From: Anaerolineaceae bacterium
GTDB taxonomy: Bacteria > Chloroflexota > Anaerolineae > Anaerolineales > UBA11657
DNA: 64,000 bases
Direction of reading: 5' to 3'
Assembly (NCBI GenBank): GCA_003569365.1
Contig: BGOS01000003.1
Coordinates: 192,315-256,314 of the forward strand
In this document: positions 1 to 64,000 of the stretch, piece by piece
Layout of the letters: the number at the start of each line of letters is the position of its first letter
Numbering within the stretch: position 1 is the stretch's first letter
Made by a program: the position numbers and the translations under genes
The notes under the pieces: generated by a model
Seen by the model: only the letters and a program-made list of their open reading frames with translations
What the model was told of the DNA's origin: nothing
The model's database searches: none

Positions 1-1529
1 GCGGTTTCGATGTAGTGCGAGACCAGCGCAGCTAGCAGTCCGGCAGCTGTAAGCACGATGGCGGGGTCGCTCACACGTTGAGAAGTGCCACCGAGCGCAC
101 TCCACGTAAGAAACCCGCCAGTGCCCCCAAGAATGCCGAGCGGGATTGCAATGCCAATAAATTCTGGTCCTTGAGTGATCCACAGCGCGGCACTTGCAAA
201 CATGCCGCCGGTTGTGCCGGAGATCCAGAAGACGTTGCGGCGTTGGGTCGTGGCAATTAGCCCAAGGCTCTGCATGGCGGTGAAGAGTACGCTGCCGAGC
301 AGTGCGAGATGCGCGACGAGGCCGAGCGCGCCGCCGGTGACCAGCACATCGAGCGTTTCGTTATGGGCGCGGTCAGGCATTTGCGCGCGGCCAAAACTTG
401 GTTGTGAGAACGCCTGCACACCTAGGTCGAATACTTCGGGGCCGTATCCGATCCAAGCGCGCAGTTGGTTTCGGGTGTCAATCTCACCGCTTGGGTATTT
501 AATTGGCGCACGCGGGCTGACTGCCTGCCATGCACTTTGCCAAATTAGGATGCGGCCACTGCTGCTGGTGTCCTGCTTGTCCAAAAGGTGGGCGTACCGC
601 GTAAGGGTGCGACTGTTGCGCAAGCCGGACAGGATTGGGAGGTTCAGATTGAGAACGAGCAATGAGACGGCGCCAGCGGCGCCGATAGCAATGAGGGCCG
701 TTGTGTAGCGGCGCTGCCCGGTGGCAGCGAGCAGCGCGAGGCCGCCAAGCACTGTGCCGCCAAGCCATGCCAGTGCGGGTCCGCGGCTGCCGGTGTACAA
801 CATTGCGATCAACGCAAGCACTACCGCAAGCAGGTCAATTGCAAGCGTGCCAATGTGCCAAGCGTGGTTGTTCTGTTCGGCTTTTAAGTGTTGCCATGAT
901 TGGGACGCACTTACAAGGGCAAGCGGCAGAACCATTACGAAGTATGCGCCCGCAAAAATGGGATTGCCCAAGGTGGTGATGATGCGGTCCCGCAACTGAT
1001 AGTTCCACAGGACGCTGTCTGCGCCGAAGTGCTGCCCGATGCCAAAGAGCGAGATGGGCAGGCTGGTTACAACCGCGACTTGAAATAAGCGCTGCATTTG
1101 AGCAGGGGTGCGCAGCCAGGCGGCGGTGACTGCAAACAGCAAAACGTAGCCGAGCAGTGCGAGCACTCCCTGTGAGCGCAAGTAGGAACCCCAAAAGGAG
1201 ATGCGCGGGGACAGGGAAAAGATGTTGCTGATTAGCGCTGCGCATACCGTGAATGCTGTTGCGGCCGCGAGAGGGTGGGCCATTGCGGCAAGCCACTTGC
1301 GCGGGTTGGCAAGGGAGGTGGCATTTGTGAGGACGCCGGCGAGCACCACTCCCAGAGTCAAAAGCGCAATTGAGCGCACTATGGCGCCCTTGTCCGGCTC
1401 AAAGATGTTTTGTGAATGCGCGTTGTAAAACAGCGGTGCCAGGATGAGGGCAAACAACCAGCCAGATTCCAGCAGGGTTCCGGATACGCGCATCAGGCGC
1501 AAGTTGGCGGGTGTGGGATTGCGCGTCAT
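1..1529 (-). CDS. O-antigen-ligase (Wzy_C)-like polytopic membrane protein, 5' part only; the gene continues past the left window edge (third tandem paralog)
   Basis: Absent from the ORF track because it is open at the window edge. My manual minus-strand translation from ATG (1529..1527) is stop-free to nt 1: MTRNPTPANLRLMRVSGTLLESGWLFALILAPLFYN..IFEPDK..TLGNPIFAGAYF..YTGSRGPALAWL..IGYGPEVF..PDRAHNETLD. The motif order matches ORFs 4663..7803 and 2760..4679. The start overlaps the upstream stop as ATGA (1526..1529). Confidence 0.75.
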   Translation of the reverse strand, partial: MTRNPTPANLRLMRVSGTLLESGWLFALILAPLFYNAHSQNIFEPDKGAIVRSIALLTLGVVLAGVLTNATSLANPRKWLAAMAHPLAAATAFTVCAALISNIFSLSPRISFWGSYLRSQGVLALLGYVLLFAVTAAWLRTPAQMQRLFQVAVVTSLPISLFGIGQHFGADSVLWNYQLRDRIITTLGNPIFAGAYFVMVLPLALVSASQSWQHLKAEQNNHAWHIGTLAIDLLAVVLALIAMLYTGSRGPALAWLGGTVLGGLALLAATGQRRYTTALIAIGAAGAVSLLVLNLNLPILSGLRNSRTLTRYAHLLDKQDTSSSGRILIWQSAWQAVSPRAPIKYPSGEIDTRNQLRAWIGYGPEVFDLGVQAFSQPSFGRAQMPDRAHNETLDVLVTGGALGLVAHLALLGSVLFTAMQSLGLIATTQRRNVFWISGTTGGMFASAALWITQGPEFIGIAIPLGILGGTGGFLTWSALGGTSQRVSDPAIVLTAAGLLAALVSHYIET

Positions 1530-2857
1530 GGGTGCGGGTTGGCCAGAAGCTGTGCCGCGCTGGCCGCCTGCAGCTGGAGCAGAAGTTCGTGCTCAGCCGC
1601 TGGGGCGGTGGCAAGTGCGAGTGCGGCATGCTTGCCAGCTGGTTCGGGTTGCTGCAGCGACATGTACAGCTGTGCGAGGGTGCGGTGCACCGTCCATGGC
1701 TTGAACTTGGCGGCGCTTCCGGGTTGATCGTCATTTTCTGGCGTTGCGTCGGTGGCTAGCGGTTCACTGATGACTTGTTCAAAGATATCGGCGGCAATTT
1801 TGTAGTCAGCGCTTTGCGTGGATGCGGCGCTGCTTGCCGCACCGCGCTGCAGCCAAAGATTGCCAAGCAGCAGTTTGATTTCCGCAGCCGAGGTGCCAAC
1901 CGGATTGACGAGCGCCGCGCTGTAGAAAGACAGCGCATCATCGAAATCGCTGCTGGTTGCTTGTGGACTGAGGGCGCGGGCAGCGGAGACATTGCCGAGC
2001 AGCACAAGCGAGCGGGAGTTCGTGGGATCTTCGTTCAGGGCGCGCTTAAGTTTTTCGGCGGCCGCAGCATAGTCATGAAATACTTCGTAATCCAGCACGG
2101 CCCAGTTTTGCCACCAGCGTGCGTCATGCGGGTTGAGCCGCAAGGCAGCTGCCGAGTAGTTGTCGGAGCGATTGGCGATGGCGTTGCGGTCGGTCGGGTC
2201 TTCAGTATCTTGTGCCATATCAAAGTTCAGGCGCGCCAGGCTGATCAGGTGGTTTGGATTGAACGGGCTGATTTGCAGGGCACGCTCCAAACTTGCGCGC
2301 GCAATGGCACGCATGCCGGCGCGCTCGCCTTGGCTCGCTTGGCTGCGCGCCGCAAGGAGCGCGGTGCGCCCGTGCAGATACCAATACTCGTCTTCGCGTG
2401 GCGCGAGTTCTGTGGCTTCGGCGAGCAGTGCGAGTGCTTTAGCTGGCGTTGCAGCCTGCACCAGATTGCGGTGGGCATCTGCTGCGCGTGATCCAATATA
2501 GATTGCGGTAAGTGCTACGCCAAGTGCCAGGAAGCCCGCGAGTGGCGCGAGCACAACGGTTGCCGGAGTGGAGTTTCGGTTGGGCAGCTCACGGATGGCC
2601 AGCGCAAGGCCAAGCCCCGCTGTGACCAGCACAACCCAGGCTGCAAAAGAATATATGGATGCGCTGCGGGTTGCTGCTATGTTCAGAATTGCATCAGTCT
2701 CCGGGAGGGAAGGCGGGTTCAGGCGAAGTTGGTTCCATGCGAAATACATGAGCGGCAGGCTAAGGCCAATTACAAGCATGGCGCGCAGCTGCGTGGCAGA
2801 TGCAGCGTGGCCAAGTGCGATTGCTGCGGCTGTGGCGGCACATGCAAGCAGCAGCAA
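1526..2857 (-). CDS. Transmembrane + TPR-repeat segment; probably the 3' half of a frameshifted Wzy_C-TPR gene whose 5' half is 2760..4679
   Basis: 443-aa ORF with a non-ATG (TTG) start and no independent RBS. Hydrophobic N-terminal third, then TPR-like helical repeats (EDEYWYLHGRTALL..., NPHDARWWQNWAVLDYE...). Colinear with the C-terminal half of the intact 1046-aa paralog. Confidence 0.7.
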   Translation of the reverse strand: MLLLACAATAAAIALGHAASATQLRAMLVIGLSLPLMYFAWNQLRLNPPSLPETDAILNIAATRSASIYSFAAWVVLVTAGLGLALAIRELPNRNSTPATVVLAPLAGFLALGVALTAIYIGSRAADAHRNLVQAATPAKALALLAEATELAPREDEYWYLHGRTALLAARSQASQGERAGMRAIARASLERALQISPFNPNHLISLARLNFDMAQDTEDPTDRNAIANRSDNYSAAALRLNPHDARWWQNWAVLDYEVFHDYAAAAEKLKRALNEDPTNSRSLVLLGNVSAARALSPQATSSDFDDALSFYSAALVNPVGTSAAEIKLLLGNLWLQRGAASSAASTQSADYKIAADIFEQVISEPLATDATPENDDQPGSAAKFKPWTVHRTLAQLYMSLQQPEPAGKHAALALATAPAAEHELLLQLQAASAAQLLANPHP

Positions 2858-4679
2858 GCACCGAGGCCGGTGCGGTGGAATTTATTCCAACCCCGGGGGT
2901 AAGAAAGCCAAAGATTAGTGTGGTGCTGGCAAGCACAGCCGGCAGTGCTAATTCAGCACCGATGGCTCCGGCACGGGCAGGCGCGGCAGCAGATTCCCGT
3001 TTTGCAATATTCTTTGCGGTTGGTTTAACTTCAGGCTGTGCTTCTTGGGTCGGCTGCCGCAGTTGCTCCCAGTTCCAAATTAATACCGCCAGCATTATGA
3101 AGTGCAGGTCGGTAGCTACAGTGGCGATTCCAAATTGGGCCTCCACAAAATGCGCCAGGGCTGCGCCGGCAAATCCTGCAAGTAGTACATCGGCGGGCTG
3201 CGCAGGCCGCGGAGCCAAGAAGGCGCTGAGCACTGGGAACATTAACGTGCCAGCTGCGAGGCCGAGTGCTACGGCAACGGCTGCCAATTCAGGGATGCGC
3301 AGCAGCAAGATTGTTAGCAGTCCAGCAGCAGCGCCGGTGATCTGCAGGGTCCAAAGCCCATAGCGGCTCTTCGAACTGTTAATGAACCCCATGTTTAGGA
3401 GCAGCTTGTTAGCAAGCGATGCCCACAGGAGGTACAGTGCAGCCGCGCCGATGATGCCGGTGGCGAGCAGTGTGTCCCAAAGTATGTTGTGCGCGCGGTC
3501 GGAGAACAGCGCGTTGTGGAATTCGGTGCGGTAGGAGGGCGCAAGCACAAAGCCGGCAGTCTCGGGCCCGTAGCCGATCAGAAGGCGCAGCCAGCTCCAG
3601 CGATCAATGCTGCCGTCGGCGTAGATTAGCGGCGGAGTTGTCGTCAGCGCTGCTTGGGCGCGGTGCCATGTTTCCAGGCGCAGACTTGTGCCGGCTTCGG
3701 TGCGGTTGGTGGTGTCCCACAGATGTGCGATGCGGCCAAGGTAAGGTTCGTCGCGCAGTGTTTCGAGCGGTCCATTTGGCATGTTGAGCGCCAGCACTGA
3801 CAGCAGGCCAGCAACAACAAGACTAAACAGTGCGAACAGAACCTTGCGGTTGTTGACAGCAGCGGCCTGACAGATGGCCATGAATAAAAGTCCAGCGGCG
3901 AGTCCCAGCCATGGTCCGCGGCTGCCGGTAAACCAAATTGCCTCCAGCTGCGCAGCAGCAGACACCACATGCAGTGTGGCATATGCCAGCTGGCGTCCGC
4001 GTGCGCTGCCGCCGCGCAGCAGTTGGAGCGCGCGTGCGATTGTGACGGGCAGGGTGAGCACCAGGTAAGCGCCCAAAAAGATCGGGTTGCCTTGCGTAGA
4101 GGAGACCCGGTCTGCAAGAAACGATTTGCCCCACTCGGCAGGGTCGAGTCCGAGGTGCTGAAAAATTCCGTAAAGCGCAGTTACAGTTGCAGCCAGAACA
4201 ATTGTGTCCAGCAGACGCTGCACTTGGGCGTGCCGACGCAGGCCAACGCATTGTGCAACCAACACTGCGAGCAGGCATAATTCATAGAGTGTTCCGTGGG
4301 CGCGCAAGTAGGAGCCGTTCCAGCTGACTTGTGGTGCGATGGATAGAGCAGTGCTGATGAGCAGCGCACCTGCGATGCCGGCGTAGGCCGGCGGGATAAC
4401 GGCTGCTGCGCCGGCGGCGGTTGTAGTTTGCCCGGAGTAGCGCCAGACACTGACGCGCAGCAGCAGTGCGGCAAGCAGCATGCCCGCTAGGACTTGAAAC
4501 AGCGCAATTTTGTCCGGCTCGAAGATTGTGAAGGTGTGCAGGTTGAAGTGCAGTGCAACCACTACGATAGATGCGAGCCAACTTGCTTCAGCAATCCCAT
4601 CTGCAATTGCGGCCAGAGCGGCGGGCAGATTTGGGATGCGGTTGTGCGGTTTATTCACAGGGTTATTTTGCGGGCGCAA
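2760..4679 (-). CDS. O-antigen-ligase (Wzy_C)-like polytopic membrane protein, 5' part of the middle paralog
   Basis: 639-aa ORF. Motifs FEPDK, QGNPIFLGAYL, FTGSRGPWLGL, IGYGPETAG, SDRAHNILWD. The last ~20 aa (CMCRHSRSNRTWPRCICHAAARHACNWP) look out of frame. TTG start at 4679 (a GTG at 4658 is also possible) overlaps the upstream gene. Confidence 0.75.
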   Translation of the reverse strand: MRPQNNPVNKPHNRIPNLPAALAAIADGIAEASWLASIVVVALHFNLHTFTIFEPDKIALFQVLAGMLLAALLLRVSVWRYSGQTTTAAGAAAVIPPAYAGIAGALLISTALSIAPQVSWNGSYLRAHGTLYELCLLAVLVAQCVGLRRHAQVQRLLDTIVLAATVTALYGIFQHLGLDPAEWGKSFLADRVSSTQGNPIFLGAYLVLTLPVTIARALQLLRGGSARGRQLAYATLHVVSAAAQLEAIWFTGSRGPWLGLAAGLLFMAICQAAAVNNRKVLFALFSLVVAGLLSVLALNMPNGPLETLRDEPYLGRIAHLWDTTNRTEAGTSLRLETWHRAQAALTTTPPLIYADGSIDRWSWLRLLIGYGPETAGFVLAPSYRTEFHNALFSDRAHNILWDTLLATGIIGAAALYLLWASLANKLLLNMGFINSSKSRYGLWTLQITGAAAGLLTILLLRIPELAAVAVALGLAAGTLMFPVLSAFLAPRPAQPADVLLAGFAGAALAHFVEAQFGIATVATDLHFIMLAVLIWNWEQLRQPTQEAQPEVKPTAKNIAKRESAAAPARAGAIGAELALPAVLASTTLIFGFLTPGVGINSTAPASVLAAACMCRHSRSNRTWPRCICHAAARHACNWP

Positions 4680-7600
4680 GTTCGTTGATCATGCCCGCAA
4701 AGTAGGCTTGTTCAGATTGCGGTGCGCCAGCCTGGGCTGCCTGTGCGGCCGCAAGCGCAGCCGGTTTGTTGCCGAGGCCAAAATAGAGCTGTGCGAGTGT
4801 GCGTTGCACCATCCAAGGCGTGAACTCGCGCGCTGCTTGGCCGCTGGCCGCTTGTTCTGCAAGCCCGCGCTCAAAGAATGCGATTGCGGTGGTTGCGTGT
4901 TGTGCGGATTGCGCCGGCTGCAAAGTGCTGCGCTGGACGTACAGGTTGCCTTGCAGAACATTGGTTGCGGCAAGATCGCTGCCGGATTGGAGGCTTGCGG
5001 CCACAGCAAACTCGTCTTGCGCCTCTTCAAAGGCATCCGTTGTGAGGGCTGCTTTGGCTTCCGCAACCCTGCCCAGCTTTATGTGCGTCTTTGCCAAGTC
5101 CTGCGGCTTTTTTTGCAGAGCCAATGCATTGCGGTATGCGGCCGTGGCATCTGCCAAGTGCTTGCCAGCTGCAGTGGTGTCAATTGTTGCGTGCGCCAGA
5201 TGCATGTCTCCAAGGGCGAGGTGCGTGCTGTCGAAGGCCGGGTCGAGCGCGAGGGATTGTGCAAGCTTGGCTTGCGCGGCACTGAAATCGCCGCGTGTTG
5301 CGTATTCAAACCGGGCCCAATCGTTCCAAAGATAAACGTTTGCGGGAGTGACCCAGGTGGCACTCTCAAATGCAGCGGTAGCCTGAGCCGCTTTGGACGG
5401 TTCGTCAGTTGCCCAGTCATGATAGAGGCGGGCTAGTGTTACGGCAGCATCGGCGCCGAACGGCCGGGCTTGGATTGCGGTGCGCAAGGCCGCCTCGGCT
5501 GCGATGCGGTGCGGGTTGCGTTCTGCCGGCGTGGCATTTTGCTGCGCAATGCGGCGCTGCAGCTGGCCTACGCGATACCAGTAGTCCGGCTCGGCGGCGT
5601 GCAATTGCGTCAGCTGCGTGAACAAGCCCAGCGCCGGTTCGAGGCGGTTGTTTGCCTCCAAGGTTTGCGCGTGCTTCGATGTCATCTCGGCTTGCGCGCT
5701 GCCAACATCCGTTTGCCAGCCAAGGCCAGCCGCAAACAGGAAGCCGAGGGCGGTGGTAGCGCCGGCGAATGTGGTGGAGTGCAGCGCTGATACTTTTTGG
5801 CTTTGACTGAGAGCGAGCGAGATTGCTGCCGCGACTGCCCACACGATCAGGTTGTAGGCAGTGAAAAACGACTGGTAAGTAGAGTCGATGCGCAAGGCAT
5901 CCACTGCGGTGGTGGCAGCTGGCTGCGCCAGTGCACCGAGCGCAGCGTTGTAGATTGTAAAAATGACCAGCGTACTTGATGCAATTAGCAGGGCACGCCA
6001 GTAGTCAGCCCACGTGCGGGCAAGCAGCGCAGCGGAACTGAGGGCGGCGAGTAACATGAGGGTAATGATCAACGCGCCTTGTTCTGCCACGCGTTGGCGG
6101 CTGATCGCAAAGTCTGCAATCAATGTTGTACAGATCAACAAGGTGATGAGTCCGGGTACCAGCCATTGTGTAATTATGTTTAGCGGAGCAGATTTTTTTG
6201 CATCCTTCTTTCGGGCAGGTGTGCTTGCGGCAAGGGGGGCGGAGGGGGCGATCGGGGAGAGCGAGCAGAGAAGGGCAACCAGAGTCCAGAACAGTAGCTG
6301 GGTGGTGATGGTTGGAATGCCCACCTGCACTTCAATAAAGTGAGCCGCGAGGGTTCCGAGGACGGCGCTGGCGAGGAGGCGGTCTTCAGTTGGGTTGGTG
6401 TGGTTGCTTGTGTTCGGGGCGGATGCACAGTAAACAGCTGCTCCGGCAACCAGCCCAATCCCGCATGCGGGCGCCACGTAAGACACATCGAAAATAATGT
6501 ACGCAGCCGCGCCCATTGCGATTCCGCCACTGGTGGTGAGCAACAGCAGCATCAGCGTAGCGCTGCGATCGGGGAGCAACCCGGCTGTGCGCATGCCGAG
6601 TACCAGAATGGCTGCCCACATAAACAGCGTGGCAGCGAGCCCCAGCCCGCCGGAAGTAACAAGGGCGTCGAGCAGTAAGTTGTGGGCGCGGTCCGGGAAT
6701 ACATCGCGACCGATGGCATTGTCGTAAACAAGTTCAAAGGCGGGGCCAAATGTTTCCGGCCCGTAGCCTACCAAAGGCCGAATGGCTTGTAGCGCATCTG
6801 CGCCACCAGTGGCAAAGCGAATTGGGGTGCGGGCTGTGGCGAGGCGCAGTGCGCCGCGCCAGATGCGGCTGCGGCCGCTGGTGCTGGTGTCTTCGCTATT
6901 TAGCATGTTGGCGAGCCGCTGCAGGGGCGCGACTGTGCGCAGAGGTTGCAGTGGGCCATTGGGAATGTTGAGCACCGTAATGAAGATGGCACCAGCTGCC
7001 AGCGTTGCGAGCAGCGCGAGCGCCCATGCCCGCCGGCCGGCTTGGCGAAATTGGATCAGCAGCATGAAGCCCACGCCACAAAGCGCAGCCAGCAGTGGTC
7101 CGCGACTTCCGGTCCACCAAAGCGCTACGCTTTGGAGTGCCAGCAGCGTGGCGTATAAAAATCCGCGTGCATTGCGTGCCTGCCAAAGCGGGACGGCACA
7201 CGCGAGAGTAAGCGGCATGGCCATTCCCAAAAATGCGCCGGCAAAAATCGGGTTGCCAAGGGTGCTGATGATGCGCAGGCTGAGGTCATACTCCCACAGC
7301 GCAGGCTCAAATCCAAAGTGCTGTGCAATGCCATGCACGGAGACGACGCAACTGGCAGCGAGCAGTGCGCCAATCAAGCGTTGCTGCTGGGCAGGCTGGC
7401 GCAGTTCGGTGCCTACCGCCAGTGCGACAACAAGCAATGCGAGCAGCGTGTAGGTGCCGTTGTTGCGGCTGAGCGATCCAAAGAAACTCAGGCGCGGATC
7501 AATAGAGAGCGCGGTACTGAGCAGGGTTGCCATGATGAGCACAACTACGGGCGCCAGCAGTGGAGTTGTGCGCAGTTGCTGCCAGCGCGGCAGCCGGCTG

Positions 7601-7803
7601 GCGCGGGCAGCCTGCAGTGCCAGCCAAGCAGCCAGCATGAGCAGCGCCAATGCGCGCAGCACCGCGGTTTTGTCGTAATCGAACATGCCCGCAGAGAACG
7701 GGTTGTAGTAGAGCGGGACTACGACAAGCGCCACCAGCCAGCCGGCTTCAAGGAATCCGGAGCAGAACTGGGCAGCTCGCGTAGGGGCCGCGGAGCCAGC
7801 CAT
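4663..7803 (-). CDS. Giant O-antigen-ligase (Wzy_C)-like membrane protein with C-terminal TPR repeats (intact paralog, 1046 aa)
   Basis: Long ORF with ATG start and many predicted TM segments. Motifs FDYDK, LGNPIFAGAFL, WTGSRGPLLAAL, VGYGPETFG, PDRAHNLLLD. The C-terminal ~330 aa are TPR-like (EPDYWYRVGQL, YLWNDWARFEY). Confidence 0.85.
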   Translation of the reverse strand: MAGSAAPTRAAQFCSGFLEAGWLVALVVVPLYYNPFSAGMFDYDKTAVLRALALLMLAAWLALQAARASRLPRWQQLRTTPLLAPVVVLIMATLLSTALSIDPRLSFFGSLSRNNGTYTLLALLVVALAVGTELRQPAQQQRLIGALLAASCVVSVHGIAQHFGFEPALWEYDLSLRIISTLGNPIFAGAFLGMAMPLTLACAVPLWQARNARGFLYATLLALQSVALWWTGSRGPLLAALCGVGFMLLIQFRQAGRRAWALALLATLAAGAIFITVLNIPNGPLQPLRTVAPLQRLANMLNSEDTSTSGRSRIWRGALRLATARTPIRFATGGADALQAIRPLVGYGPETFGPAFELVYDNAIGRDVFPDRAHNLLLDALVTSGGLGLAATLFMWAAILVLGMRTAGLLPDRSATLMLLLLTTSGGIAMGAAAYIIFDVSYVAPACGIGLVAGAAVYCASAPNTSNHTNPTEDRLLASAVLGTLAAHFIEVQVGIPTITTQLLFWTLVALLCSLSPIAPSAPLAASTPARKKDAKKSAPLNIITQWLVPGLITLLICTTLIADFAISRQRVAEQGALIITLMLLAALSSAALLARTWADYWRALLIASSTLVIFTIYNAALGALAQPAATTAVDALRIDSTYQSFFTAYNLIVWAVAAAISLALSQSQKVSALHSTTFAGATTALGFLFAAGLGWQTDVGSAQAEMTSKHAQTLEANNRLEPALGLFTQLTQLHAAEPDYWYRVGQLQRRIAQQNATPAERNPHRIAAEAALRTAIQARPFGADAAVTLARLYHDWATDEPSKAAQATAAFESATWVTPANVYLWNDWARFEYATRGDFSAAQAKLAQSLALDPAFDSTHLALGDMHLAHATIDTTAAGKHLADATAAYRNALALQKKPQDLAKTHIKLGRVAEAKAALTTDAFEEAQDEFAVAASLQSGSDLAATNVLQGNLYVQRSTLQPAQSAQHATTAIAFFERGLAEQAASGQAAREFTPWMVQRTLAQLYFGLGNKPAALAAAQAAQAGAPQSEQAYFAGMINELAPAK

Positions 7804-7916
7804 GCGGTGATGATAACCAATCGACGGCGTGGGCGGCTTTTGATTTTGTAAAGGTGAAGTTAATTCGGCGTGGCGACGCGTGGAATGCCACGCTTTGCGC
7901 GGTGTAAACTTGGCGC

Positions 7917-9317
7917 GTGGCGATGCTATTTGCGCGCAATGCAGCGCTGCTGGTTACGATGGACGATGCGCGCCGTGAGATAGCGGGCGGTGCCTTGGTA
8001 GTGCGGGACGGCTGGATAGATGCGGTTGGCCCCTCGGAAATGTTTGCGGTTGAGCCGGGAGCGACAGTATTGGATCTTACGGGGCACATTGTGATCCCCG
8101 GATTAGTGAATACGCACCATCATCTTTATCAAACGCTTACGCGCGCAGTGCCGGCTGCGCAGAACGCCAACTTGTTTGGCTGGCTGAAAACGCTCTATCC
8201 AATCTGGGCGCGCATGGGTCCGGACGCTGTATACACAAGTGCGTTGGTGGGAATGGCGGAGCTGCTGCTTTCCGGATGCACAACCATCAGCGACCATTTG
8301 TACATGTTTCCCAATGGCGCGCGGCTGGATGATGAAGTGCGCGCAGCGCAGGAGATTGGTGTGCGCTTTCACGCCTCGCGCGGCTCAATGAGCCTGGGCG
8401 AATCGCAGGGTGGCCTGCCGCCTGATCGCGTGGTGGAGCGCGAGCCGGCAATACTGCGCGATTGTCTGCGGGTGATCGAGCAGTTTCATGATCCCAAGCC
8501 GGGCTCAATGCTGCGCGTGGTTGTGGCGCCGTGTTCTCCCTTTTCTGTCAGTGCCGGCTTGATGCGCGAGTCGGTTGAACTGGCGCGCAGTCACGGCGTG
8601 CAGCTGCACACGCATCTGGCCGAAACGCTGGATGAGGAACTTTTTTGCGAACAGAAGTTTGGGCACCGGCCAGTGGCTTATGCCGAGGAGCTGGGTTGGA
8701 CGGGGCCGGATGTATGGTTTGCGCATATGGTGCACGTGAGTGCGCGCGAAATTCCGTTGCTGGCGCAGGCAGGCTGCGGGCTCGCTCATTGCCCGTCGTC
8801 GAACATGCGGCTCGCGTCAGGCATTGCGCCAATTATGGACTATCGGCGGGCGGGCGTGAAGGTGGGTTTGGGTGTGGATGGATCTGCATCCAATGATGGC
8901 AACCACATGTTGCTGGAGGCGCGGCAGGCCATGTTGTTGGCGCGCTTGAAGCTGGCTGAGGACGAACGGCAGGCGCATGCCAGCGGCGCCAAGAGCGCAG
9001 CGGCACCGCAGATGACGGCGCGCGAGGCGCTGGAGATTGCAACGCTCGGCGGCGCAAGTGTGTTGGGCCGCACGGACATTGGCGCGCTTGCGCCCGGCAT
9101 GTGCGGTGATTTTGTGGCGTACAAACTGGACCGGCTGGCTTTTGCCGGCGCACAAGCAGATCCTTTGGCTGCGCTTTTGTTTTGCGCGCCGCAGCAGCCG
9201 GATGTGGTGGTTGTAAATGGACGGGTGCTTGTGCAGGATGGACAGCTGACTACGATTGACCTGCCACCTGTGATTGAGCGGCACAACCGGATTTCGATGG
9301 AGATGATTAACGGGTGA
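7917..9317 (+). CDS. Amidohydrolase-superfamily deaminase, 8-oxoguanine deaminase / SsnA-like
   Basis: 466 aa. Motifs IPGLVNTHHHLYQTLTR (HxH metal site), LHTHLAETLDE, AHCPSSNMRLASG, GLGVDGSASND. From memory it is colinear over nearly its full length with 8-oxoguanine deaminase-type enzymes. Start is GTG 7917 or ATG 7923. Confidence 0.85.
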   Translation: MAMLFARNAALLVTMDDARREIAGGALVVRDGWIDAVGPSEMFAVEPGATVLDLTGHIVIPGLVNTHHHLYQTLTRAVPAAQNANLFGWLKTLYPIWARMGPDAVYTSALVGMAELLLSGCTTISDHLYMFPNGARLDDEVRAAQEIGVRFHASRGSMSLGESQGGLPPDRVVEREPAILRDCLRVIEQFHDPKPGSMLRVVVAPCSPFSVSAGLMRESVELARSHGVQLHTHLAETLDEELFCEQKFGHRPVAYAEELGWTGPDVWFAHMVHVSAREIPLLAQAGCGLAHCPSSNMRLASGIAPIMDYRRAGVKVGLGVDGSASNDGNHMLLEARQAMLLARLKLAEDERQAHASGAKSAAAPQMTAREALEIATLGGASVLGRTDIGALAPGMCGDFVAYKLDRLAFAGAQADPLAALLFCAPQQPDVVVVNGRVLVQDGQLTTIDLPPVIERHNRISMEMING

Positions 9318-9423
9318 CGCGGGTGGGCACGATGCGTGTCGGAGCCGGTTGGCGGTGCTTGACATACGCTATGATTGAGATGCGAGCGGCGGTGATCTGC
9401 CAGTTTGCCAGGGAGGATCTTAG

Positions 9424-10413
9424 GTGAAACGAGTCGCACTTTATTTGCAGGATGCACATTCGCTGCAGGACGGTATTAAGTATGCGCAGTATGCGGAGGC
9501 GCATGGGTTTGAGGCCGTGTGGCAGGCCGAAAGCCGGCTGGTGCGGGATGCGATTGTTCCGATGGCTGCGTTTGCGGCCACTACGTCGCGCATCAAGATC
9601 GGCTCGGGTGTCATCAACAACTGGACGCGCAACATCGGGCTGCTGGCGTCCACTTTTTTGACGCTGGATGACCTGGCTCCTAACCGCATCATTTGCGGTA
9701 TTGGTGCGTGGTGGGACCCACTCGCAGCAAATGTGGGTATCGAGCGGCGGAAACCGCTGCTTGCCATGCGCGAAACAATTGAAGTGTTGCGGCGCTTGCT
9801 TGCCATGGAGAACGTCACGTTCGACGGTGAGTTTCACAAAGTGAAGGGAATTGAGCTGGATGTGGTGCACGGTCGGCGCGAGCCGCGCAACGTCCCGGTG
9901 TTCATTGGCGCCACTGGCATGAAGATGATGGAGATGACCGGTGAAATTGCGGATGGCGCGGTGTTGAACTATTGCGTGCCGCCAGAGTACAACGATGACG
10001 CGATGGAGCAGCTGGCCGCCGGGGCCAAGCGCGCTGGCCGCAGCATGGATGAGATAGACCGGCCGCAGCTGATCGTGTGCTCGGTGCACAAGGACCGGGC
10101 GGTGGCGATAACTGGTGCGAAGCGCTTGCTCACGCAGTATCTGGCGCAGCAGCCGCACATTGCAAAGGCCTCCGGAGTTAGCGCCGACGTGGTGGGCAAG
10201 GTGCAATCTATTTTGGGCTGGCCCGCAACAAAAGAGCAGGTTGAAGAGGCGATGCAATTTGTGCCGGACGATTTCGTTTTGAAGATAAGTGCCACGGGTA
10301 CGCCGGATGAAGTGCGTGCGCGCGTGCAGCAATATATTGACCGGGGTTGCACCTGTCCCATTTTGTATCCGATGGGCGATCCGTATCTTATGATGGACAC
10401 GTTTGCAGTTTAG
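9424..10413 (+). CDS. LLM-class (luciferase-like) flavin/F420-dependent oxidoreductase, Mer-like
   Basis: 329 aa. GTG start 7 nt after GGGAGGA. The luciferase-like TIM-barrel pattern ([12 protein letters not shown]..., [35 protein letters not shown]) is typical of F420-dependent LLM enzymes. Cofactor assignment is an inference. Confidence 0.75.
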
Positions 10414-10466
10414 TATGCGGTTTGGGTCTGCAGCAGAACATTTAACAACGAGCGAAATCATATATT

Positions 10467-11672
10467 ATGAAACCAGCTGAAGTGGCAGCAGTGCAAGCGC
10501 GTGTGGCCGCGGCCAAGCCGAAGATCGTGCAGTTTTTGCGCGAGCTGTGCGCAATTCCTTCAATGGAAAGCAAGATTGGGCCGGTAGGCGAGCGGGCTGC
10601 AGCCGAGATGCGCGGGCTCAAGTTCGACGAAGTCCGTTTTGACAAGATGGGCAATATTCTGGGCCGCATCGGCAGCGGGGCGCGCACGATTGTTTTTGAC
10701 TCGCACATTGATACGGTTGGCATTGGCGACCCGTCGGCGTGGGGTTGGGATCCTTTTGCGGGCAAGGTGGAGGATGGCGTACTGTACGCGCGCGGCGCCT
10801 GCGATGAGAAGGGCAGTACGCCGGGCATGATTTACGGGATGGCAATTGCTCGCGACCTGGGTTTGCTGGAAGGCTGGACCGCTTATTATTTTGGCAACAT
10901 GGAAGAGTGGTGCGACGGGATTGCCTGCAACACTTTTGTGGAGGTGGACCCGGGCGTGCGGCCGGACTTTGTGGTTATCGGCGAGCCGACGCGCATGCTG
11001 GTATACCGCGGGCACAAGGGCCGGCTGGAGATGAAGGTGACGGCGCGCGGTCGCAGTGCGCATGCAGCCAGCAATCATTTGGGCGATAACGCAATTTACA
11101 AACTGCTGCCCATCATCGAGGCGATCAAGAACATGGAGCCGCAGCTGGGCGACCATGAATTCCTCGGCCACGGCAAGATTACCGTGTCTGACATGCATGT
11201 GAAGACTCCCAGTATCAATGCCGTGCCGGATGAAGCCACAATTTTTATTGACCGGCGGATGACGTTCGGTGAGACGAAGGCAGCGGTGCTGGCGCAGATT
11301 GAGGCATGTATCCCGGTGGCAGTGCGCGACAGCGTCAAACTGGCTGAGCTTTTCTACGATGACCCTTCATACACCGGCTATGTGTTTCCGGTGGAAAAGT
11401 ATTTTCCGGCATGGGCGTTCCCCGAGGACCATCCGCTGGTACAGGCGGGGCAGGCCGCACGCGGCGTGATCGGGCTGGCTGCTGCGCCTGCGAGTAAATG
11501 GAACTTCAGCACGAACGGAATCTATTGGGCGGGCAAGGCGGGCATTCCTTCCATTGGGTTTGGTCCCGGGGATGAAGTTACGGCGCACACCGTAAATGAT
11601 TCTGTGTCGTTGGCTGATGTGGTGAAGGCAACCGAGTTCTATGCGGTGCTGGCGAGCCAGATTCCGCTTTAG
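10467..11672 (+). CDS. YgeY-family M20 metallopeptidase/deacylase
   Basis: 401 aa. M20 metal and catalytic motifs FDSHIDTVG, ARGACDEKG, VIGEPT, GHKGR, plus C-terminal GFGPGDEVTAHTVNDSV. Resembles E. coli YgeY-type hydrolases overall. Confidence 0.85.
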   Translation: MKPAEVAAVQARVAAAKPKIVQFLRELCAIPSMESKIGPVGERAAAEMRGLKFDEVRFDKMGNILGRIGSGARTIVFDSHIDTVGIGDPSAWGWDPFAGKVEDGVLYARGACDEKGSTPGMIYGMAIARDLGLLEGWTAYYFGNMEEWCDGIACNTFVEVDPGVRPDFVVIGEPTRMLVYRGHKGRLEMKVTARGRSAHAASNHLGDNAIYKLLPIIEAIKNMEPQLGDHEFLGHGKITVSDMHVKTPSINAVPDEATIFIDRRMTFGETKAAVLAQIEACIPVAVRDSVKLAELFYDDPSYTGYVFPVEKYFPAWAFPEDHPLVQAGQAARGVIGLAAAPASKWNFSTNGIYWAGKAGIPSIGFGPGDEVTAHTVNDSVSLADVVKATEFYAVLASQIPL

Positions 11673-11700
11673 GGCTTTACGCACAGTTTGCTATTAAGTC

Positions 11701-12651
11701 ATGGCTGAGGGGCGGCTGGCTGTTGTGGCGGTGGGTGGCAACTCGCTGATTACTAGCAACACGCAGCGTTCGGTGCCGGATCAGTTTGATGCGGCTGCGG
11801 TATCAATGCGTTACGTGGCGGACATGGTCGAAGCCGGCTGGCGCGTGGTGCTAACGCACGGCAACGGACCGCAGGTGGGTTTTATTTTGCGGCGCTCGGA
11901 GTTGGCGCTGCATGAGCTGCATCCCGTGCCGATGGATTATGCGGTTGCTGACACGCAGGGTGCCATCGGGTACATGTTTCAAAAGGCGCTGCTGAATGAA
12001 TTTAGCGCGCGCGGGATGCAGCGCGCTGTGGCAACCGTGGTGACCCAGGTGCGGGTGGATGAGGACGACGCGGCTTTTACTGATCCCGCAAAGCCGATCG
12101 GTTCGTTTATGGATGAGGCAACTGCCCGCAAGCGCGAGGCTGAGTTAGGTTGGCGGGTGAGGGAAGATTCTGGTCGCGGCTGGCGCTGGGTGGTGCCTTC
12201 GCCAATGCCGCGCGAGATCATAGAGTTGGCCTCAATCCGGGTGCTGTCCCAAAGCGGGTGTTTGGTTGTGGCGTGCGGCGGGGGCGGTATTCCCGTAGTG
12301 CGGCGCACTGGCGGCAAGTTGCGGGGCGTGGAGGCAGTGATCGACAAGGACCATGTGTCGGCGTTGCTGGCGGAGCAGCTGGGTGCCGATCTGTTCTTGA
12401 TATCCACTGCGGTGCCGCAGGTTCTGGTGAACTTTAATAAGCCGGACCAGCGCGCTCTAGCGCGGGTGACACTTGCGGAAGTGCAGGCGCTCAACGATCA
12501 GGGACATTTTGCAAAGGGCAGCATGCAGCCGAAGATCGTGGCAATGATGCACTATTTGGAAAATGGCGGTGAGGCTGGATTGATCACGGACCCCGAGAAT
12601 ATTGGGCGGGCGCTCGCGGGTGAAACCGGTACTCATTTTGTGGTGAGGTAG
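11701..12651 (+). CDS. arcC: Carbamate kinase
   Basis: 316 aa. Motifs VVAVGGNSL, LTHGNGPQVG, ACGGGGIPV, DKDHVSALLA, FAKGSMQPKI are the classic carbamate-kinase signature. Confidence 0.9.
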   Translation: MAEGRLAVVAVGGNSLITSNTQRSVPDQFDAAAVSMRYVADMVEAGWRVVLTHGNGPQVGFILRRSELALHELHPVPMDYAVADTQGAIGYMFQKALLNEFSARGMQRAVATVVTQVRVDEDDAAFTDPAKPIGSFMDEATARKREAELGWRVREDSGRGWRWVVPSPMPREIIELASIRVLSQSGCLVVACGGGGIPVVRRTGGKLRGVEAVIDKDHVSALLAEQLGADLFLISTAVPQVLVNFNKPDQRALARVTLAEVQALNDQGHFAKGSMQPKIVAMMHYLENGGEAGLITDPENIGRALAGETGTHFVVR

Positions 12652-12896
12652 GGACTGGAGGGCGTGTGGCGTGGGTTGGAGCACAGTGGCGCTGGGGATG
12701 CGCGTGCTGAGGAGATCATGCGGTGGGGATGTCTGTCACCAATCAGGGCGACAGCTGATGTTTGGTGTTTGCTGGCAGGTGGTGCATAATTGCGTGGTAG
12801 ACTTGCGACCGTTGGGAAGCGAAACGTGAGTTTTATTCTGGCCGATGAGTTTGTTTTTGATTAGTTGGGGTAACTGAAAAACGGAGGAGAACGAAA

Positions 12897-15311
12897 ATGA
12901 AAGTATCGAAAATGTTGAACGGGTTGGTGGCTGGTGCCGTGCTGTTGGGTGCTTGCGCTGCGCCGCCTGCCCCGGCTGCGGTGGTTGCGCCAACGGCAGT
13001 GCCGGCAGCGGTTCCCGAAGGCAAGAAGATGGAGATCTTCAGCTGGTGGACGAATGGCGGTGAAGCCGATGGCTTGAACGCGATGTTCGAGATCTTTACG
13101 GCGAAGAATCCGGACACGGAGATTATTAATGCGACAGTCGCCGGTGGCGCGGGCACAAATGCGAAGACCGTGCTGAAGACGCGTTTGCAGGGCGGCCAGC
13201 CGCCGGACACTTGGCAGGTGCATGCTGGCAAAGAGTTGACGCAGTATGTTGATGCCGGGCAGATGGAGCCGTTGACTGGCTTCTTCAAAGAGCAGGGCTT
13301 TGACAAGAACATGCCGCAACTGCTGCTGGATCAAATTACATACAACGGTGAGATTTATTCGGTGCCGGTGAACATTCATCGCTCCAATGTGCTTTGGTAC
13401 AACATCAAGGTGTTTGGCGATAACAATATTACGCCGCCGACGACGTTTGAAGAGTTTTTTGCAGTGGCTGACAAGCTCAAAGCTGCGGGCATTATTCCGC
13501 TGGCGGTGGGTGGTGCCGACAAGTTTGAGGCACCGCATCTCTTTGAGAGCGTGCTGCTGGGTGTTTACGGCCAGGATGACTATGTGAAGTTGGTTGGCGG
13601 CGATGCGGCGTTGTGGGCTGACGCGCGTCTGGATACAAGCATCAACACTCTGGCGCGCATGCTGTCCTACTCCAATGATGACCGGGCTTCGATTGGCTGG
13701 TCCAGTGGCGCAGACATGGTGCTGGAGGGCAAAGCGGCCATGACGATTATGGGCGACTGGGCGCATGGTTACATGATGAGCAAAGGCGCAGCGGCTGGTA
13801 CTGATTATGGTTACGCGCCGGCGCCTGGCAATGGCGGCGTGTTTATGTGGCTGAGCGACAGCTTCGGGCTCGCAAAGGGTGCACCGCACCCGGAAGAGGC
13901 GAAAGCGTGGCTGGCGGTGGCTGGCTCGCGCGCCGGGCAGGATGCCTTCAATCCAAAGAAAGGCTCCATTCCGGCACGCACCGACGCAGACCAAAGCCTG
14001 TACGATGTATATCTTAAATATTCCATCAAGAGCTTTGGTTCTGACAAACTTGCGCCGAGCATTGTGCACGGCGCTGGTGCACCGGAACCGTTCATGGCGC
14101 TCTACGGCAATGCGTTGAATGTGTTCTCAAGCGACTTGGATGGCGAGGTGTTGAAGAGCTCGCTGGTGGAGGCGACTGCTGAGCTTGGCGCCAAGGACGT
14201 AACAGCCGCCGCATTTGCCAAAGAAATCGTGGCGGGCTTGATTATGGTGGGCCCGGAACGGGACCACGGCTGGAATGAGGCGCATCTTATGGCGACAGAT
14301 TATGTGACGGGCAAGATGCCCAATGTGCGCTGGGTGATGATCGACAAGGTTAATGGAGCAGACCGGCCCGACACCACGATCGAGCAGCTTGCGGATGATT
14401 TTGCGGCGAAGGGCGCGCAGATTATTTTCACTAATTCGGCCGAGTTCAAGGACCCGACAAATAATGCGGCGAAGGCGCATCCCGAGATTACCTTCATTCA
14501 CATTTCTGGCGATGCAGTGAAAGACGGAACTGCGGCGCCGAATGTGGGCAACTTCATGGGCCGTATGGAGTCTATGAAGCACGTGTCCGGGTGTGCGGCG
14601 GCGCTGCAGACGAGCACTGGCAAGATATCCTATCTTGGCCCGTTGATTGACGCAGAGACGCGGCGGTTGGTGAACAGTGCTTATCTGGGCGCGAAATACT
14701 GCTGGGAGAAGAGTGGTAAGAAGGCGTCGGATTTGAAGTTCGACGTTACATGGATTGGGTTCTGGTTCAATATCCCGGGATTTACGCTGGATCCCACCCA
14801 GGTGGTGAACGATTTCTACAATTCCGGTTCGGATGTAGTCTTGTCTGGCATTGATACCACCGAGGCTGTGGTTGTGGCTGGCCAGCGCGCCGAAAAGGGC
14901 GAAAAGGTTTACGCTATTCCATACGACTATCTGGCTGCGTGTGCCGAAGCTCCAAAAGTGTGCCTCGGCGTCCCCTACTTCAACTGGGGCCCACTGTATC
15001 TCTCGGCTGTGAAGGGTGTGGGTGAGGGAACGTGGAAACAGTCTTGGGATTGGGCAGGTGCGGACTGGGCTGACATGAAGAATCCGGATACGGGCACTGT
15101 GGGTTGGGAAAACGGCGGTGGGCTGAGCGCTGCCAATCAGGCAACGCTCGATGGCTTTATCAAGGAGCTTGCCGGCGGCCTCAACCTGTTTACCGGCCCG
15201 CTAAAGTATCAGGATGGAACGGAGTTCGTGGCGAAGGATGCGGTGGCTTCAGACGAGCAAGTCTGGTATACGGAGCAGCTCTTGGCGGGTGTTAAAGGCG
15301 CTTCGAAGTAG
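12897..15311 (+). CDS. Lipoprotein fusing two different ABC solute-binding domains: N-terminal family-1 (sugar-type) SBP and C-terminal BMP/PnrA-type (nucleoside-type) SBP
   Basis: 804 aa. GGAGGAG RBS. Signal peptide with lipobox LLGAC. Residues ~40-440 resemble an extracellular solute-binding family-1 protein (FSWWTNGGEADGL..., GDWAHGYM). Residues ~455-804 resemble a BMP-family SBP (IMVGPERDHGWNEAH, LFTGPLKYQDGTE). Confidence 0.85.
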   Translation: MKVSKMLNGLVAGAVLLGACAAPPAPAAVVAPTAVPAAVPEGKKMEIFSWWTNGGEADGLNAMFEIFTAKNPDTEIINATVAGGAGTNAKTVLKTRLQGGQPPDTWQVHAGKELTQYVDAGQMEPLTGFFKEQGFDKNMPQLLLDQITYNGEIYSVPVNIHRSNVLWYNIKVFGDNNITPPTTFEEFFAVADKLKAAGIIPLAVGGADKFEAPHLFESVLLGVYGQDDYVKLVGGDAALWADARLDTSINTLARMLSYSNDDRASIGWSSGADMVLEGKAAMTIMGDWAHGYMMSKGAAAGTDYGYAPAPGNGGVFMWLSDSFGLAKGAPHPEEAKAWLAVAGSRAGQDAFNPKKGSIPARTDADQSLYDVYLKYSIKSFGSDKLAPSIVHGAGAPEPFMALYGNALNVFSSDLDGEVLKSSLVEATAELGAKDVTAAAFAKEIVAGLIMVGPERDHGWNEAHLMATDYVTGKMPNVRWVMIDKVNGADRPDTTIEQLADDFAAKGAQIIFTNSAEFKDPTNNAAKAHPEITFIHISGDAVKDGTAAPNVGNFMGRMESMKHVSGCAAALQTSTGKISYLGPLIDAETRRLVNSAYLGAKYCWEKSGKKASDLKFDVTWIGFWFNIPGFTLDPTQVVNDFYNSGSDVVLSGIDTTEAVVVAGQRAEKGEKVYAIPYDYLAACAEAPKVCLGVPYFNWGPLYLSAVKGVGEGTWKQSWDWAGADWADMKNPDTGTVGWENGGGLSAANQATLDGFIKELAGGLNLFTGPLKYQDGTEFVAKDAVASDEQVWYTEQLLAGVKGASK

Positions 15312-15350
15312 TCTGTTGGGGAGTAACCCTTCAGTTTAGTGTTGTAGAAG

Positions 15351-15382
15351 CCTTGCCCCTTCCGCCGTTGGAAGGGGCAAGG
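15351..15382 (+). promoter_or_regulatory. Perfect 13-bp intercistronic stem-loop between the SBP gene and the ATPase gene
   Basis: CCTTGCCCCTTCC (15351-15363), loop GCCGTT, then GGAAGGGGCAAGG (15370-15382). No U-tract follows, so a processing/stability element or partial attenuator is more likely than a full terminator. Confidence 0.5.
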
Positions 15383-15396
15383 TGCTTTAACCTCCT

Positions 15397-16863
15397 ATGA
15401 AGATCGAGCTGCGCGAGATACACAAGCGGTTTGGCGCTGTGCATGCCAATGCGGGCATCAATCTCAGCGTCGGCACCGGTACGATTCTGGGAATTTTGGG
15501 TGAGAACGGGGCCGGCAAAAGCACACTGATGAAAATCCTGTCCGGGTATTTCCATCCGGACAGTGGCGGAATATTACTGGACGGCGCGGCAGTGCGCTTG
15601 CGTACTCCGGCTGACGCGCTGCGGCATGGCGTGGGTATGCTGCACCAGGACCCGCTCGACTTCCCCCCGATGCGCGTGCTTGACAACTTTCTGCTGGGAC
15701 GCGAGCACCAGTTCTGGCAGCGCCGCAGCGCTGCGCGCGCTGATTTCGATGCACTCTGCAGCGAGTTTGAATTCCGGCTGGATCCGGATGGTTTTATGTT
15801 TGATCTGACGGTTGGCGAGCGCCAGCAGCTGGAGATTGCGCGCTTGCTGTGGCTGGGCGCCCGGGTGCTCATTTTGGACGAGCCAACAACTGGTATATCG
15901 GCCAATCAGAAAGTAAAGCTGTTTGCCACGCTGCGCAAACTGGCTGCTCAAAACAAGACCGTGATCTTTGTGTCGCACAAGCTGGAAGATGTAGAAGGCT
16001 TGTGCGGGCGGGTGGCGGTGTTGCGGCGGGGCGCGCTGGTGGGTGAGGCGCAGCCGCCGTATACAACTGCCGGCCTCGTGCAAATGATGTTCGGCCAGGC
16101 GTTGGCAGTTGGGGTGCGGCCGGCAGCGCCATTGGGCGCACCACAGCTGGAGTTGCGCGGAGCTGAGTTTGCAGGTGAACATATTGTGCTGCGCAATGTG
16201 GACCTTACGGTGGCTGCGGGGGAGGTGGTCGGTCTTGCCGGTCTGGAGGGTTCCGGTCAGCAGCAGCTGTTGAAAGGGGTGGCAGGTTTGGTTGCGCTTG
16301 GCAAAGGCAGCTTGAAGATTGGAGGGCGTGATCTGTCACAGGCATCTTACAAGGAATTTTTAGCCGCTGGTACCGCGTTCATGGCGGCGGACCGGCTGGA
16401 AGAGGGAATGATTGCGGGGCTTACGATCGAAGAGCACATGGTGCTGGCACGGCGCGGCAAGCAGCCGGCAATTGTGGATTGGGCAGTTGCGCGAACGGCT
16501 GCGCAGGCGGGCATCGCGGAGTTCAATATCAAGGGCGCTCCAGCTAGTGTGGTGGAGGGGCTTTCGGGTGGCAACCAACAGCGCGCGCTGCTGGCGTTGC
16601 TACCGCCGGCTCTCAAGCTGCTGGCAATGGAACATCCGACGCGTGGACTGGATGTTGAGTCTGCCATCTACATTTGGAGCAAGCTGCTCATGCGGCGGGC
16701 GGAGGGAACCGCAATACTTTTTGCCACCGCAGATTTGGAAGAGCTGCTGCGCTATAGTGACCGGGTGCTGGTATTTTTTGCCGGTGAGATCATGGCTGTG
16801 CTGCGCGCGGCGGATGCCACGGTTGAGCAGCTTGGCGCGCTAATCGGGGGCAAACAAAAATGA
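15397..16863 (+). CDS. ABC transporter ATP-binding protein with duplicated NBD (sugar/nucleoside CUT2-type)
   Basis: 488 aa. Walker A GENGAGKST, Walker B LILDEPT, a second NBD with the signature LSGGNQQR. Stop overlaps the next start (ATGA at 16860). Confidence 0.9.
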   Translation: MKIELREIHKRFGAVHANAGINLSVGTGTILGILGENGAGKSTLMKILSGYFHPDSGGILLDGAAVRLRTPADALRHGVGMLHQDPLDFPPMRVLDNFLLGREHQFWQRRSAARADFDALCSEFEFRLDPDGFMFDLTVGERQQLEIARLLWLGARVLILDEPTTGISANQKVKLFATLRKLAAQNKTVIFVSHKLEDVEGLCGRVAVLRRGALVGEAQPPYTTAGLVQMMFGQALAVGVRPAAPLGAPQLELRGAEFAGEHIVLRNVDLTVAAGEVVGLAGLEGSGQQQLLKGVAGLVALGKGSLKIGGRDLSQASYKEFLAAGTAFMAADRLEEGMIAGLTIEEHMVLARRGKQPAIVDWAVARTAAQAGIAEFNIKGAPASVVEGLSGGNQQRALLALLPPALKLLAMEHPTRGLDVESAIYIWSKLLMRRAEGTAILFATADLEELLRYSDRVLVFFAGEIMAVLRAADATVEQLGALIGGKQK

Positions 16864-17939
16864 GCAGTCTGGCAGCGACTGAGCGGCAGGGATGGGTTGG
16901 GCGTGTGCTGCTGGTGCTTGGCCCGGTGCTGCTGGCGCTTGTGATCACCTCTGGAATACTTGTACTGGCGGGCGCCAACCCACAAGCAACTTTGCTCAAG
17001 CTGTTAGCAGGCTCTTTTGGAACAGCGGTGAAGCGCGCGGATGTGGCGGTTGTGTGGGTGTCGCTGGTTATTTGTACTGCGGGCTTGCTGGTGAGCTTTA
17101 CTGCCGGTCAGTGGAACATCGGCATGGAAGGGCAGATTGTGATGGGGGCAATAGTTGCAACGTGGGTTGGCCGGCAGTTTGTGGACATCTCCGGTGTTCT
17201 CGAGCGCGGGGCACCGCTTTTGGTAATTGCAGCAATGGTTGCAGGCGGCATTTGTGGCGGCGTGGTGTGGGCTACCGCAGCCGGCGCATTGAAAGTGCTC
17301 GGCAAGGTGCATGAAATATTTGCGGGCCTTGGCTTGAATTTTGTTGCCAGTGCCGCAAGCATCTATCTGATTTTTGGCACTTGGAAGCAGAAGTCCGGCG
17401 GCACATTGAGTGGCACTGTTTTGCTTGACGAGCAGCTGTGGCTGCCAACGCTGCAGGGTTTGCGGGCGAGCCCATACTCGCTGGGGCTGGCGGTGGTTGT
17501 TGTTGCGGCGGTCTATTTCGCGTTGCGGGGCACGCTGTGGGGCTTGCAGTTGAAGGCGGTGGGCCGGAACCTGCGCGCGGCCCGCACGCTGGGTGTCGCC
17601 ACTCACCGGGTGCTGTTTAGCGCCTACGCTGTTTGTGGAGCGTGCGCGGGCCTCGCGGGCGCTGTGCTTGTGGTTGGCGTGCATCATCGCTTGATACCGG
17701 GCATTTCCTCCGGGCATGGCTTTATGGGTATTCTGATTGCGTTGCTTTCCGGGTTTCAGGCGCTTTACATTGCGCCGATTGCGCTTTTCTTTGCGGCACT
17801 CAGCATCGGAAGCATTGCGCTGCAGCTGGATCTCAAACTCGATTCGTCGCTTGCGGGTGTGGTGCAGGGAGTGATGGTGCTGTGTGTGCTGCTGGTGCAA
17901 GGGGTGCGCCAGTGGCGGAGTGGCGGGTCCGGCACATGA
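16860..17939 (+). CDS. ABC transporter permease (BMP/ribose-type, first of two)
   Basis: 359 aa and highly hydrophobic (~8-10 TM). Translationally coupled on both sides. Confidence 0.85.
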   Translation: MSSLAATERQGWVGRVLLVLGPVLLALVITSGILVLAGANPQATLLKLLAGSFGTAVKRADVAVVWVSLVICTAGLLVSFTAGQWNIGMEGQIVMGAIVATWVGRQFVDISGVLERGAPLLVIAAMVAGGICGGVVWATAAGALKVLGKVHEIFAGLGLNFVASAASIYLIFGTWKQKSGGTLSGTVLLDEQLWLPTLQGLRASPYSLGLAVVVVAAVYFALRGTLWGLQLKAVGRNLRAARTLGVATHRVLFSAYAVCGACAGLAGAVLVVGVHHRLIPGISSGHGFMGILIALLSGFQALYIAPIALFFAALSIGSIALQLDLKLDSSLAGVVQGVMVLCVLLVQGVRQWRSGGSGT

Positions 17940-18958
17940 GCGAAGTGGTTTTGATTGCAACGCTGGCGTCAATTCTCGCGGACAGCGCGCCAATAATTTT
18001 TGCTGCACTTGGCGAAACCCTGAACGAGCGTGCGGGTGTCGTCAATCTTTCGGTTGAGGGCACAATGATGCTCAGTGCCATGATAGGGTTTGCTGCAGCG
18101 TTTGTATTGGACGGCTACGGGCCAATGCTGTTTATGGGCACTGACCTTGCGCCCTACATCACGGTTGCAGCTGGTTTCGCGGCTGCAATGCTGGCGGGCG
18201 CGCTGATTGCGCTGGTCGTTGCATTTGGCAGCATTACCCTGCGGCGTGATCAGGTTGCAGTGGGTTTCATCATGACCCTGCTGGCGATAGATTTGAGCTC
18301 GTTTGCCGGTGTTAATTTTGTGCGCAAGCCTGGCCCGTCGGTCGGGCATCTGCCTATTCCCGCTCTCGCTGACATTCCTGTTGTCGGGCCAATCTTGTTC
18401 TCGCAGGATGCTGTGACTTACTTGAGCTTTTTACTAATCATTGGCATGGCAGTGTTTTTTGCGCGCACCCAGCCGGGCCTGCGGCTGCGCGGCATTGGCG
18501 AGCGGCCACAGGCAGCTTTTGCCCGCGGCACCAATGTAGTGCTGATGCGCTATCTCTATACGGCGCTGGGCGGAGCGTTGATCGGATTTGGCGGTGCGGC
18601 TTTCTCGTTGCATGTAAAGCTTGGCTGGAGCCACCGCCACACTGCGGGCTTTGGCTGGGTGGCATTGGCAATTGTAATTTTTGGCGGATGGGATCCGCTG
18701 AAGGTTGCGCTCGGTGCTTATTTCTTTGGCGCCTTGCGGGCAGCTGCAACCACGCTGCAAGCGTTGCTGCCGGCAGTGCCCGTGCAGGTGTTTCCGTTGC
18801 TGCCGTTCCCGCTGATGATCCTCACGCTGGTGATATTTAATAGTGATGGATTAGTGCGGGCACTTAGTCTGCTGCCGCTTGGGCCGCGCCGCTTTTTGTT
18901 TGGTCTCTTGCGGAGCAATCCTCCCGCAGCTCTCGGCACGCACTTTCGGCAAGAGTGA
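17936..18958 (+). CDS. ABC transporter permease (second of two)
   Basis: I chose the in-frame ATG at 17936 (MSEVVLIATLASILADSAPIIFAALGETLNERAGVVNLSVEG), which forms an ATGA overlap with the upstream stop. The longer track ORF (17633) has an implausible Cys/Arg-rich extension. Confidence 0.85.
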   Translation: MSEVVLIATLASILADSAPIIFAALGETLNERAGVVNLSVEGTMMLSAMIGFAAAFVLDGYGPMLFMGTDLAPYITVAAGFAAAMLAGALIALVVAFGSITLRRDQVAVGFIMTLLAIDLSSFAGVNFVRKPGPSVGHLPIPALADIPVVGPILFSQDAVTYLSFLLIIGMAVFFARTQPGLRLRGIGERPQAAFARGTNVVLMRYLYTALGGALIGFGGAAFSLHVKLGWSHRHTAGFGWVALAIVIFGGWDPLKVALGAYFFGALRAAATTLQALLPAVPVQVFPLLPFPLMILTLVIFNSDGLVRALSLLPLGPRRFLFGLLRSNPPAALGTHFRQE

Positions 18959-19163
18959 TGCCGGCGGTTGGGAGCAAGCTGCGCGGCGGCTTCCACTTGT
19001 TGAGTTTGAATTAAAATACGATTGGCTCAATGGTATGTTTGCTACAAGATTGCATTGCGGTGGCAGGCGTGTAGTGCGTGGTTTGTTTGCTGCATGGATG
19101 CTGAGTTAAGGCCGCGCTTGCAGGCTTTTGCCGGCACAGCAGCGTTTGTAAAAGTAGTTACGA

Positions 19164-20441
19164 GTGGTATCGGCGGAACTTGTGAGCCAAATTAATTACG
19201 CATGCAATAGGTGCGGTCCTTTGGCGGGCCTGGCGGAGCCGGTGTATGTCTGCCCGCAATGCTGTGGCAATTTGGATGTGGTGCTGGATGTGGAACAGGT
19301 GCGGCGCTTGCATGCCCCGGGAAGCATTGGAGCTGGGACGGATGCGTCGTTGTGGCGCTACGCCGCGCTGCTGCCGGTAAAAGTGCCGCCCGCAACCACT
19401 GCAACCCTGCGCACTGTCGGTGGCACGCCGTTGTTTCCGGTTTCGCGGTTGGCGCAGCATTGCGGGCTTCGGGACGTGTGGATAAAAGATGACAGCCGCC
19501 TGCCAACGGCTTCGTTTAAAGACCGGGCGAGTGCGGTGGTGGTGGCGCGGGCGCTTGACCTGGGTTACACGCGGCTGATTACTGCATCGACGGGCAATGC
19601 CGGCGTGGCGCTGGCAGGCATGGCAGCTGCTGCCGGGCTGGAGGCGGTCATCCTCGTTCCTGAGAGCGCGCCGCCGGCCAAGATTGCACAGTTGCTCATA
19701 TTTGGAGCTCGCCTGATTCTCGTGAAGGGCAACTATGATGCGGCCTTTAAGCTGAGCCTGCAAGCGGCGCGAGAGCTGGGTATGTACTGTCGGAGCACCG
19801 GCTACAACCCGTTTACGCTGGAGGGCAAGAAGACTGCAGCTTTTGAGATCGCTGAACAGCTTGCCGCCAGTTTGGGGGGTGAGGTGCGTGAGATGTGGAC
19901 TGCGCCGGACTGTGTGTTTGTTTCCGTGGGCGATGGTAACATCATCGGTGGGGTGCACAAGGGGTTCAAGGAGCTGCATGCCCTCGGCTGGATTAGCCGG
20001 GTGCCACGTATGATCGGCGTGCAGGCGGTGGGTTCGGCGGCAATCTACAATGCGTTTGCTGCGCGGACGGATGCTATTGCGCCAGTTGACGCACACACGG
20101 TGGCGGACAGCATTGCGGCGGACTTTCCGGCAGACGGTTTGCATGGCTTGCAGGCGGCAACGCAATCGGCTGGTGCCTACCTGACTGTTACGGATGATGA
20201 AATTCTGGCTGCGATACCGGAGCTGGCGCGCTTGACCGGCGTATTTGCGGAACCGTCGTGCGCGGCGGCATACGCGGGTTTGCTAAAGGCGGCGCGCAGC
20301 GGCCTGGTGGCGGCGCACGAGCGGGTGGTGCTGCTGATAACTGGCAGCGGTTTGAAGGATGTGGCAACTGCGATGCGCACGGTTGGTGCGGCGCCGGTAA
20401 TCGCACCAACTGTTGCGGAATTGCGCCAAGCGTTGGTGTGA
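19164..20441 (+). CDS. Threonine-synthase-like PLP enzyme with N-terminal Cys4 zinc ribbon
   Basis: 425 aa. CNRCG...CPQCCG ribbon, PLP-lysine motif PTASFKDR, STGNAG, GDGNIIGG. The fold assignment is firm but the substrate is not. Confidence 0.75.
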   Translation: MVSAELVSQINYACNRCGPLAGLAEPVYVCPQCCGNLDVVLDVEQVRRLHAPGSIGAGTDASLWRYAALLPVKVPPATTATLRTVGGTPLFPVSRLAQHCGLRDVWIKDDSRLPTASFKDRASAVVVARALDLGYTRLITASTGNAGVALAGMAAAAGLEAVILVPESAPPAKIAQLLIFGARLILVKGNYDAAFKLSLQAARELGMYCRSTGYNPFTLEGKKTAAFEIAEQLAASLGGEVREMWTAPDCVFVSVGDGNIIGGVHKGFKELHALGWISRVPRMIGVQAVGSAAIYNAFAARTDAIAPVDAHTVADSIAADFPADGLHGLQAATQSAGAYLTVTDDEILAAIPELARLTGVFAEPSCAAAYAGLLKAARSGLVAAHERVVLLITGSGLKDVATAMRTVGAAPVIAPTVAELRQALV

Positions 20442-20453
20442 GGAGTTGACTGC

Positions 20454-21278
20454 GTGAAAATTTTGATTGCAGCGGACATGGAGGGCGTCACCGGCGTTGT
20501 GAACTGGGATCACGTCGATCCGGCGCACGCTGAGTACCAGCGATTCCGCCGGTTGATGACCGCCGATGTGAACGCTGCGGTATGCGGTGCGTATTTAGGC
20601 GGAGCCTCCGCGGTTACGGTAACGGATGGACATTGGGGCAACCGTAATATTTTGATTGAGGAACTTGAAGAGCGGGCGACGTTACAAAGCGGTGGCACGC
20701 GCCCGCTGGCTATGGTTCAGGGTGTCGAAGCGGATGTGGCGGGTGTTTGCTTTGTGGGGTACCACGCGCGGGCTGGTTCGCAGTATGCTGTGCTGGACCA
20801 TACATGGTCTGACACCACTGTAGCCAACTTGCGGTTGAACGGAGAGGTGGTTGGCGAGATCGGCCTGAATGCTGCGGTGTGCGGCCACTTTAATGTTCCA
20901 GTGGTTATGATCTCTGGCGATCAGACTGCGTGCAAAGAGGCGCTTGAGTTGCTGGGCGGGCTGGAAGTGGCAACAGTGAAGCAGGCGCAAGGGCGGATGG
21001 CAGCAGACTGCCTGCCGCCGGTGGTTTCGCAGCGCCGCATCTGCGAGGCGGCGGCGCGCGCAGTTGCGCGCGTGGTGGCGGGAACCGCACCCGCGCCGTT
21101 TCGGCTGGTGCTGCCAGTGATGGTTGAGATTGAGTTTATGCAGTCTGACATGGCGGACCGCGCGAGTCTGGTTCCGGGCAGCCAGCGCGGGGCCGACCGC
21201 TGCGTGCAGTTTGAGGCACGCGATATGCTTGCGGCTTATAACGCGTTCAGAACATTGTGTGCGACATCGCGCAACTAG
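20454..21278 (+). CDS. M55-family metallopeptidase (DppA-type D-aminopeptidase)
   Basis: 274 aa. GTG start. The N-terminus MKILIAADMEGVTGV plus GYHARAG and EIGLNAA are typical of the M55 family. Confidence 0.85.
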   Translation: MKILIAADMEGVTGVVNWDHVDPAHAEYQRFRRLMTADVNAAVCGAYLGGASAVTVTDGHWGNRNILIEELEERATLQSGGTRPLAMVQGVEADVAGVCFVGYHARAGSQYAVLDHTWSDTTVANLRLNGEVVGEIGLNAAVCGHFNVPVVMISGDQTACKEALELLGGLEVATVKQAQGRMAADCLPPVVSQRRICEAAARAVARVVAGTAPAPFRLVLPVMVEIEFMQSDMADRASLVPGSQRGADRCVQFEARDMLAAYNAFRTLCATSRN

Positions 21279-21299
21279 CAATGGTCAAGGATACAACAA

Positions 21300-22766
21300 A
21301 TGATTGATTTGACGGTGGATCGGAAGACTGTGGAGCGCAATGCAAAACGCGCGCGCGAGCGCAACGTGCTTATTCCAACGCTGGCGCAGCAAGTTGCGCC
21401 GCAGACGGCGCCTGCAAAAATTCGAGAGCGGCTGAAAGGCATTGGGCTGTGGGACGTGGATCCCGCAAATTTGTTCCGGATCTCGTGGCATAACGCGCCG
21501 GCTGCGCGTGGCGGCGGGTTCGGTCCGGTGAATTACATCGAGTTTCCGTCGAGCATCACCGGGGTGCAGGCGCGCATCGTCGCGATTGTGGGCAAGTGGT
21601 TTCCCACTGGTGCGCACAAGGTGGGTCCGGCATTCGGCTGCTTGGTGCCGCGGCTGGTGAGCGGCCAGTTTGATCCCACGCGTCAGAAGGCGGTGTGGCC
21701 TTCAACCGGCAACTATTGCCGCGGCGGTGCCTATAACTCCGCCTTGCTGGGTTGCGAGTCCGTGGCCATCCTGCCGGAGGGCATGAGCGCGGAGCGCTTT
21801 GAGTGGCTGCAAACGATGGCGGGTGAAGTAATAAAGACGCCTGGATCCGAAAGCAATGTCAAAGAAATTTTTGATAAGTGCAATGAACTGCGCAAGTCTG
21901 GAACCGACCTGATGATCTTTGATCAATTTCAAGAGATGGGCAACTACCTCTGGCATTATTCCGTGACCGGCCGGGCACTGGAAGAGGTGGTGCGCCGATC
22001 GCTCGGCAGCGGCGATTCGTTTGCCGGTTTTGTGAGCCACACGGGTTCGGCCGGCACGATTGCGGCGGGTGATTATTTGAAGCAGCAGTTTCCGCACAGC
22101 AAGATTGTTGCAAGTGAGGCGTTGCAGTGTCCAACGTTGATCCAGAATGGTTTTGGGGCGCACCGGATCGAGGGCATTGGCGACAAGCATGTGCCGTGGA
22201 TTCACAACATCCGCAATACGGATATGGTAATGGCGGTGGATGATGACGCGGCAATGGCGATCACGCGACTGTTCAATGAGCCGGCGGGGCAGCGTCTGCT
22301 CGCCGGGAAGGGAGTGCCGGAGGCACTTGTGACGCGCCTTCCAGAACTTGGTATCTCATGTGTGGCTAATTTAATTGCGTCTATTCAATTCGCCAAGTGG
22401 TACGAGCTTGGGCCCAACGATGTGGTGGCCACCGTGCTCACGGACTCGATGGAGCTCTATCAAAGCCGCCTGCGTGAGCTAACAGAGCAGCACGGCGAGT
22501 TTGATGACCGCGCCGCGGCGGTGGCTTACGAGCGCCATCTTTTAGGTGCGCATACGGCCAATGTGCAGGAGCTGACGTACCCCGAGCGCAAGCGCGTGCA
22601 TAACCTTAAGTACTTTACATGGGTGGAGCAACAGGGCAAGGCAACGGCGGAGTTGAACGCGCAGTGGGAGCAGACTTCGTTTTGGACCGGAGTGCAGGGC
22701 CAGATGGGGGAAATGGATGCGTTGATTGATGAATTCAATGGCCGCTCCGGGTTGGCGGAGAACTGA
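21300..22766 (+). CDS. Long-form PLP-dependent enzyme of the Trp-synthase-beta/cysteine-synthase fold
   Basis: 488 aa. Probable PLP lysine in FPTGAHKVGPAFG, then STGNYCRGGAYNSALLG. Carries a ~90-aa N-terminal extension and a ~120-aa C-terminal extension relative to cysteine synthases. Confidence 0.7.
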   Translation: MIDLTVDRKTVERNAKRARERNVLIPTLAQQVAPQTAPAKIRERLKGIGLWDVDPANLFRISWHNAPAARGGGFGPVNYIEFPSSITGVQARIVAIVGKWFPTGAHKVGPAFGCLVPRLVSGQFDPTRQKAVWPSTGNYCRGGAYNSALLGCESVAILPEGMSAERFEWLQTMAGEVIKTPGSESNVKEIFDKCNELRKSGTDLMIFDQFQEMGNYLWHYSVTGRALEEVVRRSLGSGDSFAGFVSHTGSAGTIAAGDYLKQQFPHSKIVASEALQCPTLIQNGFGAHRIEGIGDKHVPWIHNIRNTDMVMAVDDDAAMAITRLFNEPAGQRLLAGKGVPEALVTRLPELGISCVANLIASIQFAKWYELGPNDVVATVLTDSMELYQSRLRELTEQHGEFDDRAAAVAYERHLLGAHTANVQELTYPERKRVHNLKYFTWVEQQGKATAELNAQWEQTSFWTGVQGQMGEMDALIDEFNGRSGLAEN

Positions 22767-22823
22767 GCGTAGATATTACGTGCCTGGCACGCAAGCTTGA
22801 ATACTGAGTAAATCTGGAGAACT

Positions 22824-24743
22824 ATGGCGACTACGAACATCAAGGATGACGCGACCACACAGGCGGGGGAGCCAGTGCGGTTTCAGGCGGAAATCCGGCA
22901 GCTGCTTGATATTCTGGTGCACTCGCTTTATACGCGCCGGGAAGTGTTTTTGCGCGAGTTGATTTCGAATGCGTCGGATGCGCTGAACCGCATGCAATTT
23001 GAAATGCTTACCAATACGGATGTGGTGGATCCGGAGGTTTCGGCTGCGATACGGATTACGGTTGATGAGTCCGGCAAGCGCCTGACAATTAGTGACAGCG
23101 GGGTGGGAATGTCGCGCACTGAGCTGGTTGAGAACCTTGGCACTATCGCCCGTTCGGGTGCGCAGCGCTTCATTGAAAATGCCAAGGAAACTGGCACTGA
23201 TGCGACCGACATCATTGGGCGGTTCGGGGTGGGTTTCTACTCGGTGTTTATGATTGCGGACGAGGTGCGGGTTACCTCACGCTCTTTTCGGCCGGAGGAT
23301 GAGGCTGCGTGTTGGGTGTGTGCGGGCGGCGAAACATTTACCTTGGAGGCGTCGGACCGCAGCCACCGGGGCACCGTGATTGAGCTTAAGCTGCGCGAGG
23401 AAGCGGCGGAGTTTGCGGATGCATTTCGCATTACGCAAATTGTGAAGCAGCACTCGGATTATGTGCCGTTCCCAATTTATGTGGGCAAGCTAACTGACAA
23501 AGCCGGCGAGTTCAAGATTGCCAATCAGCAGACGGCGCTGTGGCGGCAGCCGGCGCGGGATGTGAAGACCGGCGAGTATGTTGAGTTCTTCCGGCAGCTT
23601 ACGTTTAGCGGCGGCGAGCCACTGTTGCAAATTCATTACGCGGCGGATGCGCCGGTTCAGATTTACAGTATTTTGTTTGTGCCTCCCAAGGCCAGCCGGG
23701 ATCTGTTCACGGCGCGCTATGAGAGTGGGATCCGGCTGCATGCGCGCAAGATATTGATTGAGGAAAATTGCCGGGCGCTGGTGCCTGAGTACCTGCGGTT
23801 CTTGCAAGGGGTTGTGGATTGCGAGGACTTGCCATTGAATGTTGCGCGTGAAAATGTGCAGTCGAGTCCATTGCTTGTGAAAATCAGCCGTGTGCTTGGC
23901 CGCAAAGTTGTGGATGAGTTCAAGAAGCTTGCGCTGAATGATGCTGACAAGTATCTTGGATTCTGGAACGAGTTTGGCATATTTCTCAAGGAGGGGGCTG
24001 CCACGGACCCGGAAGCGGCGACCGACTTGATGGAATTGTTGCGCTTCCGCAGCACGCGCGTGGATGGGGAGGTGACGGCGCTTGCGGAGTACGTGCAGCG
24101 GGTGAAGGATGATCGGAAGGAAATATATTATCTGCTGGCAGACGATCTGCGGACTGCCACCCGCAGCCCGCACCTTGATTATTTCAAGCGCAATGGTTAT
24201 GAGGTATTGCTGCTGATCGAACCGGTGGATGCGTTCCTGATGGCAAATGTGCGTGAGTTTGACGGCCACAAGCTGGTCAACGTTGCGTCAGGAGAGATGA
24301 AATTGCCGCCGGCTGCAGCTGCCGATGATGCGGTGGTTGAGGAAGCGCTTGCCGGGCGCGATCTTGCGCGGCTGATTGTTAAGTTCAAGAGCCAGCTGGG
24401 CTTGCGGGTTGCTGATGTGCGGGACACAGACCGGTTATCGGATTCGCCGGTGCGGCTGGTGGACTCTGGCGGCGCGCCCGGCCGGGAAGTGCAACGGGCA
24501 ATGCGCGCCATGGATCGCGAATACGAACAGCCGAAGATGGTGCTTGAATTAAACGCACGGCATCCGCTGCTGCGCAGTTTGGTGCATCTGCCAGAGCCGA
24601 GCGAGATCTTGGATTTGTGCGTGGAACAGCTGTTTGATGCAGCGCTACTGCTGGAAGGGCTGCACCCTGATCCCGCGGGAATTGTGCCGCGCCTGCAAGA
24701 GCTGATGCAGGCTGCTGTCGGCAAAACCACCCCAGCTGAGTAG
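22824..24743 (+). CDS. htpG: Molecular chaperone HtpG (Hsp90)
   Basis: 639 aa. Motifs FLRELISNASDALNR, DSGVGM, GRFGVGFYS, PLNVARE. Confidence 0.95.
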   Translation: MATTNIKDDATTQAGEPVRFQAEIRQLLDILVHSLYTRREVFLRELISNASDALNRMQFEMLTNTDVVDPEVSAAIRITVDESGKRLTISDSGVGMSRTELVENLGTIARSGAQRFIENAKETGTDATDIIGRFGVGFYSVFMIADEVRVTSRSFRPEDEAACWVCAGGETFTLEASDRSHRGTVIELKLREEAAEFADAFRITQIVKQHSDYVPFPIYVGKLTDKAGEFKIANQQTALWRQPARDVKTGEYVEFFRQLTFSGGEPLLQIHYAADAPVQIYSILFVPPKASRDLFTARYESGIRLHARKILIEENCRALVPEYLRFLQGVVDCEDLPLNVARENVQSSPLLVKISRVLGRKVVDEFKKLALNDADKYLGFWNEFGIFLKEGAATDPEAATDLMELLRFRSTRVDGEVTALAEYVQRVKDDRKEIYYLLADDLRTATRSPHLDYFKRNGYEVLLLIEPVDAFLMANVREFDGHKLVNVASGEMKLPPAAAADDAVVEEALAGRDLARLIVKFKSQLGLRVADVRDTDRLSDSPVRLVDSGGAPGREVQRAMRAMDREYEQPKMVLELNARHPLLRSLVHLPEPSEILDLCVEQLFDAALLLEGLHPDPAGIVPRLQELMQAAVGKTTPAE

Positions 24744-24806
24744 CACCGGGTGGTGGCTTATGATCGTGCCGGATTTTGGACAGTTGATTAGAAGCGCATT
24801 GATGCT

Positions 24807-25838
24807 GTGAAGATTAATATTCTGGGTGGTGGGCCGGCCAGTCTCTACTTCGCCATATTGATGATGAAGCGAGACCCGGCGCACGTGATAACAGTATTTG
24901 AGCGTGACGGACCGGAGGACACCTTTGGGTGGGGCATTGTATTTTCTGGGCGTACCTTTCAATTTCTGGAGGAGAATGATGCACTGAGCCATGCCCGGAT
25001 AGTCGCCTGCTCCCAAACTTGGGAGGATGTCATCATCGGGCATCCGCTTGAAACGATTGCGATTGGGGGCAATTTATTCTCTGGTATTGCGCGGCTTACA
25101 TTCCTGAATATTCTGCAGCAGCGCTGCCTTGAGCTTGGGGTGGACTTGCGGTACCACGCCAACATTGGAGCAGAGCAGCTGCCGGCGCTGCGCGAGTGCG
25201 ACTTGTTTGTTGGGGCAGATGGTTCCAACAGCATGTTTCGCAAGTACTATGAAGATCTGTTCTTGCCAACAATTGATTTGCGGCAAAACAAGTTTGTTTG
25301 GCTCGGCACACCGCAGTCCTTTGATGGCTTGGCGATGTATTTCCGCGAGAACGCGGCTGGAGTTTTTATTGCGCATGCGTACCGCTTTGTTGCGGCTGAT
25401 AAACCGTTGAACGGGGCTTGCAGCACATTTGTGGTGGAGTGCGCACCGGAAACCTGGCTGCGGGCGGGCCTCGATAAGATGGGCGAGGCAGATACCTGCG
25501 CTTATTTGGCCGGTGTGTTTGCCGAGCCGCTGCAGGGCCATGCGCTGCTGGCCAACAAGTTTTTGCGCTGGTTGAATTTTCCGATTGTGAAGAACAAGCG
25601 CTGGCATCATGGCAATCTGGTGTTGCTGGGTGACGCGCTGCATACGGCGCATTTTTCGATTGGAAGTGGAACCAAGCTTGCGCTTGAAGACGCGGCTGCA
25701 CTGGCCGATGCGTTTTCCGGCCAGCGCAGCGTACCTGCGGCGTTGTCAGAGTTTGAGCGCAAGCGTAAGCGGTGGGTGGATGAGTTTCAAGATGCCGCGC
25801 TGCGCAGTCCTTACCTGGCTGGAAAATGTTGGTGGTGA
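24807..25838 (+). CDS. FAD-dependent aromatic-ring monooxygenase of the salicylyl-CoA 5-hydroxylase / 2-aminobenzoyl-CoA monooxygenase type (3' end frameshifted)
   Basis: GTG start. Motifs ILGGGPASLYFA (dinucleotide-binding GxGxxG), GADGSNS, LLGDALHTAHFSIGSGTKLALEDA. After ...QDAALRS the conserved continuation (LTWLENV...FAYRAQTRS) lies in the +1 frame. Confidence 0.8.
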   Translation: MKINILGGGPASLYFAILMMKRDPAHVITVFERDGPEDTFGWGIVFSGRTFQFLEENDALSHARIVACSQTWEDVIIGHPLETIAIGGNLFSGIARLTFLNILQQRCLELGVDLRYHANIGAEQLPALRECDLFVGADGSNSMFRKYYEDLFLPTIDLRQNKFVWLGTPQSFDGLAMYFRENAAGVFIAHAYRFVAADKPLNGACSTFVVECAPETWLRAGLDKMGEADTCAYLAGVFAEPLQGHALLANKFLRWLNFPIVKNKRWHHGNLVLLGDALHTAHFSIGSGTKLALEDAAALADAFSGQRSVPAALSEFERKRKRWVDEFQDAALRSPYLAGKCWW

Positions 25839-25983
25839 GCTTGCGGGTGATCCGGTTGCGTTTGCATACCGCGCGCAAACGCGCAGCAAGCGCGTTGGCT
25901 ATAGCCGCGTCAAGCGCACTGCGCCAGACTTTGCTGCGCGCTATGACAGCTGGAAGGACCGGCAGCCGCCTGCAGCCGGCCCG

Positions 25984-26385
25984 GTGCCAACAGAATGGCT
26001 GGACCTTTTTTGCAAGCGCAGCTTTGGCCACCTTGCGACGCTCATGTCCGACGGCACACCTCATGTCACTCCGGTGTGGGTTGATTACGATGGCACGCAT
26101 GTGCTGGTCAACTCCGCGCGCGGTCGCTTGAAGGATAAGCACATGGAGGCGCGGCCGGATGTTGCACTTGAGATTCAGGACCCCGACAATCCTAACCGTT
26201 ACTTGCTTGTGCGCGGCGCTGTGGCTTCAATTAGCGAAGCCGATGCCGATGAGCAGTTGGATGCGATGTCGCCGCGCTATTTGAATCGGGAGAAATATCC
26301 AGCGGGTATGCGCTTTCCTGGTGAAGTGCGGCGGTTGTATAAGATTAAGCCGAAGAGTGTTGTATTTTGGGATCCGTTTGGATGA
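25984..26385 (+). CDS. PPOX-class (pyridoxamine-5'-phosphate-oxidase-like, F420/FMN split-barrel) domain; either a separate protein or the C-terminal domain of the upstream monooxygenase
   Basis: Motifs FGHLATLMSDGTPHVTPVWVDYDGTHVLVNSARGRLKDKHMEARPDVALEI..RYLLVRGAV..KIKPKSVVFWDP. The frame is open from 25609. A GTG at 25984 is possible but has no RBS. Confidence 0.7.
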   Translation: MPTEWLDLFCKRSFGHLATLMSDGTPHVTPVWVDYDGTHVLVNSARGRLKDKHMEARPDVALEIQDPDNPNRYLLVRGAVASISEADADEQLDAMSPRYLNREKYPAGMRFPGEVRRLYKIKPKSVVFWDPFG

Positions 26386-27158
26386 GTGCTGTGCAACGGG
26401 TGGCTTGGGTTACGGGGGCGGGGCGGGGCATTGGCGAGGTTACTGCGCGCGAGCTGGCGGCTGCCGGTTACAAGGTGGCTGTGTCTGCGCGAACAGTAAA
26501 CGATGTTGAGCGTGTCGCGGAATCGATCTGTGCGGCTGGCGGAATTGCGGTGGCCGTGCCATGTGATGTGACGCTGCCGGCTTCGGTGTCGGCGGCTGCC
26601 GGTCGCATTAGCGCCGCGCTGGGGGTGGTGGGTGTCTTGATCAACAATGCCGGGGCTGCAGAGTCGCATAAGTTTGTGGGGCATGACGATGAACTCTGGC
26701 AGCGCATGCTGAACGCAAATCTCAATTCTGTATATTTTGTGACGAAGTCCGTTGTCGGGGGAATGGTTGCAGCAAACTGGGGGCGAATTGTGACGGTGGC
26801 TTCGATTGCTGCGCGGGTGGGGGGCAAATACATCGCCGCGTATACGGCCAGCAAACATGGCGTGCTGGGACTTACCCGCGCGCTTGCGGTGGAACTCGTC
26901 GCGCATAATATTACGGTGAATGCAGTTTGTCCGGGGTATGTTGACACCGCCATGACCGCAAACTCAGTGGAAAACATCAGCAGGCGCACCAACACTAGTC
27001 TCGATGAAGCGCGGGCGGCCCTTGAAAAGTTGAATCCGCAGCAGCGTTTAATCGCGCCGGCAGAAGTGGCGCGCGTTGTGCTGATGTTGGCAGGGGAAGC
27101 GAGTGCTGGGATTACGGGCCAAGCCATCAACGTTGATGGCGGCATGGTGATGAGCTAG
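26382..27158 (+). CDS. Short-chain dehydrogenase/reductase (3-hydroxyacyl-CoA dehydrogenase-like)
   Basis: ATG at 26382 forms an ATGA overlap with the upstream stop. Motifs VTGAGRGIG, NNAG, YTASKHG (YxxxK). Confidence 0.85.
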   Translation: MSAVQRVAWVTGAGRGIGEVTARELAAAGYKVAVSARTVNDVERVAESICAAGGIAVAVPCDVTLPASVSAAAGRISAALGVVGVLINNAGAAESHKFVGHDDELWQRMLNANLNSVYFVTKSVVGGMVAANWGRIVTVASIAARVGGKYIAAYTASKHGVLGLTRALAVELVAHNITVNAVCPGYVDTAMTANSVENISRRTNTSLDEARAALEKLNPQQRLIAPAEVARVVLMLAGEASAGITGQAINVDGGMVMS

Positions 27159-27257
27159 AGCGTGTTGTGTGCGTGCGGCTTTCGGCACTTTACGGCGATG
27201 GCACTCGTCTATGATATTTCGAGTGCTCAACTTGGAAGCTGGTGTGGCTAGGGTGCT

Positions 27258-28057
27258 ATGAAGCGGGATAAGTTTGACTTCGAGTATGTGGTGCGCGACG
27301 GAGTGGCGACGATCACCCTCAATCGGCCAGAGGTGTTAAACGCACTGACATTCGAAATCTATGCGCAGCTGCGGGACTTGTTCGAGGAGTTGCGCTACGA
27401 AGATGAGTGAAGGCGGTTGTGATTACCGGCGCCGGGCGCGGGTTTTGCTCAGGCGGGGATGTACACAAGATTATTGGCGAAATGCTCGGGCGTGACATGC
27501 ATGCGCACCTTGAGTTTTGCCGGATGACGGGACATTTAATTCGGAATATGCGCTTGCTTCCCAAGCCGATCGTGGCGGCCGTGAATGGGTTGGCAGCGGG
27601 GGCCGGTGCTGTAATTGCACTTGCCGCTGACTTCCGGGTGCTGGCTGACAGTGCGCGTTTCGCATTCTTGTTTAGTCGCGTGGGACTTACGGGCGCAGAC
27701 ATGGGGGCGGCTTTCTTGCTGCCGCGGGTTGTTGGGCAGGGGCGCGCTGCGGAGTTGCTGATGCTGGGCGATGACTTGGATGCGGCTGCTGCCGAGCGGT
27801 GCGGACTGGCGAACCGCGTAGTTTCCGGAGAGCGGGTACTGGAGGTGGCGCAGGAGCTGGCGCTGCGGTTGGCTGCCGGCCCGGTGTATGCGACCGGGGT
27901 TACCAAACTCATGCTGAACAATGCGTGGACGATGGACATTAGCACTGCGCTGGAGTCTGAGGCGCAAGCGCAGGCGTTGATGATGATGGGCGCTGATCAC
28001 CGCGCTTTTTACGAAGCGTTTGTTGATAAACGGGCGGCCAAGTTCACGGGTCGGTGA
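27258..28057 (+). pseudogene. Enoyl-CoA hydratase/isomerase (crotonase), split by a 1-nt frameshift at 27407-27410
   Basis: A 50-codon ORF at 27258..27410 (MKRDKFDFEYVVRDGVATITLNRPEVLNALTFEIYAQLRDLFEELRYEDE*) is the crotonase N-terminus. ORF 27407..28057 continues with VKAVVITGAGRGFCSGGD...AAVNGLAAGAGAVIALAADFR. Together they form one canonical domain. Confidence 0.8.
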
Positions 28058-28085
28058 GTGATGAATTGGTTTAAGGTGGAGCGGC

Positions 28086-28490
28086 ATGAAGCGACAGGTT
28101 ATTAATCCTGCAAGCCTTGCGCCGCCATCGGGCTACGTCTACGGTTTGGCTACAGAGGGCGGGCGCGTGCTGCACCTTGCGGGTCAAACCAGCATGGACG
28201 CGAGCGGGCGGATTGTTTTCCCCGGAGATATTGTGGCGCAATTCGGCCAAGCGCTTGCAAATATATTGTGTGTGGTGGAGGCAGCTGGCGGTGACGGCAG
28301 TGCGATTGTGAAGCTCACCATTTTTGTCATTGATAAACGGGGCTACCGTGAAAATTTGCGCCGCGTCGGCGAGAAGTACCGGTCACTGATGGGGAAGCAT
28401 TATCCGCCCATGACGCTGGTGGAAGTAAAGAGCTTGTTTGATGACGAAGCCATGGTTGAGATTGAGGGTGTGGCTGTGCTCGATAGCTGA
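28086..28490 (+). CDS. RidA/YjgF-family enamine/imine deaminase
   Basis: 134 aa. Motifs LHLAGQTSMD, typical RidA length, C-terminal VEIEGVAV. Confidence 0.9.
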   Translation: MKRQVINPASLAPPSGYVYGLATEGGRVLHLAGQTSMDASGRIVFPGDIVAQFGQALANILCVVEAAGGDGSAIVKLTIFVIDKRGYRENLRRVGEKYRSLMGKHYPPMTLVEVKSLFDDEAMVEIEGVAVLDS

Positions 28491-28608
28491 ATGTGGATCA
28501 ATGCTCACATGCATGGGGCGCCGAGATTTCGACGTGTGGGTGCTTTTGTTTGGACAACAAAATGAGCAGCCTGCGAACCGGCCGTGCTTGGGTTGGTAGC
28601 TGGTAATT

Positions 28609-29766
28609 ATGGAATTTTCACTTAGCGCTACGCAAGCGGCGGTACAACAGCTTGCGCGCAAGTTTGCTGATGAGCGCGTGGCTCCCCTCTCGCGAGAGAT
28701 GGATGAGCAAGGTGCCATGCCACTTGCCCTTATTTCAGATATGGCTGCGGTGGGTCTGCTGGGTGGTCCGTTGCCCGCTGAGCATGGCGGCGGAGCGTGG
28801 GATAAAGTGAGCGCGGCTCTCTGTTATGAGGAGCTGGGCCGGGTTGATTCATCGGTCCGGGGTTTTATGACTGTGCACTCCAGCCTTGTTGCGCAGTGCA
28901 TCCAGCAGTGGGGCAGCGTGGAGCAGCGCCGGCAGTATTTGCCGATGCTTATTTCTGCAGAGAGCATCGGCTGTTACTGCCTGACTGAGCCGAATGCAGG
29001 TAGTGATGCGGCCAGCATGGAGGCAACGGCTGTGCCAGATGGAGCGGGCTACCGGCTGAATGGGGAGAAAATCTGGATTACTAATGGCGGCATTGCACAG
29101 CTGGCAATTGTGTTTGCGAGCACGGACCGCACGCTGCGCCACAAAGGAGTGGGCGCATTTCTGGTGCCGACTAATGCGCCAGGATTTGTGCGTCGCAAAA
29201 TGCCGGGGCGCGAACTCGGCCATCGCGCAGCGGATCATGCCCACATTCGTCTGGAGAATATTTACGTTCCGGTCGATTCTATGTTGGGCGGGCCCGGCGA
29301 GGGTTTTCGGGTGGCCATGTCTGCGCTGGACCATGGGCGCCTGGGTGTGGCGGCGGGCGCCGTCGGAGTGGCGCAAGCCTGCCTGGATGCGAGTGTTGCG
29401 TTTGCGCGTGAGCGGCGCCAGTTTGGGCAGCGTGTGGGTGATTTTCAAATGATACAAGCTGCGCTGGCAGACATGGCGGCTGATGTGGAAGCAGCGCGGC
29501 AGCTCACCCTGCGGGCAGCATGGATGCAGGATCAGGGTCTCAAATCCACCCGCGCTACGTCGATCGCGAAATTGTTTGCAGTGGAGGCGGCGGTGCGGGC
29601 TGCCAACGAGGCGGTGTTGCTGCATGGCGGCCGTGGTTACACCAATGAGTATCCGGTGGAACGGTATTTGCGCGATATCAAAGGCTTGCAGATCTACGAG
29701 GGTACAGCGCACATCCAGCGCATAGTGATTGCGCGTGACTTGCTCGGCAAGGATACTGTGCCATAA
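28609..29766 (+). CDS. Acyl-CoA dehydrogenase
   Basis: 385 aa. Motifs CLTEPNAGSDA, WITNGG, GRGYTNEYPVERYLRD, QIYEGT. Confidence 0.9.
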   Translation: MEFSLSATQAAVQQLARKFADERVAPLSREMDEQGAMPLALISDMAAVGLLGGPLPAEHGGGAWDKVSAALCYEELGRVDSSVRGFMTVHSSLVAQCIQQWGSVEQRRQYLPMLISAESIGCYCLTEPNAGSDAASMEATAVPDGAGYRLNGEKIWITNGGIAQLAIVFASTDRTLRHKGVGAFLVPTNAPGFVRRKMPGRELGHRAADHAHIRLENIYVPVDSMLGGPGEGFRVAMSALDHGRLGVAAGAVGVAQACLDASVAFARERRQFGQRVGDFQMIQAALADMAADVEAARQLTLRAAWMQDQGLKSTRATSIAKLFAVEAAVRAANEAVLLHGGRGYTNEYPVERYLRDIKGLQIYEGTAHIQRIVIARDLLGKDTVP

Positions 29767-29815
29767 GTGGACTGAGGCAGTTGGTACTGCTCGTTTCTAG
29801 TTCGCGGAGGTAAAT

Positions 29816-31366
29816 TTGAAAGCATCTGATCTTCCCCTGGTCTACAACAGCGTGGCAATATTGGAGCATAACCTTGAGCAACGCGCGGACAAGGTGGCTC
29901 TCCTTACCCCGGAGCGCGAGCTTACATTCCGGCAAGTGTCGGAAGAGGTCAATCGTCTCGGAAACGCACTAAAGAGCTTGGATGTGCGCATGGGCGAGTA
30001 TGTGGGAATTCTTGCGCCGGATTGTGCGGAGTGGGCCGTATCCTATTTTGCAATCATGAAGATCGGGGCTATCGCGGTTGGGATGAATACTTTGCTGAAG
30101 CCGCTTGAGCATTTGTATGCGCTCAGGGATTGCCGGGCGCGGGTGCTAATCATTCATCAATCACTGCTGGCCAGCTTGCAAGGCATCCGCGACCAGCTTG
30201 ATTTCGTCGCAAACATCATTGTGGTGGGCGGTGGCGGCGAGGCCGGAGACTTGGAATACCGGTCCGTGGTGGCAGCCGGAGGAGTTCAGCTTTTGAGTGC
30301 GCCGACGCAGCGCGAGGATTACTGTGCGCTGAATTACTCCAGTGGCAGTACCGGGGAGCCCAAGGGCATTTTGCATGCGCATAAGGATCTTGCGCTTACA
30401 GCGCAGCTATGGGCCGTTGATGTGCTTGGTTTGCGTGAGAGCGATCGGACACTTGCGACGGCTAAATTATTCTTCACATTTGGTACGGGCGGCAATCTAG
30501 TATTCCCGTGGTATGTTGGAGCCAGCTGTGTTCTGATGGCTGCGCCGCCGCGGGTGGTGGGTAACGTGCTGGAGCATGTGCAGCGCTTTCAGCCGACGAT
30601 CCTGTATCACGCGCCGACTGGTTACGCTGCGGTGTTGGCAAATGAGGATTTTGTGGCTGGGAAGTATGACATATCTTCTGTGCGGCTGTGCGTGTCGGCC
30701 GGCGAGTCTTTGCCGGCTTCTGTGTGGCAGGCGTGGAAGGATCGGACGGGACTGGACATCATCGATGGCATCGGGGCCACAGAGGTGTGGCATATTTTCA
30801 TTTCCAACCGGCCTGGTGACATCCGGCCGGGAAGCAGTGGCAAGCCAGTGGCCGGCTACGATGTGCGTATCGTTGACGAAGAGGGCGCAGCGGTTGCGCA
30901 GGGCGAAGTTGGCAATCTCCTCGTGCGCGGGGAGTCTACTGCGCTTGGCTATCTGCATCAATCGGAAAAAAGTCGCAAGACATTTCTCGGGGAGTGGTTG
31001 TTTACTGGCGACAAGTATCAGGTGGATGCCGATGGTTACTACTGGCATGCGGGCCGGTCTGATGACATGTTGAAGGTTGGAGGAATTTGGGTGTCGCCGG
31101 TGGAAGTGGAGAGCACACTGGTGAGTCATGCGGCGGTGCTTGAGTGTGCGGTGGTTGGGCAACAGGACGCATCTAATCTGGTTAAACCTAAGGCATTTGT
31201 GGTTTTGAAGGAGGGTGTGGCTGCCAGCGACCAAACGCGCGATGACTTGGTGGCTTACTGCCGCGAAAAAATGGCAGATTACAAACGTCCGCGCTGGATA
31301 GAATTTGTAGATCAGCTGCCTAAGACTGCAACCGGCAAGGTGCAAAGATTTCGGCTGCGGGGATAG
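29816..31366 (+). CDS. Aryl-CoA ligase of the benzoate/2-aminobenzoate-CoA ligase family (AMP-binding)
   Basis: 516 aa. TTG start after GGAGG. Motifs YSSGSTGEPKG, TGD, KVGGIWVSP, and C-terminal PKTATGKVQRFRLR. Confidence 0.85.
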   Translation: MKASDLPLVYNSVAILEHNLEQRADKVALLTPERELTFRQVSEEVNRLGNALKSLDVRMGEYVGILAPDCAEWAVSYFAIMKIGAIAVGMNTLLKPLEHLYALRDCRARVLIIHQSLLASLQGIRDQLDFVANIIVVGGGGEAGDLEYRSVVAAGGVQLLSAPTQREDYCALNYSSGSTGEPKGILHAHKDLALTAQLWAVDVLGLRESDRTLATAKLFFTFGTGGNLVFPWYVGASCVLMAAPPRVVGNVLEHVQRFQPTILYHAPTGYAAVLANEDFVAGKYDISSVRLCVSAGESLPASVWQAWKDRTGLDIIDGIGATEVWHIFISNRPGDIRPGSSGKPVAGYDVRIVDEEGAAVAQGEVGNLLVRGESTALGYLHQSEKSRKTFLGEWLFTGDKYQVDADGYYWHAGRSDDMLKVGGIWVSPVEVESTLVSHAAVLECAVVGQQDASNLVKPKAFVVLKEGVAASDQTRDDLVAYCREKMADYKRPRWIEFVDQLPKTATGKVQRFRLRG

Positions 31367-31605
31367 GCTGTCTATTTTCAGCCGCTAACCCATTCTCTTG
31401 GATGGTTTTGCGTGGCTCCTGAAGCGTGGTTGGATAAAGTTCACAGAGTAGACTAGTGGTTGCATAGTATCGCCGCAGCAAGAATTGGGATGGCAATGTT
31501 CGCTGCAGTACTGGAAATATGTAGTTGTGGGTGCAGTTGGCGCCGGGGTATGTCTCCAGCGCGTCGCGCCAGTTGTTGTTGGAAACGAGCTGTGAGGATA
31601 CATTG

Positions 31606-33957
31606 ATGACAGATACGGGTAAGGTGCATCGCTATTTGGGAAAAGGCCATAGGTTAATTGAAGGTCAGGATAAGGTGTCCGGGCGTGTTAAGTACACTGC
31701 TGATCTAAGGCTGGCCGGGATGGTCTACTTGCGTCCGGTCCTTAGCCCCCATGCGCATGCTTCGATTGTTTCTTACAAGCTTGATGCGGCGCGGCTGGTT
31801 CCGGGAGTGGTTGCTGTGCTGACTGATGAGGATTTGTGCACCAGAGATACGGTGATTAATTCCCGGTCCAGCGCCGTGCTCGCGCGCGGTGTTGTTATGT
31901 TTAGAGGCCAGCCGGTGGTGGCTGTGGTGGCGGAGAGTGAGGCAGCGGCGCAGAGTGGGGCTGATGCGGTTGAGATCGAGTACTCACCACTGCCGGCTGT
32001 GGTTGATCCGGAGCGGGCAATTAAGGCCGATGCGCATGTGCTGTGGCCGAATGGTGTGCCCAAAGAGGGCGCGGACTTGACGGCGCAGCACGGTGCCAGT
32101 GCGAAGGAGACTGCCAAGGTTGTGCGTGCATACTCCAACCTGCATAATGAGCATCATTTCGGGCGCGGTAATGTCGAGCATGGTTTCGAGGAGGCTCACG
32201 TCGTCATCGAGCGGGTGTACCGGACTCCGATTGTGCATCAGGGATACATGGAGCCGCATTCGGTGGTGTGTGATCCGGATACGCTTGCCCAGAGCATCAC
32301 CATCTACACAAGCACGCAGGGGCAATACATTGTGCGGGACGAAACCGCGCGAATTCTTCGCCTACCCAAACGGCAAGTGCGGGTGGTGCCGATGGCAGTT
32401 GGTGGTGGATTTGGCGCAAAGTATGGCTCGCTTGAGCCGTTGGTGGGGGCTGTGGCGCTGGCGATTGGCCGACCGGTGCAGCTTGTGCTAACGCGGTCAG
32501 AAGATTTTCTAACCACCACGCCGTCCCCGGCTTGCATTATTGAATTGAAGACGGGTGCGAGCCGGGATGGAAAAATCACCGCGATTGAGGCGCGCGTCAA
32601 GCTGGATAATGGTGTGTTTCCATTTGAGCTTGGTGGAATTGTGGGAATGCTGCTCGGGGGCTACTATAAGTGCGCCAATGTAGATATTAAGTGCTTAGAG
32701 GTACTTACAAATAAACCACAAAGCGGCGCCTATCGGGCGCCGGGTGCTCCTTCCGCAACACTGGCGATTGAATCGAACGTTGATGACATGGCGCACGCGC
32801 TTGGAATTGATCCACTTGAATTTCGCTATGCCAATGCGGCTGAGACGGGTGACCCATGTGGCAACGGCGATCCTTGGCCGAATATTGGACTGAAGCAGTG
32901 TTTGGAGCGAATGCGAGTACATCCTTTATGGCAGCAGCGGCGAGGTAGTACTGGCGTGCGAACGGAGAATGTCCATAATGGACGATCTTTCAAATCCGGC
33001 TTAGGCAGCGATCGAAAGCAGACCGGGGTTGGGATTGCGGTCGGAGGCTGGCCTTGCGGAATGGGGCCTGCGTCGGCGGTGTGCCGGGTCGACTCGGATG
33101 GCACTGTGCGAGTGCACGTAGGTACTGTTGATGTGTCTGGATCCAACAGTAGTTATGTGCTGGTTGCGGCTGAGGTGCTTGGTGTATCCCCGGACAAGAT
33201 TGAGATTGTGCAGGGTGACACCAGTAGTGGCCCATTCGGGCCTCCAAGTGGCGGAAGCCAAACTACTTACAGTACGGCTGGTGCGGTGGCGGGCGCTGCG
33301 CAAGTGGTGCGGGACCGGCTGCTGCAGATGGCCAGTGATCACTTTGAGGCTAGCGTGGATGATTTGGAAGTACGCGATGGTTTTGTTTTTGTGAAGGGGG
33401 TTCCTGATCGGAGTGTGGGTTTTGGCGCGCTGGCTTCTACAGCTGAGAGTAAAAAAGGTGGCCCGGGACCGGTAATTGGTGAGGGGCGGGCTGCGGTTGA
33501 GGAAAATGCGCCGGGATTTGTGGTTCATCTTGCCAAGGTGGAGATAGATACTGACACCGGGCATGTGGAAGTTGTGGATTATGTTGCGATACAAGATGTC
33601 GGCTTTGCACTCAACCCGACGATGGTGGAGGGTCAGATTCACGGGGGGGTGGCGCAGGGGATTGGCTGGGGGTTGCATGAAGCGATGCTGTACGATGACA
33701 ACGGTCAGTTGCTTACCGGTACTTTTATGGACTACGATTTACCCAAGATTGAGCAAGTACCAAATATGGAAGTAATCCTAATAGAGAATCCTTCGCCGCT
33801 TGGCCCGTTTGGTGCGCGCGGTATTGGTGAGCCGCCGATTGTGCCGGGTGCGGCGGCAATTGGCAACGCGATTAGAGATGCAATCGGGGCCCGGCTTTGC
33901 GAATTGCCGATGCGCCCCGAGGCTGTGTGGCGAGCGCTTCAAAGTATCGAACGATAG
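31606..33957 (+). CDS. Xanthine-dehydrogenase/aldehyde-oxidase-family molybdopterin-binding subunit
   Basis: I chose the ATG at 31606 (MTDTGKVHRYLGKGHRLIEGQDKVSGRVKYTADL), preceded by GAGGA. Motifs GGGFG, YRAPG, and GIGEPP near the C-terminus. Confidence 0.85.
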   Translation: MTDTGKVHRYLGKGHRLIEGQDKVSGRVKYTADLRLAGMVYLRPVLSPHAHASIVSYKLDAARLVPGVVAVLTDEDLCTRDTVINSRSSAVLARGVVMFRGQPVVAVVAESEAAAQSGADAVEIEYSPLPAVVDPERAIKADAHVLWPNGVPKEGADLTAQHGASAKETAKVVRAYSNLHNEHHFGRGNVEHGFEEAHVVIERVYRTPIVHQGYMEPHSVVCDPDTLAQSITIYTSTQGQYIVRDETARILRLPKRQVRVVPMAVGGGFGAKYGSLEPLVGAVALAIGRPVQLVLTRSEDFLTTTPSPACIIELKTGASRDGKITAIEARVKLDNGVFPFELGGIVGMLLGGYYKCANVDIKCLEVLTNKPQSGAYRAPGAPSATLAIESNVDDMAHALGIDPLEFRYANAAETGDPCGNGDPWPNIGLKQCLERMRVHPLWQQRRGSTGVRTENVHNGRSFKSGLGSDRKQTGVGIAVGGWPCGMGPASAVCRVDSDGTVRVHVGTVDVSGSNSSYVLVAAEVLGVSPDKIEIVQGDTSSGPFGPPSGGSQTTYSTAGAVAGAAQVVRDRLLQMASDHFEASVDDLEVRDGFVFVKGVPDRSVGFGALASTAESKKGGPGPVIGEGRAAVEENAPGFVVHLAKVEIDTDTGHVEVVDYVAIQDVGFALNPTMVEGQIHGGVAQGIGWGLHEAMLYDDNGQLLTGTFMDYDLPKIEQVPNMEVILIENPSPLGPFGARGIGEPPIVPGAAAIGNAIRDAIGARLCELPMRPEAVWRALQSIER

Positions 33958-34085
33958 AGGAAGGGCGCACATTTACGACGAACAACCGTCCGCTACACCG
34001 CGAATTTCACCAGCTTGTCTTTAAGGTTCGGTGAAGGTCAGAGGGGGAGTTTTGAAGTGCGGTAGGTTCTTACGGGGAATAGGGA

Positions 34086-35309
34086 ATGCAATTTGATTTA
34101 GTTATCAAGGGCGGCACTGTTGTTTCGCCTGGCTGCAGGAGCGGCAGACTTGATGTTGCCATAAAGGGTAACCGAATCGCTGCGATTGAGAGCAGCTTTC
34201 CGCCTGATGCTGCGGCGCGAGTTGTGGACGCCGGCGGACTGATCGTGACTCCGGGCTTGGTTGATCTCCATACCCACGTTTATCACAACGCAACCTATTG
34301 GGGAATTGTTGCTGATCCGGTGGCGGCGCGAACCGGGGTGACAACCTGGCTGGATGTGGGTTCGGCGGGTGCCTACAATTTTGGGGGGTTCAGGCGTTGG
34401 ATTGTTGAACCTTCTCATGCAAGGATTTTTGCTCTCCTTAATATTTCATCGATCGGGTTAGCAGCTCCGACCTGGGAGTTGGCAAATCTTAATTATTGCG
34501 ACGTCGATATGTGCTGCCGCATTGTTGATGTTAGTCGCGATTTAATTTTGGGTATCAAGTGCAGAATGGATGCTAATACCACTGGCGGGAGTATGGAGCC
34601 GCTGCGACGGGCGCGGAGTGCTGCCGATAACTGTGGGCTGCCTTTGATGGTGCATGTGGGCATCGGTCCGCCGACCATCGAGCAGGTTTTGGATTTGATG
34701 CGGCCGGGCGATATTCTCACGCACTGTTTTACCGGTCACAACATGCGGATTGTTGATGAACGTGGGCTGTTGCTTGAGTGCGCCAAAAGAGCGCGTGATA
34801 CGGGTGTGGTGTTTGACATTGGGCATGGCGCAGGCAGTTTTTCATTCGATACGGCGCGGGCGTTGATTGGTAATGGTTATCTTCCGGATGTTATTTCGTC
34901 TGATATTCACCAGCTCAGTGTGAACGGCCCGCTATTTGATCTGCCCACGTGTTTGAGCAAGTTCCTGGCTCTTGGCATGTCTTTGGAGGATGTGGTGCGG
35001 GCGGCGACGGTCCGGCCGGCGTCCGTAATGCGCATGGAGCATGAGATCGGTTCGATTCGGGTTGGAGCTCTGGCTGATATTGCGTTGTTCCGGCTTGTGG
35101 AGGGAAATTTTTCTTTTTACGATGTGTTCATGCAGCGGTTGGATGGGAAGCAGTTGTTAGTTAATCAGCTGACTATTTGTGACGGGCGCGAGATGGTGTG
35201 TATGCCAGACGGCGCGCGCGCGCCTTGGATTGAGTTGAGCGCAGACCAGCGCAACCTGGCGGAGTGGGGCCATACGCCGGAGTCGATGGGGCGGTCTAAA
35301 TCCACCTGA
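34086..35309 (+). CDS. Amidohydrolase/deacetylase-family metallohydrolase
   Basis: 407 aa. Motifs LVIKGGTVV, TPGLVDLHTHVY (HxH), MVHVG, FDIGHGAGSF. Confidence 0.75.
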   Translation: MQFDLVIKGGTVVSPGCRSGRLDVAIKGNRIAAIESSFPPDAAARVVDAGGLIVTPGLVDLHTHVYHNATYWGIVADPVAARTGVTTWLDVGSAGAYNFGGFRRWIVEPSHARIFALLNISSIGLAAPTWELANLNYCDVDMCCRIVDVSRDLILGIKCRMDANTTGGSMEPLRRARSAADNCGLPLMVHVGIGPPTIEQVLDLMRPGDILTHCFTGHNMRIVDERGLLLECAKRARDTGVVFDIGHGAGSFSFDTARALIGNGYLPDVISSDIHQLSVNGPLFDLPTCLSKFLALGMSLEDVVRAATVRPASVMRMEHEIGSIRVGALADIALFRLVEGNFSFYDVFMQRLDGKQLLVNQLTICDGREMVCMPDGARAPWIELSADQRNLAEWGHTPESMGRSKST

Positions 35310-35952
35310 TACGGACGGTAGGCCGTTTGAGTGCGATCTGCGCTTCCGCGGCTGAGGGTCAACGGTAAAAAGTTCCGCCATTCGTTGGGCAAACAGTTGA
35401 TGGTTGTGTTTTATCGGGGTTTTCTGCGCTGAGCGACCTGGGTAATCGGTTGTGAATTGTGATTGGGAGTGAGATTGGGTCGACTTGTACTGGCGCGCGG
35501 TCTGAGATTAAGGAATTAGGCGTGTGACTCCATGCGCTGCAACGCCAGACTTTCGGCAGGCTAGACTGCGCTTGAATTACAGGTGTTCTGAATGGGACGC
35601 CGGGAAGCTGTCACCGGAACCCTGGGGTGAGGTGGGCCTCGATGGCAGGTTGGGTACGTGGCACATGATTTGTGTCGGCTTGAGTTGAGGCGGAGACTTC
35701 AAGTGAAACACGCCGTTTTTGTTAGTTTGCCGGAGTTAGGGCGTCAATTGGGGCGGAATGGTGGGGGGGTGAGGTAGTAAGTTCCTTTCGTCGGATTAGT
35801 TGTACAGAGATTGTTTGAGATTGTATAAGCGATACACTCTGTGACCAAAGGTTCTAGCAATGGTTACTTTTATTCGGAGTGTTGGCGGGCAGAGGTGGCG
35901 CAATTTGGTGGGCGTGTACGGGGTTTTTTTCATGTGGCTGCTGACGACTGGC

Positions 35953-36885
35953 ATGCATGTGCCGGACGGTTTTCTCTCAACCTCCGTGGCGTTGGCCGGG
36001 TGGGTGCTGATGGCGGCCACAGTGGCATATGCCCTGCGGCAGACTGCGGGCCAGCTGGGTGACCGGCAAATGCCGTTGATGGGCGTGCTGGCTGCGTTTA
36101 TTTTTGCTGCGCAATCGATTAACTTTCCGGTGCTGGGTGGCACATCCGGGCATTTGCTGGGCGGAGCACTTGCAGCCATTATCGTAGGCCCCTGGGCCGC
36201 CGTGCTGGTAATGACAAGTGTGGTTGCAATTCAGGCCGTGCTTTTTCAAGATGGCGGCTTGCTCGCGCTGGGTTTCAACGTTTTGAATATGGGCGTACTG
36301 ACGGCTTTCACGGGTTTCGCAGTATTCCAGCTAGTGGTGCTTATGCTTGGCCACGGTCGTCGGTCTACCCTGATAGCGGGCGCGGTGGGCGCGTGGCTTT
36401 CTGTGGTTGTTGGATCGGTAGCTTGCGCGGTGGAGCTTGCAATCTCCGGCACGACTCCAATTGGTATCGCCCTGCCTGCCATGGTCGGTGTGCATATTGT
36501 GATTGGCCTTGGCGAAGCCGTGGTAACGGTCGGGGCGCTATCATTTGTTTACGCAGCCCGACGGGATCTGCTTGAGCAAGGTGCATCCGCGCCCGGTAAA
36601 GTAAGCGCAGCGGTATGGCTCGCGGGTCTTGCGATTGCGTTAGTGGTGGCTGGGTTTTCTTTTGCAGCGAGCCCGGATCCGGATGGCTTGGAGCGGGTGG
36701 CAGCAGACATTGGTTTTCTTTCAAAGGCCAGCGCCCCGCTGTTTAATATATTTCCGGATTACACATTACCTTTTGTGAGTGATCCAGTCATTTCTGGCAT
36801 TCTGGCCGTGATGGCTGGTACGATGGTTGTGTTTGGCACGGTTTTTCTCGTGGCTGGGTTGCAACGGCGGCGGGTTGATGCCTGA
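35953..36885 (+). CDS. cbiM: ECF-transporter substrate-capture component CbiM/NikM fused to a PDGLE (CbiN/NikN-like) C-terminal domain
   Basis: The canonical N-terminus MHVPDGFL begins at 35953. The track ORF starts 31 codons earlier at 35860, which could be a cleaved leader. The C-terminal ~90 aa contain SPDPDGLERVA plus one TM. Confidence 0.8.
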   Translation: MHVPDGFLSTSVALAGWVLMAATVAYALRQTAGQLGDRQMPLMGVLAAFIFAAQSINFPVLGGTSGHLLGGALAAIIVGPWAAVLVMTSVVAIQAVLFQDGGLLALGFNVLNMGVLTAFTGFAVFQLVVLMLGHGRRSTLIAGAVGAWLSVVVGSVACAVELAISGTTPIGIALPAMVGVHIVIGLGEAVVTVGALSFVYAARRDLLEQGASAPGKVSAAVWLAGLAIALVVAGFSFAASPDPDGLERVAADIGFLSKASAPLFNIFPDYTLPFVSDPVISGILAVMAGTMVVFGTVFLVAGLQRRRVDA

Positions 36886-36887
36886 AT

Positions 36888-37679
36888 GTGCTGCACCTTG
36901 ATTTAGCGGATCATTATAGAAGCGGGTCGAGCCGGATACACCTGCTGGATGCGCGGGTAAAGCTTAGCGCAGCGCTGAGTTTTATTCTGATAGTCAGCCT
37001 CATTAATCCCTTGCGCCTGGGCGGCTGGTTTGCGCTGGCGTTGTTATTTCTCTCCACGCTCTTGGTTTCGGGTGCTTCCGGATTGGGAACCGGGTACGCC
37101 TTTCGGCGGTCGTATCTAGCGCTGCCTTTTGTTTTGGGGGCACTTGCGCTGCCGTTCACTGTGCGGGGCACCCCGGTAGCAGAAGTTGCTGGATGGGTAA
37201 TCAGCCGCGAAGGCACGATCCGGTTATTCGGCATCTTTGCAAAATCCTGGATTTCTGTGCAAATTGCAATCTTGCTGTCGGTGGTCACGCCGTTTCCGGA
37301 CATGCTCTGGGCACTGCGCGCGCTGCGCGTTCCAAAGCCATTGGTGAGCATCGTCGCATTTATGTATCGCTATCTTTTTGTTTTGATGGATGAGGCGTTG
37401 CGCCTGCGGCGGGCGCGTTCGGCGCGCTGCGCGCAGGGTGGGCAGCGCGCGGGCGGCGGCCTGCTGTGGCGTGGGCGGGTGGCTGGCGGACTGGTGGGTA
37501 ATCTGATGCTGCGCTCATTTGAGCGCAGTGAGCGTATTTACAATGCCATGCTTGCGCGCGGCTTCACTGGTGAGTTGAAGACGTTCGGGCGGCCAGCGGT
37601 GGCAGGTGAGGACATGTATTTACTGGCGGCATGGGTCTCGTTTTTGGTGCTTGCGTTGGTTGCGGCATTTTCTTTCTGA
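36888..37679 (+). CDS. cbiQ: ECF transporter transmembrane (T) component CbiQ
   Basis: 263 aa. GTG start 2 nt after the cbiM stop. Motifs HLLDARVKL and the EAA-like region ALRLRRARSAR. Confidence 0.8.
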   Translation: MLHLDLADHYRSGSSRIHLLDARVKLSAALSFILIVSLINPLRLGGWFALALLFLSTLLVSGASGLGTGYAFRRSYLALPFVLGALALPFTVRGTPVAEVAGWVISREGTIRLFGIFAKSWISVQIAILLSVVTPFPDMLWALRALRVPKPLVSIVAFMYRYLFVLMDEALRLRRARSARCAQGGQRAGGGLLWRGRVAGGLVGNLMLRSFERSERIYNAMLARGFTGELKTFGRPAVAGEDMYLLAAWVSFLVLALVAAFSF

Positions 37680-37693
37680 GAGGCAGCCGGATT

Positions 37694-38404
37694 ATGCACC
37701 ATACGATTGAAGTTCATAACCTTTCTTACCGGTACCCGGACGGGCACGCGGCGCTGGATGGCGTGACGCTGCGCATAGAGCCGGGCGAAAAGGTGGGATT
37801 GGTCGGCCCGAATGGCGCGGGCAAGTCCACGTTGATTTTGCATCTGAATGGTATTTTTCGTTGCACCAGCGGGTCCGTGCATGTGTGCGACGTGGAAGTA
37901 TGCGAGCAAACGCTTGGCAAGGTGCGGGCAGCGGTGGGGCTTGTATTTCAGGATCCGGATGACCAGTTGTTTTCGCCAACTGTTTTTGAGGACGTGGCGT
38001 TTGGCCCGATGCACATGGGAATGCGCGAGGCTGAGGTGCGGCGGCGCGTGGCGGCTGCGCTGGAAGCGGTCAATATGGCAGACTACCAGCAGCGGGTGTC
38101 ACATCACTTGAGCACTGGTGAAAAAAAGCGGATTGCAATTGCCACTGTGCTTTCGATGGATCCTGAAATTCTAGTGATGGATGAACCTTCTGCTGGCCTT
38201 GACCCGCGGGCGCGGCGCGGATTTATAAAGCTGCTGCGGGATTTACCGCAAACGATGCTCGTGGCGACGCACGATATCCGGCTGGTGCAGGAAGTGTTTA
38301 CGCGCGTGCTGGTGATGGACCACGGGCGCATCGTAGCGGACGGTGCCACGGATGCGATTTTGGGGGATGCTGCGCTGCTGGCGCGGCACGGTTTGGAGTT
38401 ATAG
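37694..38404 (+). CDS. cbiO: ECF transporter ATPase CbiO
   Basis: I chose the ATG at 37694 (MHHTIEVHNLSYRYPDG). Walker A GPNGAGKST, signature LSTGEKKR, Walker B LVMDEPSAGLD. Confidence 0.9.
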   Translation: MHHTIEVHNLSYRYPDGHAALDGVTLRIEPGEKVGLVGPNGAGKSTLILHLNGIFRCTSGSVHVCDVEVCEQTLGKVRAAVGLVFQDPDDQLFSPTVFEDVAFGPMHMGMREAEVRRRVAAALEAVNMADYQQRVSHHLSTGEKKRIAIATVLSMDPEILVMDEPSAGLDPRARRGFIKLLRDLPQTMLVATHDIRLVQEVFTRVLVMDHGRIVADGATDAILGDAALLARHGLEL

Positions 38405-38438
38405 CGGCTGAGGCCGGCTTGTTTGTCATGTGTGGGTT

Positions 38439-38459
38439 GAGCCGCGTGCAACGCGGCTC
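38439..38459. terminator. 8-bp GC-rich hairpin between convergent cbiO and pepA
   Basis: GAGCCGCG (38439-46), loop TGCAA, CGCGGCTC (38452-59). No U-tract on either strand, so terminator function is uncertain. Confidence 0.3.
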
Positions 38460-38566
38460 TGCGATTTAAGGGGAGCACAGATTTGGTTGCGGCAGCAGTT
38501 AACATTGCAGCAGCCGCTGACAAGTTGGGACCGTCGGGATGCGCAGCATTGGCTGCACCGCAGTGA

Positions 38567-40075
38567 TTACACGCCGGAGAACTCCATTGCCAGATCCAAG
38601 AGCAGGCGCACGCCATAACCGGTGGCACCTTTGGGCGTGAGCGGGTTGTCGTCGGTGTCGGTCCAAACCATGGAAGCAATGTCGAGGTGGGCCCAGGGGT
38701 AGCCTTCGGTGAAGTGCTCGATGAATTTGGCGCTGGTGCTTACGCCTTCGGTGCGGCCGCCGCTGTTTTTTACTTCGGCCATGGCGGTTTCGATGGGCTT
38801 GAAGTATTCGGGGTACATGGGCATGGGCCACAGGCGTTCGCCGGTGCGCTGCGCGGCGGCGAGCAGTGCGGACTGCAGAGCGTCGTTGTTGGCGAAGCAG
38901 CCAGCGGCTTGACGGCCGAGGGCGATGCCAATCGCACCGGTGAGCGTGGCAAGGTTGACCACGGCGGCCGGGTTGTAGCGCGCCACATAGCCAAGCGCAT
39001 CCGCCAGCACCAGCCGCCCTTCGGCATCGGTGCTGATGATCTCAACTGTTTTGCCGGTGATGCCGGTGAGGATGTCGCCGGGCCGGAAGGCGTTTCCATC
39101 CGGCATGTTCTCAATGCAAATGGCGACGCCGAGCACGCGGCGCGGCACTTGCAGGCGCGCAATTGCCTGCAGCGCGCCAACCACCGCAGCGGCGCCGCCC
39201 ATGTCGTCTTTCATCAGCCACATGTTTTCCGGATCCTTCAACGAGATGCCGCCAGTGTCAAATGTGATGCCCTTGCCCACAAGCACCAGCGGCGCAGAAG
39301 TTTCCAGGCCCTTGGGCGCATGCTCCAAAATAATAAAGCGCGGCGGGTTTTTGCTGCCGCGGCTGACTGCCAGCGCGATGCCCATGCCGGCGCTTTGCAT
39401 GGCTGCCTCGTCCAGAATGGTGCATGCCAGGCCGGTAGCGGCTGCCATTGCACTTGCGCGCGCTGCAAATTCTTGCGGGTTGAGAATGTTGCCGGGTTCG
39501 CTGACGTAATTGCGTGCCTGGCTGACGGCTGCGGCGACGGCTGCGCCGGCCTCCACGCCGGCTTGGATGGATGCCAGTTTGTCGGCGTCCAGCTCCACCA
39601 CGCTGCAGGTTAGCGGGCCCGCGGGCAAAGCAGTGCGCCGGTATTGCGGCGGACGGTAGGCGCTGAGCAGTGCGCCTTCGGCTGTGGCCTGTGCGGCTGC
39701 GCGCGCGTTAAGGCCGCCGATGCCCGCGCCATGCACAATTGTGGCGTAAGACTTGACGCCGGAGAGACGGCCGACCGCGCGGCCGGCCACAGCTGCGGCG
39801 CGGCGCGCCGCAATCAAATCAAACTTGGCTGCGGAGCCGAGGCCCACCAAAAGAACGCGCGCTGCGCCAATCTGGTTGTTGGTGTACAGCACGGCGCTGG
39901 TGTCCATTTTGCCAGTGAAGTCACCGCTGGCAATCAGGCGTGAGATTGCGCCACCAAGCGCGGTATCAACTGTGCCGGTTGCGCCGCCCGGCGTTGTGAC
40001 ACCTTCAAACAGATTCACCACGATGCAGTCTGAGGTGTCTGTGATGATGGAATGCTGCTGGACTGATATTTGCAT
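38567..40075 (-). CDS. pepA: Leucyl aminopeptidase (M17)
   Basis: 502 aa. Motifs VGKGITFDTGG, MKDDMGGAA, IISTDAEGRLVLADAL. Confidence 0.9.
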   Translation of the reverse strand: MQISVQQHSIITDTSDCIVVNLFEGVTTPGGATGTVDTALGGAISRLIASGDFTGKMDTSAVLYTNNQIGAARVLLVGLGSAAKFDLIAARRAAAVAGRAVGRLSGVKSYATIVHGAGIGGLNARAAAQATAEGALLSAYRPPQYRRTALPAGPLTCSVVELDADKLASIQAGVEAGAAVAAAVSQARNYVSEPGNILNPQEFAARASAMAAATGLACTILDEAAMQSAGMGIALAVSRGSKNPPRFIILEHAPKGLETSAPLVLVGKGITFDTGGISLKDPENMWLMKDDMGGAAAVVGALQAIARLQVPRRVLGVAICIENMPDGNAFRPGDILTGITGKTVEIISTDAEGRLVLADALGYVARYNPAAVVNLATLTGAIGIALGRQAAGCFANNDALQSALLAAAQRTGERLWPMPMYPEYFKPIETAMAEVKNSGGRTEGVSTSAKFIEHFTEGYPWAHLDIASMVWTDTDDNPLTPKGATGYGVRLLLDLAMEFSGV

Positions 40076-40121
40076 GGGGGCAATACTCCGTGCGCCAACT
40101 ATAACAAACTGGAGCGTTGTA

Positions 40122-41057
40122 TCACGGGGCGGCAGGTGTGCTTAGTGCGAGCTCCGTGAAGACATCCTCCAGGGTTGGATCAGCGGGCAGCACCTGTGCA
40201 TGCGGGCAGCCGGCTGCAGCGAGTATGGCTTGCAGACTGCCCGCGGTGCAAGTACCGTGCAGCGTTACGGCGTGCAGCCGGTCACCCAGCAGGCTCGCAC
40301 GGCGTACGCCCGGATGTGCTTGTAGTGCGCCGAGCGCAGCGAGCAGGGGCGTGGCCACTATTTCCCACGCGGGTCCGGCAACCAGCGTTTGCTTGAGAGC
40401 GCCGGGCGTATCGATAGCCAGCAGCCGGCCGGCGTGCATGATACCGAGGCGGGTGCAGTGTTCAGCCTCATCTAGATAGTGTGTGCTCACAAATATTGTG
40501 GTGCCTTGTTCCGCCAGCGCGTAGATCAAGTCCCAGAACTCGCGGCGCGTAGCCGGATCCACGCCGCTGGTGGGCTCGTCTAGAAACAGCAGGCGCGGGC
40601 TGTGCACCAGCGCGATGCCGAGGGCCAGGCGCTGGCGCCAACCGCCGGACAGCTGGCCGGCAATGGCGTTGGCATGGTTGATTGCACCGATGGTTTGCAG
40701 CACGGCTTGCACCCGCGGCTGGCGCACTGCCGGTGGCATGCCATAGACACCGGCGTAGAACTGCAGGTTCTCGCGCACTGTGAGATCCTCGTAGAGCGCG
40801 AACTTCTGGCTCATGTAGCCCACCAGCGGCCGGATGAGTTCGGTCTCGCGCTGTGCATCGTAGCCAAGCACGCTGGCGCTGCCGGCGGTGGGCTGCATCA
40901 GGCCCAGCAGCATGCGCATGGTGGTAGTCTTGCCGCTGCCGTTGGGGCCAAGGAAGCCCAGTACTTCGCCGGTGTCTACGGTGAAGGTGACGCCATCGAC
41001 GGCGGTGAAGTCGCCGAATTTTTTGGTGAGGCCGCGCAGCGCGATGGCTGTGGTCAT
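40122..41057 (-). CDS. ABC transporter ATP-binding protein (ABC-2 exporter, second NBD gene)
   Basis: 311 aa. Motifs GPNGSGKTT, LSGGWRQRL, LFLDEPTSGVD. Start overlaps the upstream stop (41054-41057). Confidence 0.9.
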   Translation of the reverse strand: MTTAIALRGLTKKFGDFTAVDGVTFTVDTGEVLGFLGPNGSGKTTTMRMLLGLMQPTAGSASVLGYDAQRETELIRPLVGYMSQKFALYEDLTVRENLQFYAGVYGMPPAVRQPRVQAVLQTIGAINHANAIAGQLSGGWRQRLALGIALVHSPRLLFLDEPTSGVDPATRREFWDLIYALAEQGTTIFVSTHYLDEAEHCTRLGIMHAGRLLAIDTPGALKQTLVAGPAWEIVATPLLAALGALQAHPGVRRASLLGDRLHAVTLHGTCTAGSLQAILAAAGCPHAQVLPADPTLEDVFTELALSTPAAP

Positions 41058-41983
41058 GGTGTGGGCGGTGCTGCGAGCAGCGCGATGAAGACGTCTTCGA
41101 GGGTGGGTGCAATGGGGCGCAGCTGCGTGACGGTTACGGCGGCAGCCGCCAGCGCGGCTGGCAAGCGCTGCAGCGGGCCGGCTGCGCTGCGCACGCGCAA
41201 ATGCAGGCGGTCGCCGAAGGTCACTGCCTCCACCAAGTCCTCATCCTGCATGCAGATGCGGCGGGCTTGCTTTAGGGGCGCAGCAGTGAGCTCAAGCACG
41301 GCGCCATCAAAGGCTTGGGTGAGGGCGCGCGGGCTGCCGGTGGTAAGCATGCGGCCGCTGTGCATGAAGCCGAGGCGCTGGCAGCGGGCGGCTTCGTCCA
41401 TGTAGGTGGTGGTCACAACCAGTGCCATGCCGCCCGCGAGCAGGCGGATGAGCAATTGCCAAAAATCCTGGCGCGTGACTGGATCGACACCGGCAGTGGG
41501 TTCGTCCAGCAAGAGCACTGTGGGCGCGTGCACAATGGCGCAGGCGAGGCCGAGTTTTTGCTTCATGCCGCCGGACAGCTGGCCGGCAAGGCGGTTCTCA
41601 AAACCAGCGAGGTTTACAAAGCCCAGCAGTTCGGTAATCCGGGCCTGCACGGCGCCGGGTGGCATGCCGCGCACCGCTGCAAAGAAGGCAAGGTTCTCTT
41701 GCACGGTGAGATCTGTGTAAAGCGCAAAGCGCTGCGCAAGATAACCGGCACTGCTGCGGGCTTTATCCGGGTCGGTGGCGAGATTTATCCCGCAGAGTTC
41801 GACGCTGCCCGCGTCTGGCGTTAGTGCGCCAATCAGCAGGCGAATGGCGGTTGTTTTTCCAGCACCGTCGGGGCCCACCAGGCCGTAGGCTTCGCCGGCT
41901 GCAACTGTGAGGCTGATGCCTTGCACGGCGCGCGTTTTGCCAAAGGATTTGCTTAGGGCGCGCGCTTCAACCAGAGTGCTCAC
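41054..41983 (-). CDS. ABC transporter ATP-binding protein (ABC-2 exporter, first NBD gene)
   Basis: 309 aa. Motifs GPDGAGKTT, LSGGMKQKL, LLLDEPTAGVD. Confidence 0.9.
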   Translation of the reverse strand: MSTLVEARALSKSFGKTRAVQGISLTVAAGEAYGLVGPDGAGKTTAIRLLIGALTPDAGSVELCGINLATDPDKARSSAGYLAQRFALYTDLTVQENLAFFAAVRGMPPGAVQARITELLGFVNLAGFENRLAGQLSGGMKQKLGLACAIVHAPTVLLLDEPTAGVDPVTRQDFWQLLIRLLAGGMALVVTTTYMDEAARCQRLGFMHSGRMLTTGSPRALTQAFDGAVLELTAAPLKQARRICMQDEDLVEAVTFGDRLHLRVRSAAGPLQRLPAALAAAAVTVTQLRPIAPTLEDVFIALLAAPPTP

Positions 41984-41988
41984 GCGCG

Positions 41989-42999
41989 TTAGGGTGCGAA
42001 GGTTACATCAGCCGGCATGCCGGGCTTGAGCTGGGCGTTTGGATTTTCAATTGAGAGGCGGATGGCAAACACGGTTGCCTTGCGCGCGTCGGTGGTCTGC
42101 GTGTTGCGCGGGGTGAACTCGGCCTTGTCCGCGATATGGGTGACGGTTGCGGCAAAAGTTTTGCCGGGGTACGAGTCAACTGTAACCAATGCCTGCGCGC
42201 CAAGTTTGATGGCACCGTAGCGCGCCTCGGGCACAAACACGGTCACATGCAGGTGTGCCAGATCAGCAAGTACAAACAGCGGTACGCCGGGCAACACCAC
42301 CGCGCCTGGCTCCACTGTGCGCGACAGCAGCGTTGCAGTGAGAGGTGCTTTGAGCGTAAGCTTTGCAAGCTGCACATCCAGGACAGCGATGGCGGCAGTG
42401 GCGGCATCAGCCTGCGCCTGGGCGGCGGCTGATTGGGCTACGCTGCTGGTGATCTGGTTGGGGTTGGTGCCGGCAGCGAGCAGTGCGTACTGCGCTTCTG
42501 CATTTTCCTGGGAGCTGAGGGCGGCGGCGAGCTGCTGCCGGGCTGCGCGTCCGGCGGCGGTGTCTGATGTTTTTGGCGGCAGCGCATCCAAGTTCTCTTG
42601 CAGGCCGGCAACTAACAGCTTGGCTTTGTCCACGATCGTCTGGGCAACTGCCAGCGCCTCTTTCGTGGGCGCAGTTTTTAGCAACGCCAGATTGGCTGCG
42701 GCAGCGGCAGCGCTGCTTTGCGCAGCCGCTGCTGCGGCTGCTGCCTGCGTGCGCTGCGCGTTGAGCAGCGCGTCGTCCAGCTTTAGCAGCGTTTGGCTCT
42801 GATTGACCAGGTCCCCTTCCGCAGCGCTGATTGAGGTGACGCGGCCGCTGACTTCGGCCGCAATGACAACCTCCACGGCTTCAATTGTGCCGGTGGCGGT
42901 TAACGCGCTGGAAGCTGTGGGCCGTGTGGTGTACCACCACCAGCCGCCGCCAGCGAGAAGTAAGACGAGCAGCAGTGGTGCCAGTTGCTTTGGTTTCAT
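41989..42999 (-). CDS. HlyD-family membrane-fusion/periplasmic adaptor protein
   Basis: 336 aa. N-terminal TM, then GTIEAVEVVIAAEVSGRV, a long Ala/Gln coiled-coil, and a C-terminal beta-barrel motif LKPGMPADV. Confidence 0.85.
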   Translation of the reverse strand: MKPKQLAPLLLVLLLAGGGWWWYTTRPTASSALTATGTIEAVEVVIAAEVSGRVTSISAAEGDLVNQSQTLLKLDDALLNAQRTQAAAAAAAAQSSAAAAAANLALLKTAPTKEALAVAQTIVDKAKLLVAGLQENLDALPPKTSDTAAGRAARQQLAAALSSQENAEAQYALLAAGTNPNQITSSVAQSAAAQAQADAATAAIAVLDVQLAKLTLKAPLTATLLSRTVEPGAVVLPGVPLFVLADLAHLHVTVFVPEARYGAIKLGAQALVTVDSYPGKTFAATVTHIADKAEFTPRNTQTTDARKATVFAIRLSIENPNAQLKPGMPADVTFAP

Positions 43000-43031
43000 T
43001 TTGACGACTCCTTGGATTGCCGGTAAGCGCG

Positions 43032-44165
43032 TCAGTCCAGGCGCTTTTGGAAACGCGTGGCGGCGGCGGTGATTACCACCACTGCAAAAATGCTGAGTGC
43101 AATTATTTCCGGCCAGAGCTGCGCCACGCCCACGGCTTTGAGCACAATGCCGCGCACCACAATCAGGAAGTAGCGCAGCGGAATGGCGTAGCTGATAAGC
43201 TGCAGTGCGCGGGGCATGGCGGCTACCGGGTAAATGAAACCGGAAAGAAAAATGGAGGGCAGGTTGTAAAACAAGGCAAATATGATGGCTTCTTGCTGCG
43301 TGCCGGCGACGGTGGATATGAGGAGTCCCAGCGCCAGGTTGGTAACCAGGAAGAGTGCCGAGAGCAGTAGCAGCAGCGGCAGGCTGCCATTAATGGGCAC
43401 ACCAAACAGCAGTACGCCGCCTGCCAGGATTAGGAGTGTGTCGATGAAGGCGATCAAAACATAGGGCGCCAGCTTTCCCACAATGAGTTCCGCACCTGTG
43501 AGGGGTGTGACTATGAGCTGCTCGATGGTGCCGCGTTCACGCTCGCGCACAATGGCAGTGGCGGTGAGGATCACCGTCAGGAACTGGAGAATGAGGCCGA
43601 CGAGGGCGGGGATCATGTAATACGCGGAGATCAGGTCCGGGTTGTACCAGACGCGTGCCCGAACTTCGATTGCAGGCGCGGCGGCGACCGCCATGCCCCG
43701 CGCTGCGAGGCGTTCCACTGTGAGCGCGGTGGCGCGGGCCTGGCCGATCAGGGTGGCAGCCGCAAGCGCGGTGCCGGCGATGGCGGGATCCGAGCCGTCG
43801 ATAATGAAGGCCACCTGTGCCGGCCGTCCGGCTGCGAGCCGGCTGCTGTAGTCCGGCGGAATGATCAGGCCGGTGCGCGCGTGGCCGCTATCAATCAGGG
43901 TGCGCAGTTCATCTTCGCTAGTTACATCGAAAGCTTGGCGGAAGTAGTCCGCGGTGCGAAACGAATCAAGCAGTTTGCGTGAGGCAGGCGATTTGTCTTG
44001 ATCCAGCACGGCGAGCGGGATGTTGCGCACATCGCTGGTGGCGGCGTAACCCAGCAGCAGCAGCTGCATGATGGGCATGATGAACACGAGAGCCAGCGTG
44101 CGCCGGTCGCGCATAATCTGGAGCCCTTCCTTGCGCATCAGAGCCAGCAGGCGCGTTAGGTTCAT
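43032..44165 (-). CDS. ABC-2-type transporter permease
   Basis: 377 aa. N-terminal cytoplasmic segment, a large extracytoplasmic loop, then 5 C-terminal TM segments. This is the typical YbhS/YbhR-like pattern. Confidence 0.85.
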   Translation of the reverse strand: MNLTRLLALMRKEGLQIMRDRRTLALVFIMPIMQLLLLGYAATSDVRNIPLAVLDQDKSPASRKLLDSFRTADYFRQAFDVTSEDELRTLIDSGHARTGLIIPPDYSSRLAAGRPAQVAFIIDGSDPAIAGTALAAATLIGQARATALTVERLAARGMAVAAAPAIEVRARVWYNPDLISAYYMIPALVGLILQFLTVILTATAIVRERERGTIEQLIVTPLTGAELIVGKLAPYVLIAFIDTLLILAGGVLLFGVPINGSLPLLLLLSALFLVTNLALGLLISTVAGTQQEAIIFALFYNLPSIFLSGFIYPVAAMPRALQLISYAIPLRYFLIVVRGIVLKAVGVAQLWPEIIALSIFAVVVITAAATRFQKRLD

Positions 44166-44231
44166 GGGTGGCTGGGGATTAGTTGTTGGCTGGCGAACAC
44201 CTTTTCATAAACCATGTTGTTGCTTTGTTTG

Positions 44232-45338
44232 TCAGATGGTGATTTTGCGGTCGCGCGCGGAGATACGCCAGGTGGTTGTGGCGCGCTGATTTTCCACGAT
44301 CACGGCAGACATGTACAGCGCAACGGTCGGGCAGATGTGGCGTGGAATGCCGTACAGGCAGTCGCCCACTTTGTAGTTGGCTGCGAGCGGTGTTTCCAAG
44401 ACGAGGTGTTCTTCGCTTTGCTGAAGGGCTTGTGCATCTTCAAGTCCCAACAGGGTGACGCGCGGATGCGGGTTTTCGGAGGCAATGGCTTTATGTCCCA
44501 GATCCACACAGACGAGATTGTCTCCCGGTTTGCTTATGACGCGGGTAAAAACCAGCGCAGCATGCTGGAAGTTGAGGTCCGGAAATTGTGCGGTACCGGT
44601 GTCTGAAAGCACCGTGGTGCCGGGGCTGCATTCAACGTCGCTGTTGGCGGCGTGAATTGGGAATGTGCGCGTGCCGCTGCTTACGAGGCGCGGCACCGGC
44701 AACCCGGCTGCCTGCAGATCGCTGCGCAGCTGGCGCACTGGCGCCATGTCTTGCGCACATTGGGCGGTGCGGGCGGTAATGTCGATCAGATTGTTGTGGC
44801 CGTCGTAGGCGTGCAGGCCGCCGGGCGTGATGCCGGGCAAGGTGGCCAACTCTTTGTAGATTGCGAAGGCCTGCGGGCCGGCTGCAATGCCGGTGCGGTG
44901 CATGCCGCAGTCCACATCCAGCAGCACTTCGGCGGTGGCGCCGGCTGCGGTCAGCGCTGCCGATAATGTGCGCATGACTGAGACATCGTCCGCGATCACG
45001 GAGAAGCGTGTTGCGGGAAAGGCGCGCGTAAGTTCCACGAAGCGCTGCACATTCGGGCCAACCGGCTGGTACGCAAGCATCACATCAAGCGCGCCGGCGT
45101 GCGCGGTCATTTCGGCTTCGGCGATGGTGGCACACTTGAATTTGTCGATGCCAGCCGCCAGCTTGAGCTTGATGATTTCGGGCAGCTTGTGGGTTTTCAC
45201 ATGCGGGCGCAGGCGCGCCGGACCGCCGGTAAGGCGCAGCATGTGCTGCAGGTTGGCCTGCACGCGGTCCGGGTAAATGAGCAGGGCCGGGGATGGTACG
45301 TCAGCGGCGTTGGTCATCTGGTGCGATTGTGAATTCAT
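44232..45338 (-). CDS. D-threonine-aldolase / D-serine-dehydratase-like PLP enzyme (alanine-racemase N-terminal fold)
   Basis: 368 aa. Motifs PALLIYPDRV..., RPHVKTHK (PLP lysine context), FKCATIAEAE. Confidence 0.75.
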   Translation of the reverse strand: MNSQSHQMTNAADVPSPALLIYPDRVQANLQHMLRLTGGPARLRPHVKTHKLPEIIKLKLAAGIDKFKCATIAEAEMTAHAGALDVMLAYQPVGPNVQRFVELTRAFPATRFSVIADDVSVMRTLSAALTAAGATAEVLLDVDCGMHRTGIAAGPQAFAIYKELATLPGITPGGLHAYDGHNNLIDITARTAQCAQDMAPVRQLRSDLQAAGLPVPRLVSSGTRTFPIHAANSDVECSPGTTVLSDTGTAQFPDLNFQHAALVFTRVISKPGDNLVCVDLGHKAIASENPHPRVTLLGLEDAQALQQSEEHLVLETPLAANYKVGDCLYGIPRHICPTVALYMSAVIVENQRATTTWRISARDRKITI

Positions 45339-45445
45339 GTGTTTAACCTGTTGGGATTCTGATTGTTACTGATGCCGCTGCGGATAAGCGAAATGGTTGG
45401 GAGTGCTGCAGCAGCAGGCTGCGCCGCTTGGTGGCGCTGCGGTTT

Positions 45446-46309
45446 TTAGGCAGAGCGCCGCTGCATGGCGAGGCTGGCAAGCGCCAGGCCCAGCGCCACC
45501 AAAAACATTGCGGCCCCCATCACATTTATTTGGGGCGGGACGCCGCGCTGCGCTGCACCCCACACGAACATGGGAAAGGTGACGGTATTGCCGGAGTTGA
45601 AGTTGGCCACGATGAAGTCGTCAAAGCTGAGCGCAAAGGCCAGCAGGGCGGCTGAAATGATTCCGGGCGTAACCAGCGGCAGGGTCACCTTGTGAAAAGT
45701 GTGCCATTCGTTGGCGTATAAATCCATGGCAGCTTCTTCCAGCGTACTGTTCATGCCCTGCAGGCGCGCCTTCACCGTCACCACCACATAACTAATGTTG
45801 AAGAGGATATGGCCAATGAGGATGGTGCCAAAGCCGGTGGGAATGCCAAGATTTAGAAACAATGCCAGCAGCGAAGATGCCATCACAATTTCCGGGGTAG
45901 CCATGGGCATAAAGATAAGCACATTGGTGGCGGTGCGGCCGCTGAAGCGGTGGCGCACAATTGCGAAAGCAATCATGGTGCCAAGCAGCGTGGCGCCGAT
46001 TGTGGAGAGCGCGGCAATCTGCAGGCTTTTTACCAGAGCGGGGCAAAGACCGGACACGCCGCAGGGATTGAGCCATGATTTAAGCGTGAAGCCCTGCCAG
46101 GTGAAGTTATAGCGGCCGCTGTTGTTATTGAACGAGAAGATGACAACCACGATCACCGGCAGGTAAATGTAGAACAGCGCCAGAAAGGCGTAGAACACCA
46201 CCAGATTGCGGGTGATGGCGCGCCACACGCGGAATAGCAACGGGGGCGGATTGGATGCAGTTAGCCGCGGGACGGCAGCCGCTGACAGCGGGGCAGTTGC
46301 TTGCGCCAT
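45446..46309 (-). CDS. potC: Spermidine/putrescine ABC transporter permease
   Basis: I chose the ATG at 46309 (MAQATAPL...). The track ORF extends to 46378 and would overlap potB by 35 nt. Six TM segments with an EAA-loop region (EEAAMDLYANEW). Confidence 0.8.
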   Translation of the reverse strand: MAQATAPLSAAAVPRLTASNPPPLLFRVWRAITRNLVVFYAFLALFYIYLPVIVVVIFSFNNNSGRYNFTWQGFTLKSWLNPCGVSGLCPALVKSLQIAALSTIGATLLGTMIAFAIVRHRFSGRTATNVLIFMPMATPEIVMASSLLALFLNLGIPTGFGTILIGHILFNISYVVVTVKARLQGMNSTLEEAAMDLYANEWHTFHKVTLPLVTPGIISAALLAFALSFDDFIVANFNSGNTVTFPMFVWGAAQRGVPPQINVMGAAMFLVALGLALASLAMQRRSA

Positions 46310-46343
46310 CAGGCAGCCTTGCGCCCGGCGCAGTGTTGTGCGC

Positions 46344-47216
46344 TCAAACCAAATCCTCCGTCCCGGCGCGGCGCACATATAACCCGACCAATACTAAAAT
46401 GGTAAACATAAGCGTGATGGAAAGCGCAGCTGCGGTTGGATAGTCAAGCACGGCCAGAAAGCGGCTGTCAATTACATTGCCGAGCATGGACTGCGAAGGC
46501 GTGCCCAGAAAGCGCACGTTGATGTAGTCGCCGGCGGCCGGAATAAAGGTGAGCAAGGTGCCCGCCACCACGCCAGGCATGGAAAGTGGAAACGTGACTT
46601 TGAAGAAAGCAGTGGTGGGGCTGGCGTACAAGTCCCCCGCTGCTTCAATCAGGCTTGGGTCAAGGCGCTCCAGTGAAGTGTAGAGCGGCAGCGTCATGAA
46701 CGGCAGGAAGTTGTAGGTGATGCCGGCCACGACGGCAACAGAAGTTGCCAGCAGGCGCCCGCCTGGCGGCAGCAGGCCGAATGTTTGAAACATGCGCACG
46801 ATCCAGCCGCTGTCTGCCAGAATTATTTTCCATGAAAGTGTGCGGATCAAAAAGCTGGTGAAGAACGGTGCGACGACAATCAGCAGCATCAGATTCTTGT
46901 AGCGACCGGCGCGGAACGCAATGAAGTAGGCCAGTGGATAACAGATGACCAGCGCCAGCAGCGTGGCCAGGCCGGCGTACACAATGGAGCGGCCGAATTG
47001 CTCACGGTAATCCCAGAAGGCGTTGGTGTAGTTGGCGAAGCGCCACGTGAGGCGGAAGCCAGTGCTGATGCTGCCTTCTTGCAGAGAGGTGGAAAGCAGC
47101 GTGAGGATGGGTGTAACAAAGAACAATCCCAGCCAGAGCAGGCCGGGCAGCAGCAGAGCATAGGGCATCCAGGCCGTGCCGGCCAGCAGCCCGCGCCGCG
47201 GCGGAATGGAGCTCAT
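46344..47216 (-). CDS. potB: Spermidine/putrescine ABC transporter permease
   Basis: 290 aa. EAA loop IEAAGDLYASP. Overlaps the potA stop by 4 nt. Confidence 0.85.
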   Translation of the reverse strand: MSSIPPRRGLLAGTAWMPYALLLPGLLWLGLFFVTPILTLLSTSLQEGSISTGFRLTWRFANYTNAFWDYREQFGRSIVYAGLATLLALVICYPLAYFIAFRAGRYKNLMLLIVVAPFFTSFLIRTLSWKIILADSGWIVRMFQTFGLLPPGGRLLATSVAVVAGITYNFLPFMTLPLYTSLERLDPSLIEAAGDLYASPTTAFFKVTFPLSMPGVVAGTLLTFIPAAGDYINVRFLGTPSQSMLGNVIDSRFLAVLDYPTAAALSITLMFTILVLVGLYVRRAGTEDLV

Positions 47217-48379
47217 AGTTCTTCGGCTTCGGTTTCCAGCGGGGCGCCGGTGCGCGGCACGGCGAATGTGTGCTGCGGGTCCCAGTGCAGCTGCACGGCT
47301 GTGCCGCGCGGGCGCATGCCATCGACCCCCATGTTTTGCGCGAATACAGTCAGCTCCTGCTCCCAGGCAGTGCGCACCACATATTGCGTGCTGACGCCCA
47401 TAAAGCTGGAGTCTGTGATGGTGGCTTGCAGTGCGTTGTGGCCGGCAGGCAGCTGGGCGCCGGCGCTGGTCATGTGCAGTTTCTCCGGGCGCACACCCAC
47501 ATACAGGTCGGTGGCGGCGGCGGCGGGCCGGTTGGCAGCAGGCAGGCGCAGCGCCACGCCGTGTGTTTCCACCAAAAGCAGCGCGCCGTCGGTGCCGGTA
47601 ACGCGGCCTTCCAGTAAATTGGATTTGCCCAGAAAGTTTGCGACAAAGGCGGTGGCGGGGCGTTCGTACAGGTCTATGGGTGAAGCCAGCTGCTCCACGT
47701 GCCCGTGGCTCATGACGGCGATTGTGTCTGCCATGGTCATGGCTTCTTCCTGGTCATGCGTTACGTGCACAAAGGTGGTGCTTACCTCGGTCTGAATGCG
47801 CTTGAGTTCCAGCTGCATCTGGCGCCGCAGCTTGAGGTCGAGCGCGCCCAGTGGCTCGTCCAGCAGTAAAACTTGCGGAGCGTTAATAAGGGCGCGCGCG
47901 AGGGCGACGCGCTGCTGCTGCCCGCCGGAAAGCTGTGCGGGCCGGCGGGCGCCATATCCATCGAGCTGCACCAGTTCCAACATTGCGTCGACGCGCTTGC
48001 CGATATTCTGCTCGCCCTTGCGCCGCAGCCCGAACGCCACATTTTCATAAACGGTCAGGTGCGGAAAGAGCGCGTAACTTTGAAAGACCGTGTTAACCGG
48101 GCGGTTGTAGGGCTTGAGGTGCGTAATGTCCTTGCCGTTGAGCAGGATCTCGCCACTGGTGGGTTGTTCAAGCCCGGCAACCATGCGCAGGGTTGTGGTC
48201 TTGCCGCAGCCAGACGGGCCGAGCATTGCAAAGAACGAGCCGGCTGGCACGGTCAGGCTGACGTTGTCCACCGCCACAAAAGCGGGGGTGGCCATGACCG
48301 CGCTGCCAAAGCGCTTTACCAGATTGGTGATGCGCAGCTCCGCAGCCGGTCCCGCTAATTTTTCTTTCATTGGATGCAC
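47213..48379 (-). CDS. potA: Spermidine/putrescine ABC transporter ATP-binding protein
   Basis: 388 aa. Motifs GPSGCGKTT, LSGGQQQRVALARAL, LLLDEPLGALD, and a C-terminal TOBE-like domain. Confidence 0.9.
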   Translation of the reverse strand: MHPMKEKLAGPAAELRITNLVKRFGSAVMATPAFVAVDNVSLTVPAGSFFAMLGPSGCGKTTTLRMVAGLEQPTSGEILLNGKDITHLKPYNRPVNTVFQSYALFPHLTVYENVAFGLRRKGEQNIGKRVDAMLELVQLDGYGARRPAQLSGGQQQRVALARALINAPQVLLLDEPLGALDLKLRRQMQLELKRIQTEVSTTFVHVTHDQEEAMTMADTIAVMSHGHVEQLASPIDLYERPATAFVANFLGKSNLLEGRVTGTDGALLLVETHGVALRLPAANRPAAAATDLYVGVRPEKLHMTSAGAQLPAGHNALQATITDSSFMGVSTQYVVRTAWEQELTVFAQNMGVDGMRPRGTAVQLHWDPQHTFAVPRTGAPLETEAEEL

Positions 48380-48404
48380 TGCGCCACGCGGGCTGCAAAA
48401 TTTC

Positions 48405-49637
48405 TCACGCGCCGATTGTTTTTTGGAAGAGTTCTTGGTATGCCTTATCCTCTTCCTCGGTCAGAATCTTAAACTGGAATGTGTTGGCGAGCATTTTATC
48501 GCTGGGAAAGATCAGCTCGTTGTTGGCCATCTCGGGATCCAGTTTTTCCATGGCAGCTTTGGCGCCAGTAACGGGCGAGATGTAATTTACCCACTGGGCT
48601 ATTTGTGCTGCCACTTCCGGCCGGTACACATAATCCATCAGGGCTTCCGCGTTGCGTTTGTGCGCTGCCTTGGCAGGGATGAGCATGTTGTCTGAGAACA
48701 GATTTGCCCCTTCCGCCGGCACCACAAATTTCAGGTCGGGGTTGTCCAGCTGCAGCTGAATGATGTCCCCGGACCACGCCACGCAGGCGGCAATGTTGCC
48801 GACGGCCAGGTCGTTGGCGTATTCGTTGCCGGTGAAGGCGCGGATTTGCCCGTTGTCGGATGCGGACTTGATGCGTTCCATTGCTTTTTCGAAATCGGCG
48901 AAGGCGTGGTTTGTCGGATCCAGCCCCATTGATGCCATTACCAGCCCGGCGGTGTCGCGCATCTCGGAGAGAAAGGTTACCTTGCCGGCGAGGTCCGGCG
49001 CAAAGAGGTCATTGATGCTGCTTAGCTCGCGGCCGGTTAGCGAGGGGTTGTAGCCGATGCCGCTGAGGCCGGATTGCCAGGTTAGCGAGCGTTTGCGTCC
49101 GGGGTCAAAGGCTGCTTTTTGCAGCGCCGGCAGCAGGTTGGCTTTGTTGGGCACATTCGCTTCAGTGATCTCCTCCGTCCAGCCCAGCTTGATCATGCGC
49201 GCGGCCATCCAGTCCGTCAGCACCGTCAAGTCGCGGCCGATGTCCTGCCCGGCTGCCAGCTGGTTGCGGTACTTGGCAAACCAGGTGGTGTTGTCATCGA
49301 CCTCTTCAATATATTCTGTTTTGATGTTGGATTCTTTTTCAAAGTTGCGCAGCGTGGGCGAGGTTGTGCCGTCTTCTTCCATGTCTATGTAGAGCGGCCA
49401 GTTTGCAAATGAGAGCGCGCCGCCGGGTGTGGCCACTGGCGCGGGCGCTGCGCCGCCCATTTGCGGGCTCATGCCACAGGCTGCCAGCAGGCTGCCACCA
49501 AGCAGGCCACCGGTGCCCATGCCCAGCTTGCGCAAGAAGTGGCGCCGCGAAAGGCCGAACGATTTTAAAGTGCGCAATATCTCGGGATCGGGCAGCGGCC
49601 GCATTGTGTCTGTTTTGCGATTTGTGTTTCGGGTCAT
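48405..49637 (-). CDS. potD: Polyamine-type ABC substrate-binding lipoprotein with Tat signal
   Basis: 410 aa. Twin-arginine motif SRRHFLRKL and lipobox LLAACG. PotD/PotF-like body. Confidence 0.8.
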   Translation of the reverse strand: MTRNTNRKTDTMRPLPDPEILRTLKSFGLSRRHFLRKLGMGTGGLLGGSLLAACGMSPQMGGAAPAPVATPGGALSFANWPLYIDMEEDGTTSPTLRNFEKESNIKTEYIEEVDDNTTWFAKYRNQLAAGQDIGRDLTVLTDWMAARMIKLGWTEEITEANVPNKANLLPALQKAAFDPGRKRSLTWQSGLSGIGYNPSLTGRELSSINDLFAPDLAGKVTFLSEMRDTAGLVMASMGLDPTNHAFADFEKAMERIKSASDNGQIRAFTGNEYANDLAVGNIAACVAWSGDIIQLQLDNPDLKFVVPAEGANLFSDNMLIPAKAAHKRNAEALMDYVYRPEVAAQIAQWVNYISPVTGAKAAMEKLDPEMANNELIFPSDKMLANTFQFKILTEEEDKAYQELFQKTIGA

Positions 49638-50061
49638 TGGTGCCTCCGTGAGTTTTGGACGCGGTTGATAGCAGAGCAGTGGTGCGTGCGGGGCTGCACT
49701 CGTAGTTTAGCCGGATGGAAGGCGCGGGAGCAGCGGTGTGTTCATTACCAGTGCGTGAATTGTAGCGGACTGCGGGCAATGGCGCAAATGGGGTGTTGTG
49801 GGGTTGCGGGTTGTCAGATTGCGGCGCTCTAGTAGTTGTTGGTGACCGTTGGTCTGGGCAAGAGGGCGCCGGCTTGGGCGGCGCTGCAACAGAGCTGAGT
49901 GGACGGCCAGATAGGCTTCAGGCGCACGGCAAATGAATGGTATTGGTGAATAGGTTTGGGTCGCTGCTTACTACTGTACTATTAAGCGGCATGGAATGTA
50001 CTGAAATGATTGTGATGTGTCGTTTGTGTCCGTGTTCCGGCGTGATGTTGCGGAGCTGCGC

Positions 50062-50652
50062 ATGAGCAATGAGCCCAATCGCTGGCTGACGGAGCGCAGC
50101 GGCTCCGCGGATGAGTATGATGCCACGTACCAGCAGCGCGCGGCGGCTGGTGAAGACGTGCACGGCGAAGCAGATTTTGTGGCGGCGCTGGGCGGGCACT
50201 CCGTGCTGGACGCGGGTTGTGGGACGGGGCGCGTGGGGCGCGAGCTGGCACGGCGCGGGCTGGATGTGGCGGGCGTTGATATTGATGTGCAGATGCTGGC
50301 GACTGCCAGGCGCATGGCGCCGGCGGTGCCGTGGCTGGCGGCTGACCTTGCGACTGTGGACCTGCGGCGCAAGTTCGATGCGATTGTGATGGCGGGGAAC
50401 GTAATGATTTATCTGGCGCCGGGGAGCGAAGGCATGGTGGTTGCGAATATGGCGCGCCACCTTGCGCCGGGCGGCTTGCTTGTGGCGGGGTTTCAACTGC
50501 AGGCTGGGTATTTCCACTTGCAGCAATATGACGATTGCGCAGCGGCGGCCGGGCTGGAGCTGGTGCAGCGTTGGGCCACGTGGGATCGCGTGCCGTGGTG
50601 CCCCGGTGGGGACTATGCGGTTTCGGTACACCGGTACGGAGGTGGCGAGTAA
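50062..50652 (+). CDS. Class I SAM-dependent methyltransferase
   Basis: I chose the ATG at 50062 (MSNEPNRWL). Motif I is VLDAGCGTGRVGRELARRG, followed by DIDVQML. Confidence 0.8.
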   Translation: MSNEPNRWLTERSGSADEYDATYQQRAAAGEDVHGEADFVAALGGHSVLDAGCGTGRVGRELARRGLDVAGVDIDVQMLATARRMAPAVPWLAADLATVDLRRKFDAIVMAGNVMIYLAPGSEGMVVANMARHLAPGGLLVAGFQLQAGYFHLQQYDDCAAAAGLELVQRWATWDRVPWCPGGDYAVSVHRYGGGE

Positions 50653-50821
50653 CGCGCTGCGGGACGGGCAGCGGTGATGCGACGCTTGCGTTTGCGGATG
50701 CTTGTGTGGTCGGGTTCTTACTGCATCCAAATCTTGGGGTTGGCTTGCATTAGGTTGTGGTGCGGGTGGCTGTGGGCCTAAGAGCCGGCAGGCAGCTTTG
50801 CGCGCGGTGCGGCGGGGGCGA

Positions 50822-52189
50822 TTACTGGTAGCCGAACAGGGGCGGGAACACGGCGACGACAACTGCTGCCCACGCGGAGTAAACGGGCAGATAAGCAAGT
50901 TGCCAGTGTTCCAGCGTGGCAAACGGGGCGCGGCGAAACACGAAGCGCCAGTAGAGCCCGGCTGAACCGGCGAGGTTGACGAGCAAAATCAGATTTTCGC
51001 CGAGGGCCGCAACGCGGTTGGGGGTGAAGCCAAAGCCGGAAATGCGCGCGAGGATTGCCCACAGTGCGATGCCATCAACTGCGAGCGCGCTTGCCACGAG
51101 CAGCAGTTGCAAGCCGTCGAAAAAGCCGGGCGCTGCCTGCGGGGAGCGCGCCGAGGCAGCGTAAAGCACCAATCCAACGACGACTGCCAGCATCAAGTCC
51201 AAGCTGATCAGCAGTTCACGCTCAACGTTTATTGGGCTGCCGGTCCACAACATTGTGGCGAGAAACACCAGCAGGAGAATTGTGAAGAGCGGCGTGAACA
51301 GCCGCGTAAGCATCGGGGCCAGGTTGCCGATGACGCTCTGCTTGGATTCCACGAGCCATGCGGCGATGATGACTGTGCCCGCCGCCCCGCAGGGGATCAG
51401 CCAGCCTGCGACGAACCAGGCTGAGTTGGTGTTGATGGCCGTGAACATAATGGAAGTGAAGCCGGCGAGGACGATGCCGCCCAGCGCGATGAGCACACAG
51501 TAGATTGCCAGCTCGCCGGAGAAGCGCACAAACTGCATGCGGGCACTGTTGGCGAACCAAGCGCCGCGGACGTGCGCGAACCCGACGGCGAGCCAGAGTG
51601 CGATCGGCAGGTGCAGGATGGCAAGGAGCGCAGTGTGGCTGCTGTCCGCGAACAGGTAGGCGTTTGCAAAGTAACCCCCGGCTGCAAAGGCAAGCGTGAG
51701 CGTGAGGGCTTTGCGCGCATTTGGTGCGCGGTGCCACATTAGGTAGGCAGCAAGCAAGGGGAAGACGAATAAACTCGCGTTGCGCAGGTAAAAGAGCGGT
51801 GGGTCCGCGTCCGGCGAGAGCGGGATGCCAAAGAGGACGGGTGCTTTGACTGCCAGCGCTGCGGCGGTTGCAAACGCAAGCACACCGCGCAGCTCCTTGG
51901 CGCGTGTTGGCGCAAGGGCTGCGCCCGGGTCAGATGGCGGCTGCTGCCACAGCTGGGCGGCATGCGTACCGGCAAAGTCATGGGTCGGCGCATCGCTGCT
52001 GCCTACGCGCTTGAGCGCAATCAGGAAGGCTTCATCTGCGGATAAGCCAGCTGCGCTGAGTGCGGCGAGGTGCGCGCGCAGCTGCGCCTCACTTGCTGCG
52101 GGCTGCGGGCTGCCCGCAGTATGGCGGGTGCTTACGTATGCGCGCCACTCGGCAATCTGCGCTTCAAACGGTGCGGCAGTAGTGGTCAT
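50822..52189 (-). CDS. Polytopic membrane protein of unknown function (DUF4153-like with a soluble N-terminal prefix domain)
   Basis: 455 aa. A helical N-terminal ~100 aa (AQIAEWRAYVSTRH...) followed by ~10 TM segments. The family name is from memory. Confidence 0.6.
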   Translation of the reverse strand: MTTTAAPFEAQIAEWRAYVSTRHTAGSPQPAASEAQLRAHLAALSAAGLSADEAFLIALKRVGSSDAPTHDFAGTHAAQLWQQPPSDPGAALAPTRAKELRGVLAFATAAALAVKAPVLFGIPLSPDADPPLFYLRNASLFVFPLLAAYLMWHRAPNARKALTLTLAFAAGGYFANAYLFADSSHTALLAILHLPIALWLAVGFAHVRGAWFANSARMQFVRFSGELAIYCVLIALGGIVLAGFTSIMFTAINTNSAWFVAGWLIPCGAAGTVIIAAWLVESKQSVIGNLAPMLTRLFTPLFTILLLVFLATMLWTGSPINVERELLISLDLMLAVVVGLVLYAASARSPQAAPGFFDGLQLLLVASALAVDGIALWAILARISGFGFTPNRVAALGENLILLVNLAGSAGLYWRFVFRRAPFATLEHWQLAYLPVYSAWAAVVVAVFPPLFGYQ

Positions 52190-52442
52190 GCCTGTGGAGG
52201 CGCAGTTAGCAAATGGCTATTCAAGCTACGCGCGTTCGCATTGAACTATTTGCGACGGCAAATTATCAATAATCTAAAGCGCCACTTATGCGGATAATTC
52301 TAACTCCGCCTGACCAAGTGTCTTGGGAGGAATTTTTTTTGCGGTTTGGGGGCAAGCGTTGCGCACTGCATCGCGTGCCGCTGTTGGCCTGCTACTCTGC
52401 CGAGTCGGCGCGAAGCCAGGCCAAAACTTCCTGCAAGGCGGA

Positions 52443-52721
52443 CTAAGCGGGTAGGCGCGCTGCCTCCCCGACTTCGGCAGGGCAAATTTCCTCTTCCATC
52501 AGTTGGAGATGCGGTGCGTCTGGCGCTAGCAGGGCGTCGTTGGAGGTTGTGTACTTTGCGAGGATATAGCGGATAAGGCAGGTAACCGGGATGCCCGTTC
52601 GCTGGCTCAACTCATAAACAGCCGGCAGGGGATCGGCAACTGTGTAATATGTCACGTCAGCCTTGAAGTTGGCATGCGCATCATTCGATTCCCAGACATC
52701 GGTATAAGGGTAAAGTTTCAT
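52443..52721 (-). CDS. Hypothetical small protein (92 aa)
   Basis: ATG start. GC is lower than the surroundings. No motif recognised. Lies downstream of the nucleotidase gene on the same strand. Confidence 0.45.
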   Translation of the reverse strand: MKLYPYTDVWESNDAHANFKADVTYYTVADPLPAVYELSQRTGIPVTCLIRYILAKYTTSNDALLAPDAPHLQLMEEEICPAEVGEAARLPA

Positions 52722-52849
52722 AGTTCTCCGTCAAGTAAGTTATCGACCCTTGTTTTGTCGCCTTGAGCGTTACACCGCCACACCTGTACAAGTTTGGAAA
52801 ATATTCGCGGTCACAGCCTTATAAAAAAAATATGCTTGGAATTAGGTGG

Positions 52850-53347
52850 TTAATTCTGAAACCTGTTGGGTGTGCGTTGGCTGCAGGGGCAGCAACGCGT
52901 TGGGCAGCACTGCGCAGGAACGGTAGAACTGCGGGCCAGTCCGGGAAGCGCTGTACCGAACTGGATGTGCATGCCCTCAAATTCCCCTGCTCCATGCTTG
53001 GTGCGGTCATCCACCAGAAAGTGGCCGCGGTTTAAGTTCTTGTGATGCGAAAGGATGAGGCGCTTGTGAGCATTGGCGCCAATGTGACGCTTGGTCCAGA
53101 GCAACTTGTCTGACCACGCTGTCGGGTTCCCCCACGGTGCGGTAGACAAAATGCAGGCATCGAACAGAAAAGACAGCTCATTGAAAGCATCAATCGCGCC
53201 GGGGATGGGAGTCATCAGCGAGAAGATGCCCGGGACTTCGTCAAGGTTGCCTTCATAGATCTTGAGCACTTCGGGCGAAAGGTGCGGGACGGCGGATTGA
53301 AAGTCGACCAGCACGTTGTCCATGTCGAAGTAGAGAATTTTGCGCAT
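52850..53347 (-). CDS. 5'(3')-deoxyribonucleotidase-like HAD-superfamily nucleotidase (3' end frameshifted)
   Basis: I chose the ATG at 53347 (MRKILYFDMDNVLVDF, HAD motif I DxDxV). Also LVDDRTKHG. After HIQFGTA the conserved FPDWPAVLPFL continues in another frame (ORF 52819..53010). Confidence 0.7.
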   Translation of the reverse strand: MRKILYFDMDNVLVDFQSAVPHLSPEVLKIYEGNLDEVPGIFSLMTPIPGAIDAFNELSFLFDACILSTAPWGNPTAWSDKLLWTKRHIGANAHKRLILSHHKNLNRGHFLVDDRTKHGAGEFEGMHIQFGTALPGLARSSTVPAQCCPTRCCPCSQRTPNRFQN

Positions 53348-53487
53348 GCGGGCTGCGTGGCCGTCGGTGCTGACCATGCGGAGATTATAGGGTGCACCGG
53401 ACTACCACATCTAAGTGCCTGGTATCGGTGTGCGCAGAAGCTGGTGCAGCGCGGAGCATCATGCGGCGGGATGAATGATAATTCAGC

Positions 53488-54789
53488 ATGGCTTTGAATT
53501 CTCCGGTGCGCGCTGCGCAGCCTGTGCTTGCTGTGCGCAGTATACACCCGGCTTGGATTGCAGCGGCGGTTACGTTCCTGACGCTGGTGGCAACGGCGGG
53601 CTTCCGTTCTGCGCCCTCCGTGCTGATTGTGCCGCTTGAAGCGGCCTTCGGATGGAGCCGCGCGCAAATCTCATTGGCGGTATCCGTGAATGTTTTGCTG
53701 TACGGGTTTACGGCGCCGTTTGCGGCGGCGCTGATGGAGCGCTTTGGCATCCGGCGCGTTGTGATGACGGCGCTGACGGTAATTGGCAGCGGGGCGGCCG
53801 CCACAGTCTTTATGACTGAGCCGTGGCATTTGGTGCTCTTGTGGGGCGTGGTGGTGGGCGTTGGCACCGGCTCGATGGCGCTGGTGTTTGCGGCAAGCGT
53901 GGTCAACCGCTGGTTTGTGCAGCGGCGCGGACTGGTAATGGGGCTGCTGACGGCGGCAACCGCCAGCGGCCAGCTTGTTTTTCTGCCGGGACTTTCGATG
54001 CTGGCGATGAATGTGGGCTGGCGCAGTGTGTCGGTGACAGTGGCTGCGGGCGCGTTTGTGATGGTGCCGGTGATCTGGCTATTCTTGCGCGAGCGGCCGG
54101 CGGACGCGGGCCGGCTGCCTTACGGCGCAGCGCCGGATTGGCAGCCACCGGTGCGCAGTGAAGTGAATGCTGCGCGGCTGGCGCTGCAAACTTTGCGGGA
54201 TGCGGCCAAGGTGCGCGACTTCTGGTATGTGGCCGGCTCGTTTTTTGTGTGCGGGCTTTCCACCAGCGGGTTGATTGGCACGCACTTTATTCCGGCTGCG
54301 CATGACCATGGCATGGCGGAGGTGGCAGCGGCCGGCTTGCTGGCGCTGGTGGGCGTGTTTGATGTGGTGGGCACAATATTTTCCGGCTGGCTGACGGACC
54401 GCTATGACGCGCGCCGCCTGCTGTTTTTTTATTACCTGCTGCGCGGCATCTCGCTCTTCCTGCTGCCGTGGGTGCTGTTCAGCACGGTGCAGCCTTCCAC
54501 GCTGGTGTTTGTGGTTTTTTACGGGTTGGACTGGGTGGCGACGGTGCCGCCCACGGTGCTGCTGTGCCGCCGGATACTTGGGCCCGGGCATGCCACGGTT
54601 GTGTATGGCTGGGTATTTGCGGCGCATCAGGTGGGCGGCTCGATTGCGGCGCTGGGGGCTGCGCTGCTGCGCGTGCAGTTTGGCGATTATGCGCTGGCGT
54701 TTTATACGAGCGGCTTGCTGTGCGTGGTGACGGCATACTTTGTGCTGCAGATTGCGAAGGACGTGCCGGCCGGGCAGCTGCGGCGTTGA
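53488..54789 (+). CDS. MFS transporter
   Basis: 433 aa, 12 predicted TM segments. MFS loop motif ALMERFGIRRV between TM2 and TM3. Confidence 0.85.
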   Translation: MALNSPVRAAQPVLAVRSIHPAWIAAAVTFLTLVATAGFRSAPSVLIVPLEAAFGWSRAQISLAVSVNVLLYGFTAPFAAALMERFGIRRVVMTALTVIGSGAAATVFMTEPWHLVLLWGVVVGVGTGSMALVFAASVVNRWFVQRRGLVMGLLTAATASGQLVFLPGLSMLAMNVGWRSVSVTVAAGAFVMVPVIWLFLRERPADAGRLPYGAAPDWQPPVRSEVNAARLALQTLRDAAKVRDFWYVAGSFFVCGLSTSGLIGTHFIPAAHDHGMAEVAAAGLLALVGVFDVVGTIFSGWLTDRYDARRLLFFYYLLRGISLFLLPWVLFSTVQPSTLVFVVFYGLDWVATVPPTVLLCRRILGPGHATVVYGWVFAAHQVGGSIAALGAALLRVQFGDYALAFYTSGLLCVVTAYFVLQIAKDVPAGQLRR

Positions 54790-55104
54790 GTGCGGCGCTG
54801 GCTGCAGCATTTGTTTGCGCGGGCTGGCACGGTGGGCGTTGGCTGCTGGTTGAGTTGGCAGCGGGCGGTTGATGGGCTGACGCTGCGGGTGCGCTGCGGA
54901 TGCGGGCAGCGGGCGGGATGCGGGCTTACAGGCAGCAAGCTGGCAATGTGGGCTGCAGTTGAAGGGCGGGCGGCCGCTGGTTCGGGTGCGGCTTGCGGGC
55001 GGCGCGCTGCGGGTGCGAAGCGGCGCCCAATTTTTTAAGCGCAAGGGCAGCGGGCCGTGCAAGGAGTACGGGGGCTGCGTGAAAATAGTTGTGGGAGGCG
55101 GCTG

Positions 55105-55536
55105 ATGGCGGAATATATTCCGAGTCCGAGCGCGTGGGTGCGGGAGCAGGTGGAGCTGTATGAGCGCACGAATGGCGCGGAGGGCAGCACAGATGCGGCG
55201 GGGCAAGCGGTGATTATTGTGACGAACACCGGCAACAAGAGCGGGGCGGTGCGCAAGACGCCGTTGATGCGCGTGTGCGATGGCAAGCGTTATGTGCTGG
55301 TGGGGTCGAAGGGCGGCGCGCCGGAGGATCCGCTGTGGGTGTACAACTTGCGGGCGCAGCCGCTGGTGGAGATCCGCGATAAGGCGCAGGTAATGGCGAT
55401 GCGCGTGCGCGAGGTGGCGGATGCGGCTGAGCGCGCGCGCTTGTGGGCGCTGGCGGTGGCGGCGTTTCCGATTTATGCGGAGTACCAGCAAAAGACGCAG
55501 CGGCAGATTGCGCTGTTTGTGGCGGAGGCGCTGTAG
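55105..55536 (+). CDS. Deazaflavin (F420)-dependent nitroreductase-family (DDN-like) oxidoreductase
   Basis: ATG at 55105, 6 nt after GGGAGG. Motifs GNKSGAVRKTPLM, GSKGGAPEDPLWVYNLRAQP, FPIYAEYQQKT. Confidence 0.8.
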   Translation: MAEYIPSPSAWVREQVELYERTNGAEGSTDAAGQAVIIVTNTGNKSGAVRKTPLMRVCDGKRYVLVGSKGGAPEDPLWVYNLRAQPLVEIRDKAQVMAMRVREVADAAERARLWALAVAAFPIYAEYQQKTQRQIALFVAEAL

Positions 55537-55619
55537 CTGACGGTGGAACTGCTGCGCGCGGCGCAGCAGCTTTTGTTGCTTGCAGGTTTTAGTTTTTGGT
55601 TTTAGCAAGTGAGGCAAAT

Positions 55620-56588
55620 ATGAAGTTTATGAATTTGGGGCGCTCGGGACTTTCGGTGAGCCGGCTGTGTTTGGGCACGATGAACTTTGGGCCGGAGACG
55701 GATGAGGCCAGCGCGCACGCGATTATGGATGCAGCGCTGGCGAGTGGCATTAACTTTTTTGACACGGCCAACCGCTATGGTGCGCCGCAGCCCGGGCGCA
55801 CGGAGGAGATTATGGGGCGCTGGTTTGCGAAAGGCGGCGGCCGGCGCGAGAAGGTGGTGCTGGCGACAAAGCTGTACGGCGAGATGAATCCGTGGCCGAA
55901 CAACAAGTGGCTGTCGGCGCTGAACATCCGGCGCGCGTGCGAGGCAAGCTTGAAGCGCATGCAGGTGGATTACATTGACCTGTACCAGATGCACCATATT
56001 GACCGCAGCACGCCGTGGGAGGAGATCTGGCAGGGGCTTGAGCTGCTGGTGGCTCAGGGCAAAATTATTTATGCGGGCAGCAGTAATTTTGCGGGCTGGC
56101 ATCTGGCGCAGGCGCAGGCGGCAGCAGCCAAACGCAATTTTCTGGGGCTGGTGTCGGAGCAGGCGCTTTACAACCTGGTGGTGCGCGATCTTGAGCGCGA
56201 GGTGATTCCGGCGGCACTGTTTTACGGGATTGGGATCCTGCCGTGGTCGCCGCTGAACGGAGGGCTGCTGGGCGGTGTGCTGAAGAAGGAGCGTGACGGC
56301 AAGCGCCGGCTGGCGGGGCGCGCGCAAGAGTCATTTGAAAAAATCCGGCCGCAGATTTTGCAATATGAGGAGCTGTGCGCTGCAATCAAGCAGGAGCCGG
56401 GTGATGTGGCGCTGGCGTGGCTGCTGCAGCAGCCGGGTGTGACGGCGCCGATCATCGGGCCGCGCACACTGGCGCAGCTGGAGGCGGCGCTGGTGGCCGA
56501 GCAGCTGGAGCTGAGCGCGGAGGTGCTGGCGAAGCTGGATGCGATCTTCCCCGGCTACAAAACTTCGCCCGAGGATTTTGCGTGGTAG
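55620..56588 (+). CDS. Aldo/keto reductase
   Basis: I chose the ATG at 55620 (MKFMNLGRSGLSVSRLCLGTMNFG). Motifs FFDTANRYG, DLYQMH, GSSNF. Confidence 0.9.
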   Translation: MKFMNLGRSGLSVSRLCLGTMNFGPETDEASAHAIMDAALASGINFFDTANRYGAPQPGRTEEIMGRWFAKGGGRREKVVLATKLYGEMNPWPNNKWLSALNIRRACEASLKRMQVDYIDLYQMHHIDRSTPWEEIWQGLELLVAQGKIIYAGSSNFAGWHLAQAQAAAAKRNFLGLVSEQALYNLVVRDLEREVIPAALFYGIGILPWSPLNGGLLGGVLKKERDGKRRLAGRAQESFEKIRPQILQYEELCAAIKQEPGDVALAWLLQQPGVTAPIIGPRTLAQLEAALVAEQLELSAEVLAKLDAIFPGYKTSPEDFAW

Positions 56589-56798
56589 GGCTGTGACAAC
56601 GATTAGTCCCAAACCTGATGAAGAGTGGTAGTGCGGCGCGAAGGGCGCTATAATTTGCGGAGATTATTTGAGGAGGGGCGGTGAGTGTCGGCGCGGGTTG
56701 GCGGGCTGGTTGCGCCCGGTGTCCGGTAAATTTCGGCAAGCCGCAAGCTGCGTGTGGATGGCGGGTTATTTTATTTTTTTTGAAACTAAGGAGCTAAC

Positions 56799-57173
56799 AT
56801 GAACGAAAAAGAATTGGTACTCTTGTGGAATGACAAGCGCAGTCAAATTACGGCGGCGCAGATGGGTCCGACCATCATCTTGGCTGGTGTGCTGGTTTTG
56901 CTCGCAGTCGGCAACATCGGTGCCATGAGCGCAGCGGCGAAGTATTTGGTGCTGGGCATTGTGGCTGCTTCCGGAATTCTGGCGTCAGTGACCCAGTTCG
57001 CTGCGGCGCGCGAGGGCCAGTCTGTGTGTGCGGATCTGGCTGCGCTGGGTCCAAAGACCGCGGTTGGCAAGGGCGTAGCAGGATCGGCTTCAGCCATCTC
57101 TGTTTTCGGCGGCCTGGTAGTGGTGTTGGACTTGGTGGTGTTTCTGCTGGCAGCGAACTTGCTGTTGTCGTAA
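56799..57173 (+). CDS. Hypothetical small membrane protein (124 aa, ~3 TM)
   Basis: ATG 7 nt after AAGGAG. Hydrophobic segments GPTIILAGVLVLLAV, YLVLGIVAASGILASV, VFGGLVVVLDLVVFLLAANLLL. A strong terminator follows. Confidence 0.6.
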   Translation: MNEKELVLLWNDKRSQITAAQMGPTIILAGVLVLLAVGNIGAMSAAAKYLVLGIVAASGILASVTQFAAAREGQSVCADLAALGPKTAVGKGVAGSASAISVFGGLVVVLDLVVFLLAANLLLS

Positions 57174-57223
57174 CTGCGGTTTTGTAGCACGGCAGCGCTT
57201 GGGCTGCCGGTTTACTAGTTGAT

Positions 57224-57282
57224 CCGGGCCGGCAGGCGCCGGGCGCTTGAGCGCCGGCGCTTTGCCGGCCCGGTTTTGCTTT
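57224..57282 (+). terminator. Rho-independent terminator (long imperfect GC hairpin + T-tract), preceded by a smaller hairpin at 57190-57209
   Basis: CCGGGCCGGCA..GCGCCGG..GCGC-TTGA-GCGC..CGGCGC..TGCCGGCCCGG (about 21 paired bp) followed by TTTTGCTTTG. Upstream, the 7-bp hairpin CGGCAGC-GCTTGG-GCTGCCG is followed by GTTT. Confidence 0.6.
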
Positions 57283-57339
57283 GCGGTGCGCTGCCACAAA
57301 TGCGTTAGGATGTTATGCGCCTGCGAACACTACTGATTG

Positions 57340-57927
57340 ATGATGAACACTGCTGAAAGAACTTCCGAAACGCACCCGATTGAGGTGGGCTGGCTAAGCG
57401 ATCTGTGGCCGGGGCGCGTGGGCTTAACCCTAGCGCCGGGCAAGCAGCAGCCGGGTGGTCTTAGCGGCGCCTGGATGCGCAACTTGGAGCTGGACCTGCA
57501 ACGACTGCGCACTGTATATGGCGCGCAGCATCTGGTGTGCCTGCTGGAGGATCGCGAGCTTGTGAAGCTGGCGATTGGCGAGCTGCCGCAGCGCGCGGCA
57601 GCAAACGGGCTGGAGTTTCACCGCTTGCCCATCCAGGATGGCAGCCTCCCGGCGGAAGTTGGTGCGGTGCGCGAGCTTGTAGTGCGCATCTGCAGCTGGG
57701 CTGCGGCGGGGCAGACGACGGTGATTCATTGCATGGGCGGGCTGGGGCGCGCCGGCACAATTGGCGGCTGCGTGCTGCGCGCAGCCGGCTTGGATGCGCC
57801 CGCTGCTTTTGCAGCGCTGCTGGCGGCGCGCGGCGTGAACTGTCCGGAGACAAATGAGCAGCGCCTTTATGTGCAGCAGTTTAGCGTGGGACAGGGGGTT
57901 TGCCGCAAAAGCTATACGGGCCGATAA
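57340..57927 (+). CDS. Cys-based protein tyrosine/dual-specificity phosphatase (CDKN3-like)
   Basis: CX5R P-loop VIHCMGGLGRAGTIGG. Start is ATG 57340 (or TTG 57337). Confidence 0.8.
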   Translation: MMNTAERTSETHPIEVGWLSDLWPGRVGLTLAPGKQQPGGLSGAWMRNLELDLQRLRTVYGAQHLVCLLEDRELVKLAIGELPQRAAANGLEFHRLPIQDGSLPAEVGAVRELVVRICSWAAAGQTTVIHCMGGLGRAGTIGGCVLRAAGLDAPAAFAALLAARGVNCPETNEQRLYVQQFSVGQGVCRKSYTGR

Positions 57928-57929
57928 CT

Positions 57930-58799
57930 TCACTCTTCGTATTGCTCGACGATAACAGCGATTAATTTTGTGACAATTATGTTTTGTGATTTCAGGTCAG
58001 CTGCGGTGAGATTGAATACTAACCGATCATTGTTTTGCTCTGCTTCAAGTCCAGCTTCTTGAATTTGACTGACATTTGCAGCGTTCCAGGCATTTGGCAT
58101 GATTACTCGCAAGTGGTTCTTGCGCGGCCGAAAATGAATGAAGTTTCTTGATCGCTCTCCGTCTGACAGTCCAATGTAATGCTTGTTGAAGTTAAGTTGG
58201 TATGTTGTCTTGGTGTGCTGGTTAATTATTTTTAGGACTTCGTCTGCCGTTTGCATGACAGTTGCAGAACTGCGCTTGACCCAGTCTTCCCGGTCTGATG
58301 GTGCTGGGCGCACCTCTGTTACATCGTCGCGCCGCAGCGAGCGCTGGTCAAGGACGGTGGTGAAGCTGAGGATGACTTTGTCGTCAATACTTAGGGCTTG
58401 CAATTGAATTGCGATCAGGGGCAGCGTACCTGCTAATAGTGCAAGAACATTCAGAAAGCGGCTGGTTATATCTTCGGCCACAATTACAGCGCAGTGATCG
58501 TATGCGGGGTACCTGCGGCGTTCGATGTCCCAGTATTCCAAGCATCTAATAATGTGCGATTCATCGGTCGCACCGAGCATTAGTTCAACTTCATAGCGTG
58601 TGTCCGCGTCGGTATCTGCAAGGAGCAGGTCCAGCCGGCCAGCGCGATCCTGCTGGCGTTCGCGATCCAGTAGCTCAATTTCCCCGAGACCGATTATCGC
58701 GGGATTTTCTGCAATGCGGTCCTGAAGCCATTTCTCGTTCAGTTCCGCATGCCCTTTAAGTATGATGCGTTTATGTGGTGTATAGGTTAGCGTGGTCAT
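57930..58799 (-). CDS. Predicted PD-(D/E)xK (NucS/DUF91-like) nuclease-fold protein with a C-terminal DUF5655-like domain
   Basis: 289 aa, markedly low GC. N-terminal region NPAIIGLGEIELLDRERQQDRAGRLDLLLADTDADTRYEVELMLGATDESHIIRCLEYW fits the restriction-endonuclease-like pattern (D...E-x-[K/Q]). The C-terminal HYIGLSDGERSRNFIHFRPRKNHLRVIM resembles DUF5655. Both assignments are from memory. Confidence 0.65.
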   Translation of the reverse strand: MTTLTYTPHKRIILKGHAELNEKWLQDRIAENPAIIGLGEIELLDRERQQDRAGRLDLLLADTDADTRYEVELMLGATDESHIIRCLEYWDIERRRYPAYDHCAVIVAEDITSRFLNVLALLAGTLPLIAIQLQALSIDDKVILSFTTVLDQRSLRRDDVTEVRPAPSDREDWVKRSSATVMQTADEVLKIINQHTKTTYQLNFNKHYIGLSDGERSRNFIHFRPRKNHLRVIMPNAWNAANVSQIQEAGLEAEQNNDRLVFNLTAADLKSQNIIVTKLIAVIVEQYEE

Positions 58800-58835
58800 G
58801 GTGGGTTTCCTGTGTTGTGGGCTCTTAATGACTGG

Positions 58836-59720
58836 CTACGCTGCCGCTTCCGCATCCTGAATTTCCTTTAGCATGCGGCCGTCATCAGTTTTCCATGCGG
58901 TGCGCCCGTTTGATGCTCTGCCCAGCAAGACACCGGATGCAGTGGAAGGCGAGTTGAAGGTGTAATCCTGCGAGAGCGTTAAACCAGCACCGGCAGGTGC
59001 TGGGATGAGGACTCCTTGGCGCTGTAGGTCAGCCCGAATGGTGCGGAGATATTCCTGGGCTGATGCGGTGATATTGTCATCAATGACGGCCTGCGCGCCT
59101 TTGTAGACAACGAAGCCTGCGGCTGTATCCCGCCCCGAGGCTTTTATTCCGCGTGCGCTTAGAAAGAGTAAGTGTTTGTCAGTGGGCACCGTAATGGTTG
59201 TTTCAAATAGCGAGTACCCAACGAGCGGCAGGCACAAAAGCAGGTCGTCGAGGAATCCTTCCGCCGTTGCCGCGTCGGATTCCGACAGTGATGGTGCGCC
59301 GGGTAGAACTACGTTCTCGAGTACGCAGCGCTTGGCAGCTTGCGCCAGTTCCACGAGCCGGGATTCCAGCAACTGCACATGGGCTTTGTTGAGATTTGTA
59401 TCCTTACTGGTGAAGATTACGGCATGCGTCCAGAAGTCTTTTCTGTTTGCATGCTGTTCAAGGCGGGCTTTTACCGGATCGCCTTCGCCCACATAGAGGC
59501 GCGGTAGCGCAGAGGTCTCGTCAGGGCCAACCAGCAGATAAACGCCCGTGCGATTGAGTTCCTCGCGGTGCTTACTCTCGCCAAACATCGCGCGTGGGAT
59601 CACCAGGCCACGCCCGGTCCAGTTGGATTTTTCTACTACCTTGAGTCCTTCGGGATTGCCACCCGGAAGATAAACATTGACCGAGAAGGGGCGCCGCGTG
59701 TCGGTTGCTATTGGTGACAT
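58836..59720 (-). CDS. GIY-YIG nuclease-family protein with C-terminal DUF4357-like (methylase-associated) domain
   Basis: 294 aa. Motifs NRTGVYLLVG...LYVGEGDPVKARLEQH (GIY...YxG...R) and NLNKAHVQLLESRL. The C-terminus FNSPSTASGVLLGRASNGRTAWK resembles DUF4357. Confidence 0.75.
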   Translation of the reverse strand: MSPIATDTRRPFSVNVYLPGGNPEGLKVVEKSNWTGRGLVIPRAMFGESKHREELNRTGVYLLVGPDETSALPRLYVGEGDPVKARLEQHANRKDFWTHAVIFTSKDTNLNKAHVQLLESRLVELAQAAKRCVLENVVLPGAPSLSESDAATAEGFLDDLLLCLPLVGYSLFETTITVPTDKHLLFLSARGIKASGRDTAAGFVVYKGAQAVIDDNITASAQEYLRTIRADLQRQGVLIPAPAGAGLTLSQDYTFNSPSTASGVLLGRASNGRTAWKTDDGRMLKEIQDAEAAA

Positions 59721-59998
59721 GGTTTGACGGTTGCCTCTCTGAGGTTATTGCCTAGTGGGTTGTGTCTTTTGTGGCGCGGCGCGCTTGGTGATGGGTTGGT
59801 GAGCTATTGCACTTGGGCAATTTGTCGATATTCAGTTGTTTTTCCCGACAAGCAGTTGTACGCTGCAGCTGTGATGCTGTTCATCTGACTATTGTAATGC
59901 GGAGCCGTCCGTGGCTGGTGGGTGGGGTGATGTGCGTTGGGCGCGCCGTCGATTGACAGGTCCCATATACTCAAAGCGGGTATATTGGAGGCACGATA

Positions 59999-60262
59999 AT
60001 GACAAGCCGCCGGAAGGGATCATCCTTATTATGGAAAGCAGTGACACTGCCGCTTGGGTTGGGGTTAATTGTTGTGAAGGGCACTGCATTGCTTGGCCTG
60101 GTGGCGGGAGCTGCGGTGTATCACGGCGTGAAGGCCGCACGCCGTAGCGCGCAGTATGACAAACTTTCTAAAGAGCGCGCCCTGCTCTACGCCCGCTTGT
60201 CTGAGGCCGACCGGATAAAGTTCGACTTAGCCGAGGTCAAACGCAAGATTGACGGTCTTTAG
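59999..60262 (+). CDS. Small membrane protein (87 aa; TM hairpin + charged C-terminal helix)
   Basis: ATG 8 nt after GGAGG. Sequence LLWKAVTLPLGLGLIVVKGTALLGLVAGAAVY, then a KR/E-rich helix. Confidence 0.55.
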   Translation: MTSRRKGSSLLWKAVTLPLGLGLIVVKGTALLGLVAGAAVYHGVKAARRSAQYDKLSKERALLYARLSEADRIKFDLAEVKRKIDGL

Positions 60263-60443
60263 TGCGCGGAGGTGCCGCCGGGGAGTGTTGTTTGCGGTGC
60301 CAGCGGGGCTGGGCTTGCTGGCCGTGCCCATACTAAACAAGCCGGTACCATTGGCGGCTGCGCTGCTGCTGTGCGCGGGCTGTTGGACCCAAGCAGCATT
60401 AGGCGGGACTATTCAGACACTTTTTGCCGGGCTGTTTGAATAA
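60249..60443 (+). CDS. Possible very small membrane protein (about 52-64 aa)
   Basis: This ORF overlaps both neighbours. The likely start is GTG 60285, downstream of GGAGG (60268-72). Two hydrophobic segments. Weak call. Confidence 0.3.
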   Translation: MTVFSARRCRRGVLFAVPAGLGLLAVPILNKPVPLAAALLLCAGCWTQAALGGTIQTLFAGLFE

Positions 60444-62037
60444 GCCGGCCAGCCTTGCGCTTGCAGTGCTTTTGGCTGCGGGTGCCCTGTATGTATCCGC
60501 CAGCAGCGCAGCTGCCGCAACCGCCACAGCCACGCAGACGCCTGCCGGGCGTGCGACGGCCACCAGAACTCCACTGGCACCTAAATCTGTAGAGACAGCC
60601 ACGGGCACTGGCAAGAAAACTTCCGCTCCATCTGCAACCAAACTTGCGAATGGCACTGCCACCCGGTTACCCAACAAAACCGCCACCAAGCTAAAGGGTA
60701 AAAACGCCACTGCGCAACCCAACGCCACCGGGACGAAGGTACAAAACAAAATTGCAACCGCTGCGCCCAACAGCACCGCCACGCAAGCGCCCAATAAAGC
60801 TGCGCCGCGGCTGCCAACCGCTACAGCCGCCAGAAATGCCACGCGCGTGCAGCCCGATGCTAACGGGCCGGATGCAACGGGTGTGCCGACGGCGACGCCA
60901 ATGGCGCCTGCACCATCGCCAACGCGCATTCCGCTGCGGCCAAGTGCAACTGCGGTTGCAACGCGGCCGCCTGCGACATCTCAAGCCCCGGCGCTTACCG
61001 CCACGCCAGTGCCAACGGCGCTTGCGCCAGCTGCAACTGTGCCACCAGGTGGCGGCGCACCGCAGCCAAACATCCGCGGCAACGGCAGTGTGCCTGGTTA
61101 CGATCGCAGCTCATGGAAACATTGGGTGGATGCCGACCGTGACTGCCAGGACACGCGCGCCGAAGTGTTAATTGCCGAGAGCCTTGAGCCGGTGACGTTC
61201 ACCAGCAGCGCCAACTGTACGGTGCTGGGCGGGCGCTGGTATGACCCGTATACGAATGCTGTTTACACAGTTGCGCGTGAGTTGGATGTGGATCACTTTG
61301 TGCCGCTGGGTGACGCCCACAGCTCGGGCGGATCTGATTGGGCGCCGGACCGCAAACAGGACTACGCCAATTCGCTGGCCGATGCCGACCACTTGATTGC
61401 AGTGTCGGCGTCGGCCAATCGCGCCAAAGGCAGCCGCGCGCCGGATGAATGGAAGCCGCCCAATCAGGGCTACTGGTGTGAGTATGCTTATGACTGGATT
61501 CGTGTGAAGGCCGCGTGGGGGCTTTCTGTCACGCAAAGCGAATGGGTCGCTGTGAATAGCATGACGGCCACTTGCCCGGCTGGCTATACATATGCCAACG
61601 CTGCCAGCCAACCCGCTGCGCCCGCCGCTGCGCCCGCAACCGCGGTGGTGGTGGTGCCAGCCCCGCCTCAACCAACTGCAACGGCCGTGATAGTGGTTGT
61701 GCCAACAGAGGTGCCGGTTGTGGCAACTGCCGTTGTGGTGGCAACGGATGTGCCAGTGCCTGCGGCTGCGCCAACTGTTGCGCCCACCGATGTGCCCACG
61801 CCTGCGCCCGCTGCCACGGCCGTGGCTGCCGGCCAGTGCGCTCCCGGCCAGATTGATGTCAACAGTGCCGCGCTGGAGGACTTGCAGCGCATCATCCACA
61901 TTGGCGCTACGCGCGCGCAAGCGCTGATTGCGCTGCGGCCGTTCTCCAGCGTCAGTGATTTGGCGCGCATCAGCGGCATTGGCAATGGGACGCGCCTGGC
62001 CGCGATCAAAGCTGAGAATTTGGCGTGTGTGAACTAG
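60424..62037 (+). CDS. Secreted nuclease: signal peptide, T/A/P/N-rich repeat linker, DUF1524/GmrSD-C HNH-type endonuclease domain, A/V/P/T linker, ComEA-like helix-hairpin-helix DNA-binding domain
   Basis: 537 aa. Signal peptide ASLALAVLLAAGALYVSASSAAAA. Nuclease core YDRSSWKHWVDADRDCQDTRAEVL...DVDHFVPLGDAH...DHLIAVSASANRAKGSRAPDEWKPP. C-terminus IDVNSAALEDLQRIIHIGATRAQALIALRPFSSVSDLARISGIGNGT. Confidence 0.8.
   Translation: MPGCLNKPASLALAVLLAAGALYVSASSAAAATATATQTPAGRATATRTPLAPKSVETATGTGKKTSAPSATKLANGTATRLPNKTATKLKGKNATAQPNATGTKVQNKIATAAPNSTATQAPNKAAPRLPTATAARNATRVQPDANGPDATGVPTATPMAPAPSPTRIPLRPSATAVATRPPATSQAPALTATPVPTALAPAATVPPGGGAPQPNIRGNGSVPGYDRSSWKHWVDADRDCQDTRAEVLIAESLEPVTFTSSANCTVLGGRWYDPYTNAVYTVARELDVDHFVPLGDAHSSGGSDWAPDRKQDYANSLADADHLIAVSASANRAKGSRAPDEWKPPNQGYWCEYAYDWIRVKAAWGLSVTQSEWVAVNSMTATCPAGYTYANAASQPAAPAAAPATAVVVVPAPPQPTATAVIVVVPTEVPVVATAVVVATDVPVPAAAPTVAPTDVPTPAPAATAVAAGQCAPGQIDVNSAALEDLQRIIHIGATRAQALIALRPFSSVSDLARISGIGNGTRLAAIKAENLACVN
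60637..60852 (+). repeat. Degenerate in-frame tandem repeats (about 6-10 codons each) encoding N-x-T-A-T-x-x-P-like units
   Basis: TKLANGTATRLP / NKTATKLKGK / NATAQP / NATGTKVQNK / IATAAP / NSTATQAP / NKAAPRLP / TATAAR / NATRVQ. Six N-x-T sequons fall within 72 residues. Confidence 0.55.
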
Positions 62038-62076
62038 GAAATAGTTTTGGAAGGGTAACAGGAGGCTACTGATGGG

Positions 62077-62454
62077 TGATTATTCCTGGGTCTGATTGTC
62101 GTACTTGCATTGTTGGTGGCGCTATTCTTTATTTTTCGTGAAGTGCTTCTTTGGTACTGGAAAATTAACGAAGTTGTTGGACTCTTGACCCGAATTGCGC
62201 GGGCCCTGGAGGCAAACTCGCGTGTCCAATCAGCTGATGTAACGTTGCGGCGGCCTGTGCCGGACACATTCGTGACAGAAAGAAATGGAGATACGGAATC
62301 TCCGGGCAGTGCGACCGACCAACTTGCGGCATTGAGTGCTAGGATTGATGCACTGGTCGCGCAGCAAAAATTTATGGGTCCGGGGCAACCTAGGCGAAAG
62401 GTACTTCGCGACGAAATTGAAGAATTGCGTGCGCAGAGGAATAGAATGCTGTAA
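62077..62454 (+). CDS. Small single-pass membrane protein with C-terminal coiled-coil (about 125 aa)
   Basis: I extended the track ORF (62110) to the in-frame GTG at 62077, 11 nt after GGAGG. TM segment LFLGLIVVLALLVALFFIF, then REVLLWYWKINE and a helical tail. Confidence 0.5.
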
Positions 62455-62654
62455 TTGTGACTTGGCGCGCATGCGGTGCATTGGCAATATTCTGCGCTTG
62501 GTGTCTATGAATGCCGATAATCTTGGTTTGGGTATAGACGATGCAAAGGCCGCACATGGGCCGACTGTTGCGCCTGTGTATTACGATTTTGTTTCGTAGC
62601 TCGATTTTGATGATTGTCTAAGGTTAGATTTGTCGGCCACACTATAATGAGTAA

Positions 62655-62999
62655 ATGTTTGCTGCTGTAATCATCTGGATCTTGTCCGGCATTGGCGCCG
62701 CGATGATTGCGTCAAGCAAGAACCGCAGCGGTTGCGGCTGGTTCGCTGCGGGTCTTTTGCTCGGGCCGATCGCGCTGTTGATTGTGGGCTTTATGGCGCC
62801 TGGCGAGGCACCCGCCAAGCCGCTGCCCGGAAAAGCCCAACGAGAACATCCTGATGCTGCCGCTGAGCGCCTTTCAGCCTCGGGGCAAACGGGTGCAAGC
62901 CAAACGAAAGAGTGCCCATTTTGCGCAGAAACCATTCAAGCTAAAGCAATTCTCTGCCGTTACTGTAGTCGGGACTTGCCGCCACCATCTTACGGATAG
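62655..62999 (+). CDS. Small membrane protein with C-terminal zinc-ribbon
   Basis: 114 aa. Two TM segments (AAVIIWILSGIGAAMIA, WFAAGLLLGPIALLIVGF), then CPFCAE...CRYC. Confidence 0.6.
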   Translation: MFAAVIIWILSGIGAAMIASSKNRSGCGWFAAGLLLGPIALLIVGFMAPGEAPAKPLPGKAQREHPDAAAERLSASGQTGASQTKECPFCAETIQAKAILCRYCSRDLPPPSYG

Positions 63000-63346
63000 A
63001 TTAGGGGGCGGCGGCGAAAACCCCAAAGATGTTTGTCGGCCCGCATTGCGGGTTGTATGAAGCAAGGAGCAGGGGCTAGCCGCGTGGGCTAGGCATATCT
63101 GGGGCGCCGGTAGCACCGCAATTACGGCTGCGGAGGGACGGCCAGTCGCTACCGTAAAGCCGGCGGGCGTGGGGCTGCCCGCTGAAAACCCGCGGCTGTT
63201 GGCCGATACTTGAGGGAATATCCCAACTGGATTACCATCAAACCAGCTTGGGAGCAACAGGTGGTCCCGGAATGTCGGCTGGCTCGGGAATTGCATCTGT
63301 TGCAGGTGAGTTTATCGGAAGGATCCGGCAAGCTGGGATTACAAAT

Positions 63347-63832
63347 ATGCGAAAACTGTTTGCCTTTATGTGTGTTGCGTTAACTGCCGGCTGTGGTCTT
63401 TTGCCATGGTCGACCGTGAACAGGGTTTCCAATGCGGATGGCGACACGTACTCCGGTTCATGGAAGTACGACACCGCCAACGGCGAAGGCACCATGACGT
63501 TCGCTGATGGCAGTAAATACACCGGCGGCTGGCGCGACGGCAAGCCCACCGGCGAAGGCACGGTCAACTTTAGCGATGGCTCCACGTTTACCGGAAGCTG
63601 GGATCACGGCAGCGCCAGCGGCAGCGGCACAATGAAGTATGCCAACAAAGACAAATACACCGGCGCGTGGCAGCATGGCAAGTTCCACGGCCACGGAGTC
63701 TTATTGCTCCATGATGGCAGTGCCTATGAAGGCGAGTTCGAGCATGGCATGTTTCACGGCGCGGGCACCATGCTGAACGCCGATGGCAGCAAGGAAACCG
63801 GCCAATGGCACCACGGGCAGCTTGAGCATTGA
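63347..63832 (+). CDS. MORN-repeat lipoprotein
   Basis: I chose the ATG at 63347 (MRKLFAFMCVALTAGC, a lipoprotein-type signal). It is followed by about 7 MORN units (YSGSWKYDTANGEGT, YTGGWRDGKPTGEGT, FTGSWDHGSASGSGT, YTGAWQHGKFHGHG, YEGEFEHGMFHGAG...). Confidence 0.75.
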   Translation: MRKLFAFMCVALTAGCGLLPWSTVNRVSNADGDTYSGSWKYDTANGEGTMTFADGSKYTGGWRDGKPTGEGTVNFSDGSTFTGSWDHGSASGSGTMKYANKDKYTGAWQHGKFHGHGVLLLHDGSAYEGEFEHGMFHGAGTMLNADGSKETGQWHHGQLEH

Positions 63833-64000
63833 GCGGCTGTCCGTTGCGCCAGCTTGGCAGCGATCGCGGGCTTTGATTCTGGCGTGGCGGCAGCTGCGCA
63901 CTTGTAAGCGCTGGCTGGCTGCCGCCGACCACGGCCAGCCCTAAGCGCATGCCCTATAGCGGAGAGCGGAGGAACGGCCGGCGCCACGGGCAAGGCTCAA

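Follow-up and report, generated by a model that had tools for sequence, protein, structure and literature searches.

The chemistry and enzyme order of the reductive uric-acid (2,8-dioxopurine) pathway were solved in 2025 (10.1101/2025.04.24.650524; PMC12507026). The E. coli and Clostridium gene cluster comprises ygeWXY-hyuA-yqeA plus ygfK-ssnA-ygfM-xdhD (10.1101/2025.04.24.650524; PMC12507026), and in Chloroflexota SsnA clusters a putative F420 reductase of the luciferase family has been explicitly noted and proposed as a stand-in for YgfK/UacX (PMC12507026). A separate group of enzymes, the 8-oxoguanine deaminase / N2,N2-dimethylguanine hydrolase / AtzB cluster (PMC13054789) of the amidohydrolase superfamily (Hall et al. 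2010, as represented in papers citing it), removes the C2 amino group from guanine analogues to yield xanthine or urate, and those of its members that have been characterised act, by their descriptions, as stand-alone enzymes in detoxification or secondary metabolism.

The 64 kb of Anaerolineaceae DNA analysed here (the window) carries eleven co-directional genes, g1–g11, on the plus strand between positions 7917 and 22766, all found where an earlier note had placed them and separated by short gaps (Table 1). Divergent genes for Wzy_C membrane proteins lie upstream of the block and htpG lies downstream. The block is an Anaerolineae (Chloroflexota) form of the gene cluster for anaerobic breakdown of uric acid and purines. 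Since the ring-opening and carbamoyl-transfer genes of its relatives have been lost from it, the block is of interest as a variant of a system already known and is not a new pathway, and, judged on the sequence seen, it is not self-sufficient. We hold with moderate confidence that it is a set of operons for the uptake and anaerobic degradation of purines (guanine analogues or urate), representing a stripped-down, lineage-specific form of the reductive uric-acid/2,8-dioxopurine pathway.

Table 1. Genes of the block, with window coordinates and the profile match behind each assignment
Feature	Position	Strand	Assignment	Evidence
g1	7917..9317	+	amidohydrolase, 8-oxoguanine-deaminase/AtzB group	NF006055, 670.8 bits (cut-off 532)
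g2	9424..10413	+	LLM-class oxidoreductase (Bac_luciferase)	PF00296, 224.6 bits
g3	10467..11672	+	YgeY-family M20 hydrolase	TIGR03526, 459.2 bits (cut-off 321.5)
g4	11701..12651	+	carbamate kinase (CK)	NF009007, 364 bits (cut-off 266)
g5	12897..15311	+	804-aa lipoprotein binding protein, SBP_bac_1 fused to Bmp	Pfam
g6–g8	15397..18958	+	ABC importer: double ATPase and two BPD_transp_2 permeases	
double ABC ATPase	15397-16863	+		
BPD_transp_2 permeases	16860-17939, 17936-18958	+		
g9	19164..20441	+	threonine-synthase-family PLP enzyme, fold type II	PALP, 253.8 bits
g10	20454..21278	+	M55 (DppA-like) D-aminopeptidase	PF04951, 310.8 bits
g11	21300..22766	+	488-aa CysK/CBS-like PLP enzyme, helical N- and C-terminal extensions	PALP, 61 bits

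Conservation of the block and gene content around YgeY

The architecture of the block recurs unchanged in at least 20 metagenome contigs and its arrangement is kept in diverged relatives at 86–95% amino-acid identity. Comparison of g1–g8 with diverged relatives yields dS values of 0.8–1.5 and dN/dS values of 0.03–0.08, showing that these genes are under strong purifying selection.

We compared the block with 80 Chloroflexota loci around YgeY homologues, 46 of which extend at least 6 kb to either side of YgeY. Within these 46, CK is found at 35 loci, a g1-type deaminase on the same strand at 31, an adenine-deaminase-like enzyme at 30 and an ABC ATPase at 27 (26 on the same strand). A carbamoyltransferase gene follows YgeY in 60/61 Chloroflexota loci and CK lies downstream of YgeY in 48/61. 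SsnA, Xdh, UacX, YgfK and BMP importers are also present among the 80 loci, where no YgeX-like or HyuA-like gene was found (0/80). The grouping of genes around YgeY is not due to chance. YgeY, carbamoyltransferase and CK form a conserved Chloroflexota core that is joined to purine modules, namely Xdh, SsnA, one of YgfK, UacX or LLM, adenine-deaminase-like enzymes and BMP importers. Membership of the genes in the ygeY/carbamate-kinase purine-catabolic family, together with a BMP-type importer, had been suggested by the earlier note and is borne out. The two findings that the note had named as speaking against it, restriction of the grouping to one genome and an unrelated role such as an arginine deiminase setting, were thus not obtained, as the grouping is widespread in other genomes across the 80 loci and an arcA/arcB context was not found.

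The block itself is unusual in that it is without carbamoyltransferase, SsnA, adenine-deaminase-like and Xdh genes and combines a deaminase with an LLM enzyme. The latter combination occurs in none of the 80 species representatives, which counts against the favoured reading. Searches of the whole 64 kb by tblastn, using E. coli YgeW, YgeX, HyuA, YgfK and SsnA as well as Chloroflexota carbamoyltransferase, SsnA and adenine-deaminase-like proteins, returned weak paralogy only, so that the reported absence of YgeW, YgeX, HyuA and XdhD/YgfK extends over the window. Its single Xdh-family Mo subunit (31525-33957) stays under all Xdh cut-offs, sits among acyl-CoA genes and was rejected as an Xdh module. 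A full non-orthologous rebuild, as earlier envisaged, therefore does not hold, because the block has no candidates for the carbamoyltransferase, SsnA, adenine-deaminase-like and Xdh steps that relatives keep.

Importer, deaminase and putative reductase

The BMP-type ABC importer encoded by g5–g8 would take in a purine base or nucleoside. Its binding protein g5 has a sugar-type SBP_bac_1 domain at the N-terminus (aa 56–348) and a BMP/PnrA-type Bmp domain at the C-terminus (aa 445–678; both Pfam), preceded by a single signal peptide with a lipobox-like LLGAC motif. No in-frame stop was found inside g5, the fusion recurs in diverged relatives as well as in independent assemblies, and the stand-alone binding proteins that relatives have share 51% identity with the Bmp half. 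The closest match of g6–g8 is the transporter of L056, a locus of the LLM-plus-SsnA (type-B) clusters, with 64–72% identity.

The amidohydrolase g1 had been taken for an SsnA-type enzyme, an assignment that we reject: g1 scores 139–144 bits against the SsnA models (cut-offs 444 and 455) and shares 26% and 27% identity with E. coli SsnA and a true Chloroflexota SsnA, respectively, whereas it passes NF006055 ('8-oxoguanine deaminase') and matches the PDB entries 3HPA (583 bits) and 7WW2 ('8-oxoguanine deaminase', 540 bits) over its full length. By these profile and structure matches, g1 is classed as an exocyclic deaminase of the 8-oxoguanine-deaminase/AtzB group, and the supposed hallmark trio is thereby left without a ring-opening member. 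Orthologues with 55–65% identity are present in 46 of the 80 Chloroflexota relatives. In contrast to the stand-alone characterised enzymes, g1 is embedded in a catabolic operon, where it would deaminate a 2-amino-purine to urate or xanthine; 8-oxoguanine, guanine and N2-methylated guanine are candidate substrates.

The top NCBIfam matches of g2 are all F420 LLM families, all under their cut-offs, and its PDB matches are to Mer and FGD only. A homologue (87% identity) adjoins cofC, cofE and fno-type genes, and g2 is probably F420-dependent. Because g2 is 80–85% identical to the LLM enzymes that adjoin YgeY in true SsnA clusters (L049, L056, L079 and L088), we consider it a candidate purine-ring (2,8-dioxopurine) reductase, which would use F420H2 in place of YgfK/UacX.

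Ureido cleavage, carbamate kinase and the PLP enzymes

Both g3 and g4 exceed curated cut-offs, in agreement with their earlier identification as YgeY and carbamate kinase, and are 41.5% and 43.5% identical to E. coli YgeY and YqeA, respectively. Homologues of g3 with 72–80% identity occur in 80 Chloroflexota genomes. From its family, g3 is predicted to cleave ureido/N-carbamoyl groups and would hydrolyse the ureido group that remains, yielding 2,3-diaminopropionate, while g4 would convert carbamoyl phosphate to ATP. The preceding steps are not encoded in the block: opening of the ring by SsnA, followed by a hydantoinase-type step, and phosphorolytic removal of one ureido group by carbamoyltransferase. 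They would have to come from other parts of the genome or be circumvented. A gap of 28 nt separates g3 from g4, where relatives have the carbamoyltransferase gene, and none of 55 CK-containing relative loci lacks it. With the transferase and the ring-opening enzymes lacking, CK is left with no encoded source of carbamoyl phosphate, which counts against the favoured reading.

The loss of the transferase with retention of CK would be explained if the block served nitrogen and carbamoyl salvage and not energy conservation, with carbamate from YgeY being phosphorylated by CK at the expense of ATP and the resulting carbamoyl phosphate feeding the synthesis of arginine and pyrimidines. The close YgeY–CK adjacency with no transferase between and the purifying selection on CK (dN/dS 0.05) are consistent with this, and carbamate-kinase-like enzymes are anabolic in some hyperthermophilic archaea. 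We nevertheless regard salvage as very unlikely, since the transferase stays beside CK in 55/55 CK-containing relatives, in keeping with the ATP-forming direction that has been demonstrated for YgeW and YqeA, and no sign of a missing carbamoyl-phosphate synthetase was seen in the window.

In the favoured degradative reading, the PLP enzymes g9 and g11 would replace YgeX, converting a β-substituted alanine, either diaminopropionate or β-ureidoalanine, to pyruvate and ammonia. Against the model for DAP ammonia-lyase, g9 scores 60 (cut-off 276); it stays under NF006050 (272; cut-off 303) and passes the thrC equivalog TIGR00260 (183.4 bits; cut-off 167.1). It could thus simply be threonine synthase, which again counts against this reading. 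A ThrC-like gene follows the second importer permease in about 12 of 14 relative loci with enough sequence. For g11, which reaches 99 bits against the cysK model (cut-off 351), the AF2 model (pLDDT 83) has a β-replacement (CysK/CBS) core that aligns with CysK, CBS and β-cyanoalanine synthase at a target-normalised TM of ~0.8; the lysine of its TGAHK motif is invariant. Homologues of g11 (42–67% identity) occur in YgeY clusters and are paired with g9 homologues in L091–L093. ThrC-like and CysK-like genes form a recurrent pair in YgeY clusters, none of which has YgeX, and the pair probably takes over the YgeX step.

The thrC match of g9 and the name 'cysteine synthase' given to g11 in source databases would also suit a juxtaposition of functionally separate units with no common pathway: a deaminase detoxifying oxidised guanine, a nucleoside salvage importer, a CK for arginine/citrulline metabolism, biosynthetic threonine-synthase and cysteine-synthase-like enzymes, and a peptidase. 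Taken as a pathway, the cluster is not complete, and gaps of 245 nt before g5 and 205 nt before g9 possibly reflect more than one transcript. Such an assembly is improbable, given that same-strand co-occurrence around YgeY recurs over dozens of genera, that the ThrC-like/PALP488 (g11-family) pair was found in purine-type contexts (Xdh, SsnA and YgeY) in all three independent look-ups, and that the examined loci showed neither an arcA nor an ornithine carbamoyltransferase context.

Between the two PLP genes, the M55 peptidase g10 (216.7 against NF058634, cut-off 430) is a lineage-specific addition, kept by two diverged relatives (L094 and L095) and present in 0/80 YgeY-locus relatives, at a position that holds unrelated insertions in other genomes. 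Its part in the pathway is doubtful, it is probably a passenger, and its earlier listing among the replacement components is not supported. A larger role for M55 would follow if the block encoded a pathway complete in itself that acts on some other N-heterocycle, for instance a pterin-like compound, a modified guanine or an isocytosine-like base. The Mer-like F420 enzyme would then act jointly with the AtzB-cluster amidohydrolase, SsnA and carbamoyltransferase would be unneeded, and ring opening or ureido cleavage would fall to g1, YgeY or M55, the last as a hydrolytic replacement of the transferase comparable to UacY for YgeW in C. difficile. Carbamoyltransferase loss and M55 gain coincide in the lineage and both states are maintained, purifying selection acts over the whole block, the solved structures closest to g2 are those of Mer enzymes, which act on a pterin, and AtzB-cluster enzymes are promiscuous, with many guanine analogues and leaving groups accepted (PMC13054789). 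We consider this unlikely, however, as the similarity of g1 to orthologues from LLM-free clusters and to the 8-oxoguanine-deaminase homologue 3HPA does not point to a new function, M55 occupies a site of unrelated inserts, and the retention of CK would be unexplained if ureido groups were merely hydrolysed.

Comparison with described and recurrent clusters

The block shares with the E. coli/Clostridium cluster YgeY and carbamate kinase, the theme of purine catabolism, an anaerobe-type lineage and the presence of fold-type-II PLP enzymes at the end. It is without SsnA, HyuA, YgeW/UacY, YgeX, YgfK/UacX and XdhD, and has instead the F420-type LLM, the 8-oxoguanine-deaminase-type feeder enzyme, the ThrC-like/CysK-like pair and the M55 peptidase, with a BMP ABC importer in contrast to the XanQ/UacT-type permeases.

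The block also resembles the type-B clusters. The earlier remark that it was not recognised as described holds only in part: a 2025 paper (PMC12507026) had already drawn attention to the LLM-plus-SsnA form. The full order is seen in L088 (Xdh, BMP-ABC, PALP460, LLM, YgeY, carbamoyltransferase, CK, SsnA [508 bits; cut-off 444] and adenine-deaminase-like). As in the block, the LLM lies directly upstream of YgeY, and CK, the BMP-type importer and a PALP488-family enzyme (42–43% identity) are shared. Carbamoyltransferase, true SsnA, the adenine-deaminase-like amidohydrolase and Xdh subunits are found in type B and not in the block, and the site of PALP460 is taken in the block by the 8-oxoguanine-deaminase-type enzyme.

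A common Anaerolineales arrangement (type A), of which our literature search found no published description, consists of 8-oxoguanine-deaminase-like, adenine-deaminase-like, GntR, YgeY, carbamoyltransferase, CK, BMP ABC and ThrC-like genes. Type A and the block share, with gene order and strand preserved, the g1 orthologue, YgeY (~78–80% identity), CK, a BMP importer and a ThrC-like gene, whereas the adenine-deaminase-like gene, the GntR regulator and the carbamoyltransferase are found in type A and not in the block, and type A is without an LLM; the position of GntR in type A corresponds to that of the LLM in the block.

The eleven-gene block and its flanks

The cluster consists of eleven plus-strand genes (g1–g11) separated by short gaps and is bordered by divergent Wzy_C membrane-protein genes upstream and by htpG downstream; profile searches confirmed the gene list and coordinates proposed in the earlier note. 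On the upstream side, three Wzy_C membrane-protein genes of ~1040 aa each stand in tandem; here a 1043-aa Wzy_C-domain protein is broken into two ORFs by a 1-nt insertion that three other assemblies of the same organism lack.

Coordinates of features in the window and in the comparison loci (L numbers)
Feature	Sequence	Coordinates	Strand	Remark
Wzy_C ORF	window	1526-2857	-	
Wzy_C ORF	window	2760-4679	-	
1-nt insertion	window	~2855		
Region 5' of g1	window	7804-7922		
Gene block g1–g11	window	7917-22766	+	
g5 binding protein	window	12897-15311	+	single 804-aa lipoprotein, one signal peptide
g5–g6 intergenic hairpin	window	~15348-15390		
ThrC-like–PALP488 gap	window	20454-21278		holds M55
Flavin monooxygenase/PNPOx pair	window	24807-26385		
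Flavin monooxygenase ORF	window	24807-25838		
F420-type PNPOx ORF	window	25609-26385		
Acyl-CoA gene region	window	27407-35309		
Xdh-family Mo subunit	window	31525-33957		
Amidohydrolase	window	34086-35309		passes NF006689
Type-A locus, example	L008	5997-20820		
F420/SsnA-like block	L089	3646-9989		
Adenine-deaminase-like gene beside SsnA	L088	14533-17729		
ThrC-like–PALP488 gap	L091	7190-11479		
ThrC-like–PALP488 gap	L092	7499-11467		
ThrC-like–PALP488 gap	L027	17573-20981		

The architecture of the window is found in at least 20 metagenome contigs as well as in the diverged relatives L086, L087, L094 and L095, with 86–95% protein identity. Comparison of g1–g8 with L086 gives dS values of 0.8–1.5 and dN/dS values of 0.03–0.08, on the basis of which a decaying remnant was rejected. 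Because the arrangement recurs in metagenome contigs and diverged relatives and has low dN/dS, it is neither an assembly accident nor a product of decay.

No regulator gene is present within the g1–g11 cluster, no riboswitch or other Rfam element reaches the gathering threshold, and promoter and terminator scans performed no better than on shuffled sequence. The region 5' of g1 is 74% identical to its counterpart in a diverged relative, similar to the 70% of the g5–g6 gap and clearly higher than the 45–65% of four other intergenic gaps; its conserved blocks, TTTTGTAAAGGTGA and GCGCGGTGTAAACTT, may represent a promoter or operator. The g5–g6 gap, between the binding-protein and ATPase genes, contains a strong GC-rich hairpin (AAGCCTTGCCCCTTCC...GGAAGGGGCAAGGTGCTT) that is kept in L086 despite diverged flanking bases and may act as an intra-operon attenuator or mRNA stabiliser.

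The deaminase, the LLM protein and the importer

The amidohydrolase g1 belongs to the 8-oxoguanine deaminase/AtzB cluster (amidohydrolase subtype III): it scores highest on NF006055 ('8-oxoguanine deaminase'; 670.8 bits, cut-off 532) and aligns over its full length with two solved homologues of 8-oxoguanine deaminase, 3HPA (583 bits) and 7WW2 (540 bits). The SsnA-type identity assigned in the earlier note is not borne out by HMM scores, PDB matches or pairwise identity. g1 reaches only 139 to ~140 bits on the SsnA models (IPR017700/TIGR03314; cut-offs 444–455.5), compared with 486–508 bits for the genuine Chloroflexota SsnA of L088, and its identity is just 26% with E. coli SsnA and 27% with a genuine Chloroflexota SsnA. 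Pa0142, the N2,N2-dimethylguanine hydrolases and AtzB act promiscuously, hydrolysing guanine analogues at their C2 substituent, and the 8-oxoguanine deaminase/AtzB family has several native substrates (PMC13054789). Since this group acts on the C2 substituent, g1 is best read, from its sequence, as a feeder enzyme that would make xanthine or urate rather than as a ring-opening enzyme.

The top NCBIfam matches of the LLM protein g2 are all F420-dependent LLM subfamilies, every one of them below its cut-off, and the only solved relatives in the PDB are Mer and F420-dependent glucose-6-phosphate dehydrogenases. g2 is 80–85% identical to LLM proteins encoded within true SsnA clusters, and neither YgfK nor UacX has a match in the window. 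We suggest that g2 is a putative Chloroflexota-type F420 LLM and a candidate purine-ring reductase in place of YgfK/UacX. A Chloroflexota cluster variant with LLM and SsnA is mentioned in PMC12507026, beyond which a literature search found no paper linking SsnA with F420.

Several further F420-related genes were observed. In L089, a g2 homologue (87%) lies among SsnA-like, fno-like, cofE, PNPOx, cofC, 4HBT thioesterase and XdhC genes, a block that makes a direct connection between F420 biosynthesis and the SsnA/LLM pair. In the window, an F420-type PPOX-class gene passes the TIGR03618 cut-off. The flavin monooxygenase and F420-type PNPOx ORFs of the window overlap in different frames, and their counterpart in L094 is a single 525-aa gene with FAD_binding_3 and PNPOx_N domains; the window either has a frameshift here or shows a genuine split.

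Genes g5–g8 encode an importer of the BMP/PnrA nucleoside type, comprising a Bmp domain, a tandem-ATPase subunit (g6) and two BPD_transp_2 permeases (g7 and g8). The binding protein g5 fuses a sugar-type SBP_bac_1 domain (GlcS-like, 119 bits) to a BMP/PnrA-type domain, and an SBP_bac_1 domain was found in none of the 80 related clusters. We rejected an assembly artefact as the origin of the fusion, given the single signal peptide, the lack of an internal stop and the recurrence of the fusion in independent assemblies and diverged relatives. In the reading that we favour for the cluster, the importer would take up purines.

The YgeY, carbamoyltransferase and carbamate kinase core in Chloroflexota

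The product of g3 is a YgeY-family ureido hydrolase (TIGR03526, 459.2 bits, cut-off 321.5; 41.5% identical to E. coli YgeY) and that of g4 a carbamate kinase (NF009007, 364 bits, cut-off 266; 43.5% identical to E. coli YqeA). Scanning a single genome for each species returned 545 relatives of g3, of which the best 80 (72–80% identical), nearly all labelled Chloroflexota and mostly from Anaerolineales plus Chloroploca, were used; the 80 loci were compared by tblastn, ORF clustering and profile annotation. What looked like two or three YgeY copies in each cluster was a clustering artefact, the extra members being a GntR/UTRA regulator and a histidine-phosphatase-like protein.

The core conserved across the Chloroflexota loci comprises YgeY, a carbamoyltransferase (CT) and carbamate kinase. 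In 60 of 61 loci, the CT gene lies no more than 4.5 kb downstream of YgeY, as does the kinase gene in 48 of 61; the kinase without CT occurs in none of 55 loci. The CT of the relatives is an OTC-like protein of 326 aa that scores below all curated OTC cut-offs (260.9 versus 306). The carbamate kinase of the window stands without CT, and it could be anabolic, using carbamate released by YgeY, which we consider very unlikely. Neither arcA nor a catabolic ornithine carbamoyltransferase is present in the window, nor did arcA turn up among the gene families annotated around the relatives' loci; thus, the arginine deiminase (arcABC) context that the earlier note had named as a competing role for the kinase is not what surrounds it. 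Neighbourhood clustering, also proposed there, shows that the gene families co-occur around YgeY across Chloroflexota loci, and an accidental juxtaposition of separate functions in the window is improbable.

The core is joined to different sets of genes. Type A, seen in 31 of the 46 loci with full flanks, combines a g1-type deaminase, an adenine-deaminase-like amidohydrolase (TIGR01178, 506 bits, cut-off 472.5), GntR, YgeY, CT, carbamate kinase, a BMP-type ABC importer and a ThrC-like enzyme, with no reductase, Xdh or SsnA within 10 kb; no published description of this cluster was found. Type-A loci (L001–L048 and others) are widely conserved in Anaerolineales. Type B (L049, L056, L079 and L088), the variant that PMC12507026 mentions, contains Xdh, BMP-ABC, PALP460, LLM, YgeY, CT, carbamate kinase, true SsnA and the adenine-deaminase-like protein, and type C (L075 and L077) contains Xdh, YgeY, CT, carbamate kinase, a ThrC-like enzyme, PALP488 and a YgfK-like protein. 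The Chloroploca form has a UacX-like reductase with Xdh and SsnA. No YgeX-like or HyuA-like gene is present in any of the 80 loci. We note that the adenine-deaminase-like gene adjoins SsnA or the g1-type deaminase (L088, L049 and L056), and that its scores of 464–506 bits straddle the TIGR01178 cut-off; its product is a candidate replacement for the HyuA hydantoinase step.

The window resembles type B in its LLM protein (80–84%) and importer (64–72% identical to that of L056), type A in its deaminase g1 (55–65% identity) and type C in its PLP pair. A g1-type deaminase and LLM occur together in none of the 80 species representatives. The cluster in the window is without CT, SsnA, the adenine-deaminase-like gene, GntR and Xdh. 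Across the 64 kb, tblastn with E. coli YgeW, YgeX, HyuA, YgfK and SsnA (taken from NC_000913), and with the Chloroflexota CT, SsnA and adenine-deaminase-like proteins, detected only weak paralogues. The absences of YgeW, YgeX, HyuA and XdhD/YgfK listed in the earlier note hold for the whole stretch. Neither YgeW nor the 326-aa CT has a tblastn match in the window, leaving no CT or UacY there for the second ureido group; HyuA has none, and SsnA has none in the 64 kb besides the sub-cut-off score of g1. The only Xdh-family gene, lying downstream of the block, is unlikely to be the missing XdhD, with 435 bits against a cut-off of 780 and an acyl-CoA context. It encodes an Xdh/4-hydroxybenzoyl-CoA-reductase-family Mo subunit, below all cut-offs and with no adjoining FAD or FeS subunits, that follows enoyl-CoA hydratase, RidA, acyl-CoA dehydrogenase and acyl-CoA ligase genes and precedes an amidohydrolase gene. 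Nothing purine-related lies at 38–64 kb of the window.

PLP enzymes and the relation to reductive urate degradation

The window lacks YgeX and has two other fold-type-II PLP enzymes, g9 and g11. The ThrC-like g9 passes the thrC equivalog TIGR00260 (183.4 versus 167.1 bits) but falls below NF006050 (272 versus 303 bits), and its relation to YgeX is distant (NF006058, 60 bits, cut-off 276; 28% identical over 204 aa). The ThrC-like gene lies directly 3' of the importer in ~12 of 14 type-A loci with enough sequence, and its keeping this position in purine operons points to a predicted specialised role of g9. The 488-aa PALP enzyme g11 (PALP488) is a distant relative of CysK, with only a 46-residue local BLASTP match to E. 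coli YgeX and no match to the DAP ammonia-lyase family. Its family comprises at least 8,000 proteins, with typical identities of 67–70%, named only 'cysteine synthase' or 'PLP-dependent enzyme'. The lysine of a TGAHK motif is invariant. An AlphaFold model of g11 (pLDDT 83) has a CysK/CBS/beta-cyanoalanine-synthase core (TM-score ~0.8, normalised to the target), flanked by helical N- and C-terminal extensions for which there is no structural match.

The ThrC-like/PALP488 pair had a purine-type context in all three unrelated look-ups: BMP-ABC with Xdh; ABC with an amidohydrolase; and SsnA-like, Xdh, M20, a 396-aa OTCace and YgfK-like proteins. As the last intermediates of the known pathway are beta-substituted alanines and YgeX is absent throughout these loci, we infer that the pair is a natural candidate for the YgeX step. 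The gap between the two genes often holds unrelated genes, such as a GT2 glycosyltransferase, an IS4 transposase, small ORFs or, in the window, M55 (examples in the table), and seems to be a hot spot for insertions within a conserved pair. The M55 peptidase g10 occurs in none of the 80 species representatives and, although retained in this lineage, is doubtful as a pathway member because its slot so often holds unrelated genes. It is unlikely that the block forms a route complete in itself for another heterocycle, in which M55 would take the place of CT.

We favour, by a little over an even chance, the interpretation of the cluster as an operon of the reductive-urate family for the uptake and catabolism of purines, pared down in a single Anaerolineae lineage; the purine-catabolic variant envisaged in the earlier note is partly supported, without its SsnA. 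Such an operon would supply the importer, a guanine-analogue deaminase, a putative F420 enzyme for ring reduction, the terminal ureido hydrolase, carbamate kinase and, in place of YgeX, a PLP pair, and the ring-opening and transferase steps would be encoded elsewhere or bypassed. A bolder proposal, and an improbable one, is a shortened route needing neither SsnA nor CT, in which the AtzB-family enzyme and the Mer-like F420 reductase would use new chemistry to open the ring of a purine or pterin-like compound, the remaining amide cleavages would fall to M55 or YgeY, carbamate kinase would capture YgeY-released carbamate directly, and the ThrC-like/CysK-like pair would be a previously unknown disposal of diaminopropionate or beta-ureidoalanine.

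The window itself is a curious variant and establishes no new principle. In environmental Chloroflexota, a conserved YgeY/CT/carbamate kinase core is joined to alternative upstream modules; all 80 relatives do without YgeX and HyuA, for which the ThrC-like/CysK-like pair and the adenine-deaminase-like amidohydrolase are the obvious candidates, and one lineage maintains under selection a version without CT and SsnA. Through these candidates, functions could be given to three large protein families whose annotation is poor or missing, and the candidates also bear on the proposed F420-dependent purine reductase.

The reductive urate pathway was solved in two 2025 studies, for gut Proteobacteria and Firmicutes only, and proceeds in the order XdhD, YgfK or UacX, SsnA, HyuA, YgeW, YgeY and finally YgeX, where YgeW yields carbamoyl phosphate that YqeA uses to make ATP (10.1101/2025.04.24.650524; PMC12507026). 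The window shares YgeY and carbamate kinase with that cluster, but is without SsnA, YgeW/UacY, HyuA, YgeX and XdhD/XdhAC. The earlier note did not recognise the arrangement as described; the pathway family and the F420 twist have in fact been published, whereas what is new is the architecture without CT and SsnA that is kept under selection, together with the recurrent ThrC-like/CysK-like pair.

Follow-up and report, generated by a model that had tools for sequence, protein, structure and literature searches.

In the usual picture of ABC importers, a transporter is served by one receptor, or by several homologous ones, encoded together with it. The locus studied here raises the question of why two receptors of different structural classes should share one anchor in front of the genes of a single importer. 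It lies within a 64,000-nucleotide (64-kb) stretch of an Anaerolineaceae contig, hereafter the window; this and all other sequences analysed come from metagenome assemblies.

Architecture and reality of the fusion

The gene is a single unbroken ORF on the forward strand (12897-15311), encoding 804 aa and ending in a stop codon at 15309-15311; the ATPase gene comes next, and the permeases are separate genes again. From the N-terminus, the chain leads from a signal peptide with its Cys20 anchor, through ~23 tether residues rich in Ala and Pro, to a hexose receptor, an 11-residue connector, and a BMP-family receptor, probably for purine bases, with the following limits:

12897-12956, + strand: lipoprotein signal peptide with lipobox LLGA-C20 (Cys20 at 12954-12956); direct sequence reading
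12957-13025, + strand: Ala/Pro-rich flexible tether, aa 21-43, from lipid anchor to module 1; low complexity, pLDDT ~30
13026-14192, + strand: module 1, aa 44-432, SBP_bac_1 hexose receptor of the Thermus TtGBP type, the putative "passenger"; Pfam, PDB 2b3b, contacts, dN/dS
14193-14225, + strand: inter-module connector, aa 433-443, AKDVTAAAFAK; homologue ends, pLDDT, poor conservation
14226-15311, + strand: module 2, aa 444-804 plus stop, BMP receptor, probably of the purine-base subgroup; Pfam Bmp, 3s99/AtzT alignments, TM, pocket, dN/dS

The N-terminus, MKVSKMLNGLVAGAVLLGAC, can be read as charged K2 and K5 followed by a hydrophobic core and the lipobox L-L-G-A-C20; with the stretch LNGLVAGAVLLGA before C20 it has the features of a lipoprotein signal, and lipidation is predicted. 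The LLGAC motif is common to all fused orthologues and to P0121, an allele lacking the sugar module (see below). The tether that follows (aa 21-43) is fast-evolving, with a dN/dS of 0.16-0.37.

Pfam recognizes SBP_bac_1 (aa 56-348, 9e-34) and SBP_bac_8 (aa 62-367, 2e-24) in the N-terminal half, and Bmp PF02608 in the C-terminal half (aa 445-678, 1e-14, 54.6 bits), the latter a partial match to profile positions 3-216 of 301. Among solved structures, aa 44-414 align with the Thermus glucose/galactose-binding protein (PDB 2b3b; E 1.7e-100, 44% identity), and aa 444-798 with 3s99 (E 1.4e-27) and AtzT (6pi5, E 9e-20). An AlphaFold2 model of the full chain, built from alignment A4 with signal-trimmed BMP homologues, has a mean pLDDT of 86.6, with each module at ~90 and values below 50 at residues 1-40 and at the connector (432-441). 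In Foldseek, the modelled N-terminal half matches 2b3b with a TM of 0.95 (rmsd 1.6 A), and the C-terminal half matches 3s99 at 0.91 and AtzT at 0.89, as a complete cluster B-I fold, so that both modules are predicted to fold as full receptors. The initial annotation had described one 804-aa ORF with one LLGAC signal and two complete substrate-binding proteins of different folds, and the ORF, Pfam, PDB, and Foldseek results all bear it out; two full modules are indeed present, but the approximate limits given for them, about aa 40-440 and 455-804, are corrected here to aa 44-432 and 444-804.

Standalone family-1 homologues stop at about aa 432 of the two-receptor chain, and the connector that follows (junction sequence …ELGAKDVTAAAFAKEIVAGL…) is poorly conserved among orthologues. 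AlphaFold2 predicts no interface between the modules (pTM 0.52), and the connector is accordingly modelled as short yet flexible and the modules as independent. An exposed, disordered, and variable connector might also be where a precursor is cut after export to give two separate receptors. We regard such cleavage as highly improbable, given that the connector is just 11 residues long, that the architecture is kept across many families, that the junction sequence contains no second Cys or lipobox, and that a Chloroflexi cell, having a single membrane (PMC6169038), would lose a freed BMP module to the medium.

The sole source of these sequences being metagenome assemblies, one could suspect an assembly artefact, or a pseudogene arising from a missed stop or frameshift. 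This reading is already refuted, and its probability is close to nil. The identical 804-aa protein occurs on 20 contigs of independent assemblies that differ in run and assembler (among them Logan DRR583443/506/717 and ENA ERZ27280315), and a search for the same fusion elsewhere recovered fused orthologues of 87-96% identity from JGI, ENA, NCBI, and other metagenome assemblies, with the same junction in more than 10 diverged orthologues. The dN/dS is below 0.1 in both halves, at 0.04-0.06 for module 1 and 0.07-0.10 for module 2, indicating strong purifying selection on each. Both modules are complete, appear to have preserved their binding pockets, and evolve under such selection; the fusion is real and inherited. 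The combination of an SBP1 with a 3s99-like Bmp was seen in only ten protein clusters (87-96% identity), all confined to one narrow lineage with ties to the freshwater CL500-11 Chloroflexi.

A probable purine importer and its cognate receptor

The genes on either side of the two-receptor gene are all on the same strand:

7917-9317, + strand: 8-oxoguanine-deaminase-like amidohydrolase; Pfam, NCBIfam
9424-10413, + strand: F420-type LLM oxidoreductase; Pfam, NCBIfam
10467-11672, + strand: YgeY-family M20 hydrolase; Pfam, NCBIfam
11701-12651, + strand: carbamate kinase; Pfam, NCBIfam
15397-16863, + strand: fused double-NBD ABC ATPase; two separate Pfam ABC_tran matches, beside fused and unfused receptors
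16860-17939, + strand: permease 1, BPD_transp_2; Pfam, gene calls on identical contigs
17936-18958, + strand: permease 2, BPD_transp_2, 340 aa as called on identical contigs; Pfam, gene calls L002-L004
19164-22766, + strand: ThrC-like PLP enzyme, DppA-like M55 peptidase, and CysK-like PLP enzyme; Pfam, NCBIfam

The upstream catabolic genes (7917-12651) include matches to NF006055 (671 bits; cut-off 532) and TIGR03526 (459; cut-off 321). On contig L091, the gene order is the same for both the upstream catabolic and the downstream PLP/M55 blocks, and an unfused relative, P0123, keeps the core of LLM, Bmp, ATPase, and two permeases, flanked there by XdhC and adenine deaminase. Two alleles, P0121 and P0312, have no sugar module and occupy the syntenic position between an upstream carbamate kinase and the downstream ATPase; from the junction onward, the nucleotide sequence of their BMP and ABC genes agrees with that of the fused allele L090 at 98.8% identity. 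The gene order of P0123 and of these syntenic module-less alleles marks the BMP module as the receptor cognate to the neighbouring ABC importer, which sits in a purine-breakdown cluster. The downstream double-NBD ATPase and two permeases had been proposed from the start as partners of the BMP half, and both Pfam and the presence of the same set beside unfused relatives agree. In P0121, the signal peptide stands directly before the BMP domain, the canonical arrangement; in the fusion, the lipobox is 424 residues upstream of the BMP module, which has the sugar module in between and no signal peptide of its own directly before it. Promoter and terminator scans around the gene yielded nothing beyond chance on the coding strand, and no riboswitch or other known RNA upstream was matched by Rfam in the window.

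The initial annotation had placed the C-terminal half in the PnrA nucleoside type. The comparison with known purine-binding BMP lipoproteins, namely Brucella 3s99 (in which adenine was modelled) and AtzT, which binds guanine with a Kd of 0.11 uM (PMC6834077), points instead to the purine-base-binding subgroup. The residues lining the pocket of module 2 are W459, S514, E587, W623, and D653. Relative to the AtzT pocket (Y45, S97, E165, W194, N218, N220; PMC6834077), W459, S514, E587, and W623 are kept, N218 is replaced by G651, and N220 by D653, as in adenine-bound 3s99. Module 2 resembles 3s99 and AtzT in its cluster B-I fold, aromatic sandwich, Ser and Glu contacts, and association with a double-NBD ATPase and two BPD_transp_2 permeases; it differs in its identity of only ~25%, in the two changed pocket positions, and in being tethered through another receptor. 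Judged from sequence, the pocket appears compatible with a purine-like base, and the ligands of both modules are assigned by homology. Such a base would be held between W459 and W623, with S514, E587, and D653 as probable hydrogen-bonding partners. The BMP module would then dock on the neighbouring pair of BPD_transp_2 permeases, with the double-NBD ATPase powering them, and the importer would feed the neighbouring purine-breakdown enzymes, that is, the 8-oxoguanine-deaminase-like protein, the YgeY-family hydrolase, and the carbamate kinase.

What the sugar module is for

The module-less alleles show that the sugar module is dispensable at the purine-importer locus, and because such sister alleles occur at the same locus, the sugar module can be regarded as a passenger. 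An apparent "standalone" BMP of 83% identity, P0122, proved to be a fusion cut by a contig end and was excluded from this evidence. A search for direct repeats through which the module could have been gained or lost returned nothing but short chance matches.

Twelve sugar contacts have been described for ppGBP (W35, W36, E41, G68, Q90, K92, W250, W270, N301, D303, K339, H379; PMC7927077), and module 1 has the same residue as TtGBP at 12/12 of these positions and the same as ppGBP at 9/12. In the TtGBP state they are W50, W51, E56, A85, Q107, H109, W268, W288, L319, D321, K355, and H391, and they are invariant across 9 fusions, 2 SBP1-SBP5 fusions, 142 tandem modules, and 39 standalone proteins. 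Module 1 is thereby akin to the family-1 (CUT1) glucose receptors, a group comprising TtGBP (2b3b), to which its 44% identity and TM of 0.95 extend across the domain, and GltB, ppGBP, and SAR11_0769. It departs from this group in having no MalFG-type permease adjacent, in being followed in-frame by an unrelated second receptor, and in occurring only fused in its lineage. By homology, it would bind glucose, galactose, or mannose, and would be no part of the adjacent transporter.

The transport partners of its relatives are telling. MalFG-type permeases lie directly downstream in 60 of 72 evaluable loci of the module 1 clade (standalone or tandem relatives), and in none of the 72 is the clade paired with a BPD_transp_2 permease. 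At the locus itself, no MalFG-type hexose permease is adjacent to the gene or present anywhere in the 64-kb window, as the initial annotation had stated in noting that the N-terminal module lacks a MalFGK-type partner; the sole BPD_transp_1 pair (45446-47216) is unrelated (24 bits).

Permeases of the BPD_transp_2 type with double-NBD ATPases (CUT2 type) import monosaccharides, and both modules might therefore feed the adjacent importer, making it a dual-substrate transporter for hexose and purine. In NCBIfam, the ATPase scores best against sugar and vitamin systems, in every case below cut-off, and there is a precedent in GlnPQ, in whose tandem arrangement two tethered receptors compete for one translocator (PMC8025302). 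The resemblance to GlnPQ and to OpuA-type systems extends to several receptor domains per polypeptide, short linkers, and a membrane tether. In those proteins, however, the domains are homologous, fused to the permease, and feed that same permease, whereas the two-receptor chain is a separate lipoprotein whose modules belong to different Pfam clans and structural clusters and have standalone relatives that use different permease families. The pairing of the clade with MalFG-type and never with BPD_transp_2 permeases, the existence of a module-less allele, and the occurrence of the same sugar module before an Opp/Dpp-type system, which means that the module cannot be tailored to every permease type, all argue against delivery of two substrates to one permease, an idea in the initial annotation that we now consider quite unlikely.

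It had likewise been suggested that the two halves capture two moieties of one ligand; the two pockets might then cooperate on a bipartite nucleoside, nucleotide-sugar, or glycosylated base. A sugar-type and a base-type pocket do share one chain, and fusions of Bmp with SBP1 arose independently with either module in front, perhaps a sign of a functional link and not of promiscuity. We nevertheless find this idea scarcely credible: both receptor types enclose their ligand on closure, and the homologues of known structure have free glucose and free purine as ligands (PMC6834077); the predicted connector is flexible with no interface; and the alleles that are 98.8% identical do without the sugar module at the same locus. 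Further, the sugar module has other partners (SBP5, SBP1), as does the BMP subfamily (SBP_bac_3, PnrA-type), and such interchangeability of fusion partners argues against a sugar-plus-base logic.

More weight attaches to the possibility, raised in the initial annotation as a tether or sensor, that the sugar module has no transport role and acts as an extracellular sensor or regulator, or as a bulky spacer or retention domain. As a sensor, it might control the docking of the attached receptor by steric means when it closes on sugar, or pass a signal to a membrane kinase, and glucose-binding proteins of the family-1 GltB kind can indeed signal to sensor kinases (GltB-GtrS, PMC7927077). All relatives of module 1 at ≥82% identity are fused, with 0 standalone, so the module could have a role tied to fusion; they occur solely as N-terminal additions to other receptors, of which one genome has at least two different ones, and the cognate permease is not seen in the 64-kb window. 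The sugar module is also very highly conserved, including at synonymous sites (dS 0.29, versus 1.31 in the BMP module, for the same strain pairs), which possibly reflects recombination or an additional constraint. On balance we consider a sensor or spacer unlikely, although worth keeping in view: the connector is predicted to be flexible with no interface; the near-identical BMP and ABC genes of the module-less alleles imply that the importer does not need the sugar module; a spacer alone would not preserve 12/12 invariant sugar contacts; and other species have a BMP or family-3 add-on instead.

As a cause of the low dS, gene conversion between two paralogous sugar modules of one genome is not supported, because orthologues (96%) are closer to each other than paralogues (87-88%). 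L109, a candidate close standalone copy, breaks off within the module into unrelated sequence, and its contig is probably chimeric.

The most likely reading, which we hold with somewhat better than even confidence, is that a single anchor carries two Venus-flytrap receptors that work autonomously, and that the sugar module supplies a permease whose genes lie elsewhere. The case for a passenger draws on the MalFG partners in 60/72 loci of its relatives, the absence of any in the window, and the recurrence of the module on a family-5 receptor. The hexose would most likely be delivered to a MalFG-type (CUT1) permease elsewhere in the genome, in which case the receptor supply of that permease would depend on the expression of purine and peptide importers. 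Against this putative service in trans, the ~150 kb of lineage DNA that could be read contained no hexose permease.

Receptor fusions across Anaerolineae

The initial annotation had called a tandem of two different folds on one chain unusual. The folds are different, as claimed; the chain is no singularity, since double and triple receptor chains are common in Anaerolineae, including SBP1-SBP1, Bmp-Bmp, Bmp-SBP1, Bmp-Phosphonate-bd, SBP1-SBP5, and SBP_bac_3-Bmp types. Like these, the protein studied here has one lipobox, a series of 2-3 complete receptors, and a C-terminal module matching the downstream permease; it is set apart by its combination of SBP1 with a 3s99-like Bmp and by its narrow lineage. 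The C-terminal module matches the downstream permease in all fusion types except at one orphan locus, with matching loci for SBP1-Bmp, SBP1-SBP5, Bmp-SBP1 (L039, L092, L093), Bmp-Phosphonate-bd (L092, L093), and SBP1-SBP1 (L006). In SBP1-SBP1 tandems, the two modules have been kept 75-99.7% identical, which implies that the N-terminal position is compatible with function. In other organisms, the 3s99-like BMP subfamily carries family-3 (SBP_bac_3) or PnrA-type add-ons. A literature search for heterologous receptor-receptor lipoprotein fusions returned only permease-fused tandem domains (GlnPQ, OpuA), which is no proof of novelty; the Anaerolineae habit of placing several transporter receptors on one lipid anchor is apparently undescribed.

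The sugar module itself, with its tail, also precedes a family-5 (peptide-type) receptor on one fused chain, with Opp/Dpp-type permeases downstream. The tail in this SBP1-SBP5 fusion, ELGAtGVTAAAY, is the same as the connector-side tail of the SBP1-Bmp fusion, and the two fusions share one 206-kb contig and hence the same genome. Such chains may have originated when a mature receptor module was joined or inserted in-frame behind the lipoprotein tether of a resident receptor, a process that would be widespread in Anaerolineae. A bolder proposal, which we put forward as a rather improbable one, is that the CL500-11-like lineage has its hexose receptor only as an N-terminal passenger (at least two in one genome, on a purine- and a peptide-type receptor), so that hexose capture or sensing is hard-wired to the expression of nitrogen-rich importers; passenger closure could modulate docking, and multi-receptor "antenna" lipoproteins of Anaerolineae would serve several ABC transporters in trans. 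Antennae of this kind would add a so far undescribed tier to transporter organisation.

Two receptors of different structural classes thus share one anchor here, and the same principle recurs with many partner combinations throughout the class. If the passenger feeds a transporter encoded elsewhere, operon-based substrate prediction fails in these organisms, receptor stoichiometry is coupled between unrelated nutrients (a carbon-rich sugar and a nitrogen-rich purine or peptide), and abundant deep-lake Chloroflexi living on dilute dissolved organic matter would have an unnoticed way to raise receptor density per anchor. The natural alleles with and without the sugar module provide a ready-made experimental comparison.

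Architecture of the two-receptor lipoprotein

The sequence reads as one unbroken frame of 804 codons plus stop at 12897-15311 (+), encoding a sugar-type (family-1, SBP1) receptor module at aa 44-432, a connector, and a BMP module at aa 444-804. It opens with the following elements:

N-terminus of ORF 12897-15311, + strand: lipoprotein signal (K2, K5, hydrophobic core, lipobox L-L-G-A-C20)
directly after C20, + strand: Ala/Pro-rich tether, read from the sequence

Both Pfam families that the initial annotation had named were matched, SBP_bac_1/SBP_bac_8 at aa 56-367 and Bmp (PF02608) at aa 445-678. The Bmp match covers only part of the profile, but alignment with solved structures shows each half to be a full-length receptor: the Thermus thermophilus glucose/galactose-binding protein 2b3b aligns with aa 44-414 (E 1.7e-100), and the Brucella "basic membrane lipoprotein" 3s99 (E 1.4e-27), as well as AtzT, with aa 444-798. 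An AlphaFold2 model made from a checked alignment (A4) has a mean pLDDT of 86.6 (~90 in each module) and a pTM of 0.52, with pLDDT below 50 at residues 1-40 and in the connector at 432-441; the chain is thus predicted to form two confident globules of undefined relative orientation. Foldseek places the first module with 2b3b (TM 0.95, rmsd 1.6 Å) and the second with 3s99 (TM 0.91) and AtzT (TM 0.89). Frame, Pfam, structural alignments, model, and Foldseek together bear out the original proposal of one lipoprotein carrying a family-1 and a BMP-family receptor.

The SBP1-Bmp fusion is genuine. The same 804-aa sequence, without a single difference, occurs on 20 contigs from various sequencing runs and assemblers, and a search of other genomes recovered fused orthologues (87-96% identity) in JGI, ENA, NCBI, and further metagenome collections, with junction and neighbours alike. 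When three orthologues were compared codon by codon, dN/dS came to 0.04-0.06 in the sugar module and 0.07-0.10 in the BMP module, and tether and connector proved to evolve rapidly. Identical copies from different assemblers, diverged orthologues sharing the junction, and dN/dS of 0.04-0.10 across the two modules leave an artefact with virtually no probability.

Ligand pockets and the adjacent importer

Twelve glucose-contacting residues have been listed for a Pseudomonas putida receptor (PMC7927077), and their counterparts in the sugar module are W50, W51, E56, A85, Q107, H109, W268, W288, L319, D321, K355, and H391. Nine of the 12 are identical to the Pseudomonas protein and all 12 to the Thermus protein; all 12 are also invariant in nine SBP1-Bmp fusions, two fusions to a family-5 receptor (SBP1-SBP5), and 39 standalone homologues. 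For the BMP module the reference was the guanine pocket of AtzT (Y45, S97, E165, W194, N218, N220; PMC6834077), from which an aromatic sandwich (W459/W623), the Ser (S514), and the Glu (E587) are retained; N220 is replaced by D653, as in 3s99, and N218 by G651. Adenine is present in the deposited 3s99 model. From this comparison with AtzT and 3s99 we infer that the second module is a member of the BMP family's purine-base subgroup, so that the family assignment of the initial annotation held and its PnrA nucleoside type did not.

The expected double-NBD ATPase and two permeases are present at 15397-18958, downstream of the receptor:

15397-16863: double-NBD ATPase
16860-17939: BPD_transp_2 permease
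17936-18958: BPD_transp_2 permease

Receptor and importer belong to a conserved block ordered as amidohydrolase, F420-type LLM oxidoreductase, YgeY-family hydrolase, carbamate kinase, receptor, ATPase, two permeases, and then PLP/peptidase genes (two PLP enzymes and a DppA-like peptidase); the 8-oxoguanine-deaminase-like amidohydrolase and the YgeY-family hydrolase both score above the NCBIfam cut-off. Apart from receptor and importer, the block and a xanthine-dehydrogenase-type subunit encoded farther along take up 7917-12651, 19164-22766, and 31525-33957 of the window. The arrangement recalls the purine-breakdown region ygeW-yqeA of E. coli, except that it includes an F420 enzyme. P0123, a relative of the BMP module (69% identity) that is not fused, shares the core of LLM, Bmp, ATPase, and two permeases, and its locus is flanked by XdhC and adenine deaminase. 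Because of the conserved block and this shared core, the BMP module can be assigned as the cognate receptor of the adjacent importer, as had been supposed, and the cargo would most likely be a purine-like base. Elsewhere in the window (GC content 59%), two adjoining and unusually large proteins of 638 and 1045 aa at 2760-7803 (-), with a Wzy_C/O-antigen-ligase domain as sole Pfam match, lie beside a TPR protein at 1526-2857.

A probable passenger module with interchangeable partners

Of 72 sugar-module-clade loci in GTDB species representatives that come with enough flanking DNA, 60 carry genes for MalFG-type permeases directly downstream; none were found in the 64-kb window, in agreement with the initial annotation. 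The sugar module is also fused to a family-5 (peptide/nickel-type) receptor followed by Opp/Dpp-type permeases (protein P0023, loci L001 and L009), where it is 88% identical to the window's; L009 derives from MAG ZSMay80m-chloro-G1, which represents the freshwater CL500-11 cluster (PMC6169038). Sugar modules of both fusion types share an extra tail, ELGA-x-x-VTAAA-F/Y, that standalone homologues lack, and both types occur on one 206-kb metagenome contig (loci L100 and L095). At L001:10001-15027 and L095:4833-9891, OppB/OppC-type permeases are followed by a polyphosphate kinase gene, and no OppD/F-type ATPase genes adjoin the fusion. Every relative of at least 82% identity is fused, and the closest standalone proteins (61-73%) have MalFG-type permeases alongside. 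One apparent standalone copy (L109:1-729, 82%) was rejected: after ...YGNALNV it runs on into sequence of no relation, and it is probably a chimeric metagenome contig. The fusion partners are interchangeable, and the sugar module is most likely a passenger on a purine-type receptor.

Natural alleles at the equivalent locus lack the sugar module altogether. L089 (P0121, L089:331-1539) and the slightly different P0312 encode a 402-aa BMP lipoprotein with the same type of signal peptide, the carbamate kinase end upstream, and the ATPase downstream. The sugar module is therefore dispensable here, and the importer would evidently operate with the BMP module alone. Nucleotide identity between L089 and the fused allele L090 is 98.8% from the junction on but ~81% in the signal region, breaking sharply and exactly at the junction, and the locus is a recombination mosaic that changes over where the module ends; the pairs compared were L089 (P0121)/P0312 against L090 (P0008)/P0311. 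In the same strain pairs (window versus L090 and L091), the sugar module has a dS 2-4 times lower than the BMP module (0.29 versus 1.31 for P0008 and P0004) and higher nucleotide identity (86-99% versus 74-84%). The dS gap and the identity break suggest that the two halves have had different histories, with recombination in or close to the junction and the sugar module either gained or lost.

The chain carries two complete, conserved receptor modules joined by flexible linkers. We propose that it would be lipidated at C20, that the BMP module would capture a purine-like base and dock on the adjacent permeases, and that the sugar module would capture glucose, galactose, or mannose and would probably hand the hexose to a MalFG-type permease encoded elsewhere. 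That the passenger is instead a sensor, regulator, or spacer seems unlikely; that both ligands go to the adjacent permease is decidedly improbable, and proteolytic cutting into separate receptors still more so. The suggestion that both pockets grip two moieties of one ligand was not borne out, being least compatible with the flexible connector, the module-less allele, and the swappable partners, and we give it the slightest chance of these. If hexose is handed on as proposed, hexose receptors would be added to the surface whenever purine (and peptide) importers are expressed, with more receptors per anchor, which may suit a planktonic oligotroph.

Multi-receptor lipoproteins across Anaerolineae

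Among described systems, the closest in principle are GlnPQ-type importers (PMC8025302), whose tandem substrate-binding domains are homologous, joined to the permease, and supply that permease. In contrast, the 804-aa chain is a separate lipoprotein whose modules belong to different structural classes and have different ancestral permease partners. Full-text literature searches found no report of heterologous receptor-receptor lipoproteins, although others may exist.

The class-wide pattern is of greater interest than the single gene: multi-receptor lipoproteins are a general habit of Anaerolineae. Searches started from each half of the protein found SBP1-SBP1 tandems of ~840 aa (at least 71 among the best matches listed) with MalFG-type permeases downstream, Bmp-Bmp tandems of ~680 aa, at least eight protein clusters of reverse-order Bmp(PnrA-like)-SBP1 fusions, Bmp-Phosphonate-bd fusions with PhnC/E-type genes downstream, and triple chains such as Bmp-Bmp-Phosphonate-bd and Bmp x3 (P0299, 1036 aa, and P0276, 1071 aa). 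Bmp-SBP1 fusions at L039, L092, and L093 have MalFG-type permeases downstream, and at L092:6001-12419 and L093:6001-12184 two hetero-fusions stand side by side, Bmp-SBP1 with its MalFG-type permeases and then Bmp-Phosphonate-bd with a PhnC/E-type ATPase and permease. In the fusion types with readable context, the permease genes that follow directly fit the C-terminal module, which leaves the N-terminal one as the addition; the sole exception is an orphan Bmp-SBP1 (L034:4849-7173), which has no adjacent permeases and adjoins a type I phosphodiesterase/nucleotide pyrophosphatase gene (7327-8658).

The two modules of an SBP1-SBP1 tandem are 75-99.7% identical (median 84%; L006:8001-10532, P0009-P0091), most alike in P0014 (99.7%) and P0020 (99.2%), whereas from one species to another the identity of these modules is only ~55%. 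Concerted evolution or repeated re-duplication is suggested by these values, which also imply that the N-terminal module is kept fully functional. Across 142 modules of tandem proteins the twelve sugar contacts are near-invariant; substitutions are rare and confined to three of them. The 3s99-like BMP subfamily occurs in SBP_bac_3-Bmp and in PnrA-type-Bmp plus 3s99-type-Bmp fusions, and also as the extracellular domain of a Ser/Thr protein kinase (all among P0320, P0316, and P0417).

Follow-up and report, generated by a model that had tools for sequence, protein, structure and literature searches.

An aerobic anthranilate-CoA cassette predicted in an uncultured Chloroflexota bacterium, with a monooxygenase fused to a probably F420-dependent PPOX domain

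We analysed a 64-kb stretch (64,000 nt, hereafter the window) of the metagenome-assembled genome of an uncultured Anaerolineaceae bacterium (Chloroflexota). Seven co-directional gene families lie on the plus strand between positions 24807 and 31366, and the single block outlined in a preliminary description of the DNA was recovered with all families present and with exact boundaries. All coordinates below refer to this strand. The same gene set adjoins the same monooxygenase family at dozens of loci in at least six phyla, a recurrence showing that the grouping of these genes is not due to chance.

The block opens with an FAD monooxygenase ORF, read in the assembly at 24807-25838, and an overlapping reading frame for a PNPOx/PPOX domain at 25609-26385. 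A tblastn comparison with an intact homologue (P0001) aligns residues 1-334 to 24807-25808 and residues 335-525 to 25810-26382, and places a +1 frameshift at a single extra C at 25809. Both domains had been recognized in the preliminary description, which missed that they form one gene and not two ORFs: a 525-aa fusion of an anthraniloyl-CoA-type FAD monooxygenase and a PPOX (FDOR-B) domain (24807..26385). A contig that is 99.06% identical to the window (L001) carries the fusion intact, and more than 120 homologous clusters of 515–535 aa have both Pfam domains in common; on these sequence grounds the fusion is real. It was found in metagenomes of Chloroflexota and Methylomirabilota/Rokubacteria. 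All 18 monooxygenase domains taken from fusions fall into one clade, with stand-alone monooxygenases as its sister group, a topology that points to a single origin of the fusion.

The group A FAD monooxygenase domain (24807..25962) matches positions 1-387 of the 768 positions of NF006101 (E 1.5e-114, 383.7 bits), the NCBIfam model of 2-aminobenzoyl-CoA monooxygenase/reductase and bifunctional salicylyl-CoA 5-hydroxylase/oxidoreductase. The domain is thus homologous to the N-terminal half of these enzymes, and the fusion protein stays below the curated cut-off of the full model (1078 bits). Its assignment to the monooxygenases that act on CoA esters, made before from the letters alone, holds: VioD follows NF006101 (384 bits) at 231 bits, and generic models of free-acid hydroxylases reach at most 68 bits. 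An AF2 model of the domain (pLDDT 84) has VioD (8gqr, E 1e-31) as its best Foldseek match, and the fold resembles those of VioD and KMO.

The remainder of the protein (25963..26385) consists of a linker and a split-barrel PPOX/FDOR-B domain, which is probably a reductase that uses F420H2. With 86.9 bits, the domain exceeds the cut-off (79.05) set for TIGR03618, a family of F420-dependent PPOX proteins. The PPOX domain proposed in the preliminary description is therefore real, while its class is that of the F420-dependent FDOR-B/PPOX proteins and not that of flavin reductases; the claim that the reductase module differs from the usual one is borne out, the C-terminus being PPOX rather than an Old Yellow Enzyme-type (OYE) domain. 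The closest PDB sequence is the mycobacterial MSMEG_3380 (3F7E; 32% identity), and the six best Foldseek matches of the domain model (pLDDT 89.8) are MSMEG_3380 F420 reductase, Rv2074-F420 and Rv1155-F420. Relatives within the FDOR-B/PPOX group can bind FMN, FAD or haem. Judged from sequence and fold, F420 is somewhat favoured as the cofactor of the domain, and an F420-type LLM gene lies elsewhere in the window (9424-10413). F420 production or F420 biosynthesis genes have been reported for Chloroflexota and for Methylomirabilota/Rokubacteria (PMC8498797), so that the taxonomy of the fusion is consistent with this cofactor.

The next gene shares its first 4 nt with the end of the fusion gene, stop codon included, and encodes a short-chain dehydrogenase/reductase (SDR) of 258 aa (26382..27158, within an ORF from 26367; adh_short, E 1.5e-54). 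It is called at 11575-12351 in L001, and an SDR gene stands beside the monooxygenase in 10/12 loci of the PPOX type. A crotonase of the PRK08258 type follows (27258..28057), which comprises 266 aa after repair of a −1 frameshift (an A missing at 27405) and then scores 380 bits against NF006107 (cut-off 330); its orthologues in the cassettes of other phyla share 49–78% identity. A Rid (YjgF/UK114) family protein (28086..28490; Ribonuc_L-PSP, 68.8 bits) had been described as RidA. The family assignment stands, whereas the identification as RidA was rejected, because TIGR00004 yields 53.9 bits (cut-off 106) and the catalytic arginine, Arg105 in E. coli TdcF numbering, is replaced by Met here and in 58/65 cassette homologues. 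By sequence, the protein belongs to an Arg-less subfamily that is specific to the cassette. We propose that it acts as a deaminase for an enamine or imine CoA ester; as a counterpoint to this role, Arg105, which it lacks, is essential for imine hydrolysis by known Rid proteins (PMC4433059). An acyl-CoA dehydrogenase of 385 aa (28609..29766) contains all three ACAD Pfam domains, and its best NCBIfam models (acryloyl-CoA reductase, glutaryl-CoA dehydrogenase and cyclohexanecarbonyl-CoA dehydrogenase) all remain below cut-off. As in abm-type clusters, these beta-oxidation-like genes (SDR, PRK08258 crotonase, acyl-CoA dehydrogenase) adjoin the monooxygenase.

The last gene (29816..31366) encodes a CoA ligase of 516 aa, with 65.6% identity across 515 residues to AuaEII (PDB 4WV3; 767 bits), a characterized anthranilate-CoA ligase (PMC10295502). 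The earlier assignment to the benzoate/2-aminobenzoate type, as opposed to ligases of aliphatic acids, agrees with this match. The ligase also exceeds the cut-off of TIGR02262, the benzoate-CoA ligase family (559 bits, cut-off 375), and its best match among benzoate-CoA ligases proper (2V7B, 390 bits) attains about half of the AuaEII score. All ligases adjoining PPOX-type monooxygenases are 65–70% identical to AuaEII. We therefore predict from homology that the ligase is specific for anthranilate, as is characteristic of abm-type clusters, and the block as a whole very probably encodes an aerobic CoA-dependent catabolic cassette for anthranilate (2-aminobenzoate).

The reading that we prefer, an aerobic anthranilate-CoA cassette with the PPOX step placed as follows, has a probability of about 0.7. 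The ligase would form 2-aminobenzoyl-CoA, a step strongly supported by homology, and the N-terminal FAD domain would hydroxylate C5 of the ring using O2 and NAD(P)H, as supported at the family level. The PPOX/FDOR-B domain could then transfer a hydride, most likely from F420H2, to the labile non-aromatic dienone ahead of re-aromatization; the product would be 2-amino-5-oxocyclohex-1-ene-1-carbonyl-CoA. The classical enzyme uses its OYE domain for this step. The Arg-less Rid protein may accelerate enamine/imine hydrolysis to 2,5-dioxocyclohexane-carbonyl-CoA and ammonium, and PRK08258 crotonase, SDR and acyl-CoA dehydrogenase, named here without regard to their sequence of action, may bring about ring opening and a beta-oxidation-like breakdown of the chain. 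The reaction of the classical enzyme, 2-aminobenzoyl-CoA monooxygenase/reductase (ACMR), has been described (PMC4539516), and a CoA ester that fits cyclohexanedione-carboxyl-CoA occurs in anthranilate-grown Arthrobacter cells (PMC3534580). We give even odds to a role of the PPOX domain as the reductase of the monooxygenase product.

Three other explanations bear on substrate, PPOX function and integrity of the locus. That the substrate is salicylate, processed by a salicylyl-CoA 5-hydroxylase towards gentisate, or a different aryl acid (benzoate or 3-hydroxybenzoate, for example), is very improbable. The best NCBIfam model of the monooxygenase does bear the name of salicylyl-CoA 5-hydroxylase, and HbdA and the benzoate-CoA ligase family are among the matches of the ligase; the ligase score against the anthranilate-CoA ligase is, however, twice that against benzoate-CoA ligases, and conservation of the Rid gene likewise speaks against this reading. 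No gentisate 1,2-dioxygenase, cupin dioxygenase or thioesterase came up when the long ORFs in the window were scanned against Pfam. A salicylyl-CoA/gentisate pathway of the sdg type was rejected since neither gentisate 1,2-dioxygenase nor gentisyl-CoA thioesterase is encoded near the hydroxylase, and of the two routes named in the preliminary description, 2-aminobenzoyl-CoA and salicylyl-CoA, only the former is retained. Anthranilate is a breakdown product of tryptophan. Kynureninase and tryptophan dioxygenase were not found in the window, and their presence in relatives supports anthranilate as the substrate: of the PPOX-type loci, L004 has kynureninase inside its cassette and L166 has tryptophan 2,3-dioxygenase upstream, and among loci with a stand-alone monooxygenase the two occur in 16/22 and 13/22, respectively. 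With anthranilate as substrate, the PPOX domain might still not substitute for OYE, ring hydrogenation being left to an OYE encoded elsewhere in the genome and PPOX carrying out another step, e.g. a second enaminone reduction, an imine reduction or an FMN-dependent oxidation. We consider this arrangement unlikely. Four PPOX-type loci (L003, L082, L163 and L164) speak for it, as they additionally hold an adjacent separate OYE gene of ~500 aa; two of them are basal within the PPOX clade, which makes ancestral coexistence probable and implies that PPOX may perform a step other than that of OYE. Imine reduction is moreover known among FDOR-B enzymes, e.g. TpnL (PMC8498797). Against it, PPOX occupies the C-terminal position that the OYE domain holds in the classical enzyme, and no OYE homologue was detected anywhere in the window (E ≤ 1e-3), nor was one found within 10 kb at the window locus, L001, L004, L005, L083, L084, L088, L162, L166 and L167. 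A separate OYE gene occurs in 19/22 stand-alone loci versus 3/12 PPOX loci (Fisher p = 6e-4, loci counted without regard to phylogeny). These distributions suggest that PPOX replaces the usual OYE reductase, as in our preferred reading.

The frameshifts at 25809 and 27405, which the preliminary description had overlooked, are the only indels in a 16.5-kb alignment to L001, where both genes are unbroken (fusion 525 aa, crotonase 266 aa). This leaves two explanations, an inactive cassette in this strain or assembly errors at both sites. A decaying pseudogene cluster without function in this genome would account for the observation that both indels relative to a 99%-identical strain break cassette genes, that neither lies in a long homopolymer and that no other split gene occurs among ~50 ORFs scanned in the window. 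Two random indels would, however, both fall into the cassette portion of the aligned stretch with a chance of ~0.16. Substitutions relative to L001 lie mostly at third codon positions, which indicates selection, and the frameshifts coincide with or adjoin segments where the strains diverge more strongly, in a genome assembled from a metagenome. In a second GenBank assembly, HtpG and Rid proteins are identical to those of the window and, by accession numbering, enclose 3 CDS versus 5 here, from which we infer that the genes are intact there. Taken with these points, decay of the cluster is unlikely, and we retain the anthranilate cassette as the preferred reading.

Compared with known systems, the pathway itself is already known, and the variant feature is an oxygenase fused to a PPOX domain that is probably F420-dependent. 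With ACMR (AbmA) and the abm clusters of Azoarcus evansii (Schuhle et al. 2001, as cited in PMC4539516), the cassette shares a CoA ligase followed by a thioester oxygenase, a homologous N-terminal FAD domain, a second redox domain at the C-terminus and nearby beta-oxidation-like genes. It differs in (i) the C-terminal domain, a split barrel of ~140 aa here versus a non-homologous OYE TIM barrel of ~380 aa, (ii) protein length (525 versus ~770 aa), (iii) the hydride donor, probably F420H2 versus NADH/FMN, and (iv) its host, a member of the Chloroflexota. The ligase falls into the AuaEII subclade, whereas ligases beside OYE-fused enzymes are 33–44% identical to AuaEII. With AuaEII of Stigmatella aurantiaca it shares the ANL fold, full-length similarity and presumably the reaction; AuaEII, however, primes polyketide biosynthesis of aurachin (PMC10295502), while the ligase here is part of a catabolic cassette. 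SdgC of Streptomyces sp. WA46 has the family model NF006101 in common with the fusion, and unlike the sdg gentisate route the cassette lacks the OYE half, gentisate 1,2-dioxygenase and thioesterase and contains Rid and beta-oxidation genes instead. The mycobacterial FDOR-B proteins MSMEG_3380 (3F7E), Rv1155 (4QVB) and Rv2074 (5JAB) have the same split-barrel fold (TM-score 0.81–0.84); they stand alone with ~130–150 aa and their physiological substrates are mostly unassigned (PMC8498797), whereas PPOX here is fused to a monooxygenase in a defined catabolic pathway. Clusters of Acidobacteriota (e.g. L010, Pyrinomonadaceae) contain a sister monooxygenase (~50% identical) and likewise Rid, PRK08258 crotonase, SDR and acyl-CoA dehydrogenase; unlike the PPOX type they lack PPOX, encode OYE as a gene of its own (~496 aa) and include kynureninase and tryptophan dioxygenase.

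The aerobic 2-aminobenzoyl-CoA route was omitted from GapMind for lack of knowledge (PMC9007349), and since 2001 its steps past the ACMR reaction have still not been elucidated. Across all three architectures the monooxygenase is accompanied by SDR, PRK08258 crotonase, Met-for-Arg Rid, acyl-CoA dehydrogenase and ligase, which constitute the obvious five-gene candidate set for these steps; for the Rid protein, this provides a candidate substrate for a subfamily of unassigned function (PMC4433059). None of the roles of F420 outside Actinobacteria has been experimentally tested (PMC8498797), and the PPOX domain of the fusion suggests one such role that is specific enough to be assayed. More tentatively, and at somewhat less than even odds, the fusion would be an F420H2-dependent dearomatizing anthraniloyl-CoA monooxygenase/reductase, in which FDOR-B does the job of the non-homologous OYE and the Arg-less Rid protein serves as enamine-CoA deaminase. 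If so, an F420-dependent reductase outside Actinobacteria would for the first time have a defined physiological substrate, F420 would take part in the tryptophan/anthranilate catabolism of Chloroflexota and Methylomirabilota, and one Rid group without the catalytic arginine would gain a function. The fusion cleanly exemplifies the exchange of a reductase module for an unrelated one on an unchanged oxygenase scaffold. In public records, it is annotated as two genes here and elsewhere named after the PPOX domain alone, and both the split record and the PPOX-only naming call for correction.

Open reading frames on the forward strand match all seven gene families of the block, so that the gene list and coordinates of the preliminary description (24807-31366) proved correct: an FAD monooxygenase (24807-25838), a PNPOx/PPOX split-barrel domain (in the frame of 25609-26385), an SDR (26367/26382-27158), a crotonase in two ORF pieces (27258-27410 plus 27407-28057), a Rid/YjgF protein (28086-28490), an acyl-CoA dehydrogenase (28609-29766) and an AMP-forming ligase (29816-31366). 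The htpG gene (22824-24743) lies upstream; the GenBank proteins of the window are GBL36509-GBL36533, and exact protein matches assign it to a metagenome-assembled genome of the Anaerolineaceae/Anaerolineae (Chloroflexota). A promoter and terminator scan of 22500-32000 was uninformative, with counts at or close to shuffle expectation.

Two of these genes are interrupted in the window. The monooxygenase ORF ends at 25838, and its conserved C-terminal helices resume in the next frame and run directly into the PPOX domain; the crotonase ORF lacks the first 40 profile positions, which form a 50-codon ORF in another frame. We aligned window positions 14807-31362 to the Logan contig L001 at 99.06% identity with only two indels, an extra C at 25809 and a missing A at 27405 in the window, and L001 carries both genes intact, one for a monooxygenase-PPOX fusion of 525 aa and the other for a crotonase of 266 aa. 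The single-base skip in the fusion gene was confirmed by tblastn of the intact protein onto the window. The two frameshifts may be real strain-specific lesions or they may be assembly errors: the window sequence comes from a metagenome-assembled genome, both indel sites are dinucleotide runs without long homopolymers, and in a second GenBank assembly, whose HtpG and Rid proteins are identical to those here, 3 CDS lie between the two versus 5 in the window, as inferred from accession numbering. Substitutions between the window and L001 fall chiefly in third codon positions, so the genes have been under purifying selection.

Divergence from L001 is patchy between 24807 and 29766: the monooxygenase, the acyl-CoA dehydrogenase and the C-terminal portion of the crotonase show 22-28 substitutions per kb, the flanking genes 2-10 per kb and the Rid gene 0; this pattern suggests recombination or strain-mixed assembly. 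Synteny with L001 stops exactly at the ligase stop codon. Downstream (31362-35309), the window encodes a xanthine-dehydrogenase-family Mo subunit on its own, without adjoining FAD or 2Fe-2S subunit genes, and a PRK09237 amidohydrolase; L001 instead has genes for an MFS transporter and an Amidohydro_2 protein.

The monooxygenase belongs, as first proposed, to the family acting on CoA esters. After repair it matches positions 1-387 of 768 (E 1.5e-114) of NF006101, the model for the bifunctional salicylyl-CoA 5-hydroxylase/oxidoreductase, whereas generic hydroxylases reach at most 68 bits; the next hit is VioD (231 bits). The full-length cut-off of 1078 bits is missed because the OYE half is missing. 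A PDB search found no solved structure for this monooxygenase family, and an AF2 model (pLDDT 84.4) most resembles VioD, followed by kynurenine 3-monooxygenases. Foldseek with the full-length fusion model returned matches to the monooxygenase domain only, and structural matches for PPOX were therefore obtained from a separate model of that domain.

The ligase passes TIGR02262, the benzoate-CoA ligase family (559 bits, cut-off 375). Among solved structures it matches the anthranilate-CoA ligase AuaEII (4WV3) with 767 bits and 65.6% identity over 515 residues, versus 390 bits for the best benzoate-CoA ligase structure, and among the loci listed all ligases adjoining PPOX-type monooxygenases are 65-70% identical to AuaEII. 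In aurachin biosynthesis, AuaEII is the enzyme forming the anthranilate-CoA thioester (PMC10295502). The likeness originally drawn to both 2-aminobenzoyl-CoA and salicylyl-CoA routes is thus retained on the anthranilate side. The cluster differs from the salicylate/gentisate route, which we rejected since neither a gentisate dioxygenase nor a thioesterase is encoded by the long ORFs of the 64-kb window and the ligase lies much nearer to an anthranilate-CoA ligase. For the crotonase, SDR and dehydrogenase we considered the order of chemical steps, and the sequence data decide none.

The remaining domain was initially described as a flavin-reductase-like PPOX domain; the PPOX assignment stands and the flavin-reductase label does not. 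It passes TIGR03618 (86.9 bits, cut-off 79.05), the Rv1155-type F420-dependent PPOX class, and the families that follow are also F420-PPOX classes. The nearest PDB sequence is MSMEG_3380 (3F7E), and the six best structural matches of the domain model (pLDDT 89.8) are MSMEG_3380, Rv2074-F420 and Rv1155-F420, with FMN-binding PNP oxidases ranked lower. MSMEG_3380 is an FDOR-B1 F420H2-dependent reductase (PMC8498797). Every named fusion homologue among the matches listed belongs to Chloroflexota or Methylomirabilota/Rokubacteria; Chloroflexi have been shown to produce F420, and genes for its biosynthesis are reported from Rokubacteria (PMC8498797). A luciferase-like protein in the window has only F420-dependent LLM families as its 15 best models, every one below its cut-off. 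Because of the TIGR03618 pass, the structural neighbours among F420 reductases, the host phyla and the F420-type LLM protein, F420H2 is the most likely hydride donor predicted for the PPOX domain. A representative search with this domain reduced the fused family to very few representatives at 50% identity; it also matched many stand-alone PPOX proteins of ~133 aa, at 45-56% identity.

Genome and metagenome scans, together with individual homologue look-ups, yielded at least 167 loci, with at least 5 PPOX-type loci from the genome scan and at least 8 from the metagenome scan; the window's own genome was not among the matches listed by either. Monooxygenases fused to OYE (~745-820 aa, at least 86 loci classified) occur in Proteobacteria, Myxococcota, Actinomycetota and others, stand-alone monooxygenases (~375-380 aa, at least 44) mostly in Acidobacteriota, and PPOX fusions (515-531 aa, at least 18) in Chloroflexota and Methylomirabilota. 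A neighbour-joining tree built on the monooxygenase domain places the PPOX fusions in a single clade (18/18), whose sister is a group of stand-alone monooxygenases. Genes for SDR, PRK08258 crotonase, Rid, acyl-CoA dehydrogenase and ligase lie beside the monooxygenase in all three architectures; this recurrence marks the cassette, with its Rid gene, as an ancient functional unit as opposed to a chance grouping. A seeming fourth architecture, the 550-aa monooxygenase of an acidobacteriotal locus (L006, 11120-11653), was rejected; its extra 170 residues are low-complexity read-through of the KSEVRGQKAE type and contain no domain.

Tryptophan catabolic genes recur in these neighbourhoods. The stand-alone locus L010 reads crotonase, SDR, Rid, PRK08258 crotonase, acyl-CoA dehydrogenase, monooxygenase, OYE, kynureninase, tryptophan 2,3-dioxygenase and ligase, and among the stand-alone loci listed kynureninase is present in 16/22 and tryptophan dioxygenase in 13/22. 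Within the PPOX type, L004 (Anaerolineae) carries kynureninase inside the cassette and L166 has tryptophan dioxygenase directly upstream. Judged by these neighbours, the monooxygenase family, and the PPOX clade specifically, is tied to anthranilate made from tryptophan.

The PPOX domain is C-terminal, the position held by the OYE domain in the classical enzyme, and the 64-kb window contains no OYE homologue (E<=1e-3); both observations fit functional replacement of OYE by PPOX. Trapping the dienone ahead of its re-aromatisation requires a reductase next to the oxygenase. Among the loci listed with enough flank, a separate OYE gene of ~500 aa accompanies 19/22 stand-alone monooxygenases versus 3/12 PPOX fusions (Fisher's p = 6e-4, loci treated as independent of phylogeny), and the separate OYE proteins share only 26-33% identity with the OYE portion of the OYE-fused enzymes. 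Ene-reductases are known among FDOR-type enzymes (PMC8498797). Functional replacement is our leading model, still unproven, and we place its probability at about one half. PPOX may alternatively have had, or still have, a step separate from that of OYE, as the joint presence of PPOX and OYE in L003, L082, L163 and L164 would suggest; the scarcity of OYE beside PPOX fusions and its absence from the window speak against this alternative. Since L003 and L163 are basal in the PPOX clade, PPOX and OYE probably coexisted initially. Examples of the separate OYE lie at 3981-5489 in L164 and at 11263-12753 (-) in L010; that of L164 extends ~150 residues past the OYE domain, a region that has no Pfam match and looks fibronectin-III-like by eye.

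The identification of the Rid protein as RidA did not hold up, as it scores 53.9 bits against the TIGR00004 cut-off of 106 and carries Met in place of the catalytic Arg. This Arg binds the substrate carboxylate and is essential in imine hydrolysis (PMC4433059). Met occupies the position in the window protein and in 58/65 cassette Rid proteins, across all architectures. ACMR, the 2-aminobenzoyl-CoA monooxygenase/reductase, yields an enamine. Arthrobacter cells grown on anthranilate contain a CoA ester that fits deaminated cyclohexanedione-carboxyl-CoA (PMC3534580). From the enamine product and this ester we reasonably infer that the cassette Rid is a variant adapted to a substrate without an alpha-carboxylate. 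We know of no demonstrated activity for Rid groups that lack this Arg, and deamination of the ACMR enamine product by the Arg-less Rid would for this reason be a hypothetical step.

The abm pathway of Azoarcus evansii follows the same working principle as the cluster (PMC4539516). The fusion enzyme falls outside the ACMR/NF006101 family as defined, having neither an OYE domain nor a full-length score above the cut-off, and automated annotation names its family 'anthraniloyl-CoA monooxygenase' (JGI) or 'TIGR03618 family F420-dependent PPOX class oxidoreductase' (NCBI). No paper in the searchable literature links F420 to aminobenzoyl-CoA. With >120 clusters (90% identity level) at least 59% identical to the fusion, the family is abundant.

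Elsewhere in the window, two neighbouring genes at 2760-7803 (-) encode Wzy_C (O-antigen-ligase-like) membrane proteins of very large size, 639 and 1046 aa. Three long ORFs of 334, 455 and 512 aa at 49918-52189 (-) and 54079-55617 (-) have no Pfam or NCBIfam match; the 334- and 455-aa ORFs, which overlap by ~100 nt, may be parts of a single split gene. A co-directional block at 7917-21278 (+) resembles ygeW/ygeY/carbamate-kinase-type loci for fermentation of N-heterocycles (purine-like), with an 8-oxoguanine-deaminase-like amidohydrolase (671 bits, cut-off 532), a YgeY hydrolase (459 bits, cut-off 321), the F420-type luciferase-like oxidoreductase, carbamate kinase, an ABC transporter, two PLP enzymes and a DppA D-aminopeptidase. 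At 12897-15311 (+), an ORF for an 804-aa protein joins two different solute-binding families, SBP_bac_1 and Bmp/PnrA; the fusion has the same length in L001 and 807 aa in L165 and is therefore no artefact.
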